Shown: positions 1 through 64,000 of the stretch, in pieces
How positions within the stretch are numbered: position 1 is the stretch's first letter
How the letters are laid out: every line of letters begins with the position of its first letter
Assembly: GCA_018396535.1 (NCBI GenBank)
Contig: JAGTQC010000005.1
Coordinates: forward strand, 1-64,000
DNA: 64,000 nucleotides
Direction of reading: 5' to 3'
DNA from: Candidatus Bathyarchaeota archaeon
Lineage (GTDB): Archaea; Thermoproteota; CALKCG01; B24; DRYS01
Translations under genes and position numbers: made by a program
Notes under the pieces: generated by a model
Told to the model about the DNA's origin: nothing
The model's input: only the letters and a program-made list of their open reading frames with translations
The model's database searches: none

Positions 1-273
1 CCCCCTCCCCTCCTCCATAGAGCCGATCCTCCTCATAATTTCACTAATATTCGTGAATGTAGATAGATAATTCTCAGCCATCTTTAAAGCAGTCTGTTCA
101 GGTATACCAGATTCTACCAGACTCTTATAGAATGCTCCAACAGCCCTACCCATCTCCCTACCAGACTCCTCGGAGAAAACACTTGCTATTATACCCTTTA
201 TCAAAGCTGGAATCTGACTAGATACTACACTAAGTATCCTCTCAACCTCTTCAGCTTCATCCCTCTCACCCAT
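1..273 (-). CDS. Conserved archaeal hypothetical protein (3' end runs off the window)
   Basis: Not in the ORF track. Read manually: ATG at 273 after GGGGGTGAAAAT; MGERDEAEEVERILSVVSSQIPALIKGIIASVFSEESGREMGRAVGAFYKSLVESGIPEQTALKMAENYL..., open to position 1. Confidence 0.75.
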   Translation of the reverse strand, partial: MGERDEAEEVERILSVVSSQIPALIKGIIASVFSEESGREMGRAVGAFYKSLVESGIPEQTALKMAENYLSTFTNISEIMRRIGSMEEGRG

Positions 274-434
274 ATTTTCACCCCCGATCTAATATCCTAT
301 CTGATCACTGTATTTTAACATTATGAAAATATGTAGCCAGAATATTGGCTACAAGTAGGCTATCGATAGATATGTATACACTCATAGACCGGCACCGTAA
401 AATCCATACCCACACCATATAGAGAACACATAAT

Positions 435-1130
435 CTAGCATAGCTTCTCGATTATCCTAGAAACCTCTACAAGCCTCCTAACTCTAATACAATTCTTATC
501 AGCATACCTACCCTCCCTATCTAATAGGATAGCATTCATACCTGCATTCGAAGCCCCCATATAATCATCCTCATAGTCATTACCTATATGTACCATCCGA
601 TCGAGTTGAACATGGCATAATCGAGAAGCTATCCTAAATATCTCCGGATGCGGCTTCTCATAGCCTACACTACCAGATGAAACTAGAACCTCAAAGTATC
701 CTAGAATCCCCGCTCTTCTAAGATTCACTTCTAAACTCCTCTTCGAAGAGGAATTCGATATAACTATCAACCTATAACCAAGGCTCTTTAACGTTTCGAG
801 AGCAGGCTCAACATCATCATAAGCCCTATACTCAGCTCTCTCAAGCCATAGATCCCCGATGGTTGAAGCTAAACCCCTAGTACATGATAGACCTATTATC
901 GATAACATCCTCTCTATCATAGATATCCTAGCCTCCTCATCCCACACCCTTCCAGTCCTCCTCCTCTCCCCCCTCCACCATAAGCGAGCCTCCTCGAAGC
1001 CATACCTAACCCTCTCCATATCCAACTCGTAACCCAGGCTTCTAAGAATATCGAATATAACTAGGTGATGATCCCTCACCCTATATATCAGCGTATCCCC
1101 ACAATCTAGGGATACAACTTCAACCCCCAT
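435..1130 (-). CDS. HAD-superfamily hydrolase (subfamily IA)
   Basis: Motif I SLDCGDTL, ISN, KPHPEIF, HIGNDYEDD..GA...GM. Confidence 0.85.
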   Translation of the reverse strand: MGVEVVSLDCGDTLIYRVRDHHLVIFDILRSLGYELDMERVRYGFEEARLWWRGERRRTGRVWDEEARISMIERMLSIIGLSCTRGLASTIGDLWLERAEYRAYDDVEPALETLKSLGYRLIVISNSSSKRSLEVNLRRAGILGYFEVLVSSGSVGYEKPHPEIFRIASRLCHVQLDRMVHIGNDYEDDYMGASNAGMNAILLDREGRYADKNCIRVRRLVEVSRIIEKLC

Positions 1131-1257
1131 CGCAAACTACACCTAAACACTAATCGAGATAAAAACGATTTCACCATCCACTACACGATAGGTGTAGAGT
1201 TACGTATAGTAGAAGCTCTAAAAACTATTTAGGCTAGATCAAAATATTCTAACATAT

Positions 1258-2136
1258 ATGCGAGTAAGAATCGAAGAATATATCAAACTCTACGACTACG
1301 ATAGATCCATACCCCTAAACCCCACTATCTCCAAGCTTATAGAGAAGGATAGCTACATAGCGTATAAGGTATACTATGATAGTATAAACGATCAGAGGGT
1401 TCCAGCTATACTCACCATATGCAGATATAGTAATCCACCATATCCATGCATAATATTCCTACACGGTTATGGAGGTAGGAAGGAGGATGTAATACCGATA
1501 GCCGATATGATATCAGATAAAGGCTTCTCACTTCTCTCTATAGATGCGTTATACCACGGTGAGAGAAGTATACCAGGTAAGGTATTATACTCTCCAGATA
1601 TAAATGAGCTTAAAACCAACATTATCCAAACGATAATCGATCTAAGAAGAGCTGTAGACTTCCTAGAAACTAGGGTAGAGATAGATGGTAGTAGGATAGG
1701 ATACATAGGCGGTAGTATGGGTGGTATACTAGGAGCGTTATTCGTAAGCATAGAGCCTAGAGTAAAAGCTGCAGTAATAATAGTAGGCGGGGGAAACATA
1801 CCGTTAATGATAAAAACTAGTAGACACTACTCTGTACCACCTATAAGAGCTAGGATAGAGGAGCTAGGTATAACATACGAGCAGCTAGAGGAAATCCTAG
1901 CACCCATAGATCCTATAAACTTCATACATCTAACCTCACCTAGACCTATACAATTCCATTGCGGAAGATACGATGATATCGTCCCAGCAGAAACTCAGAG
2001 ACAGCTATCTGAAAAAGCAGGTGAACCTAAAGAAGTATACTGGTATGATGCAGGGCATGGACTACCCATAGAGCCTATGGCTAAACGAATCCTAGAATTC
2101 CTAGATAGATACCTAGTATCGAAGCATCAAGCATAG
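1258..2136 (+). CDS. Alpha/beta-fold hydrolase (esterase/peptidase S9-like)
   Basis: HGYGG, nucleophile elbow GGSMGG, DDIVP (Asp), AGH (His). Confidence 0.85.
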   Translation: MRVRIEEYIKLYDYDRSIPLNPTISKLIEKDSYIAYKVYYDSINDQRVPAILTICRYSNPPYPCIIFLHGYGGRKEDVIPIADMISDKGFSLLSIDALYHGERSIPGKVLYSPDINELKTNIIQTIIDLRRAVDFLETRVEIDGSRIGYIGGSMGGILGALFVSIEPRVKAAVIIVGGGNIPLMIKTSRHYSVPPIRARIEELGITYEQLEEILAPIDPINFIHLTSPRPIQFHCGRYDDIVPAETQRQLSEKAGEPKEVYWYDAGHGLPIEPMAKRILEFLDRYLVSKHQA

Positions 2137-2281
2137 TAGAAGTTACACTGAAGCATATACCGGTAGCTATAGCTATCCTACCATAAACCTTGAAAACATC
2201 CTTCAACCCAATCAATCTAGATAGCGTTAATTAGAAAGAGATAAATCTCCTAAAATCAATATCCTTTCTTTGTGAATAGAT

Positions 2282-2923
2282 ATGGTTAAGGATCTAACTG
2301 AAGCTCTAGAAGCATATAGGATTATAGACTTATCGATGGAGATCAAACCCAACATATTAAACGTAAAAGGTGAATATATACGCGGTAACCAGCTGAGAAG
2401 ATTCAATATAGAGCAGTTTATAAACGCTGAAGATGCAACCTATATGCACTTCATAGAAGCTGAATCGCATATAGGCACCCATATAGAGGGCCCATCCCAT
2501 CTAAACCCAGATCTCAAACCGCTTATAGATATACCGTTAGAGAAGTTTATAGGTGAAGCTATAGTCTTGAAATTCGAAGCTAATACTCCGATAAGAATAG
2601 AACACCTAGATGATGTTAGAGAGGGTGATATAGTCCTGGTATGGAGTAGCGGTGGATCATACATTACTCGTGAAGCTGCGGAATATCTTGCGAGTAAACG
2701 TATAAAGCTGCTCGGGCTTCAAGGCGTTCATCCAGATGAACCCGGCTCTAACCTAGCTACTCATAGAGCACTTCTAGAGAACGATATACCTATAATCGAA
2801 GGATTAGTAAACCTAGATAAGATAAGGAGTGAAAGAGTATTCTTCATAGGATTACCCTTGAAGATAGCTAGTATAGATTCATCATGGATAAGAGCTATAG
2901 CTCTGGAACCGAGGATACGATAG
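2282..2923 (+). CDS. Cyclase family / kynurenine formamidase-like metal hydrolase
   Basis: IIDLS, HIGTHIEGPSH (variant of HxGTHxDxPxH), H..LL..DIPIIEGL.NL. Confidence 0.8.
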   Translation: MVKDLTEALEAYRIIDLSMEIKPNILNVKGEYIRGNQLRRFNIEQFINAEDATYMHFIEAESHIGTHIEGPSHLNPDLKPLIDIPLEKFIGEAIVLKFEANTPIRIEHLDDVREGDIVLVWSSGGSYITREAAEYLASKRIKLLGLQGVHPDEPGSNLATHRALLENDIPIIEGLVNLDKIRSERVFFIGLPLKIASIDSSWIRAIALEPRIR

Positions 2924-3031
2924 ATGTTATCGATAAAACCAGTATAGCATAATCCCCACTACACTTCATGATAGATTAACGTTTAAAAGAATCTAACCCC
3001 TCCCCCATCATATAATGATCTAGATACCGCT

Positions 3032-4135
3032 ATGTCTAAAGATCCTTATATACCTCTAATCGAATCCTACTGTATAAAAGTAGAGAAGAATCTAGGCGAG
3101 AAGACTATTAGAATCTTAACAGATCTCAGCCTAATAGATAGAGATCTTAAAGTAGCGAAGATCGATCGCTATCTACTTATACCAATAAAAGAGGAGCCAT
3201 CGAACGAGCAGTTAGATATCATCAAGAGAGAGATACCCGCATTCGATATATGCATACATAGCTTCCAGAGATATATGAAGCCAGTTAAAAGCATCCTAGA
3301 ATTCCTAGAAGATAAGCTTCCACCCCACCTCCTCGCCTGCCTTCCACGCTCGATAGATTTCATAGGGGACGTAGCGATCATAGAGCTACCCGAGGAGCTT
3401 GAGAATTATAAAACACTTATCGGAGAAGCTATCATGAGTATTTTTAAACGAGTTAAATCAGTCCTGGTTAAATCTAGCCCGATCACCGGTGTCTACCGTA
3501 TCAGAAGCTATGAAGTCGTAGCTGGCTCTGAGAATACGGAGACTATCCATAGAGAATATGGTTGTAGCTATCTTCTAGATCCTAGAAAGGTATACTTTTC
3601 ACCTAGACTATCATACGAACATTATAGGGTTGCATCCCAGGTAGTCGAGGGTGAAACAGTTATAGATATGTTTGCAGGTGTAGGGCCATTCTCCATATTG
3701 ATAGCTAAGCTTCACCGTAACGTAACAATCTATGCGATAGATATAAACCCAGATGCAGTAGGTTATCTAGAGAAGAATATACGTATGAATAGGGTAGAAG
3801 GGAAAGTCATACCAATCCTCGGTGATGCAAGAGAAGTTATACAGGGTAAATTACACGGTATAGCAGATAGGGTTATAATGAACCTACCCGAAAAAGCTAT
3901 AGAGTACATCGACGCTGCATGCTATGCTCTAAAACCATCTGGTGGTATAATACACTACTACGAATTTACGAGTGGATCATACGTATTAGAGGAGGCTAGA
4001 TCTAGAGTTATCGAATCTATATCTAAGGCTGGAAGAATTGTCGATAAGATACTATCTAGTAGGATTGTGAGAGAAGTAGCACCATATAGATGGCAGGTAG
4101 CGATAGACATCATGGTTGATGGATGCATAAGGTGA
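3032..4135 (+). CDS. trm5: tRNA (guanine37-N1)-methyltransferase, Trm5/Met-10+ family
   Basis: IGDVAII, T.H.E.G, KVYFSPRL, DMFAGVGPF, DINP, RVIMNLP. Confidence 0.88.
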   Translation: MSKDPYIPLIESYCIKVEKNLGEKTIRILTDLSLIDRDLKVAKIDRYLLIPIKEEPSNEQLDIIKREIPAFDICIHSFQRYMKPVKSILEFLEDKLPPHLLACLPRSIDFIGDVAIIELPEELENYKTLIGEAIMSIFKRVKSVLVKSSPITGVYRIRSYEVVAGSENTETIHREYGCSYLLDPRKVYFSPRLSYEHYRVASQVVEGETVIDMFAGVGPFSILIAKLHRNVTIYAIDINPDAVGYLEKNIRMNRVEGKVIPILGDAREVIQGKLHGIADRVIMNLPEKAIEYIDAACYALKPSGGIIHYYEFTSGSYVLEEARSRVIESISKAGRIVDKILSSRIVREVAPYRWQVAIDIMVDGCIR

Positions 4136-4181
4136 AATCTAGCGGTACGATTATATTCAGCCCCCATCATCTATAAGTGGT

Positions 4182-5330
4182 GTGCAGAATCCATTAGCTA
4201 TAGTCGAGGAGATCATGAATAGCTTCGCCTATCGTACAGGTCTATCCTCAGATCTAAAGCCTAGACGCTATCTATGGACAGATGCTTTCGCTGTATGCAA
4301 CTTCCTCGAACTCTATCGTAAAGGCTTCGGTGAGAAATATAGGAATTTAGCTCTAAAGCTTGTAGACCAGGTCCACTTCATACTTGGTAGACATCGTGAT
4401 GACGATGTTAGGAAGGGATGGATAAGCGGGTTAAATGATGAGGAAGGATTTAAGCATCCAACTATAGGTGGGTTGAGAATAGGTAAACCGCTACCTGAAC
4501 GTAAGCCTGATGAACCTCTTGATGAGTATATAGAATGGGAGCGGGATGGACAGTATTACCATTACCTGACTAGATGGATGCATACTCTGAATAGAGTCTA
4601 CCTAACAATAGGAAACCCCATCTACAATCTATGGGCTGTAGAGCTTGCTAAAACAGCTCATAGAGCATTCGTATATACTGGTGCAGATGGAAGGAAGCGT
4701 ATATATTGGAAGATGAGTATAGATCTTTCACGTCCATTAGTAGCATCTATGGGTTCACATGATCCGCTCGATGGCTTCACGGTATACTGTGAACTTCAAG
4801 CCTACTCTCCAGATAACCCACTCTGGCCTAATCTATCAGAGGAGATAGAGGAGATCAAAGATATTCTCTTAGATGTAGATCTAGTAACAGGTGATCCGCT
4901 CAGTATCGGAAGCTTATTATGGGATGCGTACATACTTGCAAAATTAACATCACAGGGGCTTGTAGACTGTATAGATATACTGCTAGATGTACTCGATGCA
5001 GCTCTAGTAGGTATGGAGCTATATCTCGCTGATGGATGGCCTCCTCTATCGAGTAGTAGATTTGCGTTTAGAGAGCTCGGTTTATCGATAGGACTTAAAG
5101 CCGTAGATCGTCTGGTAGAGTTAATCGGAAAACCCAGTTTCCCTAGATATAGTGATATACATCATATCCTAGAAAGCCTAAGATACTATACTAAGCTAGC
5201 TGAGCGTATAGATAGGTATTGGCTAGATTCTATGATTCGAGAGAGTTATACTTGGCGAAAATATGAGGATATAAACATGGTTATGCTAGCTACAAGCTTA
5301 GCTCCAGATGAATTCTTAGGTGTATACTAG
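4182..5330 (+). CDS. Conserved hypothetical protein (YLWTDAF / DGQYYHYL family)
   Basis: 382-aa ORF with host-like codon use; aromatic/acidic motifs RRYLWTDAF, DGQYYHYLTRW, WKMS.DLSRPLV.SMG.HDPLDG, AFRELGL, INMVMLAT. Confidence 0.65.
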   Translation: MQNPLAIVEEIMNSFAYRTGLSSDLKPRRYLWTDAFAVCNFLELYRKGFGEKYRNLALKLVDQVHFILGRHRDDDVRKGWISGLNDEEGFKHPTIGGLRIGKPLPERKPDEPLDEYIEWERDGQYYHYLTRWMHTLNRVYLTIGNPIYNLWAVELAKTAHRAFVYTGADGRKRIYWKMSIDLSRPLVASMGSHDPLDGFTVYCELQAYSPDNPLWPNLSEEIEEIKDILLDVDLVTGDPLSIGSLLWDAYILAKLTSQGLVDCIDILLDVLDAALVGMELYLADGWPPLSSSRFAFRELGLSIGLKAVDRLVELIGKPSFPRYSDIHHILESLRYYTKLAERIDRYWLDSMIRESYTWRKYEDINMVMLATSLAPDEFLGVY

Positions 5331-5543
5331 ATCGGTAGAAATGAGCATTCTTCGAACTAAATATACTAACCGACGATTGCTATCACACTCCTGAGAACTA
5401 CCCACATTTCTACTTATGCATAAATATCTGAAGCCCCATCGTATAACCGTGTTAAAATACATATATCTAGGATAACCCGCATAATTTGTATACTGAAACC
5501 CCGTGTAAGTGTACCCTAGTACATGAGAGGTTAGGTCTCGGTA

Positions 5544-6866
5544 ATGAGGGTTATAGCAGATCTACATATACATGGCAGATATAGTAGAGCTACAAGCAGC
5601 GATATGAATCTAGAAAGGATAGCTAGACTCTCTAAGATGAAGGGATTAACGATAGTAGGCACTGGAGATTTCACCCATCCTAAATGGCTTTATGAGATTA
5701 AGAATTCACTAGTTGAATCAGATGGATCCGGCTTATACAAGCTCATAGATATGCAAGACTCCTCTATCTACTTTATGATAACAGGTGAAGTTTCAACAGT
5801 ATTCGAATTCGAAGGTAAGACTAAAAGAGTTCATCACGTCATCCTAACACCTAGTATTGAGGTAGCAGAACAGATAAACGATCGTCTATCTAGGTATGGA
5901 GATCTAGAAGCTGATGGTAGACCGACACTAAATATGTCAGCTGCTCATTTAGTCGAGGAAGTCTTAGAGGTTTCTAGAGATAACATGGTCTTCCCCGCTC
6001 ACGCATGGACCCCATGGTTCAGTGTCTTCGGAGCCTTTAGCGGCTTCGATAGAATCGACGATTGCTACCAGGATATGACTAAATATATCTACGCCCTTGA
6101 GACAGGGTTATCCTCAGACCCGCCTATGAACTGGCGTCTAAGCTCTCTAGATAGGTTCACTCTCTTATCGAATAGCGATTCGCACTCATACTGGCCATGG
6201 AGGATAGGAAGGGAGGCTAACGTATTCGAGCTAGATAAACTAGCATACAGGGATATCATAGATTCGATAAGAAGAAAGGATGTAAGTATAATTAAGTTCA
6301 CTATAGAAACCGATCCAGCATATGGAAAATACCATTGGACAGGTCATAGAGCATGCGGGGTATCCCTACCACCAGCAGAAGCTATAAAGCTTAACGGTAA
6401 ATGCCCTGTCTGTCATAAAACCCTAACCAAAGGTGTCGAACAGAGGGTTGAGGAGCTTGCTGATAGACCATACGGATTTAGACCAGCCGGCTCACCTGGA
6501 TACATACACCTACTACCACTCTCAGAGGTTATATCTGCGGTTATAGATGCCAGCTCCCCGAATTCAAAAACCGTGTGGAGTATATATAATACGCTTATCT
6601 CACGATTCGGTGATGAATACACCGTTCTATTAGATGCGGATTTCGATGATATCGCTAAAATAGTCGATCCAATAGTAGCTGAGGCCATCATACGTGTCAG
6701 GGAGGGTAGGGTTAAGGTTATCCCAGGATACGATGGCGTATACGGTAAGATAATAATATTCCCCGAGGAGGGTAGGGGGGTAGCTAGAGAAGTTGAGGGT
6801 AGCGAAGACGTTGAGCAAAAAACTAGCGGAAAAGTTAAACAAAGATCTTTAACCGATTTCTTCTAG
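5544..6866 (+). CDS. endoQ: Endonuclease Q (PHP domain plus Zn ribbon), deaminated-base repair
   Basis: ADLHIHGRYSRATS, GTGDFTHP, PAHAWTPW, ETGLSSD, SNSDSHS, GKYH, C..C Zn ribbon, PGYDGVYG; C-terminal PIP-box-like QRSLTDFF. Confidence 0.88.
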   Translation: MRVIADLHIHGRYSRATSSDMNLERIARLSKMKGLTIVGTGDFTHPKWLYEIKNSLVESDGSGLYKLIDMQDSSIYFMITGEVSTVFEFEGKTKRVHHVILTPSIEVAEQINDRLSRYGDLEADGRPTLNMSAAHLVEEVLEVSRDNMVFPAHAWTPWFSVFGAFSGFDRIDDCYQDMTKYIYALETGLSSDPPMNWRLSSLDRFTLLSNSDSHSYWPWRIGREANVFELDKLAYRDIIDSIRRKDVSIIKFTIETDPAYGKYHWTGHRACGVSLPPAEAIKLNGKCPVCHKTLTKGVEQRVEELADRPYGFRPAGSPGYIHLLPLSEVISAVIDASSPNSKTVWSIYNTLISRFGDEYTVLLDADFDDIAKIVDPIVAEAIIRVREGRVKVIPGYDGVYGKIIIFPEEGRGVAREVEGSEDVEQKTSGKVKQRSLTDFF

Positions 6867-7378
6867 CCTTCTAGCGCCCTTATAATCTCTCGGCAGAAGT
6901 ATGGTAGATCTGCCGGTATCCTTGAAGTTATTATATTACCATCTACGACTACAGGTTCATCTATATATTCGGCTCCAGCATTTATGACATCATCCTTAAT
7001 AGCCGATACGCAAGTTACACGTCTACCTTTAATGAGACCCGCTGATATCAATACTTGTGGACCGTGACATATAGCGGCTACAATACCTTTAGAAGCTACG
7101 CCTCTAACGAATTCAAGCACTTCTCTATATCTTCTAAGCCTATCAGGCGCCCAACCCCCAGGTATAACTACGCAGTCGTAATCTTCTGGTTTAGCTTCAG
7201 CAAATGTTAGATCTGGATTCACAGTCAATCCATGTTTACCTTTGACAGGCTCCCTAGTAAGAGCTATAACTTTCACATCAAATCCAGCTTCTCTAAGCCT
7301 TATCAACGGATAGTGTAACTCTAAATCCTCGTATTCTGGTGCAGCAAGTATAGCTATTCTCTTAACTCTACAAGACAT
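6863..7378 (-). CDS. pfpI: PfpI/DJ-1 family protease/deglycase
   Basis: EYEDLEL, IPGG.APD.LR, AICHGP, VVDGNIITSR; start refined to the ATG at 7378 after GGTGGGG. Confidence 0.88.
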   Translation of the reverse strand: MSCRVKRIAILAAPEYEDLELHYPLIRLREAGFDVKVIALTREPVKGKHGLTVNPDLTFAEAKPEDYDCVVIPGGWAPDRLRRYREVLEFVRGVASKGIVAAICHGPQVLISAGLIKGRRVTCVSAIKDDVINAGAEYIDEPVVVDGNIITSRIPADLPYFCREIIRALEG

Positions 7379-7457
7379 ACTAGCCCCACCCAGCATTATG
7401 ATGTTCAATTTATAGATTTAAATCTTGAAACCTAGGCGTTCTAATATAGTATTTGTT

Positions 7458-8615
7458 ATGACCGATACGGCTGTATCTGATGAGCTTAACTCCTTGTTAG
7501 TCGAGGTTGAAAGGATTATCGATTTAGAAGCGATAAGTGAAGGTATGAAGCGTCAAAGCGATGCATGGTTATTTAGATCTGTAGATAGGCCCCCTCTCAC
7601 GATAAACTTCCCCTGCTTAAAGCATAAATATAGCTATAAAGAGGTATTCGAAGATCCTGGTAAGATGCTTATAACGCAGATAGAGATGAACGTCCTCCCA
7701 CATTTAATGATCAAAGATGATGCTGTCCCAGCTGTTAGAGCAGACTATGGTGTATGTATAATACCCAGTGCCTTCGGATGTGAAGTTAGAGTGATGGATG
7801 ATAGTATGCCCTGGGCTAAAGCCAAACAGTTATTCGTAGACGGTAAACTAGATCCTTCACTCTTAGGCGAGCCTATATTCGATAAAGGATTGCCTGCTAA
7901 AGTTCTAGAAACAGAATGCTTCTTCCTAGAGAAGCTTGAAGATACAGGGGTGAGAATCTATCTAGCAGATACACAAGGCCCATTCAACCTAGCTCACCAA
8001 ATAATCGGTGAGAAAATATTTCAAGCATTATATCTTCAACCGAATGAGGTTAAAGAAATCCTCTCGAAGATTACAGAAGCCTACATACAATTCACCGTTA
8101 TACAGAAGAAGCTTATAGGCGAACCCTTAACATCTGGTGCACATGGATGGGATAAAACTGATGGCCCATCAGGTCTATGGATGTATGAGGGTGGTGTAAG
8201 ATTATGCGAAGACTCCGCTGCTCTACTTTCACCCCGCCACTACATAGAATTCTGTAAGGATTTCAATATACGATGTCTCTCCCCGTTTAACGGAGGTTTA
8301 TGGCATTCCTGCGGAAAGGTATCGCATATACTAAGCATAGTTTTAGATACACCTGGGGTTAAGGCTATACATCTAGGTAATCCTGAGCTATATAGGTTCG
8401 AAGATATCCGTAGGTTAACATTCGAGAAGCGTGTATGCCTAGTATGGAAGGATAGAATACCGTATGGAGCGGATGTAGAGTGCTTCATAGATAGGTTTAT
8501 CAAAGCCTTAGGAGAGAACCCTACAGGAGTAATATTCTCGATAGATGTAGAAAGTTTTGAAGATGCCATTAAGCTTAAGGAAGCTTGGGTAGATGCATTC
8601 TATAGAATGCAATAG
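7458..8615 (+). CDS. Uroporphyrinogen decarboxylase / MtaA-CmuA-like TIM-barrel protein
   Basis: PSAFGC, DTQGPFNLA, EDSAALLSP..Y.EF, HSCG metal motif; start refined to ATG 7458. Confidence 0.7.
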   Translation: MTDTAVSDELNSLLVEVERIIDLEAISEGMKRQSDAWLFRSVDRPPLTINFPCLKHKYSYKEVFEDPGKMLITQIEMNVLPHLMIKDDAVPAVRADYGVCIIPSAFGCEVRVMDDSMPWAKAKQLFVDGKLDPSLLGEPIFDKGLPAKVLETECFFLEKLEDTGVRIYLADTQGPFNLAHQIIGEKIFQALYLQPNEVKEILSKITEAYIQFTVIQKKLIGEPLTSGAHGWDKTDGPSGLWMYEGGVRLCEDSAALLSPRHYIEFCKDFNIRCLSPFNGGLWHSCGKVSHILSIVLDTPGVKAIHLGNPELYRFEDIRRLTFEKRVCLVWKDRIPYGADVECFIDRFIKALGENPTGVIFSIDVESFEDAIKLKEAWVDAFYRMQ

Positions 8616-8626
8616 GTATACTCTTT

Positions 8627-9493
8627 TTACGATCTAATCTTTGCCTCCAACCCTCTCATATACTCTATATTCCTCTTAAGTTTTTCATCGGTAGGTATAT
8701 CTGAGAAGTCTTCGAAGGATAACCACCCTTCATATCCTACTTTCGCTAATGCTTTCATAACATCAAGCCAGTATACATACCCATCCATTATAGGTGCATG
8801 AGTTGGGGCCCATATCTTAGCTCCATTCTCTTCTCTAATAATTTTCCATATAGCGTTCTTTACATGTACGTGTGCTAGATATTCTCCCAATATCTCCAAA
8901 CTCATAAGCCAGTTTTCATATCCTTCGTGAATCATATTACCTGGATCAAGTATAACCCCTACATATTCTGGATCGAAATTCGAGACGAATCTATATGTAG
9001 CGCTTGGGCTTGGACATATAGTACCCATATGTATTTCTACACAACATTTTATACCATACTCTTCGGCCATCCTCTCCATAGCTCGATATTCGTTTACAGC
9101 CTTCTCGAATAATATCCTATAGTTTACACTACCGTCATACCTAGGGGCAGATACCCTTATCTGCCCCGCACCCATAATCCTCGCTGCTTCGAACCCTCTC
9201 TTAACCCTATCCAAATTCTCCCCGGGAACTCTGAAGTATGTTCCTAAAGCAGGTATAGATAGACCATATTCCTCAGTTAACTTCTTAACTCTAGATGCTT
9301 CTTCGAGTAATCTAGATTCATCTATAGTAGCAAGATTACCCTGCCAGTATGAAGGCTTAACAGGTTGAATCTGAGGAATCGATGCTACCCTCCATTCAAC
9401 ACCATCATATCCGTATATACTTAGAATCCTAGGCACATCCTCCACCCTATATTCAGGTATCATCACTGTGAATACAGCATATTTAAACCCCAT
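8627..9493 (-). CDS. Sugar phosphate isomerase/epimerase (xylose-isomerase-like TIM barrel)
   Basis: GYDGVE, VEIH, DPGN, HVHVKN, GYEGWLSFE metal ligands. Confidence 0.82.
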   Translation of the reverse strand: MGFKYAVFTVMIPEYRVEDVPRILSIYGYDGVEWRVASIPQIQPVKPSYWQGNLATIDESRLLEEASRVKKLTEEYGLSIPALGTYFRVPGENLDRVKRGFEAARIMGAGQIRVSAPRYDGSVNYRILFEKAVNEYRAMERMAEEYGIKCCVEIHMGTICPSPSATYRFVSNFDPEYVGVILDPGNMIHEGYENWLMSLEILGEYLAHVHVKNAIWKIIREENGAKIWAPTHAPIMDGYVYWLDVMKALAKVGYEGWLSFEDFSDIPTDEKLKRNIEYMRGLEAKIRS

Positions 9494-9583
9494 ATACGAT
9501 CACCGAAATCTTAGATCGCTCTATCCACACCTTATAAATATTAAATATTTATTCTGGCCTTACACTTAGATAGGTGTGTATTA

Positions 9584-10789
9584 TTGCGCTACTTACGTAG
9601 AGCTATGCTAATTGCTTTAGCCATTATTCTAATGTTGCTTACGATTCAAGTTTGTAGAAGCATCGAGCTGTATGTGGCCGTATATGGCTTTCCAGAATCC
9701 ATAGCTACAGATAGACTTCTCGAAATAATCTCTTCTAAGAGGATAGACTATACGTTCTATGCTTTAAACTCTACTTCTAATGTCGAGAGGTTTCTGAAAG
9801 TGGTGAATTTGCTAAGAGTTTCAGGTATACCAGATATACCTCATGAAACTTGCTTACTATGCCTACTGAAAGAGGGGGTTACATGGGATGAGCTTGCCCT
9901 CTCCTTCAATACACCTATGGTAGCGGTATTTAGAGATCGGCATCTCGTAGCGATAGGTATAGCTCCAGTAAATGAAGACGATTTATCTAGGCTATTATCA
10001 GTCTGGGATGATGGAGTATTTCTCCCAGTATATACATACCATGGGGATTATATTATCAAGGATCCTGATATAATAACAGAGCTAGAAGAACTTTTACTCG
10101 GTAAGGATTTTAGACGATCGGAGATACCACAATGGATATTTCCATCTATAATCTCATTGGCTGTTGTAGATTCTATAAATCCATGCACGCTCTTCTTATT
10201 CACAGCTATACTACTGTTAGCTGTAGGGTATATCGGTAGAGGTAGAGTATTGTCCATAGGCTTGTCGTTCATAGTAGCTGTATTCGTAGGATATTATCTT
10301 CTAGGACTGAGTTTATCATTCATAATGCCTATCATACCATACTTTAAGTACATCGTAGGCTTAGTAGGTTTAACAACAGGTTTGATGAATATGGCTAGAA
10401 GCTTTGGTAGAAAGTTCAAACCTGGAACCCCAGAGGTTATCAGGAGATTCGTATATAATCTCGTAGGGTTAGCCTATATCAATCCTCTACTATCCTTCAC
10501 ACTAGGATTTATAGTTAGCTTCACTCTCCTACCATGTAGCGGTGGACCATACTTTGTAGGAATAGCTCTACTCTCAAACTTTAGAGAACCTATACATAGA
10601 TATCTACTATTGTTGCTTTATAATACCGTATTCATATCCCCCTTACTGCTCATACTTTTCTTAGCTATATTTTCGAGCAGGTATTACGAGAGATTGAACG
10701 CCATAAGAACGTCGAGTAAAGCTAAAGCTATGCAGATAGCCGGAGGGTTTGTATTAACATCCATATCTATATACTTGATACTCTCCTAG
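9584..10789 (+). CDS. CcdA/DsbD-like transmembrane electron transfer protein with an N-terminal extracytoplasmic domain
   Basis: Signal-like N-terminus; paired transmembrane cysteines DSINPC and LPCSGGPY; about 6 TM helices. Confidence 0.75.
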   Translation: MRYLRRAMLIALAIILMLLTIQVCRSIELYVAVYGFPESIATDRLLEIISSKRIDYTFYALNSTSNVERFLKVVNLLRVSGIPDIPHETCLLCLLKEGVTWDELALSFNTPMVAVFRDRHLVAIGIAPVNEDDLSRLLSVWDDGVFLPVYTYHGDYIIKDPDIITELEELLLGKDFRRSEIPQWIFPSIISLAVVDSINPCTLFLFTAILLLAVGYIGRGRVLSIGLSFIVAVFVGYYLLGLSLSFIMPIIPYFKYIVGLVGLTTGLMNMARSFGRKFKPGTPEVIRRFVYNLVGLAYINPLLSFTLGFIVSFTLLPCSGGPYFVGIALLSNFREPIHRYLLLLLYNTVFISPLLLILFLAIFSSRYYERLNAIRTSSKAKAMQIAGGFVLTSISIYLILS

Positions 10790-10874
10790 ATGCTTCTTTG
10801 AAGCTCGAAAATGCTAGCTTAGCTTAATACTTAATTACTACTTTGATAGCGTGAATAGGTTTGGTAGCCTATAG

Positions 10875-12050
10875 GTGTATAGGAGGTTGAATCCTAGGGA
10901 TAGGGCTTTAAGCATGATATACCTTGAAGAAGCTGATAGGGTTGCTGTATCCGAGTATGATATCAATTCTCCTATCGCTTCAGCTTTGATGGGTAGGGAG
11001 GTTATGGTTGGTTATGGAGGTAGGTTTATGGATATATGTTATCGCATGATATACGAGGGTCGTAGAGATGAGCTCGTCGCCAGGATGAAGGTGGATAGGG
11101 TTGAACTATACTCTAAGCTAGGTCTCGATATACTAATGGTCAGACCTGTCTGGGGTAAGAACCCTACTAAGCCTAAGCCTATAGCTCCATATGAATGGGT
11201 TGTAGAAGGGCCCGAGGGCCATTGGTTCCGATACAGATTCGATCCTAAGTATGATTCGATCTCTCAGATCGACTCTAGCATAGCTAGGGGTGGGTTATAT
11301 GCGTTCAGAGATTATGTGGATAAGCTCTGCGAAGAGCCCATAGAGGTTGAGGTTGAAGAGCTTGAGCTCGTAGAGTATGCGGTTAGAACTGTAGGAGAGA
11401 GGATGCTGGTTATGGGTGATGTGGATGGATCCTTCCCGATTGGAGGCTCATGGCTTCACATATTTCTTAAAGCTCTCTACATGGATCCATATACTGTCAG
11501 GAAGTTGCTAGACTATACAACTAAGAGAGCTATAACTTACATAGACGCTATGATAGATATCGGTGTCGAAGCTGTAAGCGGTGGAGCGGATATAGCCTAT
11601 AGTCGTGGACCTTATATGAGTCCTAGGCATTTCAGAGAGTTCATAATGCCTTCCATAAAAGCTCACGTTGATGCATGCCATAGGAGGGGTATCCCATTCC
11701 TAAAACATACTGATGGTAATGTAAATCCGATCATAGAAGATTTCATCGTTGGGACGGGTATAGATGGCTATCTGGCCGTAGAGCCTAGAGCCGGTATGGA
11801 TATAGCTAAGCTTAAAGAAGCCTACGGAGATAGGGTATGCTTCTTCGGAAATATAGATTGCGCCTATACGCTAGTATACGGGTCGGAGGATGATGTTAGA
11901 GGAGAGGTGAGGAGACTCATAGATGTAGCTGCTCATGGAGGAGGGTTGATAGTCGGTTCGAGTAATAGTATTCATAGCTTTGTAAAGCCTACGAATTTCC
12001 TAGCTATGATAGAGGAAGCGAAGAGATATGGCAGATACGGTAGATGGTAG
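10875..12050 (+). CDS. Uroporphyrinogen decarboxylase / methylcobamide methyltransferase (MtaA-like) family protein
   Basis: DIAY..GP.MSP..FREF, KHTDGN, EPRAGMD..KLK..YG, FFGNID, GG.IVGSSNSIH. Confidence 0.8.
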   Translation: MYRRLNPRDRALSMIYLEEADRVAVSEYDINSPIASALMGREVMVGYGGRFMDICYRMIYEGRRDELVARMKVDRVELYSKLGLDILMVRPVWGKNPTKPKPIAPYEWVVEGPEGHWFRYRFDPKYDSISQIDSSIARGGLYAFRDYVDKLCEEPIEVEVEELELVEYAVRTVGERMLVMGDVDGSFPIGGSWLHIFLKALYMDPYTVRKLLDYTTKRAITYIDAMIDIGVEAVSGGADIAYSRGPYMSPRHFREFIMPSIKAHVDACHRRGIPFLKHTDGNVNPIIEDFIVGTGIDGYLAVEPRAGMDIAKLKEAYGDRVCFFGNIDCAYTLVYGSEDDVRGEVRRLIDVAAHGGGLIVGSSNSIHSFVKPTNFLAMIEEAKRYGRYGRW

Positions 12051-12097
12051 ATCTACTCTTAAAATACTTATATCGGCTAGCCTAGTATTCTACCGTT

Positions 12098-13465
12098 ATG
12101 ATGAATTCGGATATACGTATCGAGAAGTTTGAATTATCCTATAGATCGTACAAGCTCCGTATACCCCTAAAGTTCGGTTCTGTGATAGTGGATGAATCTG
12201 TTTCACTTATAGTTAAAGCTCTAGTGAGGAATAGGATTGGTTACGAAGCGGTAGGTTTAGGTTCCATGCCTCTTTTTTGTGAATGGGCATTCCCAAATCC
12301 AAGAGTTGAATATGAGGATAAGCTTGAAGCTATGAAGATCGTAGCTGAACGTTATGCTAAACTCGTAGAGGATGAAAGTAGGAGAGGTGTATATAGGCAT
12401 CCGGTAGACTGGTTCATAAGCTTCGAAAGCGAGGTAGCTAGGATAGCTTCTTCAGTATCTAAAGATTTGAAACTTAAAATCCAGCTTCCTATTCTTGCAG
12501 CTTTAGTAGCTATATCGCCTATAGATGCTGCGATCCACGATGGTTTTGGAAAAGTTAACGGTGTATGTAGTTATGATGGATATAGTCCTAAGTTTATGGA
12601 GAGGGATCTAAGCTTCTACCTAGGATCTAGGTTCAAGGGTAAGTATATATCGGATTACATAAAATCTAGGTACGATAGTAGGCTGCCTGTATTCCACCTA
12701 GTCGGTGGCCTCGATAAACTTACTAGAGATGAAATAGGGCCTGACGATCCTAGGGATGGCTTCCCTGTAAGTTTAGAAGAGTGGATAGAGAGGGATGGTG
12801 TCTTCTGTTTTAAAGTCAAGCTTACAGGTATAGATATAGATTGGGATGTGAATAGGACTATAGCTGTAGCCGAGATAGCATCGGAAACTCTCAAAGCTAA
12901 AGGATTCAGCGAATATTATCTATCGGTGGATTCGAATGAGATGCATAATTCTCCAGATGATGTATTAGAGTATCTAGCGAAGGTTAAATCGAAGGCTCCA
13001 GATGTCTTCGATAGGATACTCTACATAGAGCAACCAGTTAGTAGGGATATAGCTAGCCATAGATTCGATATGAGACCTGTATCGCAGATTAAACCTGTAC
13101 TCGTAGATGAAGGTGCTACTAGTCTAGAAAGCTTCGATCTAGCTATAAGCTTAGGTTGGAGTGGTATCGCTTTGAAGACGTGTAAATGTCATAGCTCTGC
13201 ACTCCTCATGGTAGCCAAATCCGAAGAGCTGGGTATCCCGTATAGTGTACAAGATCTTACATGCCCTGGTTTAGCCTTAGTACATTCTGCCGGATTCGCA
13301 GCTAGGATTACCCCAATAAAAGGATTCGAGTATAACGCTAGACAGTATTTACCTCTAGCCTTTCCCGAGGTTCAGGAGAGATATCCTGAAATCTTCAAGG
13401 TTAAGGATGGCTACATAGAGACCGAGAGATTAAACGGTATGCTCGGTCTAGGTTTATACTTGTAG
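12098..13465 (+). CDS. Enolase superfamily (mandelate racemase/muconate lactonising-like) enzyme
   Basis: KxK (FKVKL); metal ligands DSNE, EQP, DE; ALKTCK. Confidence 0.78.
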   Translation: MMNSDIRIEKFELSYRSYKLRIPLKFGSVIVDESVSLIVKALVRNRIGYEAVGLGSMPLFCEWAFPNPRVEYEDKLEAMKIVAERYAKLVEDESRRGVYRHPVDWFISFESEVARIASSVSKDLKLKIQLPILAALVAISPIDAAIHDGFGKVNGVCSYDGYSPKFMERDLSFYLGSRFKGKYISDYIKSRYDSRLPVFHLVGGLDKLTRDEIGPDDPRDGFPVSLEEWIERDGVFCFKVKLTGIDIDWDVNRTIAVAEIASETLKAKGFSEYYLSVDSNEMHNSPDDVLEYLAKVKSKAPDVFDRILYIEQPVSRDIASHRFDMRPVSQIKPVLVDEGATSLESFDLAISLGWSGIALKTCKCHSSALLMVAKSEELGIPYSVQDLTCPGLALVHSAGFAARITPIKGFEYNARQYLPLAFPEVQERYPEIFKVKDGYIETERLNGMLGLGLYL

Positions 13466-13586
13466 TCATCAGTAGATCTGTAGAAGCTACGATAATCCTT
13501 GTAGCATAGAAATCGTACGGTTAATTTCGTTCGATCTCTGCTAAATAGTTATATCGCAGGTTAAAGCCAATCTAAAGCTCGGGATA

Positions 13587-15224
13587 ATGGCTATACTCAG
13601 ACACTGGGTTGTAAGCATAGCGGATAGAATTGAAAAATACTGGTCTGATGAACGCAAGCCTATCCTAGTATGTAATGGAGGGCTCTCTGTTTCAGGCCTT
13701 CAGCATGTCGGTAGGCTTAGAGGTGAGATTATACTCGTAGAAGCTGTTCGTAGAGTACTAGAGGATAGAGGGTGGAAGACTAGGCATATACTGGTGTTAT
13801 ACACGCAGGATCCATGGAAGGGTAAGGATGCTCAGCTTAAAGTCTTTAAAGATGCTAACGCTAACCGCTATATTGGATGGCGTCTAGTAGATGTACCAGA
13901 TCCATATGGATGCTGCGATAACTGGGTTGAACATTACTGGATGGATTTCGGACCGTATATAAAAGACTTCTCTGAAGATGTAGAGGTATATACAACCACA
14001 GACCTATACAGGATGGATTCTATGAAGAAGATCATAGGTGAGATAATAGATAGGCGTAGGAGTGTCGTAGAGGTATTGAATAAGTTTAGAGGTAGGAATC
14101 CATTCCCAGATTCATGGATGCCCTTCGAGCCTCTCTGTGAAAATTGTAAACGTATAGATTCATCTGAAGCTATCCATATAGATCTAGACTCATATAGAGT
14201 TCTATATAGGTGTAGGTTCTGTGGCTATGAAGGTGTATCGTCGATGGAGAATGGCAAATTATACTGGAGACTTGAATGGCCAGCTATATGGAAGGCTTTA
14301 GATGTAGGCTTCGAACCATACGGTAAAGATCATGCTACTCCAGGTGGCTCTAGAGATTCCTGTATAGAGATAGCTAGAGAGATACTGCGATTTAAGCCAC
14401 CGTTCGGTATACCTTATGAATGGGTTGGGTATACTGTTAAAGGTAGAGATCTAGGTGATATGGGTAGTAGCGATTTCATAGGATTTACCCCTAGAGAATG
14501 GCTTATGGTAGCTGAACCAGAAGTTCTCAGATTCTACTTCCTAGTAAACGAGCCTATGAAGAGAGTGGTCTTAAGCTTGGATCAGATCTATAGGTATGTA
14601 GACCTATACGATCGTGCTGAACGCATCTTCTTCGATGTAGAGAGCTTAGATAATAAGGATGAGCTCTTACTCATAAAGGAGAGTTATCTATTATCTACAA
14701 GATTCAATCCTCCCCCACGCTTACCATTCCAGCTTCCATATCTTCACGCCGTACTTCTAGTTCAAGTCCTACCAGTAGAGGATAGAGTCGAAGCAGCTAT
14801 CCAGAGATTGAAATCTACAGGTATACTTAACTATGAACTTGAATCCTGGGAGATCGATAAGTTAAAGGTTAGACTTATATGTGCCGATAACTGGCTTAAA
14901 CTCTGTGCGCCCGATGAATTTAAAGTAAAGCTTCTTGAATACATACCTGAAGATATAGCTAGGAATCTAGATGATAGAGATAGATACCTACTCAGAATAC
15001 TGCTAGATACCCTTTCCGTCTGTGTATGGAGTGAGCAGGGTATAAAGGATGCTATGAAGAGCCTCACATCGAAACTTAGTAGAAGCGATCAGGAGAAGCT
15101 ATTTAAATCGCTCTACCTTATACTATTCGGTAAACCTTATGGTCCTAGAATAGCTCCATTCCTCTCCCTCATGAGTAGAGATGTTATACTATCTAGACTT
15201 AAGTCAGCTGTAGAATATCCGTAA
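13587..15224 (+). CDS. lysS: Lysyl-tRNA synthetase, class I
   Basis: SGLQHVGRLRGE (HIGH-like), Zn knuckles, GKL.WR.EWP, FEPYGKDH...GGS, DMGSS (KMSKS-like), GPR. Confidence 0.95.
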   Translation: MAILRHWVVSIADRIEKYWSDERKPILVCNGGLSVSGLQHVGRLRGEIILVEAVRRVLEDRGWKTRHILVLYTQDPWKGKDAQLKVFKDANANRYIGWRLVDVPDPYGCCDNWVEHYWMDFGPYIKDFSEDVEVYTTTDLYRMDSMKKIIGEIIDRRRSVVEVLNKFRGRNPFPDSWMPFEPLCENCKRIDSSEAIHIDLDSYRVLYRCRFCGYEGVSSMENGKLYWRLEWPAIWKALDVGFEPYGKDHATPGGSRDSCIEIAREILRFKPPFGIPYEWVGYTVKGRDLGDMGSSDFIGFTPREWLMVAEPEVLRFYFLVNEPMKRVVLSLDQIYRYVDLYDRAERIFFDVESLDNKDELLLIKESYLLSTRFNPPPRLPFQLPYLHAVLLVQVLPVEDRVEAAIQRLKSTGILNYELESWEIDKLKVRLICADNWLKLCAPDEFKVKLLEYIPEDIARNLDDRDRYLLRILLDTLSVCVWSEQGIKDAMKSLTSKLSRSDQEKLFKSLYLILFGKPYGPRIAPFLSLMSRDVILSRLKSAVEYP

Positions 15225-15237
15225 TACTGGGTGATAT

Positions 15238-16152
15238 GTGATGGTGGATGAAGAGGTTTTTGAATGCTATGTTAAAGCTGGTAGGATTGTAGCTAGCATT
15301 CTTAGCGATGCTCATAGGATCATTCGTGTTGGACGTAGGCTAATCGATATATGTGAAGAAGTTGAGAGTACTATAAGGAATAGAGGCGGCAACCCCGCCT
15401 TCCCATGCAATATATGTATAGACCATATAGCTGCGCACTATACGTCGCCACTAGGAGATTATATTAGTATCCCTGATGGAAGTCTAGTTAAGCTAGATGT
15501 AGGTGTACATATCGATGGATATATAGCGGATGGAGCTGTAACAGTATGCTTTGATGATAGATACGAGAAGCTTGTAGAATCTGTAGAGGAGGCTCTTGAT
15601 AAAGCAGTTAAGCTTATGAAACCTAATGTAAAGGTTTCCGAGGTAGGTGCTATCATCCAGCGGGTTATAAGGGATAGAGGGTTTAAACCCATAGCAAACC
15701 TTACAGGTCATGAGATCGATAGGTTTAATCTCCATGCAGGCCTATCCATACCAAACATAGAGGTAGGTACTGGAAGACTTAAGGATGGCTCTGTGTATGC
15801 CGTAGAACCCTTTGCTACAGTATCTAACTCCATAGGCTCTGTCGTATCTAGCGGAGATGCATATATATTCCGTTGTCAACACACCCGTATATCTGGGAAG
15901 AATGACGAAACGTATAGACTCATGAACATACTCTACTCGAACTTCTACTCTCTTCCATTCGCTGAGAGATGGGTGCTCGAGATGAGTGTAGAAGGTTTAG
16001 ATGTAAGCTCTGTATGGAGAAATCTTAAAAAGGATAGGAAGCTGATCTTCCGGTATCCTGTTTTAGTGGAAGCTGGGAGGGGTCTAGTTGCTCAATCAGA
16101 GCATACGATCCTCATACTAGACGGTGAGCCGTACGTATTAACAGGTCTTTAA
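15238..16152 (+). CDS. map: Methionine aminopeptidase type II
   Basis: PAFPCN, AAHYT, KLDVGVHIDGYIAD, NLTGH, AVEPF, AQSEHT. Confidence 0.95.
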   Translation: MMVDEEVFECYVKAGRIVASILSDAHRIIRVGRRLIDICEEVESTIRNRGGNPAFPCNICIDHIAAHYTSPLGDYISIPDGSLVKLDVGVHIDGYIADGAVTVCFDDRYEKLVESVEEALDKAVKLMKPNVKVSEVGAIIQRVIRDRGFKPIANLTGHEIDRFNLHAGLSIPNIEVGTGRLKDGSVYAVEPFATVSNSIGSVVSSGDAYIFRCQHTRISGKNDETYRLMNILYSNFYSLPFAERWVLEMSVEGLDVSSVWRNLKKDRKLIFRYPVLVEAGRGLVAQSEHTILILDGEPYVLTGL

Positions 16153-16160
16153 TATATCAA

Positions 16161-16568
16161 TTACTTCTTACCTACAACCTCAGGGTATATCTCGGTTACC
16201 ACAACTTTCTTACCGCAGACCGGGCATTCACCGTGCTCCTTCAAAACATAGTCTCCATAGCTATACTCTCTCTTGTTCCTATAATCGCATGATATACACT
16301 CTACTACCGTCACCATCTTTCTAAGCTCTCTTCGTCTAATAAGCCCCGGTCTCTTCATATATACGCTAAGCATGTAGAGTGAGAGAGCGAGTCCTACAAC
16401 TCCTGTGAGCAGTAGGCTAAACCCCCTTTCATACTGGTAAAAGCTGTAAGCTTGAATAGCCTGGATAAGGAATAATATCGAGAATAATAATATTATCACA
16501 GATATCAGCAAGTATACTGCTAACACTATGTTTCTATTCCTATTGCCCGATGCCGACAGTATTCCCAA
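16161..16568 (-). CDS. Membrane protein with C-terminal Zn ribbon
   Basis: Two TM helices, then CISC...GDYV...CPVC; overlaps the end of the DUF1512 gene; exact start uncertain. Confidence 0.65.
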   Translation of the reverse strand: MGILSASGNRNRNIVLAVYLLISVIILLFSILFLIQAIQAYSFYQYERGFSLLLTGVVGLALSLYMLSVYMKRPGLIRRRELRKMVTVVECISCDYRNKREYSYGDYVLKEHGECPVCGKKVVVTEIYPEVVGKK

Positions 16569-17670
16569 CCCCCACTATTATACCATAACCGCCTACAGGA
16601 ATCTTTTCCCTTATAATCCTCTTTATCCTCTCGATAGCTTCGTAGACTCCATCGTATATCTTCCTATTCATAGGCGATATCGCCTCTTTAAGCGATTGCT
16701 TAATAACCACGGCGTAAAGAGGTATACCATACTTCTTCGCAACCTCCTCTATCCTAAACTTCTCCACGCCTATACCTCCTATAGCAGCTCCTACACCTTC
16801 CGCTACCTCTCCGGTTTCTTCACCTTCAAGTTTTAAGGCTGCATCAACCATAACTATGATCGAGGGCCTCCTACCATATTCTTCTATTAGCCTAGCTATA
16901 GCTTGATCAGGTTTACCAACATTACCTCCAGGCCCCTCAGCTTTTATAACTGATACAGTTCTCCCATCGATTATCACATCGGCATATACCGTATCTTTAG
17001 CTATCCTATGCTTCTCAGCTCCATACATAAACCTAGCTGCTACCAGAGCTCCAGCTCCATCGCCTATCGGTTGACAGTTCTCGAAAGCAGTTAAAGCCCC
17101 CATAAGCGCCTCCGCTTCCTGTAGTATGAATGGTAGCTGCGCTTCTAACTGGTACACGATGAATATACTCTTAGTCTTCTTACCGAACTCGTAAAAGTGT
17201 CTGACAATTCTATAGATTTGATCCATCGATATACCTATCTCGATTACATTCTCTATATTGCTTATCTGGATAGGGTTAGCTTTGGATGCTATAGCTGCAA
17301 CCTCCTCTCTTATACGTTCATCTCTCAAATTGAGTATATGCTCTATCTTACCTACTATCCCTGTAGGATCTAGACTCGTAGGCTGTATCCAAAAGTATTG
17401 GAGTATTCTATCGAGTATAGGCTCAACATCGCTTCTATCAGAATACTCCTTAAGATATCTTACAGCGTGTATCCTAGCTTCATCACGCATCCTTCTAAGC
17501 CTTTCCACAGATAGACTTATATTCTTAAGCATCATCCACGCTTGGATCTTCTGACCGTAAGTCATCATAACGATAAAGAACGTTAAAAAGACTATCTGGA
17601 GAACAGTGGATATATTGTCTCCTTCACCTCCAACTCCTATCTCAGATAGAACCAGTTGAATACTTAACAA
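16540..17670 (-). CDS. DUF1512 family protein
   Basis: P.SLDP.GI, PIGDGAG.LVA, KAEGPGG.VG, MVDAALKLEGE.TG.VAEG.GAAIGG.G.EK, GVGNT.GIGQ; lies next to map, as is common in TACK archaea. Confidence 0.85.
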   Translation of the reverse strand: MLSIQLVLSEIGVGGEGDNISTVLQIVFLTFFIVMMTYGQKIQAWMMLKNISLSVERLRRMRDEARIHAVRYLKEYSDRSDVEPILDRILQYFWIQPTSLDPTGIVGKIEHILNLRDERIREEVAAIASKANPIQISNIENVIEIGISMDQIYRIVRHFYEFGKKTKSIFIVYQLEAQLPFILQEAEALMGALTAFENCQPIGDGAGALVAARFMYGAEKHRIAKDTVYADVIIDGRTVSVIKAEGPGGNVGKPDQAIARLIEEYGRRPSIIVMVDAALKLEGEETGEVAEGVGAAIGGIGVEKFRIEEVAKKYGIPLYAVVIKQSLKEAISPMNRKIYDGVYEAIERIKRIIREKIPVGGYGIIVGVGNTVGIGQ

Positions 17671-17744
17671 CTCTTTATCAGACTTGGAAAACCTAAATCT
17701 CTATAATAAACTTTACCGTATGCATCGCTATATGATAGGTTTTA

Positions 17745-17871
17745 GGGGGCTACCAGCATTCCTCAGCTCTCATGGGCTCCCGCACCATGGAGCTGAGGAA
17801 CGTAGCGTGGTTTCACTTCCGCGTTCGGAACGAGTGCGGGTGGATCCCACGCCCTATGGCCGGCGGCCCCC
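17745..17871 (-). rRNA. rrf: 5S rRNA (stand-alone)
   Basis: Minus strand GGGGGCCGCCGGCCATAGGGCGTGGGATCCACCCGCACTCGTTCCGAACGCGGAAGTGAAACCACGCTACGTTCC...GCTGGTAGCCCCC. It has the conserved GCCAUA, CACCCG and CGAAC..GGAAGU elements, a pairing terminal helix I, and is a GC-rich island. Confidence 0.93.
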
Positions 17872-17981
17872 AGATGTTCAGAGCATCCTCTCCTCTTTAT
17901 TAACGTTACCCCAGTATAATATCCATGCTTCTAGTAGAGGTCACGTTTAAATAGGCTGGACTACGATCTCGGTATCTAGCT

Positions 17982-18632
17982 ATGAGCGTATCTATTTTTA
18001 GCGAAGAGGAGTTGAGATATGAGATAATCAGGGTTATGAAAGCTCTATACGATAGAGGTTTAGTATCAGCTCTAGGTGGTAATGTTAGTGCTAGGATACC
18101 TGGATCTGATACCGTATGGATAACGCCTAGCGGTGTATTCAAGGGGGATCTTAAACTAGATGATCTCGTAAAGATAAATCTAGATGGTGAAGTTATCGAG
18201 GGGTTTATGAAACCCTCTGTCGAATGGCCTATGCATACAGCTATATATCGTGTAAGACCTGATATAAACGCTGTTATACATGCTCACAATCCTATAACAA
18301 CTGGTCTCGCTCTTGCAGGTATAGAACTAAAGCCTATAACCGTGGAAGCGGTCGTAACGCTTAGAAGCGTCCCTGTCATTCCGTTCGCATATCCTGGGAC
18401 AGATGAGCTAGCTAAGCTTGTAGCTGAGAGGGTTAAAGGTGTTAGAGCACTGATACTGCAGAATCATGGTGTAGTAGCTTTAGGATACAACCTAGTAGAA
18501 GCTGAAGCTATAGTCGAGACGTTAGAAGAGGTTGCTCTAACTCAACTCGTAGCTATGCTAGCTAGTGGTGGTAGGGAGATTCCGATGATACCTGAGAGGG
18601 ATCGTGAACTTATCTCTAAGCTATACTTCTAG
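17982..18632 (+). CDS. Class II aldolase/adducin family (fuculose-1-phosphate aldolase-like)
   Basis: GGNVSAR, ITPSG, PSVEWPMH, VIHAH, QNHGVV. Confidence 0.88.
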   Translation: MSVSIFSEEELRYEIIRVMKALYDRGLVSALGGNVSARIPGSDTVWITPSGVFKGDLKLDDLVKINLDGEVIEGFMKPSVEWPMHTAIYRVRPDINAVIHAHNPITTGLALAGIELKPITVEAVVTLRSVPVIPFAYPGTDELAKLVAERVKGVRALILQNHGVVALGYNLVEAEAIVETLEEVALTQLVAMLASGGREIPMIPERDRELISKLYF

Positions 18633-18647
18633 GTGGGATTCTAGTTT

Positions 18648-20549
18648 ATGGCTGAATGGTATGGTTATACTGGTAGGATAGCCAGGGTTAACCTTTCAGA
18701 TAGCAGGGTATCCATAGAGGATGCTAAGATGGAGTATATCGATCTAGTACTCGGAGGTATTGGTTTAGCTTCGCTAATATTATTCATGGAGGTGGATCCT
18801 AGAATAGATGCTTTCGATCCATCGAATAAGCTCGTATTCTCTGTAGGACCGTTAACCGGTACTATGGTTCCAGGTTCATCGCGAACTACTATAGCATCTA
18901 GATCACCATTAACGCTTGGATGGGGTGAATCGCATCTAGGTGGATTCTGGGGTACGGAGCTTAAAAAAGCTGGTTTTGATGCTATTATAATCGAAGGGAA
19001 GGCCGATACTCCTACCTATCTATACGTAGAGGATGGTAGAATCGAGTTAAGAGATGCATCTAGGATATGGGGTTTAAAGACATCTAACGTAGAGAAGTCC
19101 ATAATATCCGAGCTAGGTGATCCAGAGATTAAAGTAGCTTGTATAGGTCCAGCTGGTGAAAGATTGGTTAGATATGCTTCCATAATAAGTGGTGAAAGAG
19201 TTGCGGGAAGAACGGGTTTAGGAGCTGTCATGGGTAGTAAGAAGCTTAAAGCTATAGCGGTTAGAGGTTTATTGCAAATTAGAATACGGTGGCCTGATAA
19301 ACTTAGATCCATGATATCCCGTCTCTATCCATCTATAATGTCCTTTCCCACTTCTCAGATACTATCATCGTATGGGACAAACGGTGAGATGGAGTCATTC
19401 TACCAGTATGGTGACGTACCTATAAGAAACTTCACTTTAGGTGAATGGGATGGTATACATAAGATTGAAGGCCAATATATGGTTGAAAATTATCTTAAAC
19501 GTCATAGAGCATGCTTTGGATGTCCCGTAGGCTGCTGGAAGGAGGCTAGAGTCGAAGATCCAAGGTATGGGCTGATCGAAGGTAGGATGCCTGAATACGA
19601 ATCTGCAGCTTCACTTGGCTCGCTTCTACTTAACAGCGATCCGGTATCTCTAATCTATATGGAGAAGTTATGTAACGAGTATGGTTTTGACGTTATATCC
19701 TCTGGTGTTACGATAGCATGGGCTATAGAATGCTTCACAAAAGGATTAATAACGGTTGAGGATACTGGTGGTTTGCAGCTTAGATGGGGTGATCCAGAGC
19801 TTATAGTTAATCTTCTCGAGATGATCGGTGAAAGGAGGGGGTTCGGCTACATACTCGGTGAAGGATGTAGGCTTGCATCTAGGATTATCGGACGCGGATC
19901 TGAGAAGTATGCTATGCATGTTAAAGGATTAGAGGTACCTATGCATGATCCTAGAGCCTTTAAAGGTATGGGGCTACAGTATGCTACATCCAATAGAGGA
20001 GCATGCCATTTACAGGGGCTTGTTATGAGGATAGAGCAAGGTGAAAGAATGCCTGATCTCAAAATATATCGTAGATTTTATAGGTTTGAGATCGAGGGTA
20101 AAGGATGGCTGGTAGCTACTATGCAGGATTGGCATCATGTAATAGAATCTCTAGGCCTTTGTAAATTTGTACAGATACCCCCGGGGCATATAGCTGGATT
20201 CTACCTTCTAGTAACAGGTATAGAGAAGAGGCTACCTGAACTACAGAAGTGTGGGGAGCGTATATCGAATATACAAAGAATATTCAATATAATAGCAGGT
20301 GTAACATCTGGGGATGATACTCTTCCAGATAGATTCCTATCAGAACCAGTCGTGGAGGGTGGTGCTAAGGGGGAGATAGTAGAGTTAAAGCCTATGTTAA
20401 AGGAGTATTACAAGGTTAGAGGATGGGATGAAAGAGGTATACCTACGAGAGAGAAGCTGGATGATCTATCTATACTAGGTATTATCGAATCTCGTCTAGA
20501 CTCTCTAGAGATAGATATATGGGGATATAAGCAATCTATACGATCCTAG
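18648..20549 (+). CDS. aor: Tungsten-dependent aldehyde:ferredoxin oxidoreductase family
   Basis: SPLT, GG.WG.ELK.AG.D, IGPAGE, AGRTGLGAVMGSKKLKAI, C..C..GC, PEYE, DVIS.G, RGACH, YY..RGWD..G.P. Confidence 0.9.
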   Translation: MAEWYGYTGRIARVNLSDSRVSIEDAKMEYIDLVLGGIGLASLILFMEVDPRIDAFDPSNKLVFSVGPLTGTMVPGSSRTTIASRSPLTLGWGESHLGGFWGTELKKAGFDAIIIEGKADTPTYLYVEDGRIELRDASRIWGLKTSNVEKSIISELGDPEIKVACIGPAGERLVRYASIISGERVAGRTGLGAVMGSKKLKAIAVRGLLQIRIRWPDKLRSMISRLYPSIMSFPTSQILSSYGTNGEMESFYQYGDVPIRNFTLGEWDGIHKIEGQYMVENYLKRHRACFGCPVGCWKEARVEDPRYGLIEGRMPEYESAASLGSLLLNSDPVSLIYMEKLCNEYGFDVISSGVTIAWAIECFTKGLITVEDTGGLQLRWGDPELIVNLLEMIGERRGFGYILGEGCRLASRIIGRGSEKYAMHVKGLEVPMHDPRAFKGMGLQYATSNRGACHLQGLVMRIEQGERMPDLKIYRRFYRFEIEGKGWLVATMQDWHHVIESLGLCKFVQIPPGHIAGFYLLVTGIEKRLPELQKCGERISNIQRIFNIIAGVTSGDDTLPDRFLSEPVVEGGAKGEIVELKPMLKEYYKVRGWDERGIPTREKLDDLSILGIIESRLDSLEIDIWGYKQSIRS

Positions 20550-20913
20550 GTACTAAAAGTATAGCCAATAAGATTAATATCAACGTTGTGATAGCTACTG
20601 CTAGACATATTCTATCCTCCTCGAATATAAGAACCAGTATGCCCAATATTATGCGTAGTACAGGTGTAGCTACCATAACTATGAGCCCTAGCATTATGAT
20701 GGATAAACCTTCGAGCATTATCAAACCCTTGTACAACATACTATAATCCAATGCACCCGTATTCACGGGTGTGTATGGATCTATAAGTATATCTATGGGA
20801 TATCCTAGACTATCTCCTTTAACAAACAGCAATGTTATACCTAGCATTATTAGGCCTATACTTATTATAGTGCAAATCTTTAGTATGCTGCTCAATACTA
20901 GTTCAAGCTTCAT
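20536..20913 (-). CDS. DUF1634 family membrane protein
   Basis: II.LG..V.VATPV.R motif, 3 TM helices; overlaps the tauE-like gene by ATGA. Confidence 0.75.
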   Translation of the reverse strand: MKLELVLSSILKICTIISIGLIMLGITLLFVKGDSLGYPIDILIDPYTPVNTGALDYSMLYKGLIMLEGLSIIMLGLIVMVATPVLRIILGILVLIFEEDRICLAVAITTLILILLAILLVPRIV

Positions 20914-21872
20914 CTAGCATCACCTATACGTGGGCTACGCAGTATAACGAATAATATGCAGATAGCTACTACCATACTTATGGCGTATTGTTGAATCCTA
21001 GGTATCGGTATGTATCCGCTCATATCGACACCCCGTAGAATCATATTAATGGATAGATACCCTAAGACCATTATGAAGATCTGCCTAACCCGTTTACCGC
21101 TTATCCTTGATAGGATTCTAGCTCCTATTCTAGCTCCTATCGACACTCCTATGATGGAAACCGCAGCTAGAATAGGATGTATATAACCTAGGCTCCAATA
21201 AATCATACTAGTTGTAGCAGATGTAGCTCCTATGATGAAACTACTCGTGGCAGTAGCGATTTTTATAGGTAGATTCATAGCCCAATCCAAGCCTACAACG
21301 TTGAAAGCCCCTCCACCTATACCTAGCATACCAGCGGAAAAACCTGAAAAGAATAGTATACACTCAGCTAGCCACCATCTAACGCCGTAGTACTCTACGA
21401 TACTCTTACATGATGAATCATAGTATTTACCGTATAGCTTGAATACTCTAGTTGTCCAATCTGGAGGCTTAACATTCGTAGGTTCCCCCCTCCCCCTTCT
21501 AACGGTGAGTATCATGGAGATTAGGCTCATAAATCCGAATACTATGTACATTAGCCATGTTAACCCAGATGAGTATACGTAGTGAGCTGTTAAAGCTCCT
21601 ATTACCGCCCCTATTATCGTCGATAATTCGATAACCATACCTATTCTCGCATTCGCTAACCCATTTTTAACGTATACGCTAGCTGCACTACACGATGTAG
21701 CTATGGTGGATATAGCCGATGCTCCGGTTGCATACTTAATCGGTACTCCCAAGAATAGTGTGAGTATAGGTGTAAGTAAAACTCCTCCACCAAGACCTAT
21801 TACAGAACCTATCACTCCTGCTAAAACTCCTACAGAAGCTACTTCTAAGAGTTCTATTAGCGCGGTTATGAT
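20910..21872 (-). CDS. Sulfite exporter TauE/SafE family permease
   Basis: GLGGG..LTP.L and GMLGIGGG repeats, A.ATS.F. The frame is open upstream of the track's GTG (21815) and encodes the first TM helix; putative start ATC 21872 after GGAGGTG. Confidence 0.82.
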   Translation of the reverse strand: MITALIELLEVASVGVLAGVIGSVIGLGGGVLLTPILTLFLGVPIKYATGASAISTIATSCSAASVYVKNGLANARIGMVIELSTIIGAVIGALTAHYVYSSGLTWLMYIVFGFMSLISMILTVRRGRGEPTNVKPPDWTTRVFKLYGKYYDSSCKSIVEYYGVRWWLAECILFFSGFSAGMLGIGGGAFNVVGLDWAMNLPIKIATATSSFIIGATSATTSMIYWSLGYIHPILAAVSIIGVSIGARIGARILSRISGKRVRQIFIMVLGYLSINMILRGVDMSGYIPIPRIQQYAISMVVAICILFVILRSPRIGDAR

Positions 21873-21954
21873 AGCTGTACACCTCCATAGATCTCTACCG
21901 TCAAATCTTCGCTTTGATTAACCTCGACATCGATGTAATAAGCTTTTGTAGTAG

Positions 21955-22341
21955 CTAACGATTACGGTAATACTCTGATTCTATCTTGAAAATCATCTCT
22001 GCTAGATCGTATACTACCGGTATCTTCCAATACTCTCCTCTATAGGATTTTACTAAACCTACTACCCATACTATGAAGAGCAGTAGTGCACATAGAGTGC
22101 TTATCAATCTTGATAGGATAACTCCTATCAATGGTATGATAGATAGCGTTAGGGAGATAACGCCCATAGATAACTCTACTACCACCGCTACTACGAAGAA
22201 TGATATCGATAGGTATGCCCAGTACGATGTGTACCTATACTGAGGCTTCATTACTAGAGCTAAAATCGCGCCTACTATCGTAGCAGCCCATGCTATGAGA
22301 GCCCATACCCTTTCATCTGACGTTAAGCTATCTATACTCAA
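21955..22341 (-). CDS. Small membrane protein (DUF4870-like)
   Basis: 3 TM helices, IP.IG, W..G..K...GE.WKIP.V..LAE. Confidence 0.65.
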   Translation of the reverse strand: MSIDSLTSDERVWALIAWAATIVGAILALVMKPQYRYTSYWAYLSISFFVVAVVVELSMGVISLTLSIIPLIGVILSRLISTLCALLLFIVWVVGLVKSYRGEYWKIPVVYDLAEMIFKIESEYYRNR

Positions 22342-22437
22342 AGCTAGAAGTATGATGGCTTCATGAACAGCTATATTTGGTTTTCTATAAACCAGAAGTT
22401 TTATCTATAGGACTATGTGTTACCGTTATCTAGCTCC

Positions 22438-23589
22438 ATGAGGATTTCTAGTCGTGTATCCTCGATAGAGCCTTCACCTATACGAAAGCTTATGGATAGG
22501 GTAGGCTCTATGAAGGATGTATTAGGGCTACATGTAGGTGAACCAGATTTCGATACACCTATTATCGTTAAGGAGGCAGCTAAGAAGGCTTTAGATGAAG
22601 GAGCGACACACTATACTTTCGCAGCAGGTATACCCGAGCTTAGAAAGGCTATAGCTGAGAAGCTCCTTAGAGAAAATTCTGTGAAGGCAGATCCAGAGGA
22701 TGAGATTACGGTTACTGTAGGTGGTTATGGAGCTTTATTCTCAGCTATACAAGCTCTCGTGGATATAGGTGATGAAGTTCTAATACCTGAACCTGCGTGG
22801 CCTGCTTATAGAGGCTTCGTTAGACTTGCTGGAGGAATACCCGTACCTGTACCGCTTAGACCTCCAGAGTATGAGCTAGATATAGGTGATATCGAAGATA
22901 GAATTACCGAGAAGACTAAGATGATTATAATTAATACTCCGAATAACCCTGTAGGATCCGTATATCCTATAGATACCCTTACTAGTATAGCTAAGCTAGC
23001 TTCTGAGAAGCAGATATACCTACTATCTGATGAGGTTTATGAAAGGATAGTTTTCGATGGTGTATCTCATTTCAGTCCAGCATCGATAGGGGATGCTAGA
23101 GAGTATACCATATCTATCTACTCGTTCTCTAAGACATACGCTATGACTGGTTGGCGTATAGGTTATGTAGTAGCATCTAGGAGTGTTACAAAAGCTATAC
23201 GCGTCGTACACTCTTATATGGCTTCATGTGTAAGCCCAGCTGTACAGATAGCTGCGTTAACTGCTCTTAGAGAGGCTGAGGATTACGTTAAATTCATGGT
23301 GAATAAGTATAGGGAGAGGAGGGATATAGCCTACGATCTTCTATTAGATATACCTAATGTAGATTGTGTTAAACCTAAAGGTACCTTCTATCTATTCCCA
23401 GATTTCAGTCGTATAGAATCCTCTTCTATGAAGCTTTCAGAGAAGCTTCTAGAGGAAGCTAAGGTTGCTACAGTTCCAGGTATAGCTTTCGGTGAAGCTG
23501 GTGAAGGTCATCTTAGAATATCGGTCGCAACTTCATCAGAAACTATAGTGGAAGCTATCGATAGGATTAGACGTATAATCCTAAATTGA
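22438..23589 (+). CDS. Class I/II PLP-dependent aminotransferase (aspartate aminotransferase-like)
   Basis: GEPDFDTP, NTPNNPVG, SDEVY, SFSKTYAMTGWRIG, P.GTFY, VPG.AFG. Confidence 0.9.
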   Translation: MRISSRVSSIEPSPIRKLMDRVGSMKDVLGLHVGEPDFDTPIIVKEAAKKALDEGATHYTFAAGIPELRKAIAEKLLRENSVKADPEDEITVTVGGYGALFSAIQALVDIGDEVLIPEPAWPAYRGFVRLAGGIPVPVPLRPPEYELDIGDIEDRITEKTKMIIINTPNNPVGSVYPIDTLTSIAKLASEKQIYLLSDEVYERIVFDGVSHFSPASIGDAREYTISIYSFSKTYAMTGWRIGYVVASRSVTKAIRVVHSYMASCVSPAVQIAALTALREAEDYVKFMVNKYRERRDIAYDLLLDIPNVDCVKPKGTFYLFPDFSRIESSSMKLSEKLLEEAKVATVPGIAFGEAGEGHLRISVATSSETIVEAIDRIRRIILN

Positions 23590-25809
23590 ACATGGTGTAG
23601 ATCTACCCCTAGGTTTTATGTCGAATTTAGCTTTAATTCTCATATCCAACACTGACTCTAGGATATCTAAGGCTGATCTCCTCGATAATAGCTTATTACC
23701 ATTTCCACAGAATGGATCGTATACGCATCTAGGGCATCCATCATCGCATGAACATTCTGAGAGCATTCTATACGATACTCTATGAGCTCTCTCTAAATTC
23801 CTGTACAATAGTTTAGCTAGCCCAGATCCTCCTGGTGTGGAATCGTACACAATTATATGTCCACTAGGATAGCTTATACCACCAAGATCTGTTAATCCTG
23901 CTCCAGCTACTATTCTAGCTGAATGTATCAATACATGTTCTAATGCGTGTAAGCCTTCTATATCGAATCCATCTCCATACATGGCTACCACGATTTTTGT
24001 CTTATACTTCCAGGATACAGGCTTATCTAAGTATCGTACCGACAAAGGCTGATCCGCATCCTTACCATAGAGGTCATGGATAACATAACCTACAACACTC
24101 CTAGTGATAAAACCATCACCATAGACTATAGGTATACCGTCTACATACCGCTCATCTTCTACATGTATATCATCTACATATGCTTCGTAGAGTGCTTTCG
24201 TATAGAAGCCTAGGTCATAGCCTATCCTTTTAACTCTAGCTATAAGTCTATCTAGATCTAGTTCTATAACTTCGTATACCTCACCCTGGTGGATGTAGAT
24301 AGCGTAAGGGTAGAGATCATGTAAAGCTGCTGGTAGTTCTCTAAACCCGATAATGCCCCTATCAGCATCGTATATCGATACTCTAGGACCCGCATTCCTT
24401 AATCCAGCCTCCTTCAAAACCCTCCATCCATCCTCTGTGAGTTTATAGTATCCATCATCTCTAACAACCCACCCAGCGGTAGTGAGCGTATCTAACAGAT
24501 TCCTCCACTCGATAGGCATTCTCCTATATACTCTTGCACCTTGAGCGATTATTCCTAGGATATGCAGCTTCGATATTTCATCATTATTCGGTTCGAATAC
24601 TATAGGAGTTAGCTCCTGCTCGTAGTATTCGCTCGGTGCTCTTTCGTAGTATGCATCTATAGGGTCGTCTCCGAGTATCATGAATACATAGCCTAAGCCA
24701 CGTCTCCCAGCTCTTCCAGCTCTCTGGAGATACTTTATATAGCTTGGGGGTGGCGCAGCCATGATAACAGCATCTAAACTACCTATGTCTATACCAAGTT
24801 CGAGAGTAGGTGTAGATACCGCTCCATCTATCATACCATACCTAAGCATAGTTTCTACCTTAACCCTCTCCTCCCTCGGTAAGCCAGCTCTATGTACATA
24901 GATATCGACCCCATAACGTCTAGCAAGCTTAGCTACTACCTCAGCCATCTGCTGACTATCGATGAAGGTTAACGTCTTTAATCCGTGAGAAGCTAGTATC
25001 GATATAAGCTTAGAAACTAGCGTCCACCTATTAAGTCTTCCAGCAGATATCATCGCATGGTAGATCGTACCCATCCTTCTCTGTGGGCCGTAGACTACTT
25101 TAACATCTCTCCCAAAGAGCATCTTACCAAACTCATATGGGTTGCCTATGGTTGCGCTGCTAGCTATAAACTGTAGCTTTCCAGCTGTTAGCTTTACCCT
25201 TTCAAGTATACATCTCATATGTGATCCGAAAGCTCCCTCGTAAACATGAGCTTCATCTAAGATTACTAATTCTACATCCCTAACGATCCTTCTGAATCTT
25301 GAAGACCCTGCTAAACCGTAGTGTATCATATCTGGGTTAGTTATGAGGATATGTGGAGGATCTTCAGATATCTTTCTCCGCTCAGATTCAGGTGTATCAC
25401 CGTCGAATACGGCTACTCTAAAACCAGATATGAAACCGAATCGAGCGAATCTACCAAACTGATCTCTAGCGAGAGCTTTAGTAGGGTATATTATGAGAGC
25501 TCTAACCCCATCCTTCAATACCCTATCGATTACCGGTACTATGAATGCTTCAGTTTTACCAGTAGCTGCACCGGAAACTATGAATGTATCATCCCCTCTA
25601 CTTATACATCTATAAGCTTCATACTGGAATCGGTAAAATCTTTCAAATCCGTGAAGTAGTAGAGTTTTAGAAAGGCTTTTGTGCAGATTTACCTCATCTA
25701 CTCTAGGACCATATTCAGGTCTACCCTCTTCCTCTACTCTATAATAGATTATTCTGCATTTATCGTGAAGTCTACGAATCTCCGTATCTATGATGGATAA
25801 TAGATCCAT
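23581..25809 (-). CDS. DEAH-box helicase with C-terminal DUF1998 Zn domain (Hrq1/SftH/MrfA-like)
   Basis: ATGKTE, YPTKALA.DQ, TNPDM, DEAH, SAT, TLELGIDIG, QRAGRAGR, H..EH, YD...GG.G, CSCDDGCPRC...C. Confidence 0.88.
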   Translation of the reverse strand: MDLLSIIDTEIRRLHDKCRIIYYRVEEEGRPEYGPRVDEVNLHKSLSKTLLLHGFERFYRFQYEAYRCISRGDDTFIVSGAATGKTEAFIVPVIDRVLKDGVRALIIYPTKALARDQFGRFARFGFISGFRVAVFDGDTPESERRKISEDPPHILITNPDMIHYGLAGSSRFRRIVRDVELVILDEAHVYEGAFGSHMRCILERVKLTAGKLQFIASSATIGNPYEFGKMLFGRDVKVVYGPQRRMGTIYHAMISAGRLNRWTLVSKLISILASHGLKTLTFIDSQQMAEVVAKLARRYGVDIYVHRAGLPREERVKVETMLRYGMIDGAVSTPTLELGIDIGSLDAVIMAAPPPSYIKYLQRAGRAGRRGLGYVFMILGDDPIDAYYERAPSEYYEQELTPIVFEPNNDEISKLHILGIIAQGARVYRRMPIEWRNLLDTLTTAGWVVRDDGYYKLTEDGWRVLKEAGLRNAGPRVSIYDADRGIIGFRELPAALHDLYPYAIYIHQGEVYEVIELDLDRLIARVKRIGYDLGFYTKALYEAYVDDIHVEDERYVDGIPIVYGDGFITRSVVGYVIHDLYGKDADQPLSVRYLDKPVSWKYKTKIVVAMYGDGFDIEGLHALEHVLIHSARIVAGAGLTDLGGISYPSGHIIVYDSTPGGSGLAKLLYRNLERAHRVSYRMLSECSCDDGCPRCVYDPFCGNGNKLLSRRSALDILESVLDMRIKAKFDIKPRGRSTPCSI

Positions 25810-25931
25810 AACACTCTATTCTCTTCCTTTATACCTATATATTCACTGAGCAGACCTATATCTTAACCTTAGCTTTAAAGGCTTCTAAACTTTATAGATC
25901 CACCACCCTGTATACATTAGGGTAGGGTAAT

Positions 25932-26372
25932 ATGATGCATGGTTTAAAGTTAATAACAATATACAGGCTCTTCTTTAACGATTATAGAGGGTTGGGTAGC
26001 GAATACCCTCCAGATAAGAGTAAGATAATACAGCATATCTTTCGCCATGCTCTTACACAAACGTTTAGTGAATCTTTTTTCAACATGTTCTCGTATTATT
26101 TAGGTGTCAAATGTAAAGGGGATATATTTGATTTCTTCTTAAGAAACCCTGGAAAGGTCTATGATATTATAGCAGATATATATGGTGAGGCTGCCGCTCG
26201 TTATATTTTCCGCTCTATATACATATACATCCTACGGAATACAAGTATAGATGTAGATTTCAATTTATTCTTAGAATATGTAAAACGTGGGGATCATAAT
26301 TGGGTAGACTTCATAGCGGATGTTTGCCGCAGATTCTCTAAGCATCTACCTAAGGATCGTTATAAGAGGTAG
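25932..26372 (+). CDS. Hypothetical protein (small helical domain)
   Basis: 146-aa ORF filling the gap; NP..VY..I..IYGE.AA..I pattern; AT-richer than its neighbours. Confidence 0.5.
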   Translation: MMHGLKLITIYRLFFNDYRGLGSEYPPDKSKIIQHIFRHALTQTFSESFFNMFSYYLGVKCKGDIFDFFLRNPGKVYDIIADIYGEAAARYIFRSIYIYILRNTSIDVDFNLFLEYVKRGDHNWVDFIADVCRRFSKHLPKDRYKR

Positions 26373-26496
26373 AGCCGCTATCCTATAGGTATGGAATCAG
26401 TTTTAAAGCCATGTTCATGCATAGATTAATTGCATCATCTACCAATCAATTATATTTGTCTCTACAGAGTATATAGGGTTAACTAGGTGTATAACC

Positions 26497-27378
26497 TTGC
26501 CTTTAAATGAGGTTGTAGGCGAGCATGAATTCTATTGCTGCGGCACTAGGATACTGCTTAAGCATGGTGAGCTTAAAATACTATCAGAACCTAAGATAGC
26601 CTATTGTCCTCTACTAGAATCTATGTATGGTGTACGTGAGGTAAATATCGAAACAGTTAAGCGTATAGTCGAGGAGAAGATTAGAAGCTTCGGCTTCTGT
26701 TGCAGGTATCGTATTTTCGATTCATCTATGGTTGTTCCTTATGGCAGCTCTGAAATAATCTCTGTATGCATGCATCTCGGGCTTATAGATTGTGGTGTAA
26801 TAGTATGTGATGGAGCCGGTACGGTGATAACATCTAACCCTAAGCTTATACAGGGGATAGGTGCTAGGCTTACAGGTATAGTGAGGACGAGCCCTATCCA
26901 TAGTATCATAGACTATGTTAAAGGTATGGGCGGGTTCATCCTCGAAGAATCTACGGCTAAGATAGATCAAGTTAAGGGTGTTGCTAAAGCTATCGAGTTA
27001 GGGTATAAGCGTATAGCTGTCACGATTGCTGGTTTCGATTCAGCTTCTATAGAAGCTATAAGGCGTATTGAATCTGAGAAAGGGGTGGAAGTAGCTATAT
27101 TCTCCGTATGTAATACTTGTGCTTCTAAAGATGATGCTATAAGGATAGCATCTGGAGCTGATATAGTATGTGCTAGTGCTTCTAGGGTGGTCAGGGAGAT
27201 AATAGGTTCTAGAGCTGTCATGCAGCTGGGCGTAGGCATACCTGTATACGCTTTAACTAAGCTAGGTAAAAAACTCCTGCTCTCATACCTAACGGTATTC
27301 GAAGATAAAATAGTAGCTTTCAGAGTTCGTAATCTACCCTATATAGTCGAGGGTAGGATGCCTGTAGTAAGGGAGTAA
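26497..27378 (+). CDS. DUF2099 family protein (methanogenesis marker protein 8-like)
   Basis: EP.I.YCPL, I..FG.C..R, V.YG.SE, VIVCDGAGTV, QGIG.RL.G...TSP, A.IDQ..GV, D.V.A.AS. Confidence 0.8.
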   Translation: MPLNEVVGEHEFYCCGTRILLKHGELKILSEPKIAYCPLLESMYGVREVNIETVKRIVEEKIRSFGFCCRYRIFDSSMVVPYGSSEIISVCMHLGLIDCGVIVCDGAGTVITSNPKLIQGIGARLTGIVRTSPIHSIIDYVKGMGGFILEESTAKIDQVKGVAKAIELGYKRIAVTIAGFDSASIEAIRRIESEKGVEVAIFSVCNTCASKDDAIRIASGADIVCASASRVVREIIGSRAVMQLGVGIPVYALTKLGKKLLLSYLTVFEDKIVAFRVRNLPYIVEGRMPVVRE

Positions 27379-27419
27379 AAATTTAAGTTATCGAATAGTT
27401 TCGTTTCTCCACCAGATCT

Positions 27420-28664
27420 ATGAATATCCTTCCCATAAGGCATAGTCTACTTAAGGGTGTGGATAGAGACGTATACTTATTAGTCTCATCGATGTTCCTT
27501 AGACGGGTAGTTCAAGGCTTTCTACAAATTGTACGTACAATATACCTTGCTCTTATAGGCTTCGATCCCGTAACCATAGGATTGATAACAGGTGTAGGAA
27601 CTATCGTTAGCATGATAGAACCAGCAGTATTCGGCCTCCTCTCAGATAGATATGGTCGAAAGCTATTCATGGTTCTAGGTAGTTTAACATCCTCTATTAG
27701 ACTCCTATTATATGCTGTAAGTAGGGATTTCTGGGTTCTAGTAGTGGCTCAGGGTATAGGAGCTTTAGGTGAGGGAGAAGGTGCAGGTCAACCTGTAGTT
27801 TCAGGTTACATCGCCGATAAAGTTAAGGATAGGGTTAAACGTACCCGTATATTCAGCCTAATAGCTATCACTAATTCCTTAGCTACGACGATCGGATCGT
27901 TATTAGCTGCTACGCCAGTATACTTCGAATCCGTATTTAAGCTTAGTAGAGCTGATGCGCATATACCTTTATTCTGGATCGGCGTTATCCTAAACGTATT
28001 TTCGCTTATCGCTGCTTTTCTTCTAAGAGAATACCGCCGAGATCTTAGGGTAGCGGTGAGGTATATCGCGTCGTCTCGAACAACCCTAAAGGAGATAGCG
28101 CTATACTCTATGGTCAGATCTACCGATGGGTTAGCTATGAGTTTCGTTTCATCTTTAGCCCCCCTCTACTTCTATCTTAGATTTGGTGCTGGCTCTGAGG
28201 ATTTAGCACTTGTTTACGCTATAGCTAGGTTTCTACCTATACCATTATACTTCGTAGCTCCGTTAATAGTGGATAGATTGGGTTATGTAAAACCGTTGAT
28301 AATGGTGAAAGCAGCTTCAGGTCTATCAGCTTTATCTATAGGTTTATCGTGGAGTTTCGAGCTATCTAGTATATCCTTCATAAGCTACTCAGCATTAACA
28401 GAGATCGGTATGCCTATAAGGCAGGCTTTCGCTACAGAGATAGCTGGTCTATCTATCGTAGGTTCGCTTGTAGGTATATCCAACTCGATAAGGAATATGG
28501 TTAGATCTATAGCTCCTATAATAACTGGTTATCTGTTTCAATTTTCATCCTTCAGTCTACCTTTCACTATAGGTTCATTCTTATTCATCTTGAATTCTCT
28601 TCAATTCCAATTCTTCTATTCTAAGAGGGATCCCAAATCTAATTCATCTACATCCAGGATCTAA
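27420..28664 (+). CDS. Major facilitator superfamily transporter
   Basis: G.LSDRYGRK and VDRLG motifs; about 12 TM helices. Confidence 0.88.
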   Translation: MNILPIRHSLLKGVDRDVYLLVSSMFLRRVVQGFLQIVRTIYLALIGFDPVTIGLITGVGTIVSMIEPAVFGLLSDRYGRKLFMVLGSLTSSIRLLLYAVSRDFWVLVVAQGIGALGEGEGAGQPVVSGYIADKVKDRVKRTRIFSLIAITNSLATTIGSLLAATPVYFESVFKLSRADAHIPLFWIGVILNVFSLIAAFLLREYRRDLRVAVRYIASSRTTLKEIALYSMVRSTDGLAMSFVSSLAPLYFYLRFGAGSEDLALVYAIARFLPIPLYFVAPLIVDRLGYVKPLIMVKAASGLSALSIGLSWSFELSSISFISYSALTEIGMPIRQAFATEIAGLSIVGSLVGISNSIRNMVRSIAPIITGYLFQFSSFSLPFTIGSFLFILNSLQFQFFYSKRDPKSNSSTSRI

Positions 28665-28698
28665 GCTTTTATCCTAGTATGCATCGAGATATCTATCC

Positions 28699-29106
28699 AT
28701 GACAGCTATGCAGAACGTTAGGATTAAGGTGACGGCATCTGTAAACCCCACCGAGGATCCATCTAAGGTTCTTAAAGCTTTGAAAAACCTATTTCCTAAG
28801 ATAGAGTTTAGACTAGTAGGTGAAGATCCATTCAAGATATACATAGGTGAAGCTGAGGGTTTACAGCCTTTAGAGAGACTTAAAGATCTCTGGAGAGTTG
28901 AGAGGATTAGAGCAGCGGCTAGGGAATATATGCGTAGACATAGAGTAGGTGGAGTATATACGTTATTCTTCCATAAGCAAGCTGCGTATGTTGGTAGAGC
29001 CTCATTCGCAGAAGCTGAAGGTGAATCCCCTCTCGGGCCTATATCGCTGGAGGTTTCATGCGATGATCCGGATAGTCTATTAAGCTGGATAACCGAGGGT
29101 ATATAG
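28699..29106 (+). CDS. Putative RNA-binding protein (COG1931/DUF54)
   Basis: V.PTED..KV..AL.N.F, KQAA.VG..SF, SPLGPI. Confidence 0.8.
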   Translation: MTAMQNVRIKVTASVNPTEDPSKVLKALKNLFPKIEFRLVGEDPFKIYIGEAEGLQPLERLKDLWRVERIRAAAREYMRRHRVGGVYTLFFHKQAAYVGRASFAEAEGESPLGPISLEVSCDDPDSLLSWITEGI

Positions 29107-29145
29107 ATGATATTCATTCATAATTTTGATGTATAGGTGGTCGGT

Positions 29146-29961
29146 ATGGATATACTCTTCCTAGGTACCGGTGCTGCTGAAGGATGGCCTGCCCTATTCT
29201 GTGAATGCGATGCATGCGTGAAAGCTAGGATTTTAGGTGGTAGGAATATACGGAGTAGGAGCTCCATACACATAGATGGTGAGCTCAAGATAGATTGGCC
29301 TCCAGATACCTATCTGCATTTACTGAAGTATAATCTAAACCTAGCTAAGATTAGATACCTATTTATAACGCATAATCATTATGATCACCTACATCCTGAT
29401 GATTTGACGATGAGGCGTGAGCCTTTTGCTCATATGAAGGATGGAGGTAGCATCCATATATACGGTAGTAAGGATACGGTAGATCAAATAGTTAAAGTCG
29501 TCGGTGATCCGTTTAAACTAGGTTTAGATCTACATGTACTCGAACCGTTTGAAACAGTATCTGTTGGGGAATTCAAAGTTACAGCTCTCCCAGCTGATCA
29601 TGCCTCGGATCGTGTATGCCTAATATATCTGATAGAAGCTTGTGGGAAGACCATACTACATGGTTACGATTCAGGCTTCTTCCCAGAGGAGGTATGGCAA
29701 AGGATAAGGGATTGCAAACTTGACATAGTCATCTTAGATTGTACGAATGGTGCTCTTCCATATATAAGATACCACATGGGTTTGGAAGGGGTTATCAAAG
29801 TTAAGGAGCGTATGATTTTAGAAGGTATTGCAGATAAGGATACGATATTTGTAGCAACACACTTCTCTCATAATGGTTTACTAACATACGATGATCTAGT
29901 ATCTACTCTTCTACCGAAGGGTATAGAGACGGCTTATGATGGTTTAACTATAAGAATCTAG
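29146..29961 (+). CDS. Metallo-beta-lactamase fold hydrolase (PhnP-like)
   Basis: FLGTGAAEG.P..FC.C..C, THNHYDH, DSG, THFSH, AYDG. Confidence 0.85.
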   Translation: MDILFLGTGAAEGWPALFCECDACVKARILGGRNIRSRSSIHIDGELKIDWPPDTYLHLLKYNLNLAKIRYLFITHNHYDHLHPDDLTMRREPFAHMKDGGSIHIYGSKDTVDQIVKVVGDPFKLGLDLHVLEPFETVSVGEFKVTALPADHASDRVCLIYLIEACGKTILHGYDSGFFPEEVWQRIRDCKLDIVILDCTNGALPYIRYHMGLEGVIKVKERMILEGIADKDTIFVATHFSHNGLLTYDDLVSTLLPKGIETAYDGLTIRI

Positions 29962-30416
29962 GGCTTTCTACTTCCATACCTATATGCCCAGTATCTATCT
30001 ATCATTCTAAGTATCTTAAGGTTGTATCCTACAAGTTTGCCTAGATCTATCCTCCCACACTCCTCATCTAGGATACCGTGAATAGAAGCTGCACACTTAT
30101 CGTATAGATTCATAACCTCGATTGATGAAGGTATAAGGTAGAGGAAAACACTCCGTTCACTACCTTTATCAGATTTGCTTCCAACTCTCGCTACTATAAC
30201 GCCTTTATCAAGTATTCTAAGCTTATAACTTCCATAATCGATGGTGTAGCCTTCACTTAAAGCTATCGATGATAATAGGTTGTGATCGATTTTATCTTTG
30301 AAGGTCACCCTTACGATACTATAATTGATGATTTCTATTTCACGGATGCCATACGGTAGATCTCCATTATAGAATCCTTCATCAAGTATAGATAGGATAA
30401 CTTCTAGCAGCTTCGT
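29958..30416 (-). CDS. Hypothetical protein
   Basis: The frame is open well upstream of the track's GTG (30308); probable start ACG 30416 (or CTG 30410) after GGGGCGG. No family recognised. Confidence 0.55.
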   Translation of the reverse strand, partial: TKLLEVILSILDEGFYNGDLPYGIREIEIINYSIVRVTFKDKIDHNLLSSIALSEGYTIDYGSYKLRILDKGVIVARVGSKSDKGSERSVFLYLIPSSIEVMNLYDKCAASIHGILDEECGRIDLGKLVGYNLKILRMIDRYWAYRYGSRKP

Positions 30417-30535
30417 AGTAACCGCCCCATTAAGATAATGGGATAGATATGGATCATACCAGTGTATAAAGGTAGATATTTGATACCCTAGTATACTAGA
30501 TATATACCGCTACCTGATCTCCATATGGAGGTATA

Positions 30536-31300
30536 TCATTTCGTAAGCTCCTTCCAGAGAGCTCTGTAGTAACGCATTATTCTCTCCGGCTCTAGGCTTT
30601 CAGGTATCTCTGCTAAGCAGTATCTATCGTATCCCATATTCTTTAGTAACGTGAATAGCTCCCTATATGGGTAGCTTTCATCGTAAAGTTCGTGTATATG
30701 TACGGATCTTACCCATTTCTTAAGTAGGTTAAAACTCCATGATATAGATCCATCTACTAAATCTGTAGGATTAGAGTTCCAGCATACACCTACATATGGG
30801 TGATCTGCTATCTCCATTATCTCCCTTATACATCTAGGGTCGCTTGTACCGTAGCCGTGGACTTCAAGCCATATTTCCACTCCATACTCTTCCCCATAAT
30901 CTCCGCATACTCTAAGTGCTTCACCTATCTGCTTCAAAGTTATCTCTCTGGGTATACCTTGATCCTCCATAAGCCTGTTAGGTCTGACCTTAACTCCGAT
31001 CGCACCGGTATCATAAGCTAGCTTAATAAAAGCTTTCGTTAACTCTATATTCCTCTCCAACTCGTTCTTATCTGGTGAATGGTACTCGCAGATCGTACCG
31101 AAGCTCAGAAGTTTAACCGGTGAATTTATGAACAGCTCTCTAACTCTACGTCTCTCATCCATGCTTATACTAGGTTCTACACCGTGAGCATGTGTCGTCC
31201 TAAGCTCGACTGCTTTAAACCCTGTTCGACTACATAGATCTATTATCTTTTCCAAGCTCCAATCCCTAGCTAGATTATACGTAACGAGGCCAAGCTCCAA
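30536..31300 (-). CDS. Sugar phosphate isomerase/epimerase (xylose-isomerase-like TIM barrel)
   Basis: GF..VELRTTH.HGVE, LEVHG, CWNSN, HI.EL, LAEI. Confidence 0.8.
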   Translation of the reverse strand: MELGLVTYNLARDWSLEKIIDLCSRTGFKAVELRTTHAHGVEPSISMDERRRVRELFINSPVKLLSFGTICEYHSPDKNELERNIELTKAFIKLAYDTGAIGVKVRPNRLMEDQGIPREITLKQIGEALRVCGDYGEEYGVEIWLEVHGYGTSDPRCIREIMEIADHPYVGVCWNSNPTDLVDGSISWSFNLLKKWVRSVHIHELYDESYPYRELFTLLKNMGYDRYCLAEIPESLEPERIMRYYRALWKELTK

Positions 31301-31413
31301 ATCTTACAATCCCCCATTCTTAATCTACATGATGGAATCCAGTATAGTTAAATTTAACTCGATAACTTTCCATCATTTATAGGATAGCCACTATGGAAGC
31401 TATCCGAAGATTT

Positions 31414-32121
31414 TCATATCCACATATTTTTCTTGAAAATTAGAGCTAATGGGACTCCTATGATGGTAGATACAACCGTGAACGTTAACCTCTCTACAAT
31501 TACTACTGGTATAATCGATGTTAGGAGTAATGCTGGATTCCATACCTCTACTATTAATAGATGAGCTGCTAGTATAAACATGAGCGTTCCATACATATGT
31601 GTAGTCATAGTAGCTGAGAAACTAGCGATAGCTATATAGATAGCTAGCCTAGCTTTACCTATACTACCATAGATCATAGGTAGTTTATTTCTAAATGAGA
31701 GCATTAGTGTAAGAGCGATCCAGTGTAGAATAGGAAAGTAAGGTGCAGCTCTACCTATCGGTATCAGATACCAGGCTAGTATAAGCGTGGTTAAGATTAG
31801 TATCGGTAAATGTCTACTCCACGTATTTCTAGAATCCGCCTTAACCAGTGTTCCAGCTATGAGTGCTGATATAGGTGTTGCAGGTAGTGTGAGCCATTGG
31901 AATAGGTTTGCACCTGATACTACCCGGTTTATACATGCGCCTATAAGGCATGATAGAAAGCCTAGCCATGGGCCTAAAAGGAGTCCGTATACTGGAGCTA
32001 TACCGGATACGAGGCTTATCCGAGCGTTTTCTACTCCTATTACTGGGAATCCTGGTAGATAACTTAACGTAGCGTATACTGCGGACATGTATATAATTAA
32101 TGCTAGGCTCCTAGTATGCAA
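31414..32121 (-). CDS. ECF transporter substrate-specific (S) component
   Basis: A.Y..L...P.F, P..G.LLGP..G......IG, ER in the last helix; 6-7 TM helices. Confidence 0.6.
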   Translation of the reverse strand: MHTRSLALIIYMSAVYATLSYLPGFPVIGVENARISLVSGIAPVYGLLLGPWLGFLSCLIGACINRVVSGANLFQWLTLPATPISALIAGTLVKADSRNTWSRHLPILILTTLILAWYLIPIGRAAPYFPILHWIALTLMLSFRNKLPMIYGSIGKARLAIYIAIASFSATMTTHMYGTLMFILAAHLLIVEVWNPALLLTSIIPVVIVERLTFTVVSTIIGVPLALIFKKNMWI

Positions 32122-32286
32122 TACTAGGAGTCTAGATTTACTTGTTATTCAACCTAATAAGCTTGGTGTATATAGTATACATTAACATCTTACTGTAATC
32201 ATAATACTCATTGTTTAGCTACATGGGTTTAGACTTGTTAGAGAGAATAGTTAATAGCTTAATTATTCAACCTTATATATTCAACC

Positions 32287-33225
32287 TTGAAAGCTATACG
32301 TGTTTATAAGGATAATGCTGAGATCATAGATATGGAAATAGAAAAACCTCGTAGAAACGAGGTTTTAGTCGAGACGAAGGCTTGCGGTATATGTATGAGT
32401 GAAGTATATATGTTTACGGGTAAGCTTCCTGGTGGTAGAGTTGCTGGGCATGAAGGCGTAGGGGTTATAGCAGCTTTAGGTGAGGATGTAGTCGGTGTAG
32501 ATATTGGTGATAGGGTTACAACCCTCGGTGGACCAGCTTTCGCAGAATACTATAAAACTAGTATCCATAACATCGAGAAGATACCTAGTTATGTCAATGA
32601 TGAGGATATAGTGTATTGGATATCTGAACCGCTTGCATGCGTAGTTAACGCTATTAAAGGTTCGAAGCTAAAAGCCGGGGATGATGTATGTGTAATCGGA
32701 TGCGGTTACATGGGTCTGCTAATAATACAAGCTCTACCTAAGAGTATTCTGGGTGAGCTTATAGCAGTAGATATCCGTGAAGATAGGCTTAGGCTAGCTG
32801 AAAAATTCGGTGCTGATCATATCTTAGATGCTAGGAAAGCTGATATCGTAAGCGAGGTGCATAGGATATTGGGTGGTTACGTCGATGTAGTTATAGAAGC
32901 ATCAGGAGCTAAAGGTACTATACACACAGCTACAGAACTTTTACGTCCAGGTGGTAAGCTGATTCTATTCGGTTGGCATGTAGAGGATGAAATCGTACCT
33001 ACAAGTCTATGGCATACTAAAGGTTTAGTAATCCTTAATACATCTCCAGCGTTTTCGCTAGATTTCAATAGAGATTTTCATGATGCTGTGAAGCTTCTAA
33101 AGAAGGGGGTATTCGATCAGAGCCTCCTCATAACTCATAGATTCCATTATACAGAAGCTCAGAAAGCTTTTAAGATAGCATTGGAAAAACCGGAAGGATT
33201 CATTAAAGCGGTTATAACATTCTAA
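32287..33225 (+). CDS. Zinc-binding (MDR) dehydrogenase lacking the structural-Zn lobe
   Basis: CGIC, GHEGVG, GDRV, EPLAC, GCGYMG; no four-Cys loop. Confidence 0.85.
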   Translation: MKAIRVYKDNAEIIDMEIEKPRRNEVLVETKACGICMSEVYMFTGKLPGGRVAGHEGVGVIAALGEDVVGVDIGDRVTTLGGPAFAEYYKTSIHNIEKIPSYVNDEDIVYWISEPLACVVNAIKGSKLKAGDDVCVIGCGYMGLLIIQALPKSILGELIAVDIREDRLRLAEKFGADHILDARKADIVSEVHRILGGYVDVVIEASGAKGTIHTATELLRPGGKLILFGWHVEDEIVPTSLWHTKGLVILNTSPAFSLDFNRDFHDAVKLLKKGVFDQSLLITHRFHYTEAQKAFKIALEKPEGFIKAVITF

Positions 33226-33276
33226 ACTCAAGAATCGATTATTTTCATTATTCTCAGCAAATATATTTATCTTATA

Positions 33277-33293
33277 TAAAAGAGAAAAAGAAA
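33277..33293 (-). terminator. Oligo-T (pyrimidine-rich) archaeal terminator candidate
   Basis: Minus strand TTTCTTTTTCTCTTTT about 25 nt after the stop of the 33319-33642 gene. Confidence 0.45.
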
Positions 33294-33318
33294 TATTATG
33301 TATAATCTATATTTAAGG

Positions 33319-33642
33319 CTAAACAGATTCTACAGTTATATCTAATATATCTCCTTTCTTTATTGATTCTGATGCTTTAACCTTCTTAGAGAAGTCGCTT
33401 ATCTTCATTAAAAGCCATATATTTGTTTTATCTCCCTTCTTTTTAGTAGTATCTGCTACTGTTTCTATCACACCTAGCTTTGAGACAGTTACTTTAAGTT
33501 TCGTTTTGTCACGTTCTACATCAGATTCTAGTGTAAACTCTTTTCTTCTTTCATCGTATGTGAATAATTCACTAAGGCTAACTTCAGCTCCTGCATTTAC
33601 ATCTTTATCTGCTTTTAAACTGATTTTACCTACTATCGGCAT
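33319..33642 (-). CDS. Small Lys-rich hypothetical protein with an internal tandem duplication
   Basis: ATG 33642 after AGGTGATAGAT; TATA-like TTTATATA upstream; T-rich tract downstream. Confidence 0.7.
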   Translation of the reverse strand: MPIVGKISLKADKDVNAGAEVSLSELFTYDERRKEFTLESDVERDKTKLKVTVSKLGVIETVADTTKKKGDKTNIWLLMKISDFSKKVKASESIKKGDILDITVESV

Positions 33643-33910
33643 ATCTATCACCTATATTTACCTAATATATATTATATATAAATATGCCCCGAATATATAG
33701 GCTTTACCTATGGTTTGCTTACGCTTATAATTTTATATTGCTATTTTGCTGTATGTTTAAGCTAATTGTCTAGCTGTATACATGTATAATTATATCTTTT
33801 ACTTTAATGCGGCTCTGTATTTGTATATAGGTTAGATAAATCGATGTATTATAGAAAGATTTACCTTATACCTCACTAGCTCTTAGATAGGGTTTGGGGG
33901 CATCTATAGG

Positions 33911-34849
33911 ATGGGGATTAGAGAATCGTTTAGAGGTCTAGATATCCTAACTCTACAAGAGCTTAGTAGTGAGCAGATAGCATTTCTACTAGGCTTAGCT
34001 ATGGATATGAAGGAGAGAGTAGATCGTTATGAAGGTTTACTCAAAGGTAAGGTTTTAGCTATGATATTCGAGAAGCCTTCAACTAGGACTAGGGTTTCGT
34101 TCGAGGTCGCAATGTATAAGCTCGGAGGCTATGCGTTGAATCTGAGATGGGATGAGCTTCAACTTAGTCGTGGAGAGCCTATCAAGGATACTGCCAGAGT
34201 TTTAAGTAGGTATGTAGATGCTATCATGGCTAGAGTCTATAAGCATAGTGATCTAGAGGAGCTTGCTAAGTATGCTTCGATACCAGTTATAAACGGTTTA
34301 AGTGACTTATGGCATCCATGTCAGATTCTGGCAGATCTCCTAACTATAAAGGAGGTTAAGGGTGGGTTTAGAGGTGTGAAGCTAGCGTATATCGGTGATG
34401 GTAATAATGTATGTAATACACTTTTAGTGGGTTGTAGTAAGGTCGGTGTAGATGTGAGTGTAGCCTGTCCTAGAGGATATGAGCCTAGCCCTAGAGCTTT
34501 AGAATGGGCTTATGAGAATTCACGTATAAGTGGATCTAAGGTGGAGGTTCTTGAGAATCCTGTAGAAGCTGTTAAGAATGCAGACGTAGTGTATACTGAT
34601 GTATTTATCTCCATGGGGTTTGAGTCTGAAGCTGAAGAAAGGAGGAGGATCTTCCTACCTAGGTATAGAGTTGATGCTAAGCTTATGAGTTATGCTAAAC
34701 CGGATGCGGTATTTATGCATTGTCTACCAGCTCATAGAGATGAAGAAGTCGATGAGGAGGTATTGGAAGGGAAGAGCTCCGTCGTCTGGCTTCAAGCTGA
34801 GAATAGGTTATATGCTCAGATGGCTCTCCTATACCTTATACTGGGCTGA
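33911..34849 (+). CDS. argF: Ornithine carbamoyltransferase
   Basis: FEKPSTRTRVSF, HPCQ, GDGNNV, YTDV..SMG, FMHCLPAHR, QAENR. Confidence 0.95.
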   Translation: MGIRESFRGLDILTLQELSSEQIAFLLGLAMDMKERVDRYEGLLKGKVLAMIFEKPSTRTRVSFEVAMYKLGGYALNLRWDELQLSRGEPIKDTARVLSRYVDAIMARVYKHSDLEELAKYASIPVINGLSDLWHPCQILADLLTIKEVKGGFRGVKLAYIGDGNNVCNTLLVGCSKVGVDVSVACPRGYEPSPRALEWAYENSRISGSKVEVLENPVEAVKNADVVYTDVFISMGFESEAEERRRIFLPRYRVDAKLMSYAKPDAVFMHCLPAHRDEEVDEEVLEGKSSVVWLQAENRLYAQMALLYLILG

Positions 34850-34858
34850 TGGTGGGTT

Positions 34859-35665
34859 TTGAGATCGATATTAGTGGTAGCATCTAAGATGGATCCTGTA
34901 GGAATCTCAGCATCGAAGATATTGGTGGAGAAATATGGGTTAGAAAAGCGTCTAGATGACCGTTATACTGGTATGGTAGCAGGTATCGATTTAGAATTAT
35001 GGTTGATAGATGTAGATTCCATATACGCCGATATGGTTGAAGCAGAAGCTCATGATCTTATAATATTTATCTCTAGGCATGAGGCACGTATACCTAGACC
35101 AATGCTTCTAGTTCATCCTACCGGTAACCTTTCTGATGAAGCCTTGTTTGGCGGTAAGCCTAGATGCCTATCTATAGCTGCAGCTGAAGCTATGGCTTCT
35201 GTTTTAAGAATGCTAAAGTATGAAGCTTCTAGGAGAGGGTTAAATTATATCGTATCTTATGAAGCAACTCATCATGGGCCTACGGTGAATAAGCCAATCC
35301 TATTCGTTGAAGTTGGTAGTACTATTAGGGAGTGGAGTGATAGAGCTGCCCTTGAAGTTGTAGTCGAAGCCGTAGTATCTGCTACTAGATCAGAATCTAG
35401 GAGTGAAGCTGCGATAGGTGTAGGTGGCTCACACTATAACTCTAACTTTACATCTCTATGTCTTAGTAGACGCTATGTATTCGGGCATATGATTCCGGGG
35501 CATGTAGCGTGGGCTATAGATAGAGAGATGTTCTCTAAATGTATAGATATGACGTTGGAGGATGTCAGGTATGCGATATTCGATTGGGATAATATAAGAT
35601 CTTCAGATAGATCTAGAATTATAGGTTATGCTAGGGATGCAGGGTTGGAGATAGTTAAAGTTTAA
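34859..35665 (+). CDS. dtdA: D-aminoacyl-tRNA deacylase (archaeal DTD2)
   Basis: S..D, SRH, VH.TGN, EATHHGP, FVEVGS, GG.HY; directly upstream of secE. Confidence 0.88.
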   Translation: MRSILVVASKMDPVGISASKILVEKYGLEKRLDDRYTGMVAGIDLELWLIDVDSIYADMVEAEAHDLIIFISRHEARIPRPMLLVHPTGNLSDEALFGGKPRCLSIAAAEAMASVLRMLKYEASRRGLNYIVSYEATHHGPTVNKPILFVEVGSTIREWSDRAALEVVVEAVVSATRSESRSEAAIGVGGSHYNSNFTSLCLSRRYVFGHMIPGHVAWAIDREMFSKCIDMTLEDVRYAIFDWDNIRSSDRSRIIGYARDAGLEIVKV

Positions 35666-35689
35666 TTTTGTGAATCTGATAGTATATTG

Positions 35690-35866
35690 ATGATGGCTAG
35701 TATAATATCAGCAAAGTTTACAGCACTTAGGAGGTTACTTAGGCTTTCGGTTAAACCTACTTGGAAGGAGTATTGGCTTTCGTTAAAGGTATGTCTAATA
35801 GGTATGGGGTTGATAGGTATGGTAGCATTCCTTATAAGGCTTCTAGCATCTCTCATACCTGCCTAG
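35690..35866 (+). CDS. secE: Protein translocase subunit SecE / Sec61 gamma
   Basis: Not in the track (58 aa): MMASIISAKFTALRRLLRLSVKPTWKEYWLSLKVCLIGMGLIGMVAFLIRLLASLIPA; KP..KEY plus one TM helix; lies before spt5. Confidence 0.9.
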   Translation: MMASIISAKFTALRRLLRLSVKPTWKEYWLSLKVCLIGMGLIGMVAFLIRLLASLIPA

Positions 35867-35879
35867 GAGATGGTTAGAT

Positions 35880-36380
35880 ATGAGTAAAGTTTACGATAAG
35901 ACGCGTATATATGCTGTGAAGGTTACGGTCGGCCAGGAGGAGAATGTCGCAGAGATGCTTAGTAATAAGGTAGAAGCCCTCGGTTTACCGTATAGTAAGG
36001 GTATAAAAGCTATCGTGTATAGCCCAGATCTTAAGGGTTACATACTTGTCGAAGCTACAGACCCCGTTCTCATAGATGAGGTTATCCAAGGTGTAAAGCA
36101 TGCGAGGGGTAGGGTTAAATCGAAGTATTCGTATCAGCCTGATTTCATACCTATGGAGGAGGCTTTAAGCTATCTTAAAGCGAAGCCTAGTATAGAGCTC
36201 CTATCTGAAGGCGATATGATTGAGATTACAGGGGGTCCGTTTAAAGGTATGAAGGCTAGAATAATATCTGTGAATAAGGATAGAGGCGAGGTTACCGTAG
36301 AATTACTCGATACACCATATACGATGCCTATCACTATGTATGCAGAGTATGTACGTAAAGTTTCAGAAAAGTCTAGTTAA
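35880..36380 (+). CDS. spt5: Transcription elongation factor Spt5/NusG
   Basis: YAVKVT.GQE, KGYI.VEA, KOW motif GD.IEI.GGPFKG. Confidence 0.93.
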   Translation: MSKVYDKTRIYAVKVTVGQEENVAEMLSNKVEALGLPYSKGIKAIVYSPDLKGYILVEATDPVLIDEVIQGVKHARGRVKSKYSYQPDFIPMEEALSYLKAKPSIELLSEGDMIEITGGPFKGMKARIISVNKDRGEVTVELLDTPYTMPITMYAEYVRKVSEKSS

Positions 36381-36424
36381 CCCTTAAATATCGGGTTGAA
36401 GATTCCTTCGTGAATGTATCAGAT

Positions 36425-36940
36425 ATGTCTACCGGTAGCATGAAAGTGTTGGAGTTTCTCGTAGAGGGTGGTAGCGCATCCCCAGGTCCGCCTATAGGGC
36501 CTGCTCTAGGTCCTCTAGGTCTTAACGTACCTGCTGTCGTTAAAGCGATAAACGAAGCTACAGAGAAGTTTAAGGGTATGCGTGTACCTGTGAAGATATA
36601 TGTCGATGTTAAAACTAAGTCTTATACCATCGAAGTCGGTATACCTACGACTGCGGCTCTACTTCTAAGAGAAGCTGGGTTAGAGAAAGGTTCAGGTGAA
36701 TCTGGTAGGAAGTTTATCGGTGATATATCTTTCGATAAAGTTTTGAAGGTAGCTAGTATTGTCAGGGTTAAGAGTAGAGCTAAGACTTTTAGAAATATTG
36801 TTAAAGAGGTTCTCGGTGTATGTGTTAGTATGGGTTTGAAAATCGATGGAAAGCATCCTAAGGAGGTTATTAGAGATTTAGATAGAGGCCTCTATGATGA
36901 TGCTATAGCTAGAGTTGAAAGAGAGTTTACGTCAAGCTGA
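36425..36940 (+). CDS. rpl11: 50S ribosomal protein uL11
   Basis: GG.A.PGPPIGPALGPLG.N, G..VPV, P.TA.LL, G.C.SMG. Confidence 0.95.
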   Translation: MSTGSMKVLEFLVEGGSASPGPPIGPALGPLGLNVPAVVKAINEATEKFKGMRVPVKIYVDVKTKSYTIEVGIPTTAALLLREAGLEKGSGESGRKFIGDISFDKVLKVASIVRVKSRAKTFRNIVKEVLGVCVSMGLKIDGKHPKEVIRDLDRGLYDDAIARVEREFTSS

Positions 36941-36943
36941 ATT

Positions 36944-37246
36944 CTAGCATCTACACGGTGTCGATCTACATTTAGGGCAGCCGCATCCATACTTAGATCT
37001 AAGAGCATCTTCCAAATCTATATCTAGGAGATTACAGATGCTTGCAAGCCAAGCCGCTACATCGGCTGCTTCGCTAGCTATCTCACTCTTAGATCCAGAT
37101 GATATAGCTCTACCTAGCTCTATACTCTCCTCTAATAGGTGGAGGTATGTAGCCCATATCCCTCTACCCTTATCTTTATCAAAGTATATCATACGCATAG
37201 CTTCTTGTAGATTCCTGGTGGTTTTCATATCGTATATAGCGGTCAT
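36944..37246 (-). CDS. MazG-like nucleotide pyrophosphohydrolase
   Basis: EE..EL, E.ADV.AWL.S..N, KY...CPKC...PC.C. Confidence 0.82.
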   Translation of the reverse strand: MTAIYDMKTTRNLQEAMRMIYFDKDKGRGIWATYLHLLEESIELGRAISSGSKSEIASEAADVAAWLASICNLLDIDLEDALRSKYGCGCPKCRSTPCRC

Positions 37247-37333
37247 ATCTCGGTAGCATTATATCGTTATCAGTGTAGCTTAACCCTTATATACCTAATA
37301 TACAGTTTAGGGTTGTATTCAGGAGTAGAGGAT

Positions 37334-37501
37334 ATGAGTGGTAGATCACGTAGGAGAAGAGAGCATATGCCTCCTACTAGTGCTGGATTGTTAAGATTCT
37401 TCGAGGAGGAAGTTGGAGGTATTAAGCTTAAGCCTACGGTAGTCGCTATCTTATCGGTAGCTATAATAATTATAAGTATAGTCCTACTGATATTCTTCTA
37501 A
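37334..37501 (+). CDS. secG: Preprotein translocase subunit Sec61beta (SecG)
   Basis: SAGLLRFFEE..GIK..P plus a C-terminal TM helix. Confidence 0.9.
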   Translation: MSGRSRRRREHMPPTSAGLLRFFEEEVGGIKLKPTVVAILSVAIIIISIVLLIFF

Positions 37502-37510
37502 ATCCATGTA

Positions 37511-39262
37511 TTAAACTAAAAGCGCTATGTAAGCCATGATTAATATGTTAATGAGAATTATGGTTGTAGGTATAAGCTTCCTTGCATAGCTTATACATGT
37601 TTCGGTAAGTTTATCTATCCTTTCAAGGAATCCTCTACCAATAATCTTAACATCATCAACCTCTACTTCTATATGATCGAATCCTTCAATAGGTTCTAGT
37701 TTAGCTTTTGCTTCTTCAAACACCTTAATGGTCGTAGCTATTATCCTATCGAAAGGTATACCTTCACCTAATGGTTTATATCCTCTACCAGTTACCATAC
37801 CTGTGACAGCGTGAGTATCTGTCGTGAATACTTCTATATATGAAAGCCCTCTATCCCTCATACTAGATATTATAGCCTCCCTAAGCTTTGGAAGCATATT
37901 ATTCGAATCGTATACTATATAGCCTTCAAGCCTGCCAGGTGTTTTGAATAAAGCCACTGTTACGCCACCAGGCCCAACTCCATCGGTAGGGGTGTAATCC
38001 TCTATGGGGTTTGTAGCTATAGCTATACTTGCAGGATAGGTTTCAGTACTCCTTAATATCTCTATCATTTTAAAGGCTAGGCTCCGTATAGATGCATAGC
38101 TATATTCGTCGCCGCCTTCTCTAGATTCTATAGAATTGTGACAGTCTATGATGTATATAGCATCTAATCCAATCCTCTTAGATATATTGGAGAATTCCTC
38201 TTGGATACTTAAAGGTATATCTTCAGTATGTTTCGGTGCTCTAGTGAAGCATAGGAGAATGACTTTATCTATCAGATGCCCTATACATCTATCCTCCCCA
38301 TCTGATATCTCCATTATGCTAGAGATCTTTACAGGCTTAAACTCTATCCTACTTCGTGCTGTAGATACAGCTTCGGCTATCCTCTCATAGTACTTAGATG
38401 ATGTAAGATCGTTCTCATGCGTAGATGCACCGTGGAATACTATCGCACAATCAACGTTTAATACCGATTCAACTATGGATTTAAGTTTCGAAGGCATATA
38501 GCTACTACCTACATTTAGGAATGGTCCACTATGTATGAATGGTATTACAGCTGCGTATAGTCTCTCTCGAGTTTTGAATAGGAGTATAGCTATCCTGGCT
38601 TTAGAACGTGATCCATGGTTATCTAGGAGTTCTTCTATGACACCATGATCACCCTCCATCCAGCATAGTAGGAATCCGTAGAAGTATCTTGGAAAACTTA
38701 AGCCTGTAGTTTTCATCCCCCTCCGCTCTATCATCTTTAAGATTGATAAGGATATAGCAAAGCCTAGTATAGACCATAGTAGAGGTATGAAGTCTACTCT
38801 ATTTAGCCATACCATAGTTGAATAACATAGTATGGTTGGTTGTAGAGCGAGTATAGATTTCCATAGATGTCTAACCTTTGATATACTCCATATCACGAGT
38901 GTTCTTAGATATACTGCTATACATATCGAGGATTGGATAGCATATACCGTCGCGCTTCTCCCTATAGCTACTATAACTCCTAGTATGTAGAGTATGATGA
39001 TAGCGTTAGAGATAGATGAAAGGGCTAGTATCCTTCTAATCTTCAGTACTGGATCATATCTTTTGAAGTATAGTATTGATAGATCTGCTATGCATGAAGT
39101 ATAGCTTGAGAGTATTACGATGGGTAGCATGCTCGTATCGGATGCTAACGTATAAGCTATAAAGGTTATAGTGGATAGGTATATAGGGATTATAATCTTG
39201 GTATCTGGTAGCTTGAATAGGTATCTATACCTACGGACTAAGCTATCGTGATGTATAGACAT
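37511..39262 (-). CDS. DUF2070 family membrane protein
   Basis: N-terminal TM helices; HSGPF..GSS..P, HG.STHE.D, DCHN, DSNN, TTDTH. Confidence 0.82.
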   Translation of the reverse strand: MSIHHDSLVRRYRYLFKLPDTKIIIPIYLSTITFIAYTLASDTSMLPIVILSSYTSCIADLSILYFKRYDPVLKIRRILALSSISNAIIILYILGVIVAIGRSATVYAIQSSICIAVYLRTLVIWSISKVRHLWKSILALQPTILCYSTMVWLNRVDFIPLLWSILGFAISLSILKMIERRGMKTTGLSFPRYFYGFLLCWMEGDHGVIEELLDNHGSRSKARIAILLFKTRERLYAAVIPFIHSGPFLNVGSSYMPSKLKSIVESVLNVDCAIVFHGASTHENDLTSSKYYERIAEAVSTARSRIEFKPVKISSIMEISDGEDRCIGHLIDKVILLCFTRAPKHTEDIPLSIQEEFSNISKRIGLDAIYIIDCHNSIESREGGDEYSYASIRSLAFKMIEILRSTETYPASIAIATNPIEDYTPTDGVGPGGVTVALFKTPGRLEGYIVYDSNNMLPKLREAIISSMRDRGLSYIEVFTTDTHAVTGMVTGRGYKPLGEGIPFDRIIATTIKVFEEAKAKLEPIEGFDHIEVEVDDVKIIGRGFLERIDKLTETCISYARKLIPTTIILINILIMAYIALLV

Positions 39263-39410
39263 ATAGAGTGACACCCAACTATACTAGACTATATGGTTTT
39301 ATCGTAGAGTAGAATTATTGTCGTTTTCAACCTATATTTAAAGTTCGTACTGGTATGCCGCAACTATTTTAGTATTGAATTGTAGTCTAGATAGGTAGAG
39401 GATACAGTCG

Positions 39411-40916
39411 ATGAGTATGGATATTAATTCGCTGATAGAAGCTATCCTCTCTATTAGGAAGGATCTTAGTAGAGATGATATCTTAAGGATGATAGAGGAG
39501 AAGAAGAGGGAATTTTTAGGTTTCCTAAGTGATGAGGGGGCAGCTCTCATATTAGCTCAAGAGCTAGGTTTAACTATGGAGTCTACTAGTAGTGGGTATA
39601 GTGAAACAAAGCTATCTAGTCTAGTCCCAGGTCTTAGGAGTGTTAGCGTTAAGGGTAGGATTGTATCTGTAAAAGAGCCTACTAAGTTTACCAGAAGCTA
39701 CGGTAGGGAGGGTGTCGTCCAGAGGGTTACCATTATGGATGATGATGGGGCTATCGTCGATATAGTACTCTGGGATGACAGTGTAGAAAGGTTTAGTAGA
39801 CTTGGCGTAGGATATGGATCCCTTATCAGGATTAGATCAGGGTATACAAGGGAGGGATTGGGTGGCAGGGTTGAAGTACATGTAGGTAGAAGAAGTGATA
39901 TAGAGGTTATAGAAAGATATCCTAGCGAATACGAGTTTACACCTATATGCGATCTCAAACCCGATGGATACTTTAACGTAAAAGCTACTCTATGTATGGT
40001 TTACCCTTTGAAAAGTGTTAGAGATGAAGGTGCTGTAAGATTCGTTAGAGCTAGGATAGCTGATGAAACTGGATGGGTTAACCTACTTGTATGGGGTGTT
40101 AAAGCTGATGAGCTATTATCCCAAAACCCCTCTATAGGGGTTGTGGTTAAGGTGTATAATGGCTTCGTTAAGAGGAGGCTTGATGGGTCGTTAGAGCTGC
40201 ATGTAGGTAGGATCGGTAGGGTGGAGGTTACAGGTGAGCGTAGTATTCTACCCTTGAAATATGTGAAGGTATCTCAGCTTAAACTCGGATCTAGGGTTGA
40301 TATGCTTCTAAGATTGCTAACTTATAACTTTAGGAAGCTTAGTAGTGGTAGGAGAAGGGTGAAGATGCTTTGTTGGGATGGGGAGGATATGATACGTTTA
40401 ACTATATGGGAGGAAGCCCTATCGTATATCGAAAACTCTCTAGATATGTTGAAGCCTAACGATGTAATACTAATCCAGCTCGGTAGGGTTAGGGAGAGGA
40501 TAGGTATGGTGGAGGTCGATGTAGATGGTAGCGGCTATGTATATGTGAACCCTCAGTTCGTAGTAGATCCTCCACCTCCATACCAGTTTAAACATGTAAA
40601 GATAGGTGAGCTTAAAGAGGGATGTATTTATGAATCAATCAGGGGAGTAGTATTGACTAAACCATCGGTTAGAGAAGTCGGATCAGATGATCGTAAAGTG
40701 AAGGTTTCTACGATCCGTATCGGTGATGACACAGGGACTATCGATTTAACACTCTGGAGGGATTGTGTCGATAAGGTATCGGAGATCGATATAGGTGAAC
40801 TCGTAGAGTTTAGGTGGATAGTAGTTAGAAGGAGTAGTTTAGATGGTATCGAAGCCTCCACTACCATCTTCTCCGATGTATTAAGATTAGGGAGACCTAC
40901 CTCTGCTTCATCTTAA
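39411..40916 (+). CDS. rpa: Replication protein A-like multi-OB-fold ssDNA-binding protein
   Basis: N-terminal GFLSDEGAA..LA.ELG helix domain; about four OB folds (D.TG....LW). Confidence 0.8.
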   Translation: MSMDINSLIEAILSIRKDLSRDDILRMIEEKKREFLGFLSDEGAALILAQELGLTMESTSSGYSETKLSSLVPGLRSVSVKGRIVSVKEPTKFTRSYGREGVVQRVTIMDDDGAIVDIVLWDDSVERFSRLGVGYGSLIRIRSGYTREGLGGRVEVHVGRRSDIEVIERYPSEYEFTPICDLKPDGYFNVKATLCMVYPLKSVRDEGAVRFVRARIADETGWVNLLVWGVKADELLSQNPSIGVVVKVYNGFVKRRLDGSLELHVGRIGRVEVTGERSILPLKYVKVSQLKLGSRVDMLLRLLTYNFRKLSSGRRRVKMLCWDGEDMIRLTIWEEALSYIENSLDMLKPNDVILIQLGRVRERIGMVEVDVDGSGYVYVNPQFVVDPPPPYQFKHVKIGELKEGCIYESIRGVVLTKPSVREVGSDDRKVKVSTIRIGDDTGTIDLTLWRDCVDKVSEIDIGELVEFRWIVVRRSSLDGIEASTTIFSDVLRLGRPTSASS

Positions 40917-42201
40917 CTAACATTCTAAGAGCCTCGATTATTATCGATAATCCGTCTGATAGAGTTTCATCTGGTATATCAAGTGTAGGTGTTATCCTCA
41001 GAACACCTGTCCCATACTCCTTGACTATTAACCCTCTGTAGAGAGATAGTATCGAAGCCACCTTAGCATCCTCGTATCCTAGATTTAGCCCTATACTAAG
41101 ACCCATACCCTCAACTTCCGCATCGATTTGAAGTTCGGATACGGTATCGGATAGAGTTTTAGTTATTCTCCTACCTATATCCAACGCTCTAGTTATAAGC
41201 TGCTCTTTTATTAAAATCTCTACTATAGTGATAGCTATACGCATAGCTAGGATCGGTATAACACCGTATACCGGCGTCAACCCAGGCTCCCAATCCATAA
41301 CTTTATCTCTAGCTACCAGAATCCCCAGGGGCATACCGTTAGAGAAACCCTCTCCTATGATATACATGTCTGCTTTAACATCCCACGCTTCAAGACTAAA
41401 CCATCGCCCACATCTACCTGGTGATGTAAACGTTTCACAATCTACTAGGAGTATACCGTATTCTCTAGCTATCTTAGCTAGTTTAGGAATATAGTCTCTA
41501 GGTGGTGGTGTTAAATCATAGCTTCTCGGGGTTTGGATGAATATAGCAGCTATATCCTCTGGATGTACTCTATGTAATGTATGTTCCTCGAAAAACTCTA
41601 TACAATATATATCACAATCTGGATACTTTAGCCTGAACGGGCATTTAGAGCATTTAGGGTATGGTATATCGACTACATGCATAGGTTGGAGATCTACTCC
41701 AAGTTTAACATGCCGCTTCGATGATATAGTGATCCCGCCTATCCCTCCTCCAAACCAACATCCATCTAGTACCGCTATTATCGGTCTCCGTGTATGCCAT
41801 AGAGCTAGTTTTAAAGCTTCTTCGCATGCCTCCCAGCTTGACGAAACTGTATGGATCCTGCACGGTTTTATCGGAGCTATCTTATATAGCGTATCTAGAA
41901 ATTCGACAAGTATATCTCCATAATAATCTAGCGTAGGATAACAGTATATGGAGCTGGATATAGTATCTACTATAGTCTTCTTGATCTCTTCCCTAGATGG
42001 GGTTAAAGTTATTCTGCCAAATCCCGAATCGAAATCTATAAGCATATTTCCATCTGCATCCTTTAGGTAACTTTCATAGAAGTGTGAAACGGCTAAAGGA
42101 TAGCTTCTACGTATGGAAGGAGATATTAGGCTATCGATCTTCGCAGCTATAGTTCTAGAATTCTTGCCTGGAGGGATGGAGGATAATCTACTATGCTTCA
42201 T
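40897..42201 (-). CDS. Class III aminotransferase homolog, probably catalytically inactive
   Basis: D.DGN..IDF, EEALKLA, IAAIF, GR.G.WF, G.PLG, G.GL.IG, LRITP.L; the PLP Lys position holds Glu. Confidence 0.8.
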   Translation of the reverse strand: MKHSRLSSIPPGKNSRTIAAKIDSLISPSIRRSYPLAVSHFYESYLKDADGNMLIDFDSGFGRITLTPSREEIKKTIVDTISSSIYCYPTLDYYGDILVEFLDTLYKIAPIKPCRIHTVSSSWEACEEALKLALWHTRRPIIAVLDGCWFGGGIGGITISSKRHVKLGVDLQPMHVVDIPYPKCSKCPFRLKYPDCDIYCIEFFEEHTLHRVHPEDIAAIFIQTPRSYDLTPPPRDYIPKLAKIAREYGILLVDCETFTSPGRCGRWFSLEAWDVKADMYIIGEGFSNGMPLGILVARDKVMDWEPGLTPVYGVIPILAMRIAITIVEILIKEQLITRALDIGRRITKTLSDTVSELQIDAEVEGMGLSIGLNLGYEDAKVASILSLYRGLIVKEYGTGVLRITPTLDIPDETLSDGLSIIIEALRMLVKMKQR

Positions 42202-42304
42202 ATTATTGGTTTTAGTAGAGTGGGAGGGAAAAATAACTCTTAACGTTCGATCCAGTTTTAGTTTTTCAGGCTTCTACTGTTAAGCTTTGTATCGATGTAT
42301 TCCC

Positions 42305-42592
42305 TCAGCTTTTAGGTCTCGCTATCACTATATCGATGGTGGATACGTTACTCTTTCTTCCGTCTTGACTTATAAGCTCTTGTGTTCCTATACTTATGGA
42401 TTTAATCTCGAGATCCTTAAGGAAGGATCTCCTTATCAATTCGACGACATCTACCGCTTTAGATATGGCTCTACCCCTAGCCTTCACGGTTATACTATCT
42501 GCTCCGCTATTGAATATCGTCATACAAGCGACGACGTAATTCATTACAGGCTTCTTACCTACTAAGACGACGTTCTCCTGAGCTGAAGACAT
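42305..42592 (-). CDS. albA: DNA/RNA-binding protein Alba
   Basis: [27 protein letters not shown]. Confidence 0.95.
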
Positions 42593-42703
42593 ATCCAGCA
42601 CCTTCCCTGCTTATCCCTACGATCTTCGCTGAAACCTAAGATTAAAAGCAACTCCTTATATACTTTTCTATCGTAATCATATAGATCGAGTATACGTGGT
42701 GTC

Positions 42704-44257
42704 ATGGATATGAGTGATCTACATAATGTTATAGGTTATACCACTAGCCTGTGCCCTGAATGTCTCAGGATACTGGATGCTGAGATATATGAGAAGGAGG
42801 GAAAGGTATGGATAAGTAAGGAGTGTCCTGAGCATGGTGTTTTCGATGACTTATACTGGGGTAGCTATGAACAGTATAAGAGGGCTCAAAAGTATTTTTG
42901 GCATGGACGTCCTGTAGATAATCCGCAAGTAAACGTCGATAAACCTGTATGTCCGTTTAGCTGTGGTCTATGTAGTATGCATATAGGACATACAGCTCTC
43001 GCTAACATAGTCGTTACGAATAGATGCGACCTCTCATGCTGGTACTGCTTCTTCTATGCTGAGAAGGCTGGCTATGTATATGAGCCTAGTTTAGAACAGA
43101 TAAGAAGTATGGTTCGAGTATTAAGGAGTGAGAAGCCTATACCCTGTAACGCTGTTCAACTTACAGGTGGTGAACCAGCGCTTAGGGATGATCTACCCGA
43201 TATAATAAGGGTTATAAGAGAGGAGGGGGTGGAGCATGTACAGGTTAATACAGATGGTATAAGACTTGCTTTAGATCCAGATCTAGCTAGTGTATGGCGT
43301 AGAGCTGGTGCGAATACTATATATCTAAGCTATGATGGCCCGGATCGCGAAACTAATCCTAAAAACTATCTTGAAGCACCTAAGGCTATAGAGAATTGTC
43401 GTAGATGCGGGTTTACCAGCATAGTCCTAGTCCCCACGGTTATAAAGACTGTGAACGATCATATCGTCGGTGGTATAGTGAGGTATGCTATCGAGAATAT
43501 GGATGTAGTTAGGGGGGTTAATTTCCAGCCGGTTTCACTAGTAGGTAGAATGCCTAGGAGTGAAAGGATGAAATATAGGATAACGATACCCGATCTGCTT
43601 GAAGAGTTATCAGATCAGCTTGACGGTGTAGTTACACCTGAAGATTTCTATCCTGTTCCCGCATGTATGCCTATAAGCTGGTTTGTAGAAGCTTTATCGG
43701 GTAGACCTAGATACGAATTATCTTCACATTTCGCGTGTGGTATGGCTACATATGTATTTAAAGATGGGGGGAAGCTTATACCGCTACCTAGATTCTTCGA
43801 TATCGATGGATTCCTAGAGTATCTCCTAGAATCTACAGATAGAATAAAGAAGGGTCGATCTAGATTATTCGAAGGATTCAAGCTTCTGTTTAAGCTTAGC
43901 TCGTTTATAGATAAGGATAAGGCACCCAGATATGTTAACATCGCTAGACTAGTTTTCAATATATTCGTCATGAGGAACTATTCTGCTCTAGCTGATTTCC
44001 ACTATAAAACTCTCTTTATAGGTATGATGCATTTTCAAGACCTATATAACTATGATATAGAGCGTGTGAAGAGGTGTGTGATACACTATACACTTCCGGA
44101 TGGAAGGGTGGTGCCATTCTGTGCGTTTAATGTTATACCTCAGCTGTATAGGGATAGTGTTCAAAGGATGTATGGGCTACCGATCGATGAGTGGGAGAGG
44201 ATTAAGGGTAGGCGTATAAGAGAGGATTTCTATCGCAGGGTAGAGGTTTCGGTGTGA
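42704..44257 (+). CDS. tes: Tetraether lipid synthase (GDGT-MAS), radical SAM
   Basis: N-terminal CPEC...CPEH; CPFSCGLC..H; radical SAM CDLSCWYC; QLTGGEP; NFQPVS..GR; C-terminal CG, RC.IHY..PDG..VPFC. Confidence 0.88.
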   Translation: MDMSDLHNVIGYTTSLCPECLRILDAEIYEKEGKVWISKECPEHGVFDDLYWGSYEQYKRAQKYFWHGRPVDNPQVNVDKPVCPFSCGLCSMHIGHTALANIVVTNRCDLSCWYCFFYAEKAGYVYEPSLEQIRSMVRVLRSEKPIPCNAVQLTGGEPALRDDLPDIIRVIREEGVEHVQVNTDGIRLALDPDLASVWRRAGANTIYLSYDGPDRETNPKNYLEAPKAIENCRRCGFTSIVLVPTVIKTVNDHIVGGIVRYAIENMDVVRGVNFQPVSLVGRMPRSERMKYRITIPDLLEELSDQLDGVVTPEDFYPVPACMPISWFVEALSGRPRYELSSHFACGMATYVFKDGGKLIPLPRFFDIDGFLEYLLESTDRIKKGRSRLFEGFKLLFKLSSFIDKDKAPRYVNIARLVFNIFVMRNYSALADFHYKTLFIGMMHFQDLYNYDIERVKRCVIHYTLPDGRVVPFCAFNVIPQLYRDSVQRMYGLPIDEWERIKGRRIREDFYRRVEVSV

Positions 44258-44368
44258 TGGGTATGCAATTATAATTGTACTAACACTTTTTATACTATTG
44301 TATCTGTATTTCTTCCATACGTAAATTAAATATAGTAGATCGTATCCATACTGTACTTGGATAAAGCT

Positions 44369-45430
44369 ATGGCTACAGAGTATCGCAAAATTCAGTTGAT
44401 AGGTGGATCCTCCTATGCTGTAACCCTACCTAAGGATTGGGTTTCGGAAGTTAAGTTGAGGCCTGGAGATTTCGTAACTATACAAAAGCAATCTGATCTA
44501 TCCCTCCTTCTAGTACCTCAGAAGACTGGGAAGCCTGTGGAGCAAGCTTATGGTGAAGCTATCGTCGAGGTTAACGATGTCACCGATATGGAGCGTATAT
44601 ATAGGATGATAGTGGGCTTCTATCTTGTCGGTTATCGAACTATAAGAGTGAAGTTTACTAGGAGATGTTCTGAAGCTAGGAATAAGCTTGTAGAATTTAT
44701 ACGTAAGAAGCTTCTAGGTGTAGAGGTTGTTGAAGAGAGGGTTGATGAAATTGCTCTACAGACGTTTATAGAGTTTAGAGAGTTCCCATCTATAAAATTA
44801 GTAACCAGAATGATGACTATAACTCAATCTATGTTGACTGATGCTATACAGGCGTTATTCGATTTGGATGCAGAGCTTTCTAGAGATATAATAGAGAGGG
44901 ATGATAGCGTAGATAGGCTATACCTCCTATCGGTTAGACAGCTTAAGAGAGCTGTAGAAGATCGGAATATATTGAGGGAGCTGGAGATAAAGGATTTCAG
45001 GCATGTATTAGGGTATAGATTGATAGCTAAGAGTATCGAGAGGGCTGCGGATCATGCTGCTAGGATAGCTGAAGTATCTGCTAAACTACATGAACATGTA
45101 ATCGATAGTCTTCGCCTAGTGATAGTTGAGTTAGCAAAGTATGCTAATACGATGTTAGAGAATTCTTGGAGAGCATTGGTTAAGATGGATATGGATCTCG
45201 CTAACGATGTTATATCTAATAGGAAGAAGATATTATCGATGGTGGAGGAGGCTTCATACATAGTCTTGGAGAATTATAAGGATACTAAAACCGTGATGAA
45301 TCTAGGTCTGGTATTAGAGAGTTTGAAACGTATAACGGAGTATGCTTGCGATATCGCTGAGATAGTTATAAATCTTGCTATAGGAAATAGGGATAGACTT
45401 AGGATAGGTAAACCAGTAGAGGAGCGTTAG
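44369..45430 (+). CDS. phoU: Phosphate uptake regulator (AbrB DNA-binding domain plus PhoU domains)
   Basis: RKIQ..GGSSY.VTLPK.W; RDD.VDRLY; ERAADHA; RI.EY..DIAE. Confidence 0.85.
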   Translation: MATEYRKIQLIGGSSYAVTLPKDWVSEVKLRPGDFVTIQKQSDLSLLLVPQKTGKPVEQAYGEAIVEVNDVTDMERIYRMIVGFYLVGYRTIRVKFTRRCSEARNKLVEFIRKKLLGVEVVEERVDEIALQTFIEFREFPSIKLVTRMMTITQSMLTDAIQALFDLDAELSRDIIERDDSVDRLYLLSVRQLKRAVEDRNILRELEIKDFRHVLGYRLIAKSIERAADHAARIAEVSAKLHEHVIDSLRLVIVELAKYANTMLENSWRALVKMDMDLANDVISNRKKILSMVEEASYIVLENYKDTKTVMNLGLVLESLKRITEYACDIAEIVINLAIGNRDRLRIGKPVEER

Positions 45431-45498
45431 ACTCTATACTAAGCTCCATGTCTAATCTTTATTAGGAGGATCAACTCTATCCTCTCCTTGAATAGTAT

Positions 45499-45575
45499 AG
45501 CGGGGTGGGGTAGCCAGGAAACCCGCCGGGCTCATAACCCGGAGATCCCTGGTTCAAATCCAGGCCCCGCTACCA
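45499..45575 (+). tRNA. Initiator tRNA-Met (CAT), no intron, CCA encoded
   Basis: AGCGGGG/CCCCGCT acceptor stem with A1-U72; anticodon arm CCGGG-CTCATAA-CCCGG with three consecutive G-C pairs; GGTTCAAATCC T-arm; ends ACCA. Confidence 0.96.
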
Positions 45576-46562
45576 TTATAATACCGATTCTAGACCCATA
45601 TTCTCCAGTATCCCTTTTAGACGCTTCTTATCCTCATCCTTTAAATCGAGTAGAGGTAATCTAACTCTTCCACCTCTAAGTCCTATAATATCCATAGCTG
45701 CTTTTATAATTGCGTAAACCATATACCCTTGTATGTATGGTGGTGGAAGTATGGATGTTGTAGGTCCATACTTTACGTTCATCTCTGTTATAAACTCCTC
45801 TAGTATGGATATCTTCTCTAGGAACTCGGTGAGCTTAGAGAAATCCTTCGAATTACCTGCTTTCAATATTTCGAACGATACTTCTGGCATGAAGTTAGCG
45901 TAGCCGGAGATATAACCTTTAGCTCCAAGTAGTACTGTAGATATATACCACCATTCTCCTCTACCCTGGATGATAGGTATCTTACTACCTACTGCTTTAA
46001 CCTGCTCGTAGAACGTTGCTATATGGGGTGTATTCTCTTTAACTCCGATTATGTTCGGTATCTCTGATACTATACGCTTCATAAGCCGTGGGTTGATATA
46101 TATTTTGGAGACATCTGGGTTGTTATATATTAGTAATCCTATATTTATCGATGTAGCTATCTCCTTATAGTATCTTATAAGCCCCTCCTCTCCAGGTATA
46201 TGGTAGTATGGTAGGACAACCATGACGCCGTCTGCTCCTATATCTTCTGCGTACCTAGAGATTTCGATCGTCCATTTCGCTCCAGCTCTCATTGTTCCAG
46301 CTATCACAGGGATTTTACCACCAGCTATATCGACTACAGTCGATATAACCTTCCTCCGCTCTTCATCGTTTAGAGCATAGAATTCACCTGTACTACCTGT
46401 AGGTACTAGGACCATGGGGCCTAGATGCCTCTTCTCTACGAGAAACTCTGTATTAATCTTCAATCCTTCTAGATCTAGGCTTTCATCACTTCTGAATGGT
46501 GTTATCTGTACGATTAGGAGAGCCCCCTGGTTTAGATAATCTCGAAGCTTTTCATATTCCAT
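45576..46562 (-). CDS. Dihydrodipicolinate synthase / N-acetylneuraminate lyase family aldolase
   Basis: TPF, GSTGEF..L..EER, GADG....PYY, IYNNP, GVKE (Schiff-base Lys), R.PL. Confidence 0.88.
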   Translation of the reverse strand: MEYEKLRDYLNQGALLIVQITPFRSDESLDLEGLKINTEFLVEKRHLGPMVLVPTGSTGEFYALNDEERRKVISTVVDIAGGKIPVIAGTMRAGAKWTIEISRYAEDIGADGVMVVLPYYHIPGEEGLIRYYKEIATSINIGLLIYNNPDVSKIYINPRLMKRIVSEIPNIIGVKENTPHIATFYEQVKAVGSKIPIIQGRGEWWYISTVLLGAKGYISGYANFMPEVSFEILKAGNSKDFSKLTEFLEKISILEEFITEMNVKYGPTTSILPPPYIQGYMVYAIIKAAMDIIGLRGGRVRLPLLDLKDEDKKRLKGILENMGLESVL

Positions 46563-46610
46563 TGCGGATCGACCTATACTCGTCTGCTTGATCGACTTTA
46601 AGATCAGTAT

Positions 46611-48458
46611 CTATTTAAAACTTTTGAATCCTATTAGCTCCATATACGGTATGCCTAGAGAGCTAAGGTATATCCTATGGAAATCTGGATCAACTGCTAT
46701 CTCCACATACTTTACGCGTCTAGCTATATCTATAGCCTTATTCATCTCGTCGTTATTTTTCAGGATTAGCCTAGCACCTGAGCCTGCGGTATTACCTAGG
46801 AATACCACTCTATCTGATGGTATATCTGGAATTAATCCTATAATCTTCGCGCTTTCAGGATTGATATATGTACCGAAAGCTCCAGCTACTAGAACTTTAC
46901 TTAGATCCTCCACTCTTGCTCCATAATGCTTTAACAGTATGAGCCACCCGGTTTCTATAGCTGCCTTCGCCTTCTGCACCTCTCTCACATCCCTCTGTGA
47001 TATAACTATATCTTCACCTATAGCCGTCTCCTCAGACCATGCTAGTATGAATTCACGTCCAGTAGCTGTACTTCTAATCCTAGGATTACTTGTACGATCG
47101 GTTATCGCTCCTCTAGAGTCTATTACACCTACGCGATACATTTCAGCTACAGCATCTATTATACCTGAGCCGCATATCCCTCGAGGTTTAACAGAGCCTA
47201 TAGTCGTATACTCTACGTTCAACCCGTTGCTAGATATCTTTACCCTTTCTATAGCTCCCTCTACCGCCTTCATACCGTATCTTATCTCCATCCCCTCGAA
47301 AGCTGGGCCTGAAGCTGCTGAGCAGCATAGGAGTAGATTTCTATCGCCTAGGACTATCTCAGTATTAGTTCCTATATCTAGTAGCAAGGTTAACTCATCA
47401 GATTCGTATATTCTAGAAGCTAGTATATCCGCTACGGCGTCTGCACCTACGAAGCCTGCTATATTCGGTGGGCTGTATATATATGCGGATTTATTAACGT
47501 TCAAACCTAGTGTCGAAGCTTTAGCTTTGATAGGATGGACGGATACAGCTGGGTATGGTGAATATACCAGACTTGTTGGATCTATACCGTAGAATATATG
47601 ATGCATCGCTGTATTACCTACTAGAGTAACCTTATATATCGAGTTTTGATCTACACCTATCATACGGCATATACTCGATACTAGATCGTTTATAGCATCT
47701 ACGACTATGATCCTTAGCTTCTCAAGATTCTCCTCAGATTCGAGTATGTATGAGATGCGTGATACTATATCCTCCCCATAGGCGATCTGAGGATTAACAA
47801 TCCCATCCCCGTATAGAGTCTCTCCTGTCGATAAATCCACTATGAATGCTGCTATCTTTGTCGATCCTAGATCTATCGCAAGTCCATATAGACTGCTCCT
47901 AGTATCTCCTCCATCTATATCTATCACCTCTTCTCCATCGATTGTCACTGTTATCCCCATATACTTTAAAGCTTTAGGTAGCTTTCTTAGAGCTTCTAAT
48001 GAGAACGATGAGATGTTAAACCCGAGCTTCGTAAGAGCTTCTCTTACTATACTCTCGTATGGCTTTACGTTTTCGAGCGTAGGCTTATCGATCTTTAGGT
48101 AGACCTTCATAATCCCAGGTTTAGCTTCTACGCTAGGTTCGTATCCGATTATCGAGAGTCTCTGTTTTACTAGTGAAGCTCTATTCTGCATGACATCTAC
48201 AATAGTATCTCCTATCAGCTTAGCTTGGCAAGCTAGTCTGAAGCCTGAGTCTATCATTCTATCAAGATGTTTCTTCTCAGCTTCTGTGGGGGCTGTTAAG
48301 CTATCTTTAACGATCCTAACTCTGCATTTGCCACATATACCTCTACCTCCGCATATAGCTGGAAGTTGTATAGATGCTCTTCTCAAAGCTTCGAGTAGCG
48401 TCAGCTCGGTATCCACCTGTATTCTTAAACCATCTGGTAGGATTGTAACTATAGGCAA
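46611..48458 (-). CDS. ASKHA-domain ATP-dependent reductive activator of corrinoid proteins (RACo/DUF4445-like) with N-terminal 2Fe-2S
   Basis: CGG.G.CGKC...RLACQ; AIDLGST; NPQ..YG.D..SR; GNTAM.H; GFVGAD; DIGTN.E; SAA.GPAFEG; GICGSG; AGAFG; GN..G.GA. Confidence 0.88.
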   Translation of the reverse strand: MPIVTILPDGLRIQVDTELTLLEALRRASIQLPAICGGRGICGKCRVRIVKDSLTAPTEAEKKHLDRMIDSGFRLACQAKLIGDTIVDVMQNRASLVKQRLSIIGYEPSVEAKPGIMKVYLKIDKPTLENVKPYESIVREALTKLGFNISSFSLEALRKLPKALKYMGITVTIDGEEVIDIDGGDTRSSLYGLAIDLGSTKIAAFIVDLSTGETLYGDGIVNPQIAYGEDIVSRISYILESEENLEKLRIIVVDAINDLVSSICRMIGVDQNSIYKVTLVGNTAMHHIFYGIDPTSLVYSPYPAVSVHPIKAKASTLGLNVNKSAYIYSPPNIAGFVGADAVADILASRIYESDELTLLLDIGTNTEIVLGDRNLLLCCSAASGPAFEGMEIRYGMKAVEGAIERVKISSNGLNVEYTTIGSVKPRGICGSGIIDAVAEMYRVGVIDSRGAITDRTSNPRIRSTATGREFILAWSEETAIGEDIVISQRDVREVQKAKAAIETGWLILLKHYGARVEDLSKVLVAGAFGTYINPESAKIIGLIPDIPSDRVVFLGNTAGSGARLILKNNDEMNKAIDIARRVKYVEIAVDPDFHRIYLSSLGIPYMELIGFKSFK

Positions 48459-48475
48459 ACCGGTATCATCCTCTC

Positions 48476-49399
48476 CTACTCTATAAACTCTACATCATCT
48501 ATTATCCCGTCTGAATCCGTATCTAAACCTCTAACGATCCTGCATTTAACTCTACGATCATGCATGTTCCCTTCCATAGCCTTATCCGTATACCTTATGA
48601 AACCTACTATAGCTGCTCTAGTTCCTCTAAATCCTTTACCAGCTAGGACTAGGATGACCCTACCCTTCGAGAAGGGGTTCTCTATCCTAGCTATAAGTCC
48701 TATATGCTTCTCTAGGTATCTTCTACCGGATAACGGGGAGTATATAGTCCAATCCTTAAGATCTTCTGAATACTCGAAGTATACTGGTAGGAAACGGTTA
48801 ACTTCATCTGTTAGCATATTCGATTTAGGTCCTCCAACTAGTATTAGATTACCGTTTTTATCCTCTGTTTTAACTTGTGTATCTAATTTATACGCTATAT
48901 CTACGCTCTTATTCAGAAACGATCCCAGAAATAATGCTAGATCTATAGCCGAATATCCATCTGAGGCTGCGTATCCATAGCGTCCATGAGGATCTGGGCT
49001 ACCTATAACTATCAGAGCGTTGAATAATCCATCTTCTATGAATGGGTGTAGAGCTGGTATAGCTTCGATCCTATGGAAGGATAGTCTACCTACAGGCTTC
49101 ACTCCGGGTGGTAGTATGAGTATACCTGAAGGATTCAATCTGTATACTTTACATCTACGTCCATCTACATCCTCTAGCGTCCACTCGATTATACCTGCTT
49201 CTATTAGACGCTTTATATGGTAGGATAGTCTCTGTATTGTTAGGGATAAGCTTCTACTTAGATCTGATAGAGTATACGGTTTAACGGATAGCTCCTCCAC
49301 TATTTTAAGCGATATATCTGTACCTAGTATTTTCATAGTTTTAGGGTTATCTATAACCCTGCACTGGTAGATCCTACCATCGTTATCCACTACATACAT
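48476..49399 (-). CDS. ArsR-like HTH regulator fused to an uncharacterised C-terminal domain
   Basis: N-terminal wHTH (LS..L......LSYH...L..AGII); C-terminal IVIGSPDPHG, NLILVGGP.SN, AG....GT.AA. Confidence 0.7.
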   Translation of the reverse strand: MYVVDNDGRIYQCRVIDNPKTMKILGTDISLKIVEELSVKPYTLSDLSRSLSLTIQRLSYHIKRLIEAGIIEWTLEDVDGRRCKVYRLNPSGILILPPGVKPVGRLSFHRIEAIPALHPFIEDGLFNALIVIGSPDPHGRYGYAASDGYSAIDLALFLGSFLNKSVDIAYKLDTQVKTEDKNGNLILVGGPKSNMLTDEVNRFLPVYFEYSEDLKDWTIYSPLSGRRYLEKHIGLIARIENPFSKGRVILVLAGKGFRGTRAAIVGFIRYTDKAMEGNMHDRRVKCRIVRGLDTDSDGIIDDVEFIE

Positions 49400-49444
49400 A
49401 TGGATCGCTCTACAGTTTAGAGTTTATAATGATGGTATTAGAAC

Positions 49445-50461
49445 TTAAGGTTTAACTATAACTTTAATAGGGTTTCTAAGCTCTCTCTTTAGAGCTTGCT
49501 CCACCTTATCTAGCGTTATCCTATGCGTTATCAGCTTATCTACATCTATACTTCTAGAAGCTATCATCGATATAGCTCTACCCATAGAGTATGGGTTTAT
49601 GAAGCTTCCGAGTATAGCTAGTTCGTATCTATACAGGATGTAGGGGTTTACGTACGCCTTATCCTCTTCTGGAGCTACACCGAATACAAGGATCCTTCCT
49701 CCTCGGCCGATTATCCTTAAAGCCTCCTCTAGATATCGAGCTCCACCGACGGCTTCTATTACTACATCTACTCCTAAACCCGCTGTCTCCCTATGTACGA
49801 CCTCCTGTAGATCCTCCTCGATCGGATCTACCACTATATCTGCTCCTAGTTCAGCTGCTAGTTTTCTTCTAGATTCTATAGGCTCTGAGACTATAGTAAG
49901 TACTGCTCCTAAAAGCTTAGCTAGCTGTAGGTGTATGAGACCTATAGGTCCAGCTCCTATTATCGCAGCTGTGAATCCAGGTTTCGGTGATATCCTATCC
50001 CAACCGTGTATGCAGCAGCTAACTGGTTCTACGAGAGCAGCTTCATCGAATGATATGCTACCTGGAATCCTATAGGTTTGGTTAGCCGGTACGCTGATAT
50101 ACTCTGCAAAGGCTCCATCTCTAACGACGCCTATCGGAGTCCACTCTAAGCATAAATGTATTCTTCCAGATCTACAGTATACGCATCGACCGCATACTAT
50201 GGTTGGATCGGCTACTACCCTATCGCCTACAGATATATACTTCGATGCCTCTCTACCTACCTCTACTACTCTACCTGAGAATTCGTGTCCAGGGATTATA
50301 GGGTATCTAGCTATCCCAGCCTTCCCCTCATATATATGTACATCTGTACCGCATACACCGCATGATTCTACTCTAATCAATACATCACATGGGCCTATAC
50401 TAGGTTGGTCTACATCGATTATCCTAAGGGAGAATGGTGCATCTATACGTGCAGCCTTCGT
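49445..50461 (-). CDS. Zinc-dependent (polyol/sorbitol-type) dehydrogenase
   Basis: CGVCGTD, GHEFSG, C..C..C.......C, EP.SC, GAGPIG; probable ACG start at 50461 (the track uses GTG 50470). Confidence 0.9.
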   Translation of the reverse strand, partial: TKAARIDAPFSLRIIDVDQPSIGPCDVLIRVESCGVCGTDVHIYEGKAGIARYPIIPGHEFSGRVVEVGREASKYISVGDRVVADPTIVCGRCVYCRSGRIHLCLEWTPIGVVRDGAFAEYISVPANQTYRIPGSISFDEAALVEPVSCCIHGWDRISPKPGFTAAIIGAGPIGLIHLQLAKLLGAVLTIVSEPIESRRKLAAELGADIVVDPIEEDLQEVVHRETAGLGVDVVIEAVGGARYLEEALRIIGRGGRILVFGVAPEEDKAYVNPYILYRYELAILGSFINPYSMGRAISMIASRSIDVDKLITHRITLDKVEQALKRELRNPIKVIVKP

Positions 50462-50609
50462 AGCTATCACCTCTCTACATGACCCAGTATGGCTAATATA
50501 GGGTATTTTAATCCTGCTATATCCATGAGATCCCTTTATCCTTGAGGTCTACATATATAGGAAAAGGTTATATGCCTATCTGGTTTTCTATTGAAGGACG
50601 GTGATCTAT

Positions 50610-52805
50610 ATGGAATGTAAAGATATACTTAATCTATTGAAATCTATTGAACCTGAAAAACTACCTGAGATACCTGATAGCTTGGATCACGTCGATCACA
50701 TCGTTAAGACCGCTTTAAGAGGCTATCCTGAGTTAGCTGCAGATCATCTCCTAAACCCTGAGCTTAGAGGTGAATTGAGTAGGATTATAGGTGATATAGT
50801 GAGACAGTTGGATCTAGTATTCGAAGGCTCAGCTATACTCGGCGATAAGGATATCGTAGTGAAGAGAGCGCGATCATATCATCTACTATTAGAGATAGCT
50901 TTAAACCTATTTGGATACGAGAGGATTCTAGCTGGTTTCTCGGATTGTGAGGTAGAGGATAGCATCCAGTATATAGAGAATGCGCTCTCCAGATGGGAAT
51001 CCATAGAGAGGAGGTGTAGCGGGGATGGAGCGCCTATAGCTGAAGCTGTTGTTAGATTATTAATAAGCGATATGAAGAAGGTTATGGCTAGTAACCCGAG
51101 AGCTGAGGGTATGGTTGCGGTTATGGGTAGATCTGTTGAAGCTCAGCTTAACCCTGATTGCTGGACTGTAAGCTTCCTTAGAGCTATGAAGAAGGAGATA
51201 GAGAGTAACATCTACTATAAGCTTAGCCGCCTCGGATTTTGTAGGTTTGGTAATGACTACGCCTTAGGTTTGAGATGGCTTCGTAGACTCGGATATGTTC
51301 AGGTATCTACTAACCCAACTTTAGCAGCTATAGCTTACGATGATGATCCATCGCTTTGGAATGTATTCCGCAAGGTATTGAGGGATGAGGTTGCTAAAAC
51401 TAATCCGGAGTGGCTTAGGGATCCAGCTAGGTATAGCGATGAACTAGCTATGAGGGCGACTATGGTTGCATTATGGCCTAACATGGAGGTTTTCAGACCG
51501 ATATTCTTCCTAAGAGAGTATAAGGATGGTATGATAAGCTATCAGTTAAACCCGAATGTAGCTGATAGTGTGGAAGGTAGTTTGAAAGATGCGTTTAAGA
51601 TCTATACATCGGCTCAGGAATACTTCAAGAAGTATGATGCGTATCTATTATGGGGCTACTCTGCTAAGATCGAGCGTGGTAGGCCTAATATAGTCTTTAA
51701 GGTTGCGGGTAGCTCGCCTGCGGCGATAGATATAACTAGGGAGCTTGAATCCCGTGGTATAGGTACGAATAATACTGTAACCTTCACCGTATCTCAGGAG
51801 GCTACTTTGATCATAGCTAAGATAGAGGGTATGGTAGATGCTGTTAAACGCGGTGTAAGGATTACGAGATGCTATGAGACGACTATGGGTGGACGGCTTG
51901 ATGATCATATGCGTGAGTATGTAGCAGCCTACTTCGTTAAGAAGGCTCTAGCTAAGCTTAGGAGTGATGTAGAGAAGGAGGAGGCTTTGAAGGTTCTAGC
52001 TTCTATGGTGAAGGCATCTATAAAGATGGAGCCTGATGGTAGGTGGATAGGTCCTACTGGATGGGGTTATGATCTCGTTGCTTCTACGGTAGATGAGAAG
52101 GTGGAGCTTATATGTTCTAGAGCGTATATACGACCCCTACATAGGGATGGATTTGCAGAATTCCTAGTTAGGTATGGTGTTTTCGAGTGTGGTGTGGAAG
52201 AGGCTAGGAGGATTCTCGAAGAGGCTGAGAGAGCTATAGGTTATGGTGGAATACTAGTTAGTCAAAGAGTTTGGTCTCTATTCTTTAGTAGGGAGAATAA
52301 GCAGAAGTGGATCGGCTACCTAATATCTAAGTATGGGCTTACAGCTGAGCAGGCTGCTGAGATAATGGATGTTATAGATGTACTACCAGCATCTAAGAGG
52401 AAGCCTGATGAAACCCTATTAACTTTAGCGGGTAATAATATGACTAATACAGAGTTTCCGGATCAGCAGATGGCTGTTGTTAAAGCTACTGGTAGCTCAT
52501 CGTTTAGGTTAGAGGATTATGAGTATTCTATACTTAAAAAGCATGATGAGAAGATAATTGAATGGCTTATGAAGTGGGATGACTTCGTAAAGGCGTTCGA
52601 ATTAACCCCTCAGCTTAGGGAGAAGTTCGAAGAGGTTGGTATAGATGTATCTGGGATGGGTGAGAGAGGATTGCAGCCTGAGGAGTGGAGTAGCTTCGGA
52701 TCGACGTATAAGACTATGAGAGGGTTTAGGCAATCTTATCTAACGTTTAGAGAGAAGGTTGTGAATATAGCTAGGGAAGTTGCTAGGGAGCTCTCCATAA
52801 CCTAG
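50610..52805 (+). CDS. Extended transaldolase-family protein (~731 aa)
   Basis: STNPT, NIVFKV (Schiff-base Lys), GI.TN.T..F..SQ, GRLDD; about 210-aa N-terminal extension. Confidence 0.75.
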   Translation: MECKDILNLLKSIEPEKLPEIPDSLDHVDHIVKTALRGYPELAADHLLNPELRGELSRIIGDIVRQLDLVFEGSAILGDKDIVVKRARSYHLLLEIALNLFGYERILAGFSDCEVEDSIQYIENALSRWESIERRCSGDGAPIAEAVVRLLISDMKKVMASNPRAEGMVAVMGRSVEAQLNPDCWTVSFLRAMKKEIESNIYYKLSRLGFCRFGNDYALGLRWLRRLGYVQVSTNPTLAAIAYDDDPSLWNVFRKVLRDEVAKTNPEWLRDPARYSDELAMRATMVALWPNMEVFRPIFFLREYKDGMISYQLNPNVADSVEGSLKDAFKIYTSAQEYFKKYDAYLLWGYSAKIERGRPNIVFKVAGSSPAAIDITRELESRGIGTNNTVTFTVSQEATLIIAKIEGMVDAVKRGVRITRCYETTMGGRLDDHMREYVAAYFVKKALAKLRSDVEKEEALKVLASMVKASIKMEPDGRWIGPTGWGYDLVASTVDEKVELICSRAYIRPLHRDGFAEFLVRYGVFECGVEEARRILEEAERAIGYGGILVSQRVWSLFFSRENKQKWIGYLISKYGLTAEQAAEIMDVIDVLPASKRKPDETLLTLAGNNMTNTEFPDQQMAVVKATGSSSFRLEDYEYSILKKHDEKIIEWLMKWDDFVKAFELTPQLREKFEEVGIDVSGMGERGLQPEEWSSFGSTYKTMRGFRQSYLTFREKVVNIAREVARELSIT

Positions 52806-52867
52806 TTTTCTAAATATTAATTAATGCTTTTTAGCCAGTATGTATATGTCTGTATTGCGGTGATCTT

Positions 52868-53881
52868 ATGGCTAGACCTAAGGTATACGTAACGAGGAAG
52901 ATCCCCTCACCTGGCTTAGAGATTATAGGTGAATACTGTGATTATGAGTTGTGGCCTGATGTAGAGTATCCTCCACCGAGGAGTGTCCTGATAGAGAAGT
53001 TGAGGGATAAGGATGGACTCCTATGCTTACTAACAGATAGGATAGATGCAGAGGTTATGGATGCCGCGCCTAATCTTAAAGTGATAAGTACGTATAGTGT
53101 AGGCTATGATCATATAGATATAGAGGCTGCGACTAAGAGGGGTATCTACGTTTGCTATACTCCAGGTGTACTTACCAATGCTACAGCTGATTTTACTTGG
53201 GCTTTAATGCTAGCAGCGGCTAGGAGGGTATGTGAAGCTGATAGGTATGTGAGGAGTGGTAGGTGGGATAAGCCTTGGAATCCGTTTATGCTTCTAGGCG
53301 TGGATGTATATGGTAAAACCCTTGGTATAATAGGGTTGGGTAGGATAGGGAGGGCTGTAGCTGAGAGAGCTAGAGGCTTTAATATGAAGGTTATATACTA
53401 CGATCTATATAGGCTTTCTCCGAGTGAGGAGGCTAAGCTTGGGGTTGAGTATAGAAGTTTAGAGGATGTTTTAAGGAGTGCCGACTTCGTAAGCATCCAT
53501 GTACCTCTAAGTAAGGAGACGTATCATCTTATAGGTGAGAGGGAGCTTAGATTGATGAAGCCTTCTGCGATATTAGTTAATACTTCTAGAGGCCCAGTCG
53601 TCGATGAGAAGGCTTTGTATAAGGCTTTGAAGGAGGGTTGGATTAGAGCTGCAGGTATAGATGTATGGGAGCAGGAGCCTACACCTAAAGATAATCCTCT
53701 ACTAACGCTCGATAACATAGTGGTTGCACCGCATATAGCTAGTGCTTCTGAGGAAGCTAGATCTAGTATGGCTGAGATGGCTGCTAGGAATCTTGTAGCG
53801 GTATTGAAGGGTGAGATGCCTCCAGCTTTAGCTAACCCGGATGTATTGAAGATTAGACCTCTTAGTAAAGTTAAGGTATAG
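52868..53881 (+). CDS. gyaR: Glyoxylate reductase / D-2-hydroxyacid dehydrogenase
   Basis: VGYDHID, TPGVLT.ATAD, GLGRIG, NTSRG.VVDE, DV.E.EP, PHIASA. Confidence 0.88.
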   Translation: MARPKVYVTRKIPSPGLEIIGEYCDYELWPDVEYPPPRSVLIEKLRDKDGLLCLLTDRIDAEVMDAAPNLKVISTYSVGYDHIDIEAATKRGIYVCYTPGVLTNATADFTWALMLAAARRVCEADRYVRSGRWDKPWNPFMLLGVDVYGKTLGIIGLGRIGRAVAERARGFNMKVIYYDLYRLSPSEEAKLGVEYRSLEDVLRSADFVSIHVPLSKETYHLIGERELRLMKPSAILVNTSRGPVVDEKALYKALKEGWIRAAGIDVWEQEPTPKDNPLLTLDNIVVAPHIASASEEARSSMAEMAARNLVAVLKGEMPPALANPDVLKIRPLSKVKV

Positions 53882-53891
53882 CTTAGTATCC

Positions 53892-54743
53892 CTATCCCCT
53901 GAATACCCATCTGATATATCTCATACATATCCTAGATCTACACCGTCTCCTTTTCACAGATAGTAGTAGTGCTAGTATGTATATGGATAGCATGGTTACG
54001 CCTATAACCCCGCTTACAGGTAGGTTTGCTACAACCGCTATTATAAATCCTGTTATAGATGATATGAGCGTTATAGATATGGCTTGGTTTCTAAGTTTCT
54101 CGAAGCTATGTGCGAATTCGTAGGCGATTATAGCTGGAGCTGCTATGAATAGCTCTGTGAGTAGTGCTCCTACGACTCTAAGGTTTACTACGGTACATAG
54201 GGATGCTAATATTAGTATGAGGTATCTGTAGAATTTTATATTTAACCCGTATGCCTCCGAAGATTCTGGATCAAATAACGTATACTTGAGTTCACCGTGG
54301 AATAATATTAGTACGATGATTACGATTATACTTACTGATACGAGTTCTATAAGTTCGTAATCCGTTATTCCTAGTACATCCCCTACTAGGAAACGCCAGG
54401 CGGAGGATATGTATGGGCTGCTTAAAGCTATAGCTAGAACAGCTATAGCTGTAGATGATCCGAATATTATACCTACAGACATATCACTCCTCCCCCCTAT
54501 CCTCTCCTCACTGTATCCCGATAGGATCGCGAACAGTATACTCGTAGCTACAGCTCCGATCAACGGGTTGATACCTAGGGTTATAGCTATCGTAGCTCCA
54601 GCTAGAGCTGCGTGAGCTAGAGCTGCACCTAATGCTGATAAACCTCTCAATACCATATGGACGCTAATATTAGCAGAGACTATGCTAGCTATCACGATGG
54701 CTATGAAGGCTTTGACTATTAGTATCGGTATGTTTTCAAGCAT
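53892..54743 (-). CDS. znuB: Zn/Mn ABC transporter permease
   Basis: AL.HAAL.G, FL.GD.LG, FD.E.....G, VVGALL. Confidence 0.85.
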   Translation of the reverse strand: MLENIPILIVKAFIAIVIASIVSANISVHMVLRGLSALGAALAHAALAGATIAITLGINPLIGAVATSILFAILSGYSEERIGGRSDMSVGIIFGSSTAIAVLAIALSSPYISSAWRFLVGDVLGITDYELIELVSVSIIVIIVLILFHGELKYTLFDPESSEAYGLNIKFYRYLILILASLCTVVNLRVVGALLTELFIAAPAIIAYEFAHSFEKLRNQAISITLISSITGFIIAVVANLPVSGVIGVTMLSIYILALLLSVKRRRCRSRICMRYIRWVFRG

Positions 54744-55512
54744 GGGAATCCATACCACCCATAAACTTTACTCCATTCCTCGTATAGAAGTGTACTGGAC
54801 GCATATATGTTTCCTCTAGTAATTTCTCATCTAGTGTATCTTCTACATCACCGTATGCTATCAAGCGTCTATTTAGGAGGAGTATCTTAGTAGCGTATTC
54901 TATGAGTGGTGTTGCATCGTGGAGGACTACTATGATACATACATCTTTACTATACTCTTCGCGTATCATATCGATTATATCCTTTATGGATGGGGAGTCT
55001 ATGGCTGAGAACGGTTCATCTAATAATAGTATTTTAGGTCGTGAAGCTAACGCTCTCGCTATCAGTACCTTCTGTTGTTGCCCACTAGATAGGTGAGAGT
55101 ATGGCTCGCTCCACAGTTTATCTACACCTAATCTACGAGCTATATCTAGAGCTTCCTCCTCATCCTCATATGTAATAATCCTTGGGGGTGTTTTAGAAAG
55201 GAGTCTACCCATAAGGATTACATCTCTAACTAGCATAGGCATCCTAGGATCTATCCTCTCTCTCTGAGGGGTATAGCCTATAAGCCTCCTTATCGATCTA
55301 TCTCTATAAGGATCCTTACCTAGTACTCGAACCGATCCGGATGATGGTTTTAATATCCCCACGATCAACTTTAGTAGCGTAGTCTTCCCAGCTCCATTAG
55401 GACCTAGTACTAGTAGAAGCTCGGGTCTATTTATAGTGAAGCATATATCCGAGAGTATAGGTACACCCTCTATCTCTATATACACGTTTTCTAACTCTAT
55501 AAGAGGCTCCAT
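54736..55512 (-). CDS. znuC: Zn/Mn ABC transporter ATP-binding protein
   Basis: GPNGAGKTT, LSSGQQQK, LLLDEP, LHD. Confidence 0.88.
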   Translation of the reverse strand: MEPLIELENVYIEIEGVPILSDICFTINRPELLLVLGPNGAGKTTLLKLIVGILKPSSGSVRVLGKDPYRDRSIRRLIGYTPQRERIDPRMPMLVRDVILMGRLLSKTPPRIITYEDEEEALDIARRLGVDKLWSEPYSHLSSGQQQKVLIARALASRPKILLLDEPFSAIDSPSIKDIIDMIREEYSKDVCIIVVLHDATPLIEYATKILLLNRRLIAYGDVEDTLDEKLLEETYMRPVHFYTRNGVKFMGGMDSHA

Positions 55513-56495
55513 TAGCTAGCACCTCTATACCTCCTAAATGTTATCGTGAGTATGAGGATGAAGGTAGCTGCGGCCAATAGAGGTATATACTGCATCGAGT
55601 GGTATCCCTCCCTAAAGTATCCAAGTTTTAAATTAGCTAGAGATACTATTAATCCATAGGATACTATCTTAATATACTCTATGTAGCTATCTTCATATCC
55701 GGTTGGGAGAGGGTTGAATACTACGATAGGTGCACCTACATCTTTTGAAATCTCGCTTGCAATCCTACCTTCATCAAGCTCGTACTCTAATAGATGAACG
55801 ATTATAGCATCTGCAGATCTAGCTAACTCTCTAAACTCGGTGATATCCCTCGGTGCTACAGTTCTCTCTCCTCTAACCAGTATACCGGCAATCTCTATAC
55901 CCATATAATCTAGTAGTGGCTCCATATGCGATCCGGCTAGAGCCACCTTCAACCCATCCAATCTATATAGGGATTTACAGTTTTTAATCCATCCGGATAT
56001 AGCAGATATACTTTTATTAAACTGTTCGAATCTATACCTGTAGTATTCCTCCCTCCATGGATCTATAATCGATAGCGTCATATACAATGCTCTAGCTATA
56101 ACTATAGCATTCGATGGGTAGAGCCATACATAGTGTGGATTACCTCCAGGTATATACATGCTACTACTCCAATTCTCCCATCCAAGCTTGATAGCTTGTA
56201 CATCCTCAAAATATCCGAGGAATTCCTCTCTACCAACGCATACGAATATATCTGCATTCTCTAGAAGTAGTCTATCTTTAGGTTTAGGTGCATATACGTG
56301 CGGATCTATGAAGGCTGGTACTATAGTAGCAACTTCTACTAGATCTCCCCCGATATCTCTAGCTATCAAAGCTAGAGGCTCTATGGTAGCTATTATCCTA
56401 ATCCTATCGTTAACTGGTAGTGCTACTATACTAGATAATCCTATCAATAGCGTGAACTGTATTAGGAGTAGGTTTAAAAGTGGTAGTATACGCAT
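55512..56495 (-). CDS. znuA: Zn/Mn ABC transporter substrate-binding protein
   Basis: DPH.Y.P.P.D, NPHYVWL.P; signal peptide and C-terminal TM anchor. Confidence 0.85.
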   Translation of the reverse strand: MRILPLLNLLLIQFTLLIGLSSIVALPVNDRIRIIATIEPLALIARDIGGDLVEVATIVPAFIDPHVYAPKPKDRLLLENADIFVCVGREEFLGYFEDVQAIKLGWENWSSSMYIPGGNPHYVWLYPSNAIVIARALYMTLSIIDPWREEYYRYRFEQFNKSISAISGWIKNCKSLYRLDGLKVALAGSHMEPLLDYMGIEIAGILVRGERTVAPRDITEFRELARSADAIIVHLLEYELDEGRIASEISKDVGAPIVVFNPLPTGYEDSYIEYIKIVSYGLIVSLANLKLGYFREGYHSMQYIPLLAAATFILILTITFRRYRGAS

Positions 56496-56504
56496 ATGAA
56501 CCCC

Positions 56505-56909
56505 CTAATGTTTATGAGGTATTCTAAAACCGCATGGGCAATATTCCGGTGTATCCAATAATCTGCATAGGCATTCTGCAAATTTATCCGATATGAAGAA
56601 ATCTATTCTTGATGATTCTTCATGCGCCTCCTCCTTCGTAAATCCTAGGATATCGTGAAGGAACCGTTCAAGAACTCTATGCTTATGTAGTAGGTTATCT
56701 ACGTAATCTACCCCCTCACTAGTTAATTTAACACCAACTCTAGGCATATATATGATATACCCTTTCAAAACGAGATTCTGAAGTATGGATATAGATGTAG
56801 GAGTTTTTACCTTGAACAATCTTGCGATTCTAGCTGGTTTAACATATTCTGAGGATAACCCTTCTCGATATATAGTAAGAAGGTATCTTGATTCTAGGTG
56901 TGTAAGCAC
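56505..56909 (-). CDS. DtxR/MntR family metal-dependent repressor
   Basis: E..YL..IY, wHTH, LT..G, KHR.LE.FL..ILG, CPCG..IP. Confidence 0.88.
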   Translation of the reverse strand: MLTHLESRYLLTIYREGLSSEYVKPARIARLFKVKTPTSISILQNLVLKGYIIYMPRVGVKLTSEGVDYVDNLLHKHRVLERFLHDILGFTKEEAHEESSRIDFFISDKFAECLCRLLDTPEYCPCGFRIPHKH

Positions 56910-56930
56910 ATGTTAGACTAACTCTAACAT
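56910..56930. promoter_or_regulatory. Palindromic operator, probable DtxR-family binding site
   Basis: ATGTTAGA-ctaac-TCTAACAT, a perfect 8-bp inverted repeat between the TATA box (TTTATATA, 56939-56932 minus) and the GTG start of the repressor-znuACB operon. Confidence 0.7.
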
Positions 56931-57016
56931 ATATATAAACATTACCCAGTTTACAGGGTGGAAAGTTTATTAGGGATTATCTTCCCTATATGAGTAGGCT
57001 AATCGGGGATAGATCG

Positions 57017-57691
57017 ATGAGTCTTACCAGAGTTCAGCGTGATATATTGAGGAAGACTGTTGAAGAAGTCTTTAAGCTTATAGAGGGTAATCCTCGTAGA
57101 TTTAAACAATCCCTAGAACTTATAGTGAATCTAAGAGATATAGATCTGAAAAAGCCTGAAAATAGATTTGTAGAAGTTATATCCCTACCGCATGGATCTG
57201 GTAAGCCTGCTAGGATCTGTTTAATAGCTTCGGGTGCTCTAGCTTCTCAAGCTAAAAATGTAGGAGTGGATCTTATATTAGATCCGAATGATCTAGCATC
57301 GTATGGTAGTGATAAGAGGAAGGGGAAGAAGTTAGCTAGAGAATATGATTTCTTCCTAGCTGAAGCTCAATATATGGGTCTCGTAGGTAGATATCTAGGT
57401 ACATTCCTAGGTCCGAGAGGGAAAATGCCTACACCTATTACACTAACAACATCTCTAGAAGATATTGTAAAATCTCTTAAGAACAGTGTTAGAATTAGGG
57501 TTAGGACAAATCCTCAAGTAAAGTGTAGGATTGGTATTGAAGGTATGACGGTGGATGAGGTAGTTGATAATATAGAATCTGTCTTTTCTAAAATTATAAG
57601 TAGGATGCCTAAAGGTATGGGAAATGTAGATAGTATATATCTGAAGGGTACTATGACCCCTGCTATTAAGGTAAATTTAAGTAAGGTGTGA
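57017..57691 (+). CDS. rpl1: 50S ribosomal protein uL1
   Basis: R.FKQS.EL..NL..IDL..P.NR, LPH, DFFLA, LGPRGKMP, TM.P. Confidence 0.95.
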   Translation: MSLTRVQRDILRKTVEEVFKLIEGNPRRFKQSLELIVNLRDIDLKKPENRFVEVISLPHGSGKPARICLIASGALASQAKNVGVDLILDPNDLASYGSDKRKGKKLAREYDFFLAEAQYMGLVGRYLGTFLGPRGKMPTPITLTTSLEDIVKSLKNSVRIRVRTNPQVKCRIGIEGMTVDEVVDNIESVFSKIISRMPKGMGNVDSIYLKGTMTPAIKVNLSKV

Positions 57692-57694
57692 TAG

Positions 57695-58645
57695 ATGTCT
57701 ACTGTAAAATTGTCTATTAAAAAGGAGAGAAAGATAAAGCAGTTTGAAGAATTGAAATCACTTATTTTAAATTATCCTACCATTATCGTAGCTAGATTAT
57801 ATAGGGTTGATGCTAATTATCTGCATGATCTAAGGATAAAATTTAGGGGAAGAATGATTTTCAAAGTTGCAAAAAATACATTATTTAAGAAAGCTTTAGA
57901 AGAAGTTTATGGTAAAAATATAGAAATAGATAAATTTAGTTCTATATTATTTGGTGAAAACGTATTTATATTCACTAAAGATAACCCTTTTAAAGTATAT
58001 TTAGATTTATATAGGAGTAAGATATTTGTATCCCCATCACCTGGAGATATAGCGCCAGATGATATAGTTATACCTGAAGGGGATACAGGTATACCACCTG
58101 GACCTGCTATAAGTGATTTCAGTCAATTAGGTATCGAAACCAGAATAGTTAAGGGTACTATACATATCGTTCGGAGTAAGGTTCTAGTGCATAAAGGTGA
58201 GAAGATATCGCTAGAAGTTGCTAACCTTTTATCGAAACTCGGTATGAAACCTATAGCTATATGGCTTGATCCTAAAGGAGCTTTAACCGATGGCATCTTC
58301 ATACAGGAGGATGTATTAAAGATAGATCCAGAGATTTATAGAGGTATATTTAGAGACGCGGTATTATCCGCCTTCAATTTAGCAGTTAGCATAGAGTATC
58401 CGACTGTAGAAGTTCTACCTACGCTTATACTAAAAGCTCACAGTATAGCATTATCGTTAGCTTCGTATATAGCCTTACCTATGCCTGAGATGATTATGAA
58501 TCATATAGTGAAAGCTGTAGCGATCGCTAATACCTTATACTCACTAATCGAGGGTAAAACTAAAGAGAAGGAGGAAACTTTAAAAGAGGGAGAAGAACCT
58601 AGTGAAGAAGAGGGGTTGGGAGGTCTAGCCGCCCTCTTCGGATAG
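57695..58645 (+). CDS. rpl10: 50S ribosomal protein uL10 (P0)
   Basis: KNTL, NPF, GDIAP.DI.IP.G.TG..PGP, C-terminal GL.ALFG. Confidence 0.95.
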   Translation: MSTVKLSIKKERKIKQFEELKSLILNYPTIIVARLYRVDANYLHDLRIKFRGRMIFKVAKNTLFKKALEEVYGKNIEIDKFSSILFGENVFIFTKDNPFKVYLDLYRSKIFVSPSPGDIAPDDIVIPEGDTGIPPGPAISDFSQLGIETRIVKGTIHIVRSKVLVHKGEKISLEVANLLSKLGMKPIAIWLDPKGALTDGIFIQEDVLKIDPEIYRGIFRDAVLSAFNLAVSIEYPTVEVLPTLILKAHSIALSLASYIALPMPEMIMNHIVKAVAIANTLYSLIEGKTKEKEETLKEGEEPSEEEGLGGLAALFG

Positions 58646-58658
58646 GAGGTGGTGGAAT

Positions 58659-58979
58659 CTGGAGTATATATATGCAGCTCTACTCTTATACCACTCTGGA
58701 CAGAAGATAGATGAAGAGAATTTAAGGAAAGTATTAAATGCAGCATCGTTAACACCAGATGAAGCTAGACTTAAATCACTAGTAGCAGCTCTTTCAGAAG
58801 TAGATATCGGTGAGGTTATAAAATCTGCAGGGGTATCCATATCTACTCCAACTCAGGTAGCAACTACAGCAAGTAGAGTAGAATCTAAAGCTGCGGAAGC
58901 TAAAGAAGAGAAGAAGGAGAAGGAGAAGGAAGAGGAGAAGGAAGAAGCCTTAGAAGGGTTAGCTGCATTATTCGGTTAA
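58659..58979 (+). CDS. rpl12: 50S ribosomal protein P1 (aL12), CTG start
   Basis: Not in the track. CTG GAG TAT ATA TAT GCA GCT CTA CTC TTA = (M)EYIYAALLL..., 106 aa, ending EEALEGLAALFG. Confidence 0.93.
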   Translation: MEYIYAALLLYHSGQKIDEENLRKVLNAASLTPDEARLKSLVAALSEVDIGEVIKSAGVSISTPTQVATTASRVESKAAEAKEEKKEKEKEEEKEEALEGLAALFG

Positions 58980-59012
58980 CGATGACCGGTGAAGGTAACT
59001 CGATACTGCTAG

Positions 59013-59315
59013 TCATCTTAATGGTATCCTCTTAATAGTGCCGCATCTAAGACATGTTATTACGACTTTAGTAACTCCATCAGATCGTATTCTTATACGA
59101 CATGTATATCCTGGCACTATGAAACGTTTACATTTCTTACATAATAGATATCGCTTATATATTCTTGGTATTCTAACCTTTGCTTTCATGGAGATCCTCC
59201 GAGCTATCTCTATATACCTATCTGCTCTCCTCGGATTTTTTTCGAAGCATTTTAATGCCAGTTCGAATAATTTCTCTATCCGCTCCAAGGCTATCTTCTT
59301 CCTTCTTCTACTCAT
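59013..59315 (-). CDS. rnp4: RNase P protein component 4 (Rpp21)
   Basis: IA.ERI..LF.LA, RY...A..IS.K, CKKC...PG, CLRCG..KR.P. Confidence 0.92.
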   Translation of the reverse strand: MSRRRKKIALERIEKLFELALKCFEKNPRRADRYIEIARRISMKAKVRIPRIYKRYLLCKKCKRFIVPGYTCRIRIRSDGVTKVVITCLRCGTIKRIPLR

Positions 59316-59430
59316 CCCCTCCACCGGTATTAGATTTATCGAAGCTAGATACCTATAACGATCATTTCACAAGTTAGCTAGGCTGTAGATAAAGATATCT
59401 ATAAGTCTAGACTTAGAATTTCATATCCAC

Positions 59431-60171
59431 ATGTCGTTTAGAAAGTTGATACTGATAATTGCAGAATCAGCTTTAGAGCTTATCCCTAACGAACTTAAGA
59501 ATCATCCAGACATAGTACGTTTTGCTAGAAAAACCGGTATAGATGTGGACTATATAATATTGGATAGAAGCTATCATCATCATGCTATGTTGAAATTGAA
59601 GGATTCTAATAAACGTGGTAGACCTGATATAGTACATTATACGCTTCTTTCAGTATTGGAGACACCGTTATGTTGGGATGGGATGCTAGAGGTCCATGTA
59701 CATACATACGGTAATAACGTTATACATATAGATCCTGAGGTTAGATTACCTAAGAACCATCTTAGATTTCAGGGTATTATCAGACAGGTATTCAGGCATG
59801 GTAAAGTCCCCCCGAATTCAAAGAAGCCCTTGCTAGAACTTCATCGTGAAACACTTAAAGTACTTATTGGAGAGGTTAAGCCAGATATCCTCATAGGACT
59901 CTCTGAAAAGGGTAAACCTGAAACTATAGCTAGACTATCATCTAGGCTTATAAAGTATGAAAGACCTGCCATAATCATAGGGGGGTTTCCACATGGAGAT
60001 TTCTCTGAAGATACTCTAAAATTACTCGATGAACTGGTATGTGTAGATCCTAAGCCGATGCATGCATGGATAATCGCCGCTAGGATAGTTCATAGCTTCG
60101 AAGAGGTGTTAGGTCTCGATGAAAGGAGATTAAGTATGCTAACATCATATGGAGGATATAAACCCTCTTAA
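59431..60171 (+). CDS. nep1: 16S rRNA pseudouridine N1-methyltransferase Nep1/Emg1
   Basis: AESALE..P, LD.S.H..AM, RGRPDIVH, RLPKN..RF, IGGFPHGDF. Confidence 0.92.
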   Translation: MSFRKLILIIAESALELIPNELKNHPDIVRFARKTGIDVDYIILDRSYHHHAMLKLKDSNKRGRPDIVHYTLLSVLETPLCWDGMLEVHVHTYGNNVIHIDPEVRLPKNHLRFQGIIRQVFRHGKVPPNSKKPLLELHRETLKVLIGEVKPDILIGLSEKGKPETIARLSSRLIKYERPAIIIGGFPHGDFSEDTLKLLDELVCVDPKPMHAWIIAARIVHSFEEVLGLDERRLSMLTSYGGYKPS

Positions 60172-61554
60172 GACATCATAGATTGATCTAATAGTTAGAT
60201 GAACTATACGCTCCTTACCTGTTAACGATTCAAGTCTTTTAATCCTAAAGTATAATGGTGGGTGGGGATCGAAGTTAAGCCATGAACTAGCTCCGTATAC
60301 TTTCTCGTGCATAAGTTTAGAATATCCTATCTTATATAGAGCTTCAGCTAAAGCTTTAGGATTACCAAGTCTGATAGCTGCTTCTAGATCAGCTCTAGCT
60401 TCTAGAAATTTCCCTACAAAGTATATCATGAAAAATGCTAGGGGGAAGTATATGAAGGGTAGAAGTATAACTATCGGGTACAATACATATATTCTCAGAA
60501 GATATTCCGCCACCGAAACTATGAACAATATAAATGGATCTATATTCTTTATATGACTAAGTTCATGCCCTATGACAGCTTCAATCTCATCTATATCGAG
60601 TTTTGTTAAGAGTCCTGTAGTTACTATGATAGCAGATCTCCACGGTATCATCCCTGTAGCAGCTGCATTAGCTATAAGCGTATTGATTAGAGCTAATTTA
60701 ACCCTAGGTAAATTATACTTCACTCTAACTTTTTCTACGATATCGAAGATATCGTATGAACGTATAAATACCTTATCAACAGATGACTGAAGCCCATAGA
60801 ACGAGAATATCCTACTAACGATATCTGGCTCAGGTATCTTACCTAGCGCTAAAGTTTCTTCAAAAATAGCCTTTTTAATCTCCATAAGCTGATCTTGTGT
60901 ATAATTCGATATAAACCATTCATACTCCTTAGGTGATAATACATATTGTACTACATATACGTGTCTACGTCTTTCGTTTAAAGCCCAATCAGAAATTCCC
61001 ACCATTATCTTATCTGCATTCAATAGTATTATAAATTGTAAAAGTACAAGTATAAATGGGGCATAATATTGAAATATTGCAAACATTATGATATTTAACA
61101 TCATAAAAAATAAAAAGAATGGAAGCATATTATCTGAGAAAAGTTTCTCTATAGTTTTTCCTCTACGAGAAGCATATTTATCAGGATATATATTAGCATA
61201 CTCTACGAACGTTAAGAAGATAGATGAGCGTCTCACATTATCTTCAAACGAATGGATAGCGTAGCGTACAGAATCCTTTATATTTTCAACTACGTCTACT
61301 GGTGGATTACCATACTGATATATATCCAACACAACTACTTGATCGACATATATCACTACATATATACTCCACTCAAATCCGTGACTTAAAGTAAAAGTGA
61401 TTATATTATAGCCTAAATGAAGGCTATGTTGGATAAGGAACGGTGGTATATGAAGTTTCAATGCTATTACCTGTTCAATGAAGCCTATAAGTTCATGTAA
61501 CCTATACCTAGGAGCTTCAACTTCGAATATAAAGCGCAACGGAGTAGAGGACAC
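60145..61554 (-). CDS. M48 (HtpX-like) membrane zinc metalloprotease with extended N-terminus
   Basis: NAAATG, VTTGLL, GHELSHI, E..AD, AL.K, HPP...RI. Confidence 0.82.
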   Translation of the reverse strand: MSSTPLRFIFEVEAPRYRLHELIGFIEQVIALKLHIPPFLIQHSLHLGYNIITFTLSHGFEWSIYVVIYVDQVVVLDIYQYGNPPVDVVENIKDSVRYAIHSFEDNVRRSSIFLTFVEYANIYPDKYASRRGKTIEKLFSDNMLPFFLFFMMLNIIMFAIFQYYAPFILVLLQFIILLNADKIMVGISDWALNERRRHVYVVQYVLSPKEYEWFISNYTQDQLMEIKKAIFEETLALGKIPEPDIVSRIFSFYGLQSSVDKVFIRSYDIFDIVEKVRVKYNLPRVKLALINTLIANAAATGMIPWRSAIIVTTGLLTKLDIDEIEAVIGHELSHIKNIDPFILFIVSVAEYLLRIYVLYPIVILLPFIYFPLAFFMIYFVGKFLEARADLEAAIRLGNPKALAEALYKIGYSKLMHEKVYGASSWLNFDPHPPLYFRIKRLESLTGKERIVHLTIRSIYDVLRGFISSI

Positions 61555-61629
61555 CTCTTTACATACACCTGCCTAGGCTCGTATTAGAATAGGGTAGCCA
61601 GTAAGATAAATGTTAGTTTTCCCATTATC

Positions 61630-61935
61630 TTAGAGCTCTATAAATTGAGCGTGAGAGACGCCGGATATTCTTATGATAGCATTAGCATGTATAAGTCCCC
61701 TCTTTTTTGCTTCGTTTACTATCTTATCTCCAAATAAATTGGCTACGGTAGCCGTCTCAAGTATCGATAAAGCTTTTTCGATAGTAACTAGGGATCCCTT
61801 AAAGAATTTTTCATCTATATATACCTCAAGATCACCATCCTTTAGAGTTTTACCTAAAAGATCAGCATCGCATACTGCTACAAGTACATCTTTTCCATAC
61901 CTAAATACCTTGACATATACAAGCTCTTCACTCAA
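61630..61935 (-). CDS. DUF424 family protein
   Basis: VAVCD..LLG, FF.G, AN.FG...V..A...G.I, I.GV.HAQ. Confidence 0.85.
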   Translation of the reverse strand: MSEELVYVKVFRYGKDVLVAVCDADLLGKTLKDGDLEVYIDEKFFKGSLVTIEKALSILETATVANLFGDKIVNEAKKRGLIHANAIIRISGVSHAQFIEL

Positions 61936-62085
61936 ACTCTACACGCTCATATTTTACGGTACACTCTAGGATTATTTAATAGTTTCCTCAATGTCTTGTA
62001 AAACTATAAGCTTATAATAGAGTAACTATACAAGCCTTTTTCTAGCAGGGAGTAGGAGGGGTAAGTATATTAAGGTGTAGGAAGT

Positions 62086-62283
62086 ATGTCTAGATATGAA
62101 GAATTAATACCGAAACCTAGAAGTAGATTTCTAAGGGTTAAATGTCCAGGATGCGGTAATGAACAAATAATATACGAGAAGCCTGCTATTAAAGTTACAT
62201 GTAGAATATGCGAGCATATACTAGCTGAACCAAGAGGTGGTAAGGGTAAGATCTTAGCTGAAATTCTTGAATATCTACCTTGA
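62086..62283 (+). CDS. rps27e: 30S ribosomal protein eS27
   Basis: P.SRFL.VKCP.C.NEQ, C..C...LAEP.GGK. Confidence 0.95.
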
Positions 62284-62293
62284 GGTGTTTGAT

Positions 62294-63085
62294 ATGGATA
62301 ATGAGTGGCCCGAGGTTGGTGAAGTTACTATAGGCACTGTTAAAAGCGTATATGATTATGGTGCTTATATAGCTTTAGATGAGTATGCTGGGAAGATAGG
62401 ATTTCTACATGTATCTGAGGTCTCGACTACGTGGGTTAGGAGTATAAGAGACTATCTAGAAGAAGGTAGGAAGGTTGTAGTTAAGATTATTAAAGTTGAT
62501 CCAGAGAAGGCACATATAGACCTATCTTTAAGGAGAGTTACAGAATCAGAAAAGAGAGAAGTACTTAGGCTTTGGAAGAGAAGAAGAAGTGGATCAGTAC
62601 TACTAGCTAGAGCCTGTAAAGAGGCAAAATTAGATTACGATGAGGTCTTAGCCCGGTATGGAAAAATTATAGAGGATAAGTTTGAGGATATCTATGGATT
62701 ATTCGAAGCTGTCATCGAGAAAGGTATCAGTGTTTTAATAGATCTTAACCTACCAGAAAATCTAGTAAAAGCAATAGAGCATATAGCTAGAGAAAGGATA
62801 TCCGTAAAGAAGGTTGAAGTTTCCGGTCTATGCGAAATATACTTCTACGATAGCAATGGTGTGGAAAAGATTAAGAAAGCATTCGATTATGCTTTAAAAT
62901 TGAGAAAACCTGAAGGTGTAAAGGATGTTAAGGCGTATACTATAGGAGCTCCACGATATAGAATCGAAGTAGTGGGAAGTGAATATGGCTTAGCAGCTAA
63001 ATTCCTTAAAAGAATTATAAATAGATTGCAGGTTGCAGTTGAAAAGCTTGGAGGTAGCTTTAAGTATATGGAGGAGAGAAAGTAG
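62294..63085 (+). CDS. eif2a: Translation initiation factor aIF2 alpha subunit
   Basis: PE.GE...GTV, YGAY..LDEY, H.SE....WV..I, IDLSL.RV, GAPRY. Confidence 0.93.
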   Translation: MDNEWPEVGEVTIGTVKSVYDYGAYIALDEYAGKIGFLHVSEVSTTWVRSIRDYLEEGRKVVVKIIKVDPEKAHIDLSLRRVTESEKREVLRLWKRRRSGSVLLARACKEAKLDYDEVLARYGKIIEDKFEDIYGLFEAVIEKGISVLIDLNLPENLVKAIEHIARERISVKKVEVSGLCEIYFYDSNGVEKIKKAFDYALKLRKPEGVKDVKAYTIGAPRYRIEVVGSEYGLAAKFLKRIINRLQVAVEKLGGSFKYMEERK

Positions 63086-63267
63086 TGGTATGGCTTTTAA
63101 GGAGATGTATAAATTGTGGTAGATATACTCTCAAAAAGGATAAATGCCCATATTGTAGTGGAGATGTTAGGATCCCTCATCCACCGAAAACATCTATATA
63201 CGATAAGTATAGAGAATATAGAAGGAGGATAAGGGAAATTGCGGAAACCAGTAGTAGTATGGGTTAA
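63085..63267 (+). CDS. nop10: H/ACA RNP protein Nop10
   Basis: C..CG.YTL...CP.C, PHPP..S..DKY..YR. Confidence 0.92.
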   Translation: MVWLLRRCINCGRYTLKKDKCPYCSGDVRIPHPPKTSIYDKYREYRRRIREIAETSSSMG

Positions 63268-64000
63268 ACGAGGCTTAGAGTTTAATGATCCCTTAGTTAT
63301 AGAGGGCTTCCCTGGTCTAGGATACGTAGGTAGGATAACGGTTGATTACATCGTAGAGAAGCTTAACGCTGTAGAATTTGCTAGGCTTTACACACCATAT
63401 TTTCCACAGCATGTTATAGTAGATGAGCATGGTGAAGTTAGACTTCTTAAAGCATCGTTCTACTACTGGTCGGAGCCAGATAGTAGACGAAGCATCATAC
63501 TAGTAGTGGGTGATAGTCAAGCTCAAACAATCGAAGGTCAATATAGGCTTGCATCTACGATACTAGGGTTTACACGTAAGCTAGGAGCCAGAAGAGTAGT
63601 ATGTATAGGGGGGTATGAAGCATATGTAAGCGATAAACCTAGACTATACGTAGCGGGTACAGATTTAGATATTATTCGAGAAGCCACATCTATCGGTGTA
63701 GAGGTTGGACGTATAGGTAGCCCTATAGTAGGCTTAGCAGGTGTGATACTAGGCATAGCTAAATTCTACGATATGAAGGGCATAGCGATTCTGGTGGAGA
63801 CACCTGGATATTATCCTGATATAGTTGCTGCTAAGGAAGCAATAATTTTTGTATCTGAGTATATAGGTGTGAATATAGATGTAGGCGATCTAGAAAAATA
63901 CGCTGATAAATTTTCTCAAACTTTACGAAGTTTAGAAGAAGTAGCTGAAGAATTGAAGCATTTATCCGAGTCAGTTAGATTAGCCGATAGAGGAAGGTTG
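63239..64000 (+). CDS. Proteasome assembly chaperone PAC2 family protein (3' truncated by window)
   Basis: Not in the track. TTG 63239: MRKPVVVWVKRGLEFNDPLVIEGFPGLGYVG...FPQHV...GDSQAQT..GQY...IGGY...ETPG; conserved position after nop10. Confidence 0.88.
   Translation, partial: MRKPVVVWVKRGLEFNDPLVIEGFPGLGYVGRITVDYIVEKLNAVEFARLYTPYFPQHVIVDEHGEVRLLKASFYYWSEPDSRRSIILVVGDSQAQTIEGQYRLASTILGFTRKLGARRVVCIGGYEAYVSDKPRLYVAGTDLDIIREATSIGVEVGRIGSPIVGLAGVILGIAKFYDMKGIAILVETPGYYPDIVAAKEAIIFVSEYIGVNIDVGDLEKYADKFSQTLRSLEEVAEELKHLSESVRLADRGRL

Follow-up and report, generated by a model that had tools for sequence, protein, structure and literature searches.

Which codons may begin a gene in an archaeon? 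Archaea are described as using AUG, GUG and UUG, and the aIF1 of S. solfataricus rejects AUU in vitro (PMC4705826). An earlier note on the 64,000-nucleotide stretch of DNA analysed here (the window) nonetheless singled out four loci at which the best start is near-cognate: rpl12 (CTG 58659), a Zn-dehydrogenase gene (ACG 50461), a TauE gene (ATC 21872) and a hypothetical gene (ACG 30416 or CTG 30410). We find these codons and coordinates to be exact, and in alignments each codon falls on the position where orthologues start. As set out below, we consider it probable that the window contains genuine genes that start at codons one base from AUG (CUG, AUC, ACG) placed by a Shine-Dalgarno sequence (SD). 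The habit most likely extends to about one gene in 100 of the genome, rpl12 included, which would begin at CTG, ATC or ACG behind a ribosome-binding site.

Genomes compared

The window derives from an uncultured hot-spring archaeon (Bathyarchaeia), represented by a MAG of 14 contigs that is 93% complete (G000). For comparison we used two sister genomes (G001 and G002), a relative from the same order (G011) and a genome contributing a 40%-identical orthologue (G006). Measured across G000, the optimal position of the start codon is 7-8 nt after the GGTG of the SD. TTG is common, accounting for 27-28% of SD-led canonical starts; in the window, the earlier note had counted about 11 further genes that appear to start with it. 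We infer the anti-SD sequence, because 16S rRNA was looked for and found neither in G000 nor in the examined parts of G001 and G011.

Four loci with candidate near-cognate starts

The first locus encodes a ribosomal protein:

58645..58651, plus strand: Shine-Dalgarno GGAGGTG of rpl12, 7 nt upstream of the CTG (from the sequence)
58659..58979, plus strand: rpl12 (acidic stalk protein P1/L12) coding sequence from CTG 58659-58661 (from the frame, Pfam and orthologue alignment)

ATG, GTG and TTG are all absent from the rpl12 frame between 58629 and 58979, and the SD shares the final base of the rpl10 stop codon. The product matches Pfam Ribosomal_60s (E 3e-14), and 29 relatives align to its N-terminus, (M/L)EYIYAALLL, from residue 1 on; their own first codon is ATG, TTG or GTG, with ATC/ATA in three. 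The CTG corresponds to TTG in both sisters, where it is preceded by an identical SD motif at identical spacing, and to ATG elsewhere. SD-positioned near-cognate initiation is the best reading of this arrangement, with a predicted product that most likely begins (M)EYIYAALLLYHSGQK.

The second locus encodes a transporter:

21880..21886, minus strand: Shine-Dalgarno GGAGGTG of the TauE/SafE gene, 7 nt upstream of the ATC (from the sequence)
20910..21872, minus strand: TauE/SafE-family membrane transporter from ATC 21872-21870 (from the Pfam boundary and alignment with G002)

The first canonical codon in this frame, GTG 21815, lies 19 codons downstream and within the Pfam TauE domain, position 2 of the Pfam model falling on residue 12 of the ATC reading (E 1.4e-46). 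The codon that follows the ATC, ATA 21869, is near-cognate too. G002 keeps the SD and its spacing and carries ATC-ATA at the same aligned codons, while translation upstream of them is unconserved. Here, too, SD-positioned near-cognate initiation is the best reading, and alignment and domain boundary together suggest a product that most likely begins (M)ITALIELLEVASVGVLAGVIGSVIGLGGGVLLTPILTLFLGVPIK.

The hypothetical gene is less well furnished with an SD:

29958..30416, minus strand: hypothetical 152-aa protein from ACG 30416 (from ungapped sister alignment; no Pfam match)

Its SD is poor and mismatched (GGGGCGGT at 30428-30421), with a spacing of 3 nt to the ACG or 9 nt to the second near-cognate codon, CTG 30410. 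The earlier note had placed all four codons at the normal SD spacing of this genome. That holds for rpl12, TauE and the dehydrogenase (7, 7 and 6 nt behind GGAGGTG-type motifs) and fails for the hypothetical gene. The next canonical codon, GTG 30308, is 36 codons downstream. Both sisters have an ATG aligned without gaps to the ACG, and homology to the 40%-identical orthologue begins at residue 2. Near-cognate initiation is again the best reading of these alignments, although a gene without a proper SD could be one that has lost its start.

The fourth locus differs in that a canonical codon is close at hand:

50466..50473, minus strand: Shine-Dalgarno GAGGTGAT of the Zn-dehydrogenase gene, 6 nt upstream of the ACG (from the sequence)
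49445..50461, minus strand: Zn-dependent alcohol/sorbitol-type dehydrogenase from ACG 50461-50459 (from Pfam ADH_N and ADH_zinc_N and orthologue starts)

No usable canonical codon is found upstream at rpl12, TauE or the hypothetical gene; for the dehydrogenase this is not strictly so, since an in-frame GTG (50470-50468) sits inside the SD, three codons upstream of the ACG, and offers an alternative start. Of the 10 orthologues examined, every one has its start (ATG or TTG) opposite the ACG in the alignment and continues with K-A-A. The codon at this place is ATG in the sisters, and G002 has GGTGA, 5 nt and then ATG at the homologous site. A start at ACG behind the SD is plausible on this comparison.

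Might the ribosome simply use the nearest canonical codon at these loci (GTG 50470, GTG 21815 and GTG 30308), yielding proteins that are slightly longer or truncated at the N-terminus? Such codons are present in frame for the dehydrogenase, TauE and the hypothetical gene. At the dehydrogenase ordinary decoding would suffice: GTG 50470 adds just three residues, and a TATA-like CTATATTA about 25 nt upstream of it makes a leaderless or very short-leader mRNA conceivable. However, that GTG is the SD's own, which at spacing 6 is automatically in frame, as it is in the ATG-start genes of the window at 50610, 33642 and 42592, and the orthologues all start at the ACG-aligned codon instead. The other two GTGs would come at a cost: GTG 21815 cuts off 19 residues, the beginning of the TauE domain among them, and GTG 30308 cuts off 36 that are conserved down to 40% identity. 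Neither has a usable SD, with a 4-base match only before the former and none before the latter. The rpl12 frame, devoid of any canonical codon, would need some other route altogether. We regard this explanation as unlikely.

Probable near-cognate starts across genomes

If these four loci reflect a general habit, near-cognate codons should also be found behind SDs elsewhere. We looked for this in three ways. A strict test within G000 considered ORF 5' ends that lack a canonical start behind 6-mer SDs at a spacing of 6-8 nt, other spacings serving as controls. CTG, ATC or ACG is found at 9 of 18 such ends (CTG four times, ATC three times, ACG twice) compared with 7 of 139 (about 5%) at control spacings, a difference with a binomial estimate of about 6e-8. 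The near-cognate excess behind SDs thus exceeds chance.

We also compared start columns in which the SD is conserved across 1201 orthologue pairs from G000 and G001. Besides 104 columns that are canonical in both genomes, CTG/TTG occurs in five columns and ATC/ATC in three, and CTG/CTG, ATG/CTG, ATG/ACG and ATC/ATT are each seen once. Near-cognate columns are all but absent from an internal control zone analysed alongside. Among the SD-conserved starts of G000, CTG and GTG occur in similar numbers (6 and 8).

Finally, a homology-anchored classifier counted near-cognate against canonical starts behind an SD in each genome. The genome-wide tally of orthologue N-termini and SD positions proposed in the earlier note does imply near-cognate starts: 12 versus 236 in G000, 9 versus 245 in G001 and 5 versus 147 in G011, which corresponds to 3-5% of SD-led genes and about 1% of genes in all three genomes. 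In six G000 genes, homology to G011 (50% identity) begins 0-2 codons from the near-cognate codon. Several CTG and ATC starts are conserved across the genus; a MetRS-like gene has CTG in three of its genomes, and two relatives from other genera have ATG there. In G011, aIF1A starts at CTG.

Whether this rate is higher than in other archaea, as the earlier note supposed, can be answered in part. The 3-5% stands against 0 versus 659 when the classifier is applied around rpl14 in about 70 archaea from other orders. That count, however, covers ribosomal-protein neighbourhoods only, and the same gene set yields 0 of 71 in Bathyarchaeia loci as well, so that it does not amount to a matched genome-wide baseline. 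MetRS neighbourhoods, considered as a baseline of ordinary genes, comprise 3 close relatives only. Two further approaches were discarded: aligning ribosomal-protein start columns of 80 archaeal loci on the G000 start was unusable, as N-terminal extensions produced false "no start" calls, and a lenient cut-off (homology extension of at least 4 codons) mostly caught conserved SD regions in close relatives.

Within the order, G000 does not differ from its sister G001 in the homology-anchored counts (12 versus 9), while the strict test gives 9 versus 2-3 and derived changes number about 9 versus 4. Near-cognate and canonical starts show no clear difference in SD strength and no real difference in coupling to the upstream gene (a gap of 25 nt or less in 14 of 26 near-cognate cases versus 44% of canonical ones). 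With SD strength and operon position the same, it is the codon alone that marks near-cognate sites.

These comparisons bear on a second alternative, namely that artefacts of a MAG, such as base errors, 1-nt indels or minority alleles, produced the near-cognate codons, or that the genes carrying them are decaying. G000 is, after all, a MAG in 14 contigs. The earlier note, which thought two of its cases might be 1-nt indels, held that ATG or indel corrections in sister genomes would speak against near-cognate starts, and both sisters do have ATG (TTG for rpl12) at three of the four sites. But sister alignments run ungapped across the starts, which indicates substitutions and no indels, and the TauE ATC is common to G000 and G002. 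At several other genes independently assembled genomes share CTG or ATC, including the MetRS CTG found in three, and random errors would not choose CTG, ATC or ACG exactly 6-8 nt behind an SD. Nor do the affected genes look decayed, the frames of rpl12 and of MetRS-, FtsY- and aIF6-like genes being intact. The TauE and hypothetical starts are closely preceded by out-of-frame ATGs, which would fit an artefact; a programmed frameshift or 1-nt indel from such an ATG was considered and rejected, as the TauE ATG is a GTG in G002 with the reading frame the same and the hypothetical gene aligns without gaps. We judge artefact or decay to be very unlikely. We read the ATG or TTG of the sisters at three sites as pointing to a recent T-to-C change of a working start rather than an error. 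At other genes, codons of these classes are conserved from one genome to another, and they recur in three genomes with comparable frequency.

It is likewise highly improbable that the codons are made canonical by C-to-U editing of the mRNA (ACG to AUG, CUG to UUG), as happens in plant organelles, or are read by the cognate elongator tRNA for Leu, Thr or Ile. On the coding strand, each of the three window changes found in G000 alone runs from T to C, which a C-to-U edit would undo. Such editing cannot, however, make ATC or ATA canonical, and these are as frequent and better conserved; nor, to our knowledge, has C-to-U editing of mRNA been reported from any archaeon. As for elongator tRNAs, a trace of Thr-initiated protein arises from an ACG start in E. 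coli (bioRxiv 10.1101/063800), but the sequence analysed here carries no mark of which tRNA is used.

Initiation factors and initiator tRNA

Relaxed start-codon discrimination had been proposed for this lineage. Is its fidelity apparatus broken? The window encodes an initiator tRNA, described earlier as of normal CAU type, and it is indeed standard:

45499..45575, plus strand: initiator tRNA-Met (CAU anticodon, A1:U72, three G:C pairs in the anticodon stem, G29-G31:C39-C41, encoded CCA)

aIF1, aIF1A, aIF2-beta and aIF2-gamma score above Pfam cut-offs in G000, G001, G002 and G011, so that none of these factors is missing from the four genomes. aIF1 retains its zinc knuckle and the GK..T, CACGGT and LQGDHR motifs. 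Only two oddities are specific to the genus, an R-to-V change in the EK(R)RxGK loop and an E-to-N change before GI; G011 has the usual residues at both positions, yet uses near-cognate starts. An autoregulatory weak start on the fidelity-factor gene, of the infC or eIF1 type, was not found either: aIF1 of G000 has a plain ATG behind AGGAGGT, with an identical N-terminus in G001. Its start is also ATG in the 12 other order members for which it was read, a set that excludes G006 and G002, and TTG in three other genomes.

With these four factors and the initiator tRNA intact, a lineage-specific loss of start-codon proofreading is unsupported. What stands of relaxed discrimination is probable initiation at near-cognate codons positioned by the SD.

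A model of tolerated weak starts

How might such initiation work? The mRNA SD (GGAGGUGAU) would pair with the 3' end of the 16S rRNA, GGUG coming to lie 6-8 nt upstream of the P site, where the ordinary initiator Met-tRNA (anticodon CAU) may accept a single mismatch, so that near-cognate codons would serve as weak starts. The habit appears to be a property of the whole order rather than of G000 alone, and to consist mainly of CTG and ATC, with ACG a younger and less conserved class. Because the initiation factors are intact, we favour the view that weak starts are tolerated where an SD anchors them well, perhaps with help from weak selection, over a dedicated system or broken proofreading. Comparison has shown where the starts lie, the SD and its spacing, the lack of a usable canonical codon, and a start codon that is either conserved or ATG/TTG at the aligned place in relatives.

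Might the order instead have truly widened its start set to CUG, AUC and ACG by altered initiation machinery, with weak starts tuning the expression of rpl12, MetRS and aIF1A? This seems rather doubtful to us; candidates for such an alteration would be the genus-altered basic loop of aIF1, rRNA or initiator-tRNA modification, and C-to-U editing of ACG and CUG.

If this reading of SD-placed near-cognate codons holds, about 1% of genes in these archaea are systematically missed or truncated by gene callers confined to ATG, GTG and TTG, an effect that the earlier note anticipated for many genes: rpl12 would go uncalled, TauE would lose 19 residues and the hypothetical protein 36. Completeness estimates, protein families and structure predictions would be distorted for a large uncultured group. 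It would also mean that aIF1/aIF2-type initiation, a relative of the very strict eukaryotic system, tolerates CUG, AUC and even ACG on essential genes when the SD fixes position, and archaeal start-codon stringency would become testable with defined natural 5' regions.

Comparison with known systems

A literature search on start codons in Bathyarchaeia returned nothing relevant. Bacteria offer a known parallel: AUU begins infC and pcnB in E. coli, and NCBI translation table 11 counts CTG, ATT, ATC and also ATA among its starts. As in these cases, the codons described here lie one base from AUG at a normal SD distance, are presumably read by the initiator tRNA, would be weak (in E. coli, AUA, AUC, AUU and CUG reach 1-2% of the activity of AUG; bioRxiv 10.1101/063800) and are missed by gene finders restricted to ATG, GTG and TTG. 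Unlike them, they occur in an archaeon with aIF1/aIF2-type initiation in place of IF3, affect core housekeeping genes and include ACG, which is not a table 11 start; and, unlike infC, the aIF1 gene starts at ATG, with no autoregulatory arrangement. They would also be more frequent, at about 1% of genes compared with about 0.05% of annotated bacterial starts, ATG, GTG and TTG making up about 99.95% in well-annotated bacterial genomes (bioRxiv 10.1101/063800).

With textbook archaea (PMC4705826) G000 shares SD-led operon-internal genes, frequent UUG starts and the same set of initiation factors, and differs in that CUG, AUC and ACG seem to be added to the working set. In Haloferax volcanii, ribosome profiling found about 30% of putative alternative initiation sites to be near-cognate, the authors setting alternative and internal sites aside as possible false positives (PMC7261190), and a CTG start or slippage has been proposed for one conserved gene, HVO_1510 (PMC8305020). 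Both the haloarchaeal observations and the present ones indicate that near-cognate initiation is within reach of archaeal ribosomes. Unlike in H. volcanii, the near-cognate codons described here go together with an SD, which haloarchaeal mRNAs mostly lack, and dozens of conserved genes appear to have no other start available.

Probable near-cognate starts in the window

Initiation led by a Shine-Dalgarno (SD) sequence at near-cognate codons, one base removed from ATG, is on comparative grounds a well-supported, probable reading for the genome that holds the window (G000). The four loci singled out by the earlier note hold up in their codons and orthologue alignments, and three of them have a good SD:

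58629-58979, + strand: rpl12 reading frame, Ribosomal_60s protein (Pfam)
21872, - strand: TauE/SafE start, ATC, 7 nt past GGAGGTG
50461, - strand: Zn-dehydrogenase start, ACG, 6 nt past GAGGTGAT
30416, - strand: hypothetical gene, candidate start ACG, paired with ATG of both sister genomes (G001 and G002) in an ungapped alignment

The rpl12 frame contains no ATG, GTG or TTG. Alignment of its N-terminus, (M/L)EYIYAALLL, with 29 relatives holds from the very first residue, which is encoded by CTG 58659, 7 nt past a GGAGGTG (58645-58651) that adjoins the rpl10 stop. Both sisters have TTG here, with the same SD and spacing; codon 1 in relatives is mostly ATG, with a few TTG and one GTG. Sporadic near-cognate starts do occur in three genomes of other families, where rpl12 has ATC (two complete genomes of one family) or ATA (one further genome).

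When TauE is read from its ATC, the match to the Pfam TauE model starts at residue 12. No canonical codon (ATG, GTG or TTG) occurs before GTG 21815, and a start there would lose 19 residues. G002 shares the ATC (as ATC-ATA) behind an identical SD at identical spacing, and conservation is lacking in the translation 5' of that SD.

For the Zn-dehydrogenase, the codon aligned with the ACG is ATG in both sisters and TTG in the eight order-level orthologues examined, followed by K-A-A in all of them. A rival start is the in-frame GTG 50470, whose three bases belong to the SD; a spacing of 6 always places this GTG in frame, as it does in three other window genes with an SD-led ATG. On balance we lean modestly towards ACG over GTG. 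An SD-derived GTG also opens the longest ORF, with an SD-led ATG three codons on, at 50601-50612, 33640-33651, 42590-42601 and 29137-29148 of the window; longest-ORF gene calls at such genes would gain three spurious residues.

In the hypothetical gene, 36 codons separate the ACG from the next canonical codon downstream, and the alignment to an orthologue of 40% identity opens at residue 2. Because its SD is poor, the gene may either start at ACG or have lost its start only recently. The 1-nt indels considered as an alternative for two loci do not survive comparison: all three G000-specific changes are T-to-C substitutions, with no indel among them.

Probable near-cognate starts across the genome

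G000 is a metagenome-assembled genome of 1.41 Mb (14 contigs, 93% complete, 41% G+C; the window is C10:1-64000). A genome search found no 16S rRNA gene in it, so the anti-SD was inferred from the motif that is over-represented ahead of starts; genome-wide, GGTG is most frequent 7-8 nt ahead of the first canonical start. In an annotation-free test we collected all 6-mers of GGAGGTGATC that fell in the 5' portion of a probable coding frame, retaining a frame if it had no canonical codon upstream, at spacing 3-12, or over a downstream stretch of 10 codons or more. This left 18 start-less SD-led sites in G000 at spacing 6-8 (CTG four times, ATC three times, ACG twice, nine other codons once each), whereas CTG, ATC and ACG made up 7 of 139 sites at nine control spacings. 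ATA, AAG and AGG, abundant near-cognates, showed no enrichment at spacing 6-8.

We then compared G000 with 1.40 Mb of G001 and 1.19 Mb of G011, a relative from a different family of the same order.

Start columns in 1201 reciprocal-best G000-G001 pairs (median identity 80%), SD kept in both genomes at spacing 6-8 near the N-terminus
canonical/canonical: 104
CTG/TTG: 5
ATC/ATC: 3
CTG/CTG, ATG/CTG, ATG/ACG, ATC/ATT, ATA/ATG, TTG/ATA, ATA/ATA: 1 each

G000 codons at SD-conserved start columns were ATG (69), TTG (30), GTG (8), CTG (6), ATC (4) and ATA (2); the CTG and ATC classes were essentially missing from the internal control zone of these pairs.

The tally of implied starts that the earlier note had called for was made with a homology-anchored classifier, symmetric between compared genomes, which sets three demands: the first canonical codon has to fall 8 or more codons past the beginning of the alignment, a near-cognate codon has to stand no more than a few codons from that beginning, and an SD match of at least 5 bases has to precede it at spacing 5-9. 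Note that its counts are lower bounds, excluding rpl12, which lacks any canonical codon, and TauE, which lacks a G001 orthologue.

SD-led starts by classifier (near-cognate; canonical)
G000 against G001: 12; 236
G001 against G000: 9; 245
G000 against G011: 7; 154
G011 against G000: 5; 147

SD-led GTG starts are rarer in G000 (19 of 236) than in G001 (33 of 245), and TTG equally common (67 and 66).

In six G000 genes, homology to G011 (50% identity) begins 0-2 codons from the near-cognate codon. Clear G011 cases include a histone-fold gene (ACG), an MCM-like gene (CTG) and aIF1A (G011:C1:164435-164749, + strand), whose CTG follows a TAA stop immediately and lies about 9 nt past a GGGAGGT; the aligned codon in G000 is ATG. 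A MetRS-like gene starts with CTG in three genomes of the genus, G000 and G001 among them, and with ATG in G011 and 'Bathyarchaeota B24'. CTG and ATC starts are frequently kept between genomes; every ACG has ATG as its counterpart in the relative, a pattern suggestive of young, short-lived ACG starts. In Bathyarchaeota SKYB62, of the same genus, rps5 (L261:~13070, + strand) has ATA 7 nt past GGGGGTG where G000 has ATG.

As an outside control, the same classifier was run on some 14 kb around rpl14 at each of 80 named loci. Loci from Desulfurococcales, Acidilobaceae, other Thermoproteota, Euryarchaeota and Asgard gave 0 near-cognate against 659 canonical SD-led starts, so the classifier by itself does not generate near-cognate calls. 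Bathyarchaeia rpl14 loci likewise gave 0 of 71, so these neighbourhoods are a special gene set and no matched baseline for genome-wide rates.

Initiation machinery and mechanism

The other half of the original proposal, a defect or system peculiar to this lineage that relaxes start-codon discrimination, is not supported. The initiator tRNA in the window (45499-45575) is ordinary, as had been noted, with a CAU anticodon, A1:U72 and three G:C pairs in the anticodon stem. aIF1A, aIF2-beta and aIF2-gamma are all found in G000, G001, G002 and G011, and aIF1 (SUI1) in 39 of 40 relatives, G000 included. The G000 aIF1 (G000:C1:~287520-287831, + strand, outside the window; ATG behind AGGAGGT) keeps the conserved motifs, with only two genus-specific differences: V in the basic loop (EKVRFGK) in place of the R of nearly all relatives, and N before GI in place of E or D. 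G011 uses near-cognate starts despite having the usual residues, so the aIF1 changes do not explain the habit. The aIF2-gamma open frame of G011 (G011:C1:668878-669132, - strand) spans 1055 aa, compared with some 411-423 aa in G000, G001 and G002, possibly reflecting an intein.

No clear difference between near-cognate and canonical SD-led starts emerged in distance to the upstream gene or in SD length. The simplest account is that SD pairing would set the P-site position on the mRNA, where ordinary Met-tRNAi would tolerate one mismatch at a near-cognate codon, giving weak yet sufficient initiation.

Other split or start-less genes

Crenarchaeal cbf5 is known to carry a tRNA-type (bulge-helix-bulge) intron, and the cbf5 of G000 (G000:C1:62638-63658, + strand, outside the window), split over two adjacent reading frames, the second without a start, fits such an intron. 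Split genes of this kind form part of the class with homology upstream of any start and no SD. At G000:C7:~190042 (+ strand, outside the window), a conserved gene contains an in-frame TGA where G001 has TGG; it is either broken or read through.

Comparison with known systems

A literature search turned up no paper on start codons in Bathyarchaeia. Reviews give archaeal initiation as AUG, GUG and UUG, with AUU rejected by aIF1 in vitro (PMC4705826). In E. coli, such near-cognate codons reach 1-2% of AUG activity, and ACG less (bioRxiv 10.1101/063800); in Haloferax ribosome profiling they made up ~30% of putative alternative sites, which the authors set aside (PMC7261190). For haloarchaeal HVO_1510, a start at CTG or ribosomal slippage has been proposed (PMC8305020). 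The same puzzle is posed by an isopropylmalate/homocitrate-synthase-like gene of G000 (G000:C1:~93400, + strand, outside the window), whose N-terminus is conserved but whose frame offers no start, the ATG a short way upstream being out of frame, an arrangement repeated in G001.

Follow-up and report, generated by a model that had tools for sequence, protein, structure and literature searches.

Translation of the ribosomal stalk protein P1 (L12; gene rpl12) encoded in the window (the whole 64,000-nucleotide stretch of DNA analysed here, which belongs to an uncultured hot-spring archaeon) very probably starts at a CUG codon at position 58659, led by a Shine-Dalgarno (SD) sequence and read by initiator Met-tRNA. 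This assignment, made from the DNA sequence, follows from the lack of any ATG, GTG or TTG in the P1 frame, which is closed by an in-frame TAG ten codons upstream, from the orthology of the codon with the P1 start of relatives, from a GGAGG spacing of 9 nt that matches the mode of the genome, and from parallel near-cognate cases in the same genome. The same codon is present in contigs from three separate studies, and the gene that it heads is under purifying selection.

Anatomy of the P1 start region

The features of the operon and of the start region are as follows.

56990–57691, + strand: L1 gene, the first in the L1-P0-P1 operon (open reading frame; Pfam Ribosomal_L1, 4e-51)
57695–58645, + strand: P0 (L10) gene, starting at ATG and ending in a TAG at 58643–58645 (open reading frame; Pfam Ribosomal_L10 and RL10P_insert)
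58626–58628, + strand: in-frame TAG that closes the P1 frame upstream (sequence and translation)
58645–58655, + strand: SD GGAGGTGGTGG, 11 nt, opening with the final G of the P0 stop (sequence)
58659–58661, + strand: CTG, putative P1 initiation codon and the only in-frame CTG of the gene (start-codon alignment with relatives)
58659–58979, + strand: P1 (L12) coding sequence, 106 codons and a TAA at 58977–58979 (Pfam Ribosomal_60s)

An earlier note on this DNA had placed the CTG at the Met position of the conserved N-terminus MEY(I/V)YAALLL, and this is borne out by its alignment with the P1 starts of relatives. The in-frame TAG which it reported is present, and its statement that no ATG, GTG or TTG lies between this TAG and the CTG holds well beyond that interval: an open reading frame listing with extended start codons finds none in the entire frame (58629–58979) down to the TAA. 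When extended start codons are allowed, CTG 58659 is the first permitted codon. The ten codons upstream of it are CCG CCC TCT TCG GAT AGG AGG TGG TGG AAT, and the GTGs within the SD (58649 and 58652) are out of frame, as had been noted. Only AAT (3 nt) separates GGAGGTGGTGG from the CTG, which is followed by GAG TAT ATA TAT GCA GCT. The first of the two GTGs opens an out-of-frame ORF of 21 codons (58649–58714, + strand) which overlaps the P1 start; no separate SD precedes it, and its translation is improbable.

The product scores 53.8 bits in the Pfam family PF00428 (Ribosomal_60s), whose curated cut-off is 28.1 (E = 3e-14), and its translation displays both the dimerisation helix of the family at the N-terminus, (L/M)EYIYAALLLYH, and the acidic tail GLxALFG at the C-terminus, EGLAALFG. 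The gene is single-copy and lies directly 3' of P0, which fits the archaeal L1-P0-P1 arrangement. Gene order, tight spacing and P1 copy number are the same as in the known L1-L10(P0)-L12(P1) operon of archaea, and the start codon is the sole difference that we saw. The P0 stop overlaps the SD and ends 13 nt before the CTG.

The P1 start codon in relatives

P1 was found in 39 relatives and the start region could be read in 29. Across the resulting 30 genomes, including the one studied here, the start position is occupied by ATG in 21, TTG in four, ATC in two, and GTG, ATA and CTG in one each. The CTG therefore aligns with ATG, TTG or GTG in 26 of the 29 relatives, comprising the two congeners, both with TTG, and 24 others. 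The earlier note had proposed to look at rpl12 in sister genomes, and there both congeners show the same layout of stop, SD and start (TAG-GGAGGTG-7 nt-start) as well as the TTG. P1 residues 1–15 are identical in all three congeneric species. Among the 16 species representatives of the GTDB class, a CTG-started P1 occurs in this genome only. A search of 400 sampled Thermoproteota genomes with the pattern CTG-GAR-TAY-RTN-TAY-GC returned five other matches, none of them in P1. On this alignment the CTG is a lineage-specific change, which would have arisen by a T-to-C transition from the TTG that is kept in the two sister species.

Codons ATA or ATC at P1 Met-1 in many families were at first taken as further near-cognate starts, and most of these loci proved ambiguous because an in-frame GTG lies three codons upstream within a GGAGGTGAT motif. 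The loci in question, P1 genes of other Thermoproteota families (L075–L083, L086, L088, L089, L092, L093, L027 and L028), have a conserved (T)TGGAGGTGATTAAT-like motif, after which ATA or ATC occupies Met-1. The upstream GTG sits in the SD-like motif, often with a TTG five codons upstream, and a TATA-like box is found about 25–30 nt further upstream. Their candidate starts are either the GTG, used with a short leader or leaderless, or the ATA/ATC behind an SD. The only clear case is P1 of G018 (L031, contig C8), which has ATA at Met-1, with GGAGGTGGTGAGGT immediately ahead of it and a TGA in frame two codons upstream. This looks like an independent near-cognate P1 start in another family.

Other candidate near-cognate starts in the genome

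The genome was surveyed for SD-preceded codons in frames that have no canonical start upstream, and the candidates were then checked against Pfam. When 5' extensions were scored by codon usage, antisense shadow ORFs dominated the result, and the score served only to choose candidates for the Pfam step. The candidate genes are listed below with the putative start codon, where one is assigned, and the position of the first canonical codon (ATG, GTG or TTG).

LivG-like ABC ATPase: CTG immediately after a TAG, with GGAGGTG 7 nt upstream; first canonical codon 47, past Walker A
Methionyl-tRNA synthetase (MetRS): CTG, after TGA-GAA; first canonical codon 38, past the HIGH motif
AP_endonuc_2 TIM-barrel protein: CTG; first canonical codon 55
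CooC/MinD-type ATPase (Pfam CbiA): ATA; first canonical codon 44
Ribosomal protein L30e: ATC; first canonical codon 30
Pyruvoyl arginine decarboxylase (PvlArgDC): ATC; first canonical codon 48
GH4 glycosidase: ACG; first canonical codon 22
Sulfatase: ACG; first canonical codon 14
FtsY (L041), G000:C1:154458–155381, − strand: conserved N-terminus upstream of the first canonical codon, 79
2-Isopropylmalate/homocitrate-synthase-like protein (L042), G000:C1:93399–94952, + strand: conserved N-terminus upstream of the first canonical codon, 79
DUF488-like protein (L043), G000:C11:46312–46770, + strand: conserved N-terminus upstream of the first canonical codon, 67

For the LivG-like, MetRS, AP_endonuc_2, CbiA, L30e, PvlArgDC, GH4, sulfatase and FtsY proteins, the Pfam domain begins before the first ATG, GTG or TTG. 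Relatives provide further information on several of these starts. The livG start is TTG in both congeners, making this a second TTG-to-CTG switch in the species. MetRS starts with CTG in all three congeners and with ATG in G012, a member of a neighbouring family, and L30e starts with ATC in all three congeners. Four relatives have ATG, TTG or GTG where PvlArgDC has its ATC; a fifth (G001) likewise has ATC there, with a TTG one codon upstream. From these comparisons rpl12 appears to be one of at least about ten genes with near-cognate starts in a 1.4-Mb genome, and it is the member with the highest expression demand.

The enrichment of CTG behind SDs was also assessed statistically. In frames that have no nearby canonical start, CTG occupies the SD-spaced position in 3 of 22 cases against a background of 1.4% (p = 0.003), and in a larger set in 4 of 56 against 0.95% (p = 0.002). 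The synonymous codons CTA, CTC and CTT, which serve as a control, are found there in 0 of 22 and 2 of 56 cases, with a background of about 8%. When all seven near-cognates are pooled, the excess at SD-spaced positions is not significant (6 of 22 versus 15%, p = 0.11). The statistical case is thus one for CTG, and homology carries the remainder.

One candidate, the ribosomal protein S17 gene (CTG at C1:52616), was set aside as ambiguous, its GTG at codon 10 preceding the Pfam domain. Within the window, a gene for a TauE/SafE-like membrane protein (20910–21872, − strand) has ATC/ATA behind GGAGGTG and its first canonical codon, a GTG, 18–19 codons in, and may be another gene with a near-cognate start. 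Three other frames begin inside their proteins. That of aIF5A (L044; G000:C7:49013–49309, + strand) encodes the C-terminal part only, beginning ...PKHGSAKARIVG, with the N-terminal half missing from that frame, pointing to a frameshift, an intron or a fault in the assembly. The aIF5B-like frame (L045; G000:C12:4066–5712, − strand) begins mid-protein after an in-frame stop, in the G2-G3 region (...IDTPGH), such that the G1 motif must lie elsewhere, possibly owing to an intein, an intron or a frameshift. The Cbf5 frame (L046; G000:C1:62867–63658, + strand) begins mid-protein near the catalytic Asp region.

Proposed initiation at CUG led by the Shine-Dalgarno sequence

No 16S rRNA gene was found in the genome itself (93% complete), and the anti-SD was taken from the 16S rRNA of the congener G002. 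Its 3' end reads ...GGAUCACCUCCU, giving an SD consensus of GGAGGTGATCC. The P1 leader pairs with this congeneric 3' end over nine positions, one of them a G-U pair, with a predicted energy of −16.7 kcal/mol. Counted from the last G of GGAGG, the CTG lies at a distance of 9 nt; for the ATG and TTG genes of the genome the mode is 9–10 nt, and nearly all SD-led starts fall within 6–12 nt of GGAGG. There is no sign that the SD has been strengthened to compensate for the CTG, the value of −16.7 kcal/mol comparing with −20.6 and −15.8 kcal/mol in the sisters that use TTG.

The window also contains a gene for the tRNA that would be expected to read the codon.

45499–45575, + strand: initiator-type tRNA-Met with a CAU anticodon, A1:U72 and three G:C pairs closing the anticodon stem (ARAGORN)

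Inspection of this tRNA revealed no visible adaptation to CUG. The aIF1/SUI1 protein, inspected by eye as another possible source of tolerance, looks ordinary, having its zinc knuckle as well as the RFGK and ICACGGT...LQGDHR motifs that are usual for it. Across initiator tRNA, aIF1 and SD strength, no cause of near-cognate tolerance was found. ARAGORN also called a tRNA-Met(CAT) at G000 114446–114587 (− strand), with a 46-nt intron and an odd structure. It may be a false call, or else a tRNA of the elongator or Ile2 type that contains an intron.

These elements suggest how P1 synthesis would begin. Pairing of GGAGGUGGU with the 16S 3' end (9 bp, one G-U) would position the small subunit so that its P site holds the CUG lying 9 nt downstream. 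The ordinary initiator Met-tRNA (CAU) would read CUG there, with a first-position C-U mismatch replacing the U-U mismatch of the ancestral UUG; the position concerned would be the same one that is mismatched at UUG and GUG starts. The P1 protein would begin Met-Glu-Tyr-Ile-Tyr. What the sequences themselves show is the anatomy of the start region, its support in populations, the orthology of the codon, purifying selection and the parallel cases in the genome; we infer the initiation event itself, Met as residue 1 and the efficiency of the start. Ribosomes that terminate at the P0 stop may add to the flux, and would not be required for it. The CTG would persist owing to a tolerance, in this lineage, of near-cognate start codons behind strong SDs.

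The earlier note considered a weak start codon unexpected for a protein needed in multiple copies per ribosome. The idea that CTG is a weak start is an expectation drawn from E. coli and eukaryotes, and in this organism the codon may not be especially weak, because CTG, ATC and others head several essential genes and the CTG of MetRS is kept genus-wide. A broader proposal, to which we give slightly less than even weight, is that the genus has a heritably relaxed start-codon check, under which CUG (and AUC, ACG and AUA) would be routine and reasonably efficient behind a long SD. The relaxation would stem from an alteration of the initiation machinery that neither the aIF1 sequence nor the initiator tRNA gene reveals; candidates are a modified rRNA or tRNA, aIF2, and the great stability of the SD duplexes at high temperature. 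If this proposal is true, near-cognate starts would suffice even for MetRS and for P1, the gene in greatest demand per ribosome, and drift from UUG to CUG would be nearly neutral in the genus. Against initiation at near-cognate codons stands a report that aIF1 of S. solfataricus rejects the near-cognate AUU (PMC4705826).

Alternative explanations for P1 synthesis

The alternative that survives best, although we regard it as unlikely, is that P1 is made solely by termination and reinitiation after P0, with no de novo initiation at the CUG. Ribosomes that have finished P0 would be held by the overlapping SD and would restart at the nearest start-like codon under relaxed checking. The overlap of the P0 stop with the SD, so close before the CTG and kept in both congeners, is compatible with this, as are livG, which overlaps its upstream ORF, and L30e, which starts 14 nt past the stop of an open frame of 1289 codons. 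Classic coupled cistrons overlap (e.g. ATGA). Other near-cognate genes tell against it: MetRS and the CooC-like, PvlArgDC and GH4 genes have no upstream ORF of at least 60 codons ending within 80 nt, and coupling is therefore not needed for near-cognate starts in this genome. Moreover, the stalk contains about six copies of P1 per P0, a ratio that one-to-one restart alone cannot supply.

Less probable is a start at some other non-canonical codon, either the ATA at 58668–58670 (codon 4) or an AGG within the SD, which would give P1 a different N-terminus. ATA is a near-cognate codon, and it stands at Met-1 of P1 in the relative G018. The ATA at 58668, however, is 18 nt from GGAGG, beyond the 6–12 nt range, and a start there would cost the dimerisation helix its conserved Met-Glu-Tyr, a stretch that does not vary among the three congeners. 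The AGG codons belong to the SD and have no SD of their own.

It is at least as improbable that an elongator Leu-tRNA(CAG) decodes the CUG to give an N-terminal Leu. A tRNA-Leu(CAG) gene is present in the genome, but the Leu-tRNA pathway for CUG depends on eIF2A, a eukaryotic factor. The ATC, ATA and ACG starts of the genome point the same way, in that one mismatch-tolerant initiator tRNA explains all of them while codon-specific elongators do not. Such decoding has been suggested for certain CUG starts of eukaryotes, and mammals offer a reported precedent in Leu-tRNA-dependent CUG initiation (reviewed in PMC4705826).

Inspection also led us to reject a +1 frameshift by which ribosomes would pass from P0 to the frame of P1: the shift would have to fall within 58629–58642, where neither a slippery nor a conserved signal is present, and its product would be a P0-P1 fusion.

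Support for the C at 58659 and selection on P1

The genome is a metagenome-assembled draft (1.41 Mb, 14 contigs, 93% complete) and all of the read support comes from contigs, which leaves room for the view that the CTG is an assembly or consensus artefact, or a disabling mutation in a recently inactivated P1. To assess support in public runs, Logan contigs (not raw reads) of four runs were compared over 58200–59100. A contig from run X1, the possible source (depth about 96), has C at 58659 and no difference from the genome. Run X5, from another study (depth about 70), provides a 12-kb contig with 0 differences over 58567–59100 and again C at 58659. In run X7, from a third study, there are 11 differences over 58200–58766 and none at 58659; this strain is about 2% divergent, and its four SNPs inside P1 are all synonymous. 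The contig of an RNA run, X12, covers 58662–58833 and ends short of the CTG.

The earlier note had named an A at 58659, or another copy of rpl12 with an ATG start, as findings that would speak against a CTG start. Contigs from three separate hot-spring metagenome studies have C at this position, not A or T, and there is no second P1 copy in the 93%-complete genome, the only other match genome-wide being the acidic tail that P1 shares with P0. A sequencing or assembly error at 58659 can be excluded, while the contig consensus could hide a minor T allele. The dN/dS of P1 against the two congeners is 0.13 and 0.06 (at dS 0.8–1.4), and P1 is under strong purifying selection and has been maintained since the change from TTG to CTG. 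An artefact or inactivation is largely refuted and has a very low probability: the C is common to three independent studies and a divergent strain, selection on the gene is strong and the strain SNPs are silent, P1 is an essential single-copy stalk protein, and like starts recur in further essential genes.

Relation to known initiation systems

Reviews give the archaeal start codons as AUG, GUG and UUG (PMC4705826). The CUG, fixed in natural populations as the sole possible start of an essential, six-copy stalk protein, together with some ten further genes, argues against this limit, and suggests that in some lineages of archaea the stringency of start-codon choice itself evolves. In 36 prokaryote groups, a switch from UUG to CUG was recorded for 1 of 2,468 ancestral UUG starts (Belinky et al., PMC5622118), and prokaryotic genes started by CUG or AUU have been described as few (PMC5622118). 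Ribosome profiling of Haloferax volcanii found about 30% near-cognates among putative alternative initiation sites, which were set aside (PMC7261190).

Bacteria and eukaryotes already provide examples of near-cognate initiation; the unusual features of the present case are its density in one small archaeal genome and its use for a stalk protein and an aminoacyl-tRNA synthetase. The start list of NCBI table 11 includes CTG, ATT, ATC and ATA, and the AUU of infC is a bacterial example. As in the present case, the bacterial starts have a single-mismatch codon, initiator tRNA and an SD, and are missed by gene finders that accept only ATG, GTG and TTG. They are, however, very few and often regulatory, whereas this genome has at least two UUG-to-CUG switches (rpl12 and livG) and about ten genes. 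The initiation factors also differ, being of the archaeal/eukaryotic type here (aIF1 and aIF2) where the bacterial system has IF3. In eukaryotes, CUG is the best-tolerated non-AUG codon and is used with eIF1/eIF2-type factors, which are homologous to aIF1 and aIF2. Eukaryotic CUG starts, by contrast, involve scanning and a Kozak context and usually serve minor isoforms or uORFs, whereas the CUG described here would be the sole start of a ribosomal protein in high demand.

Gene callers restricted to ATG, GTG and TTG cannot call this P1, and they truncate MetRS, L30e, FtsY and others. Genes missed or truncated in this way distort the annotation, completeness estimates and marker-gene sets of the lineage.

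The closest resemblance is to the SD-led UUG and GUG starts of Crenarchaeota (Sulfolobus-type), which, like P1, combine an internal cistron with a long SD that is complementary to GGAUCACCUCC and mismatch the CAU anticodon at the first position. The sister species, with their TTG, match Sulfolobus-type UUG/GUG initiation exactly. The genome studied here differs from it in having C as the first base, outside the three accepted archaeal starts (PMC4705826). Its CTG and the TTG of the sisters, set in the same SD and spacer context, provide a natural comparison for the efficiency of CUG.
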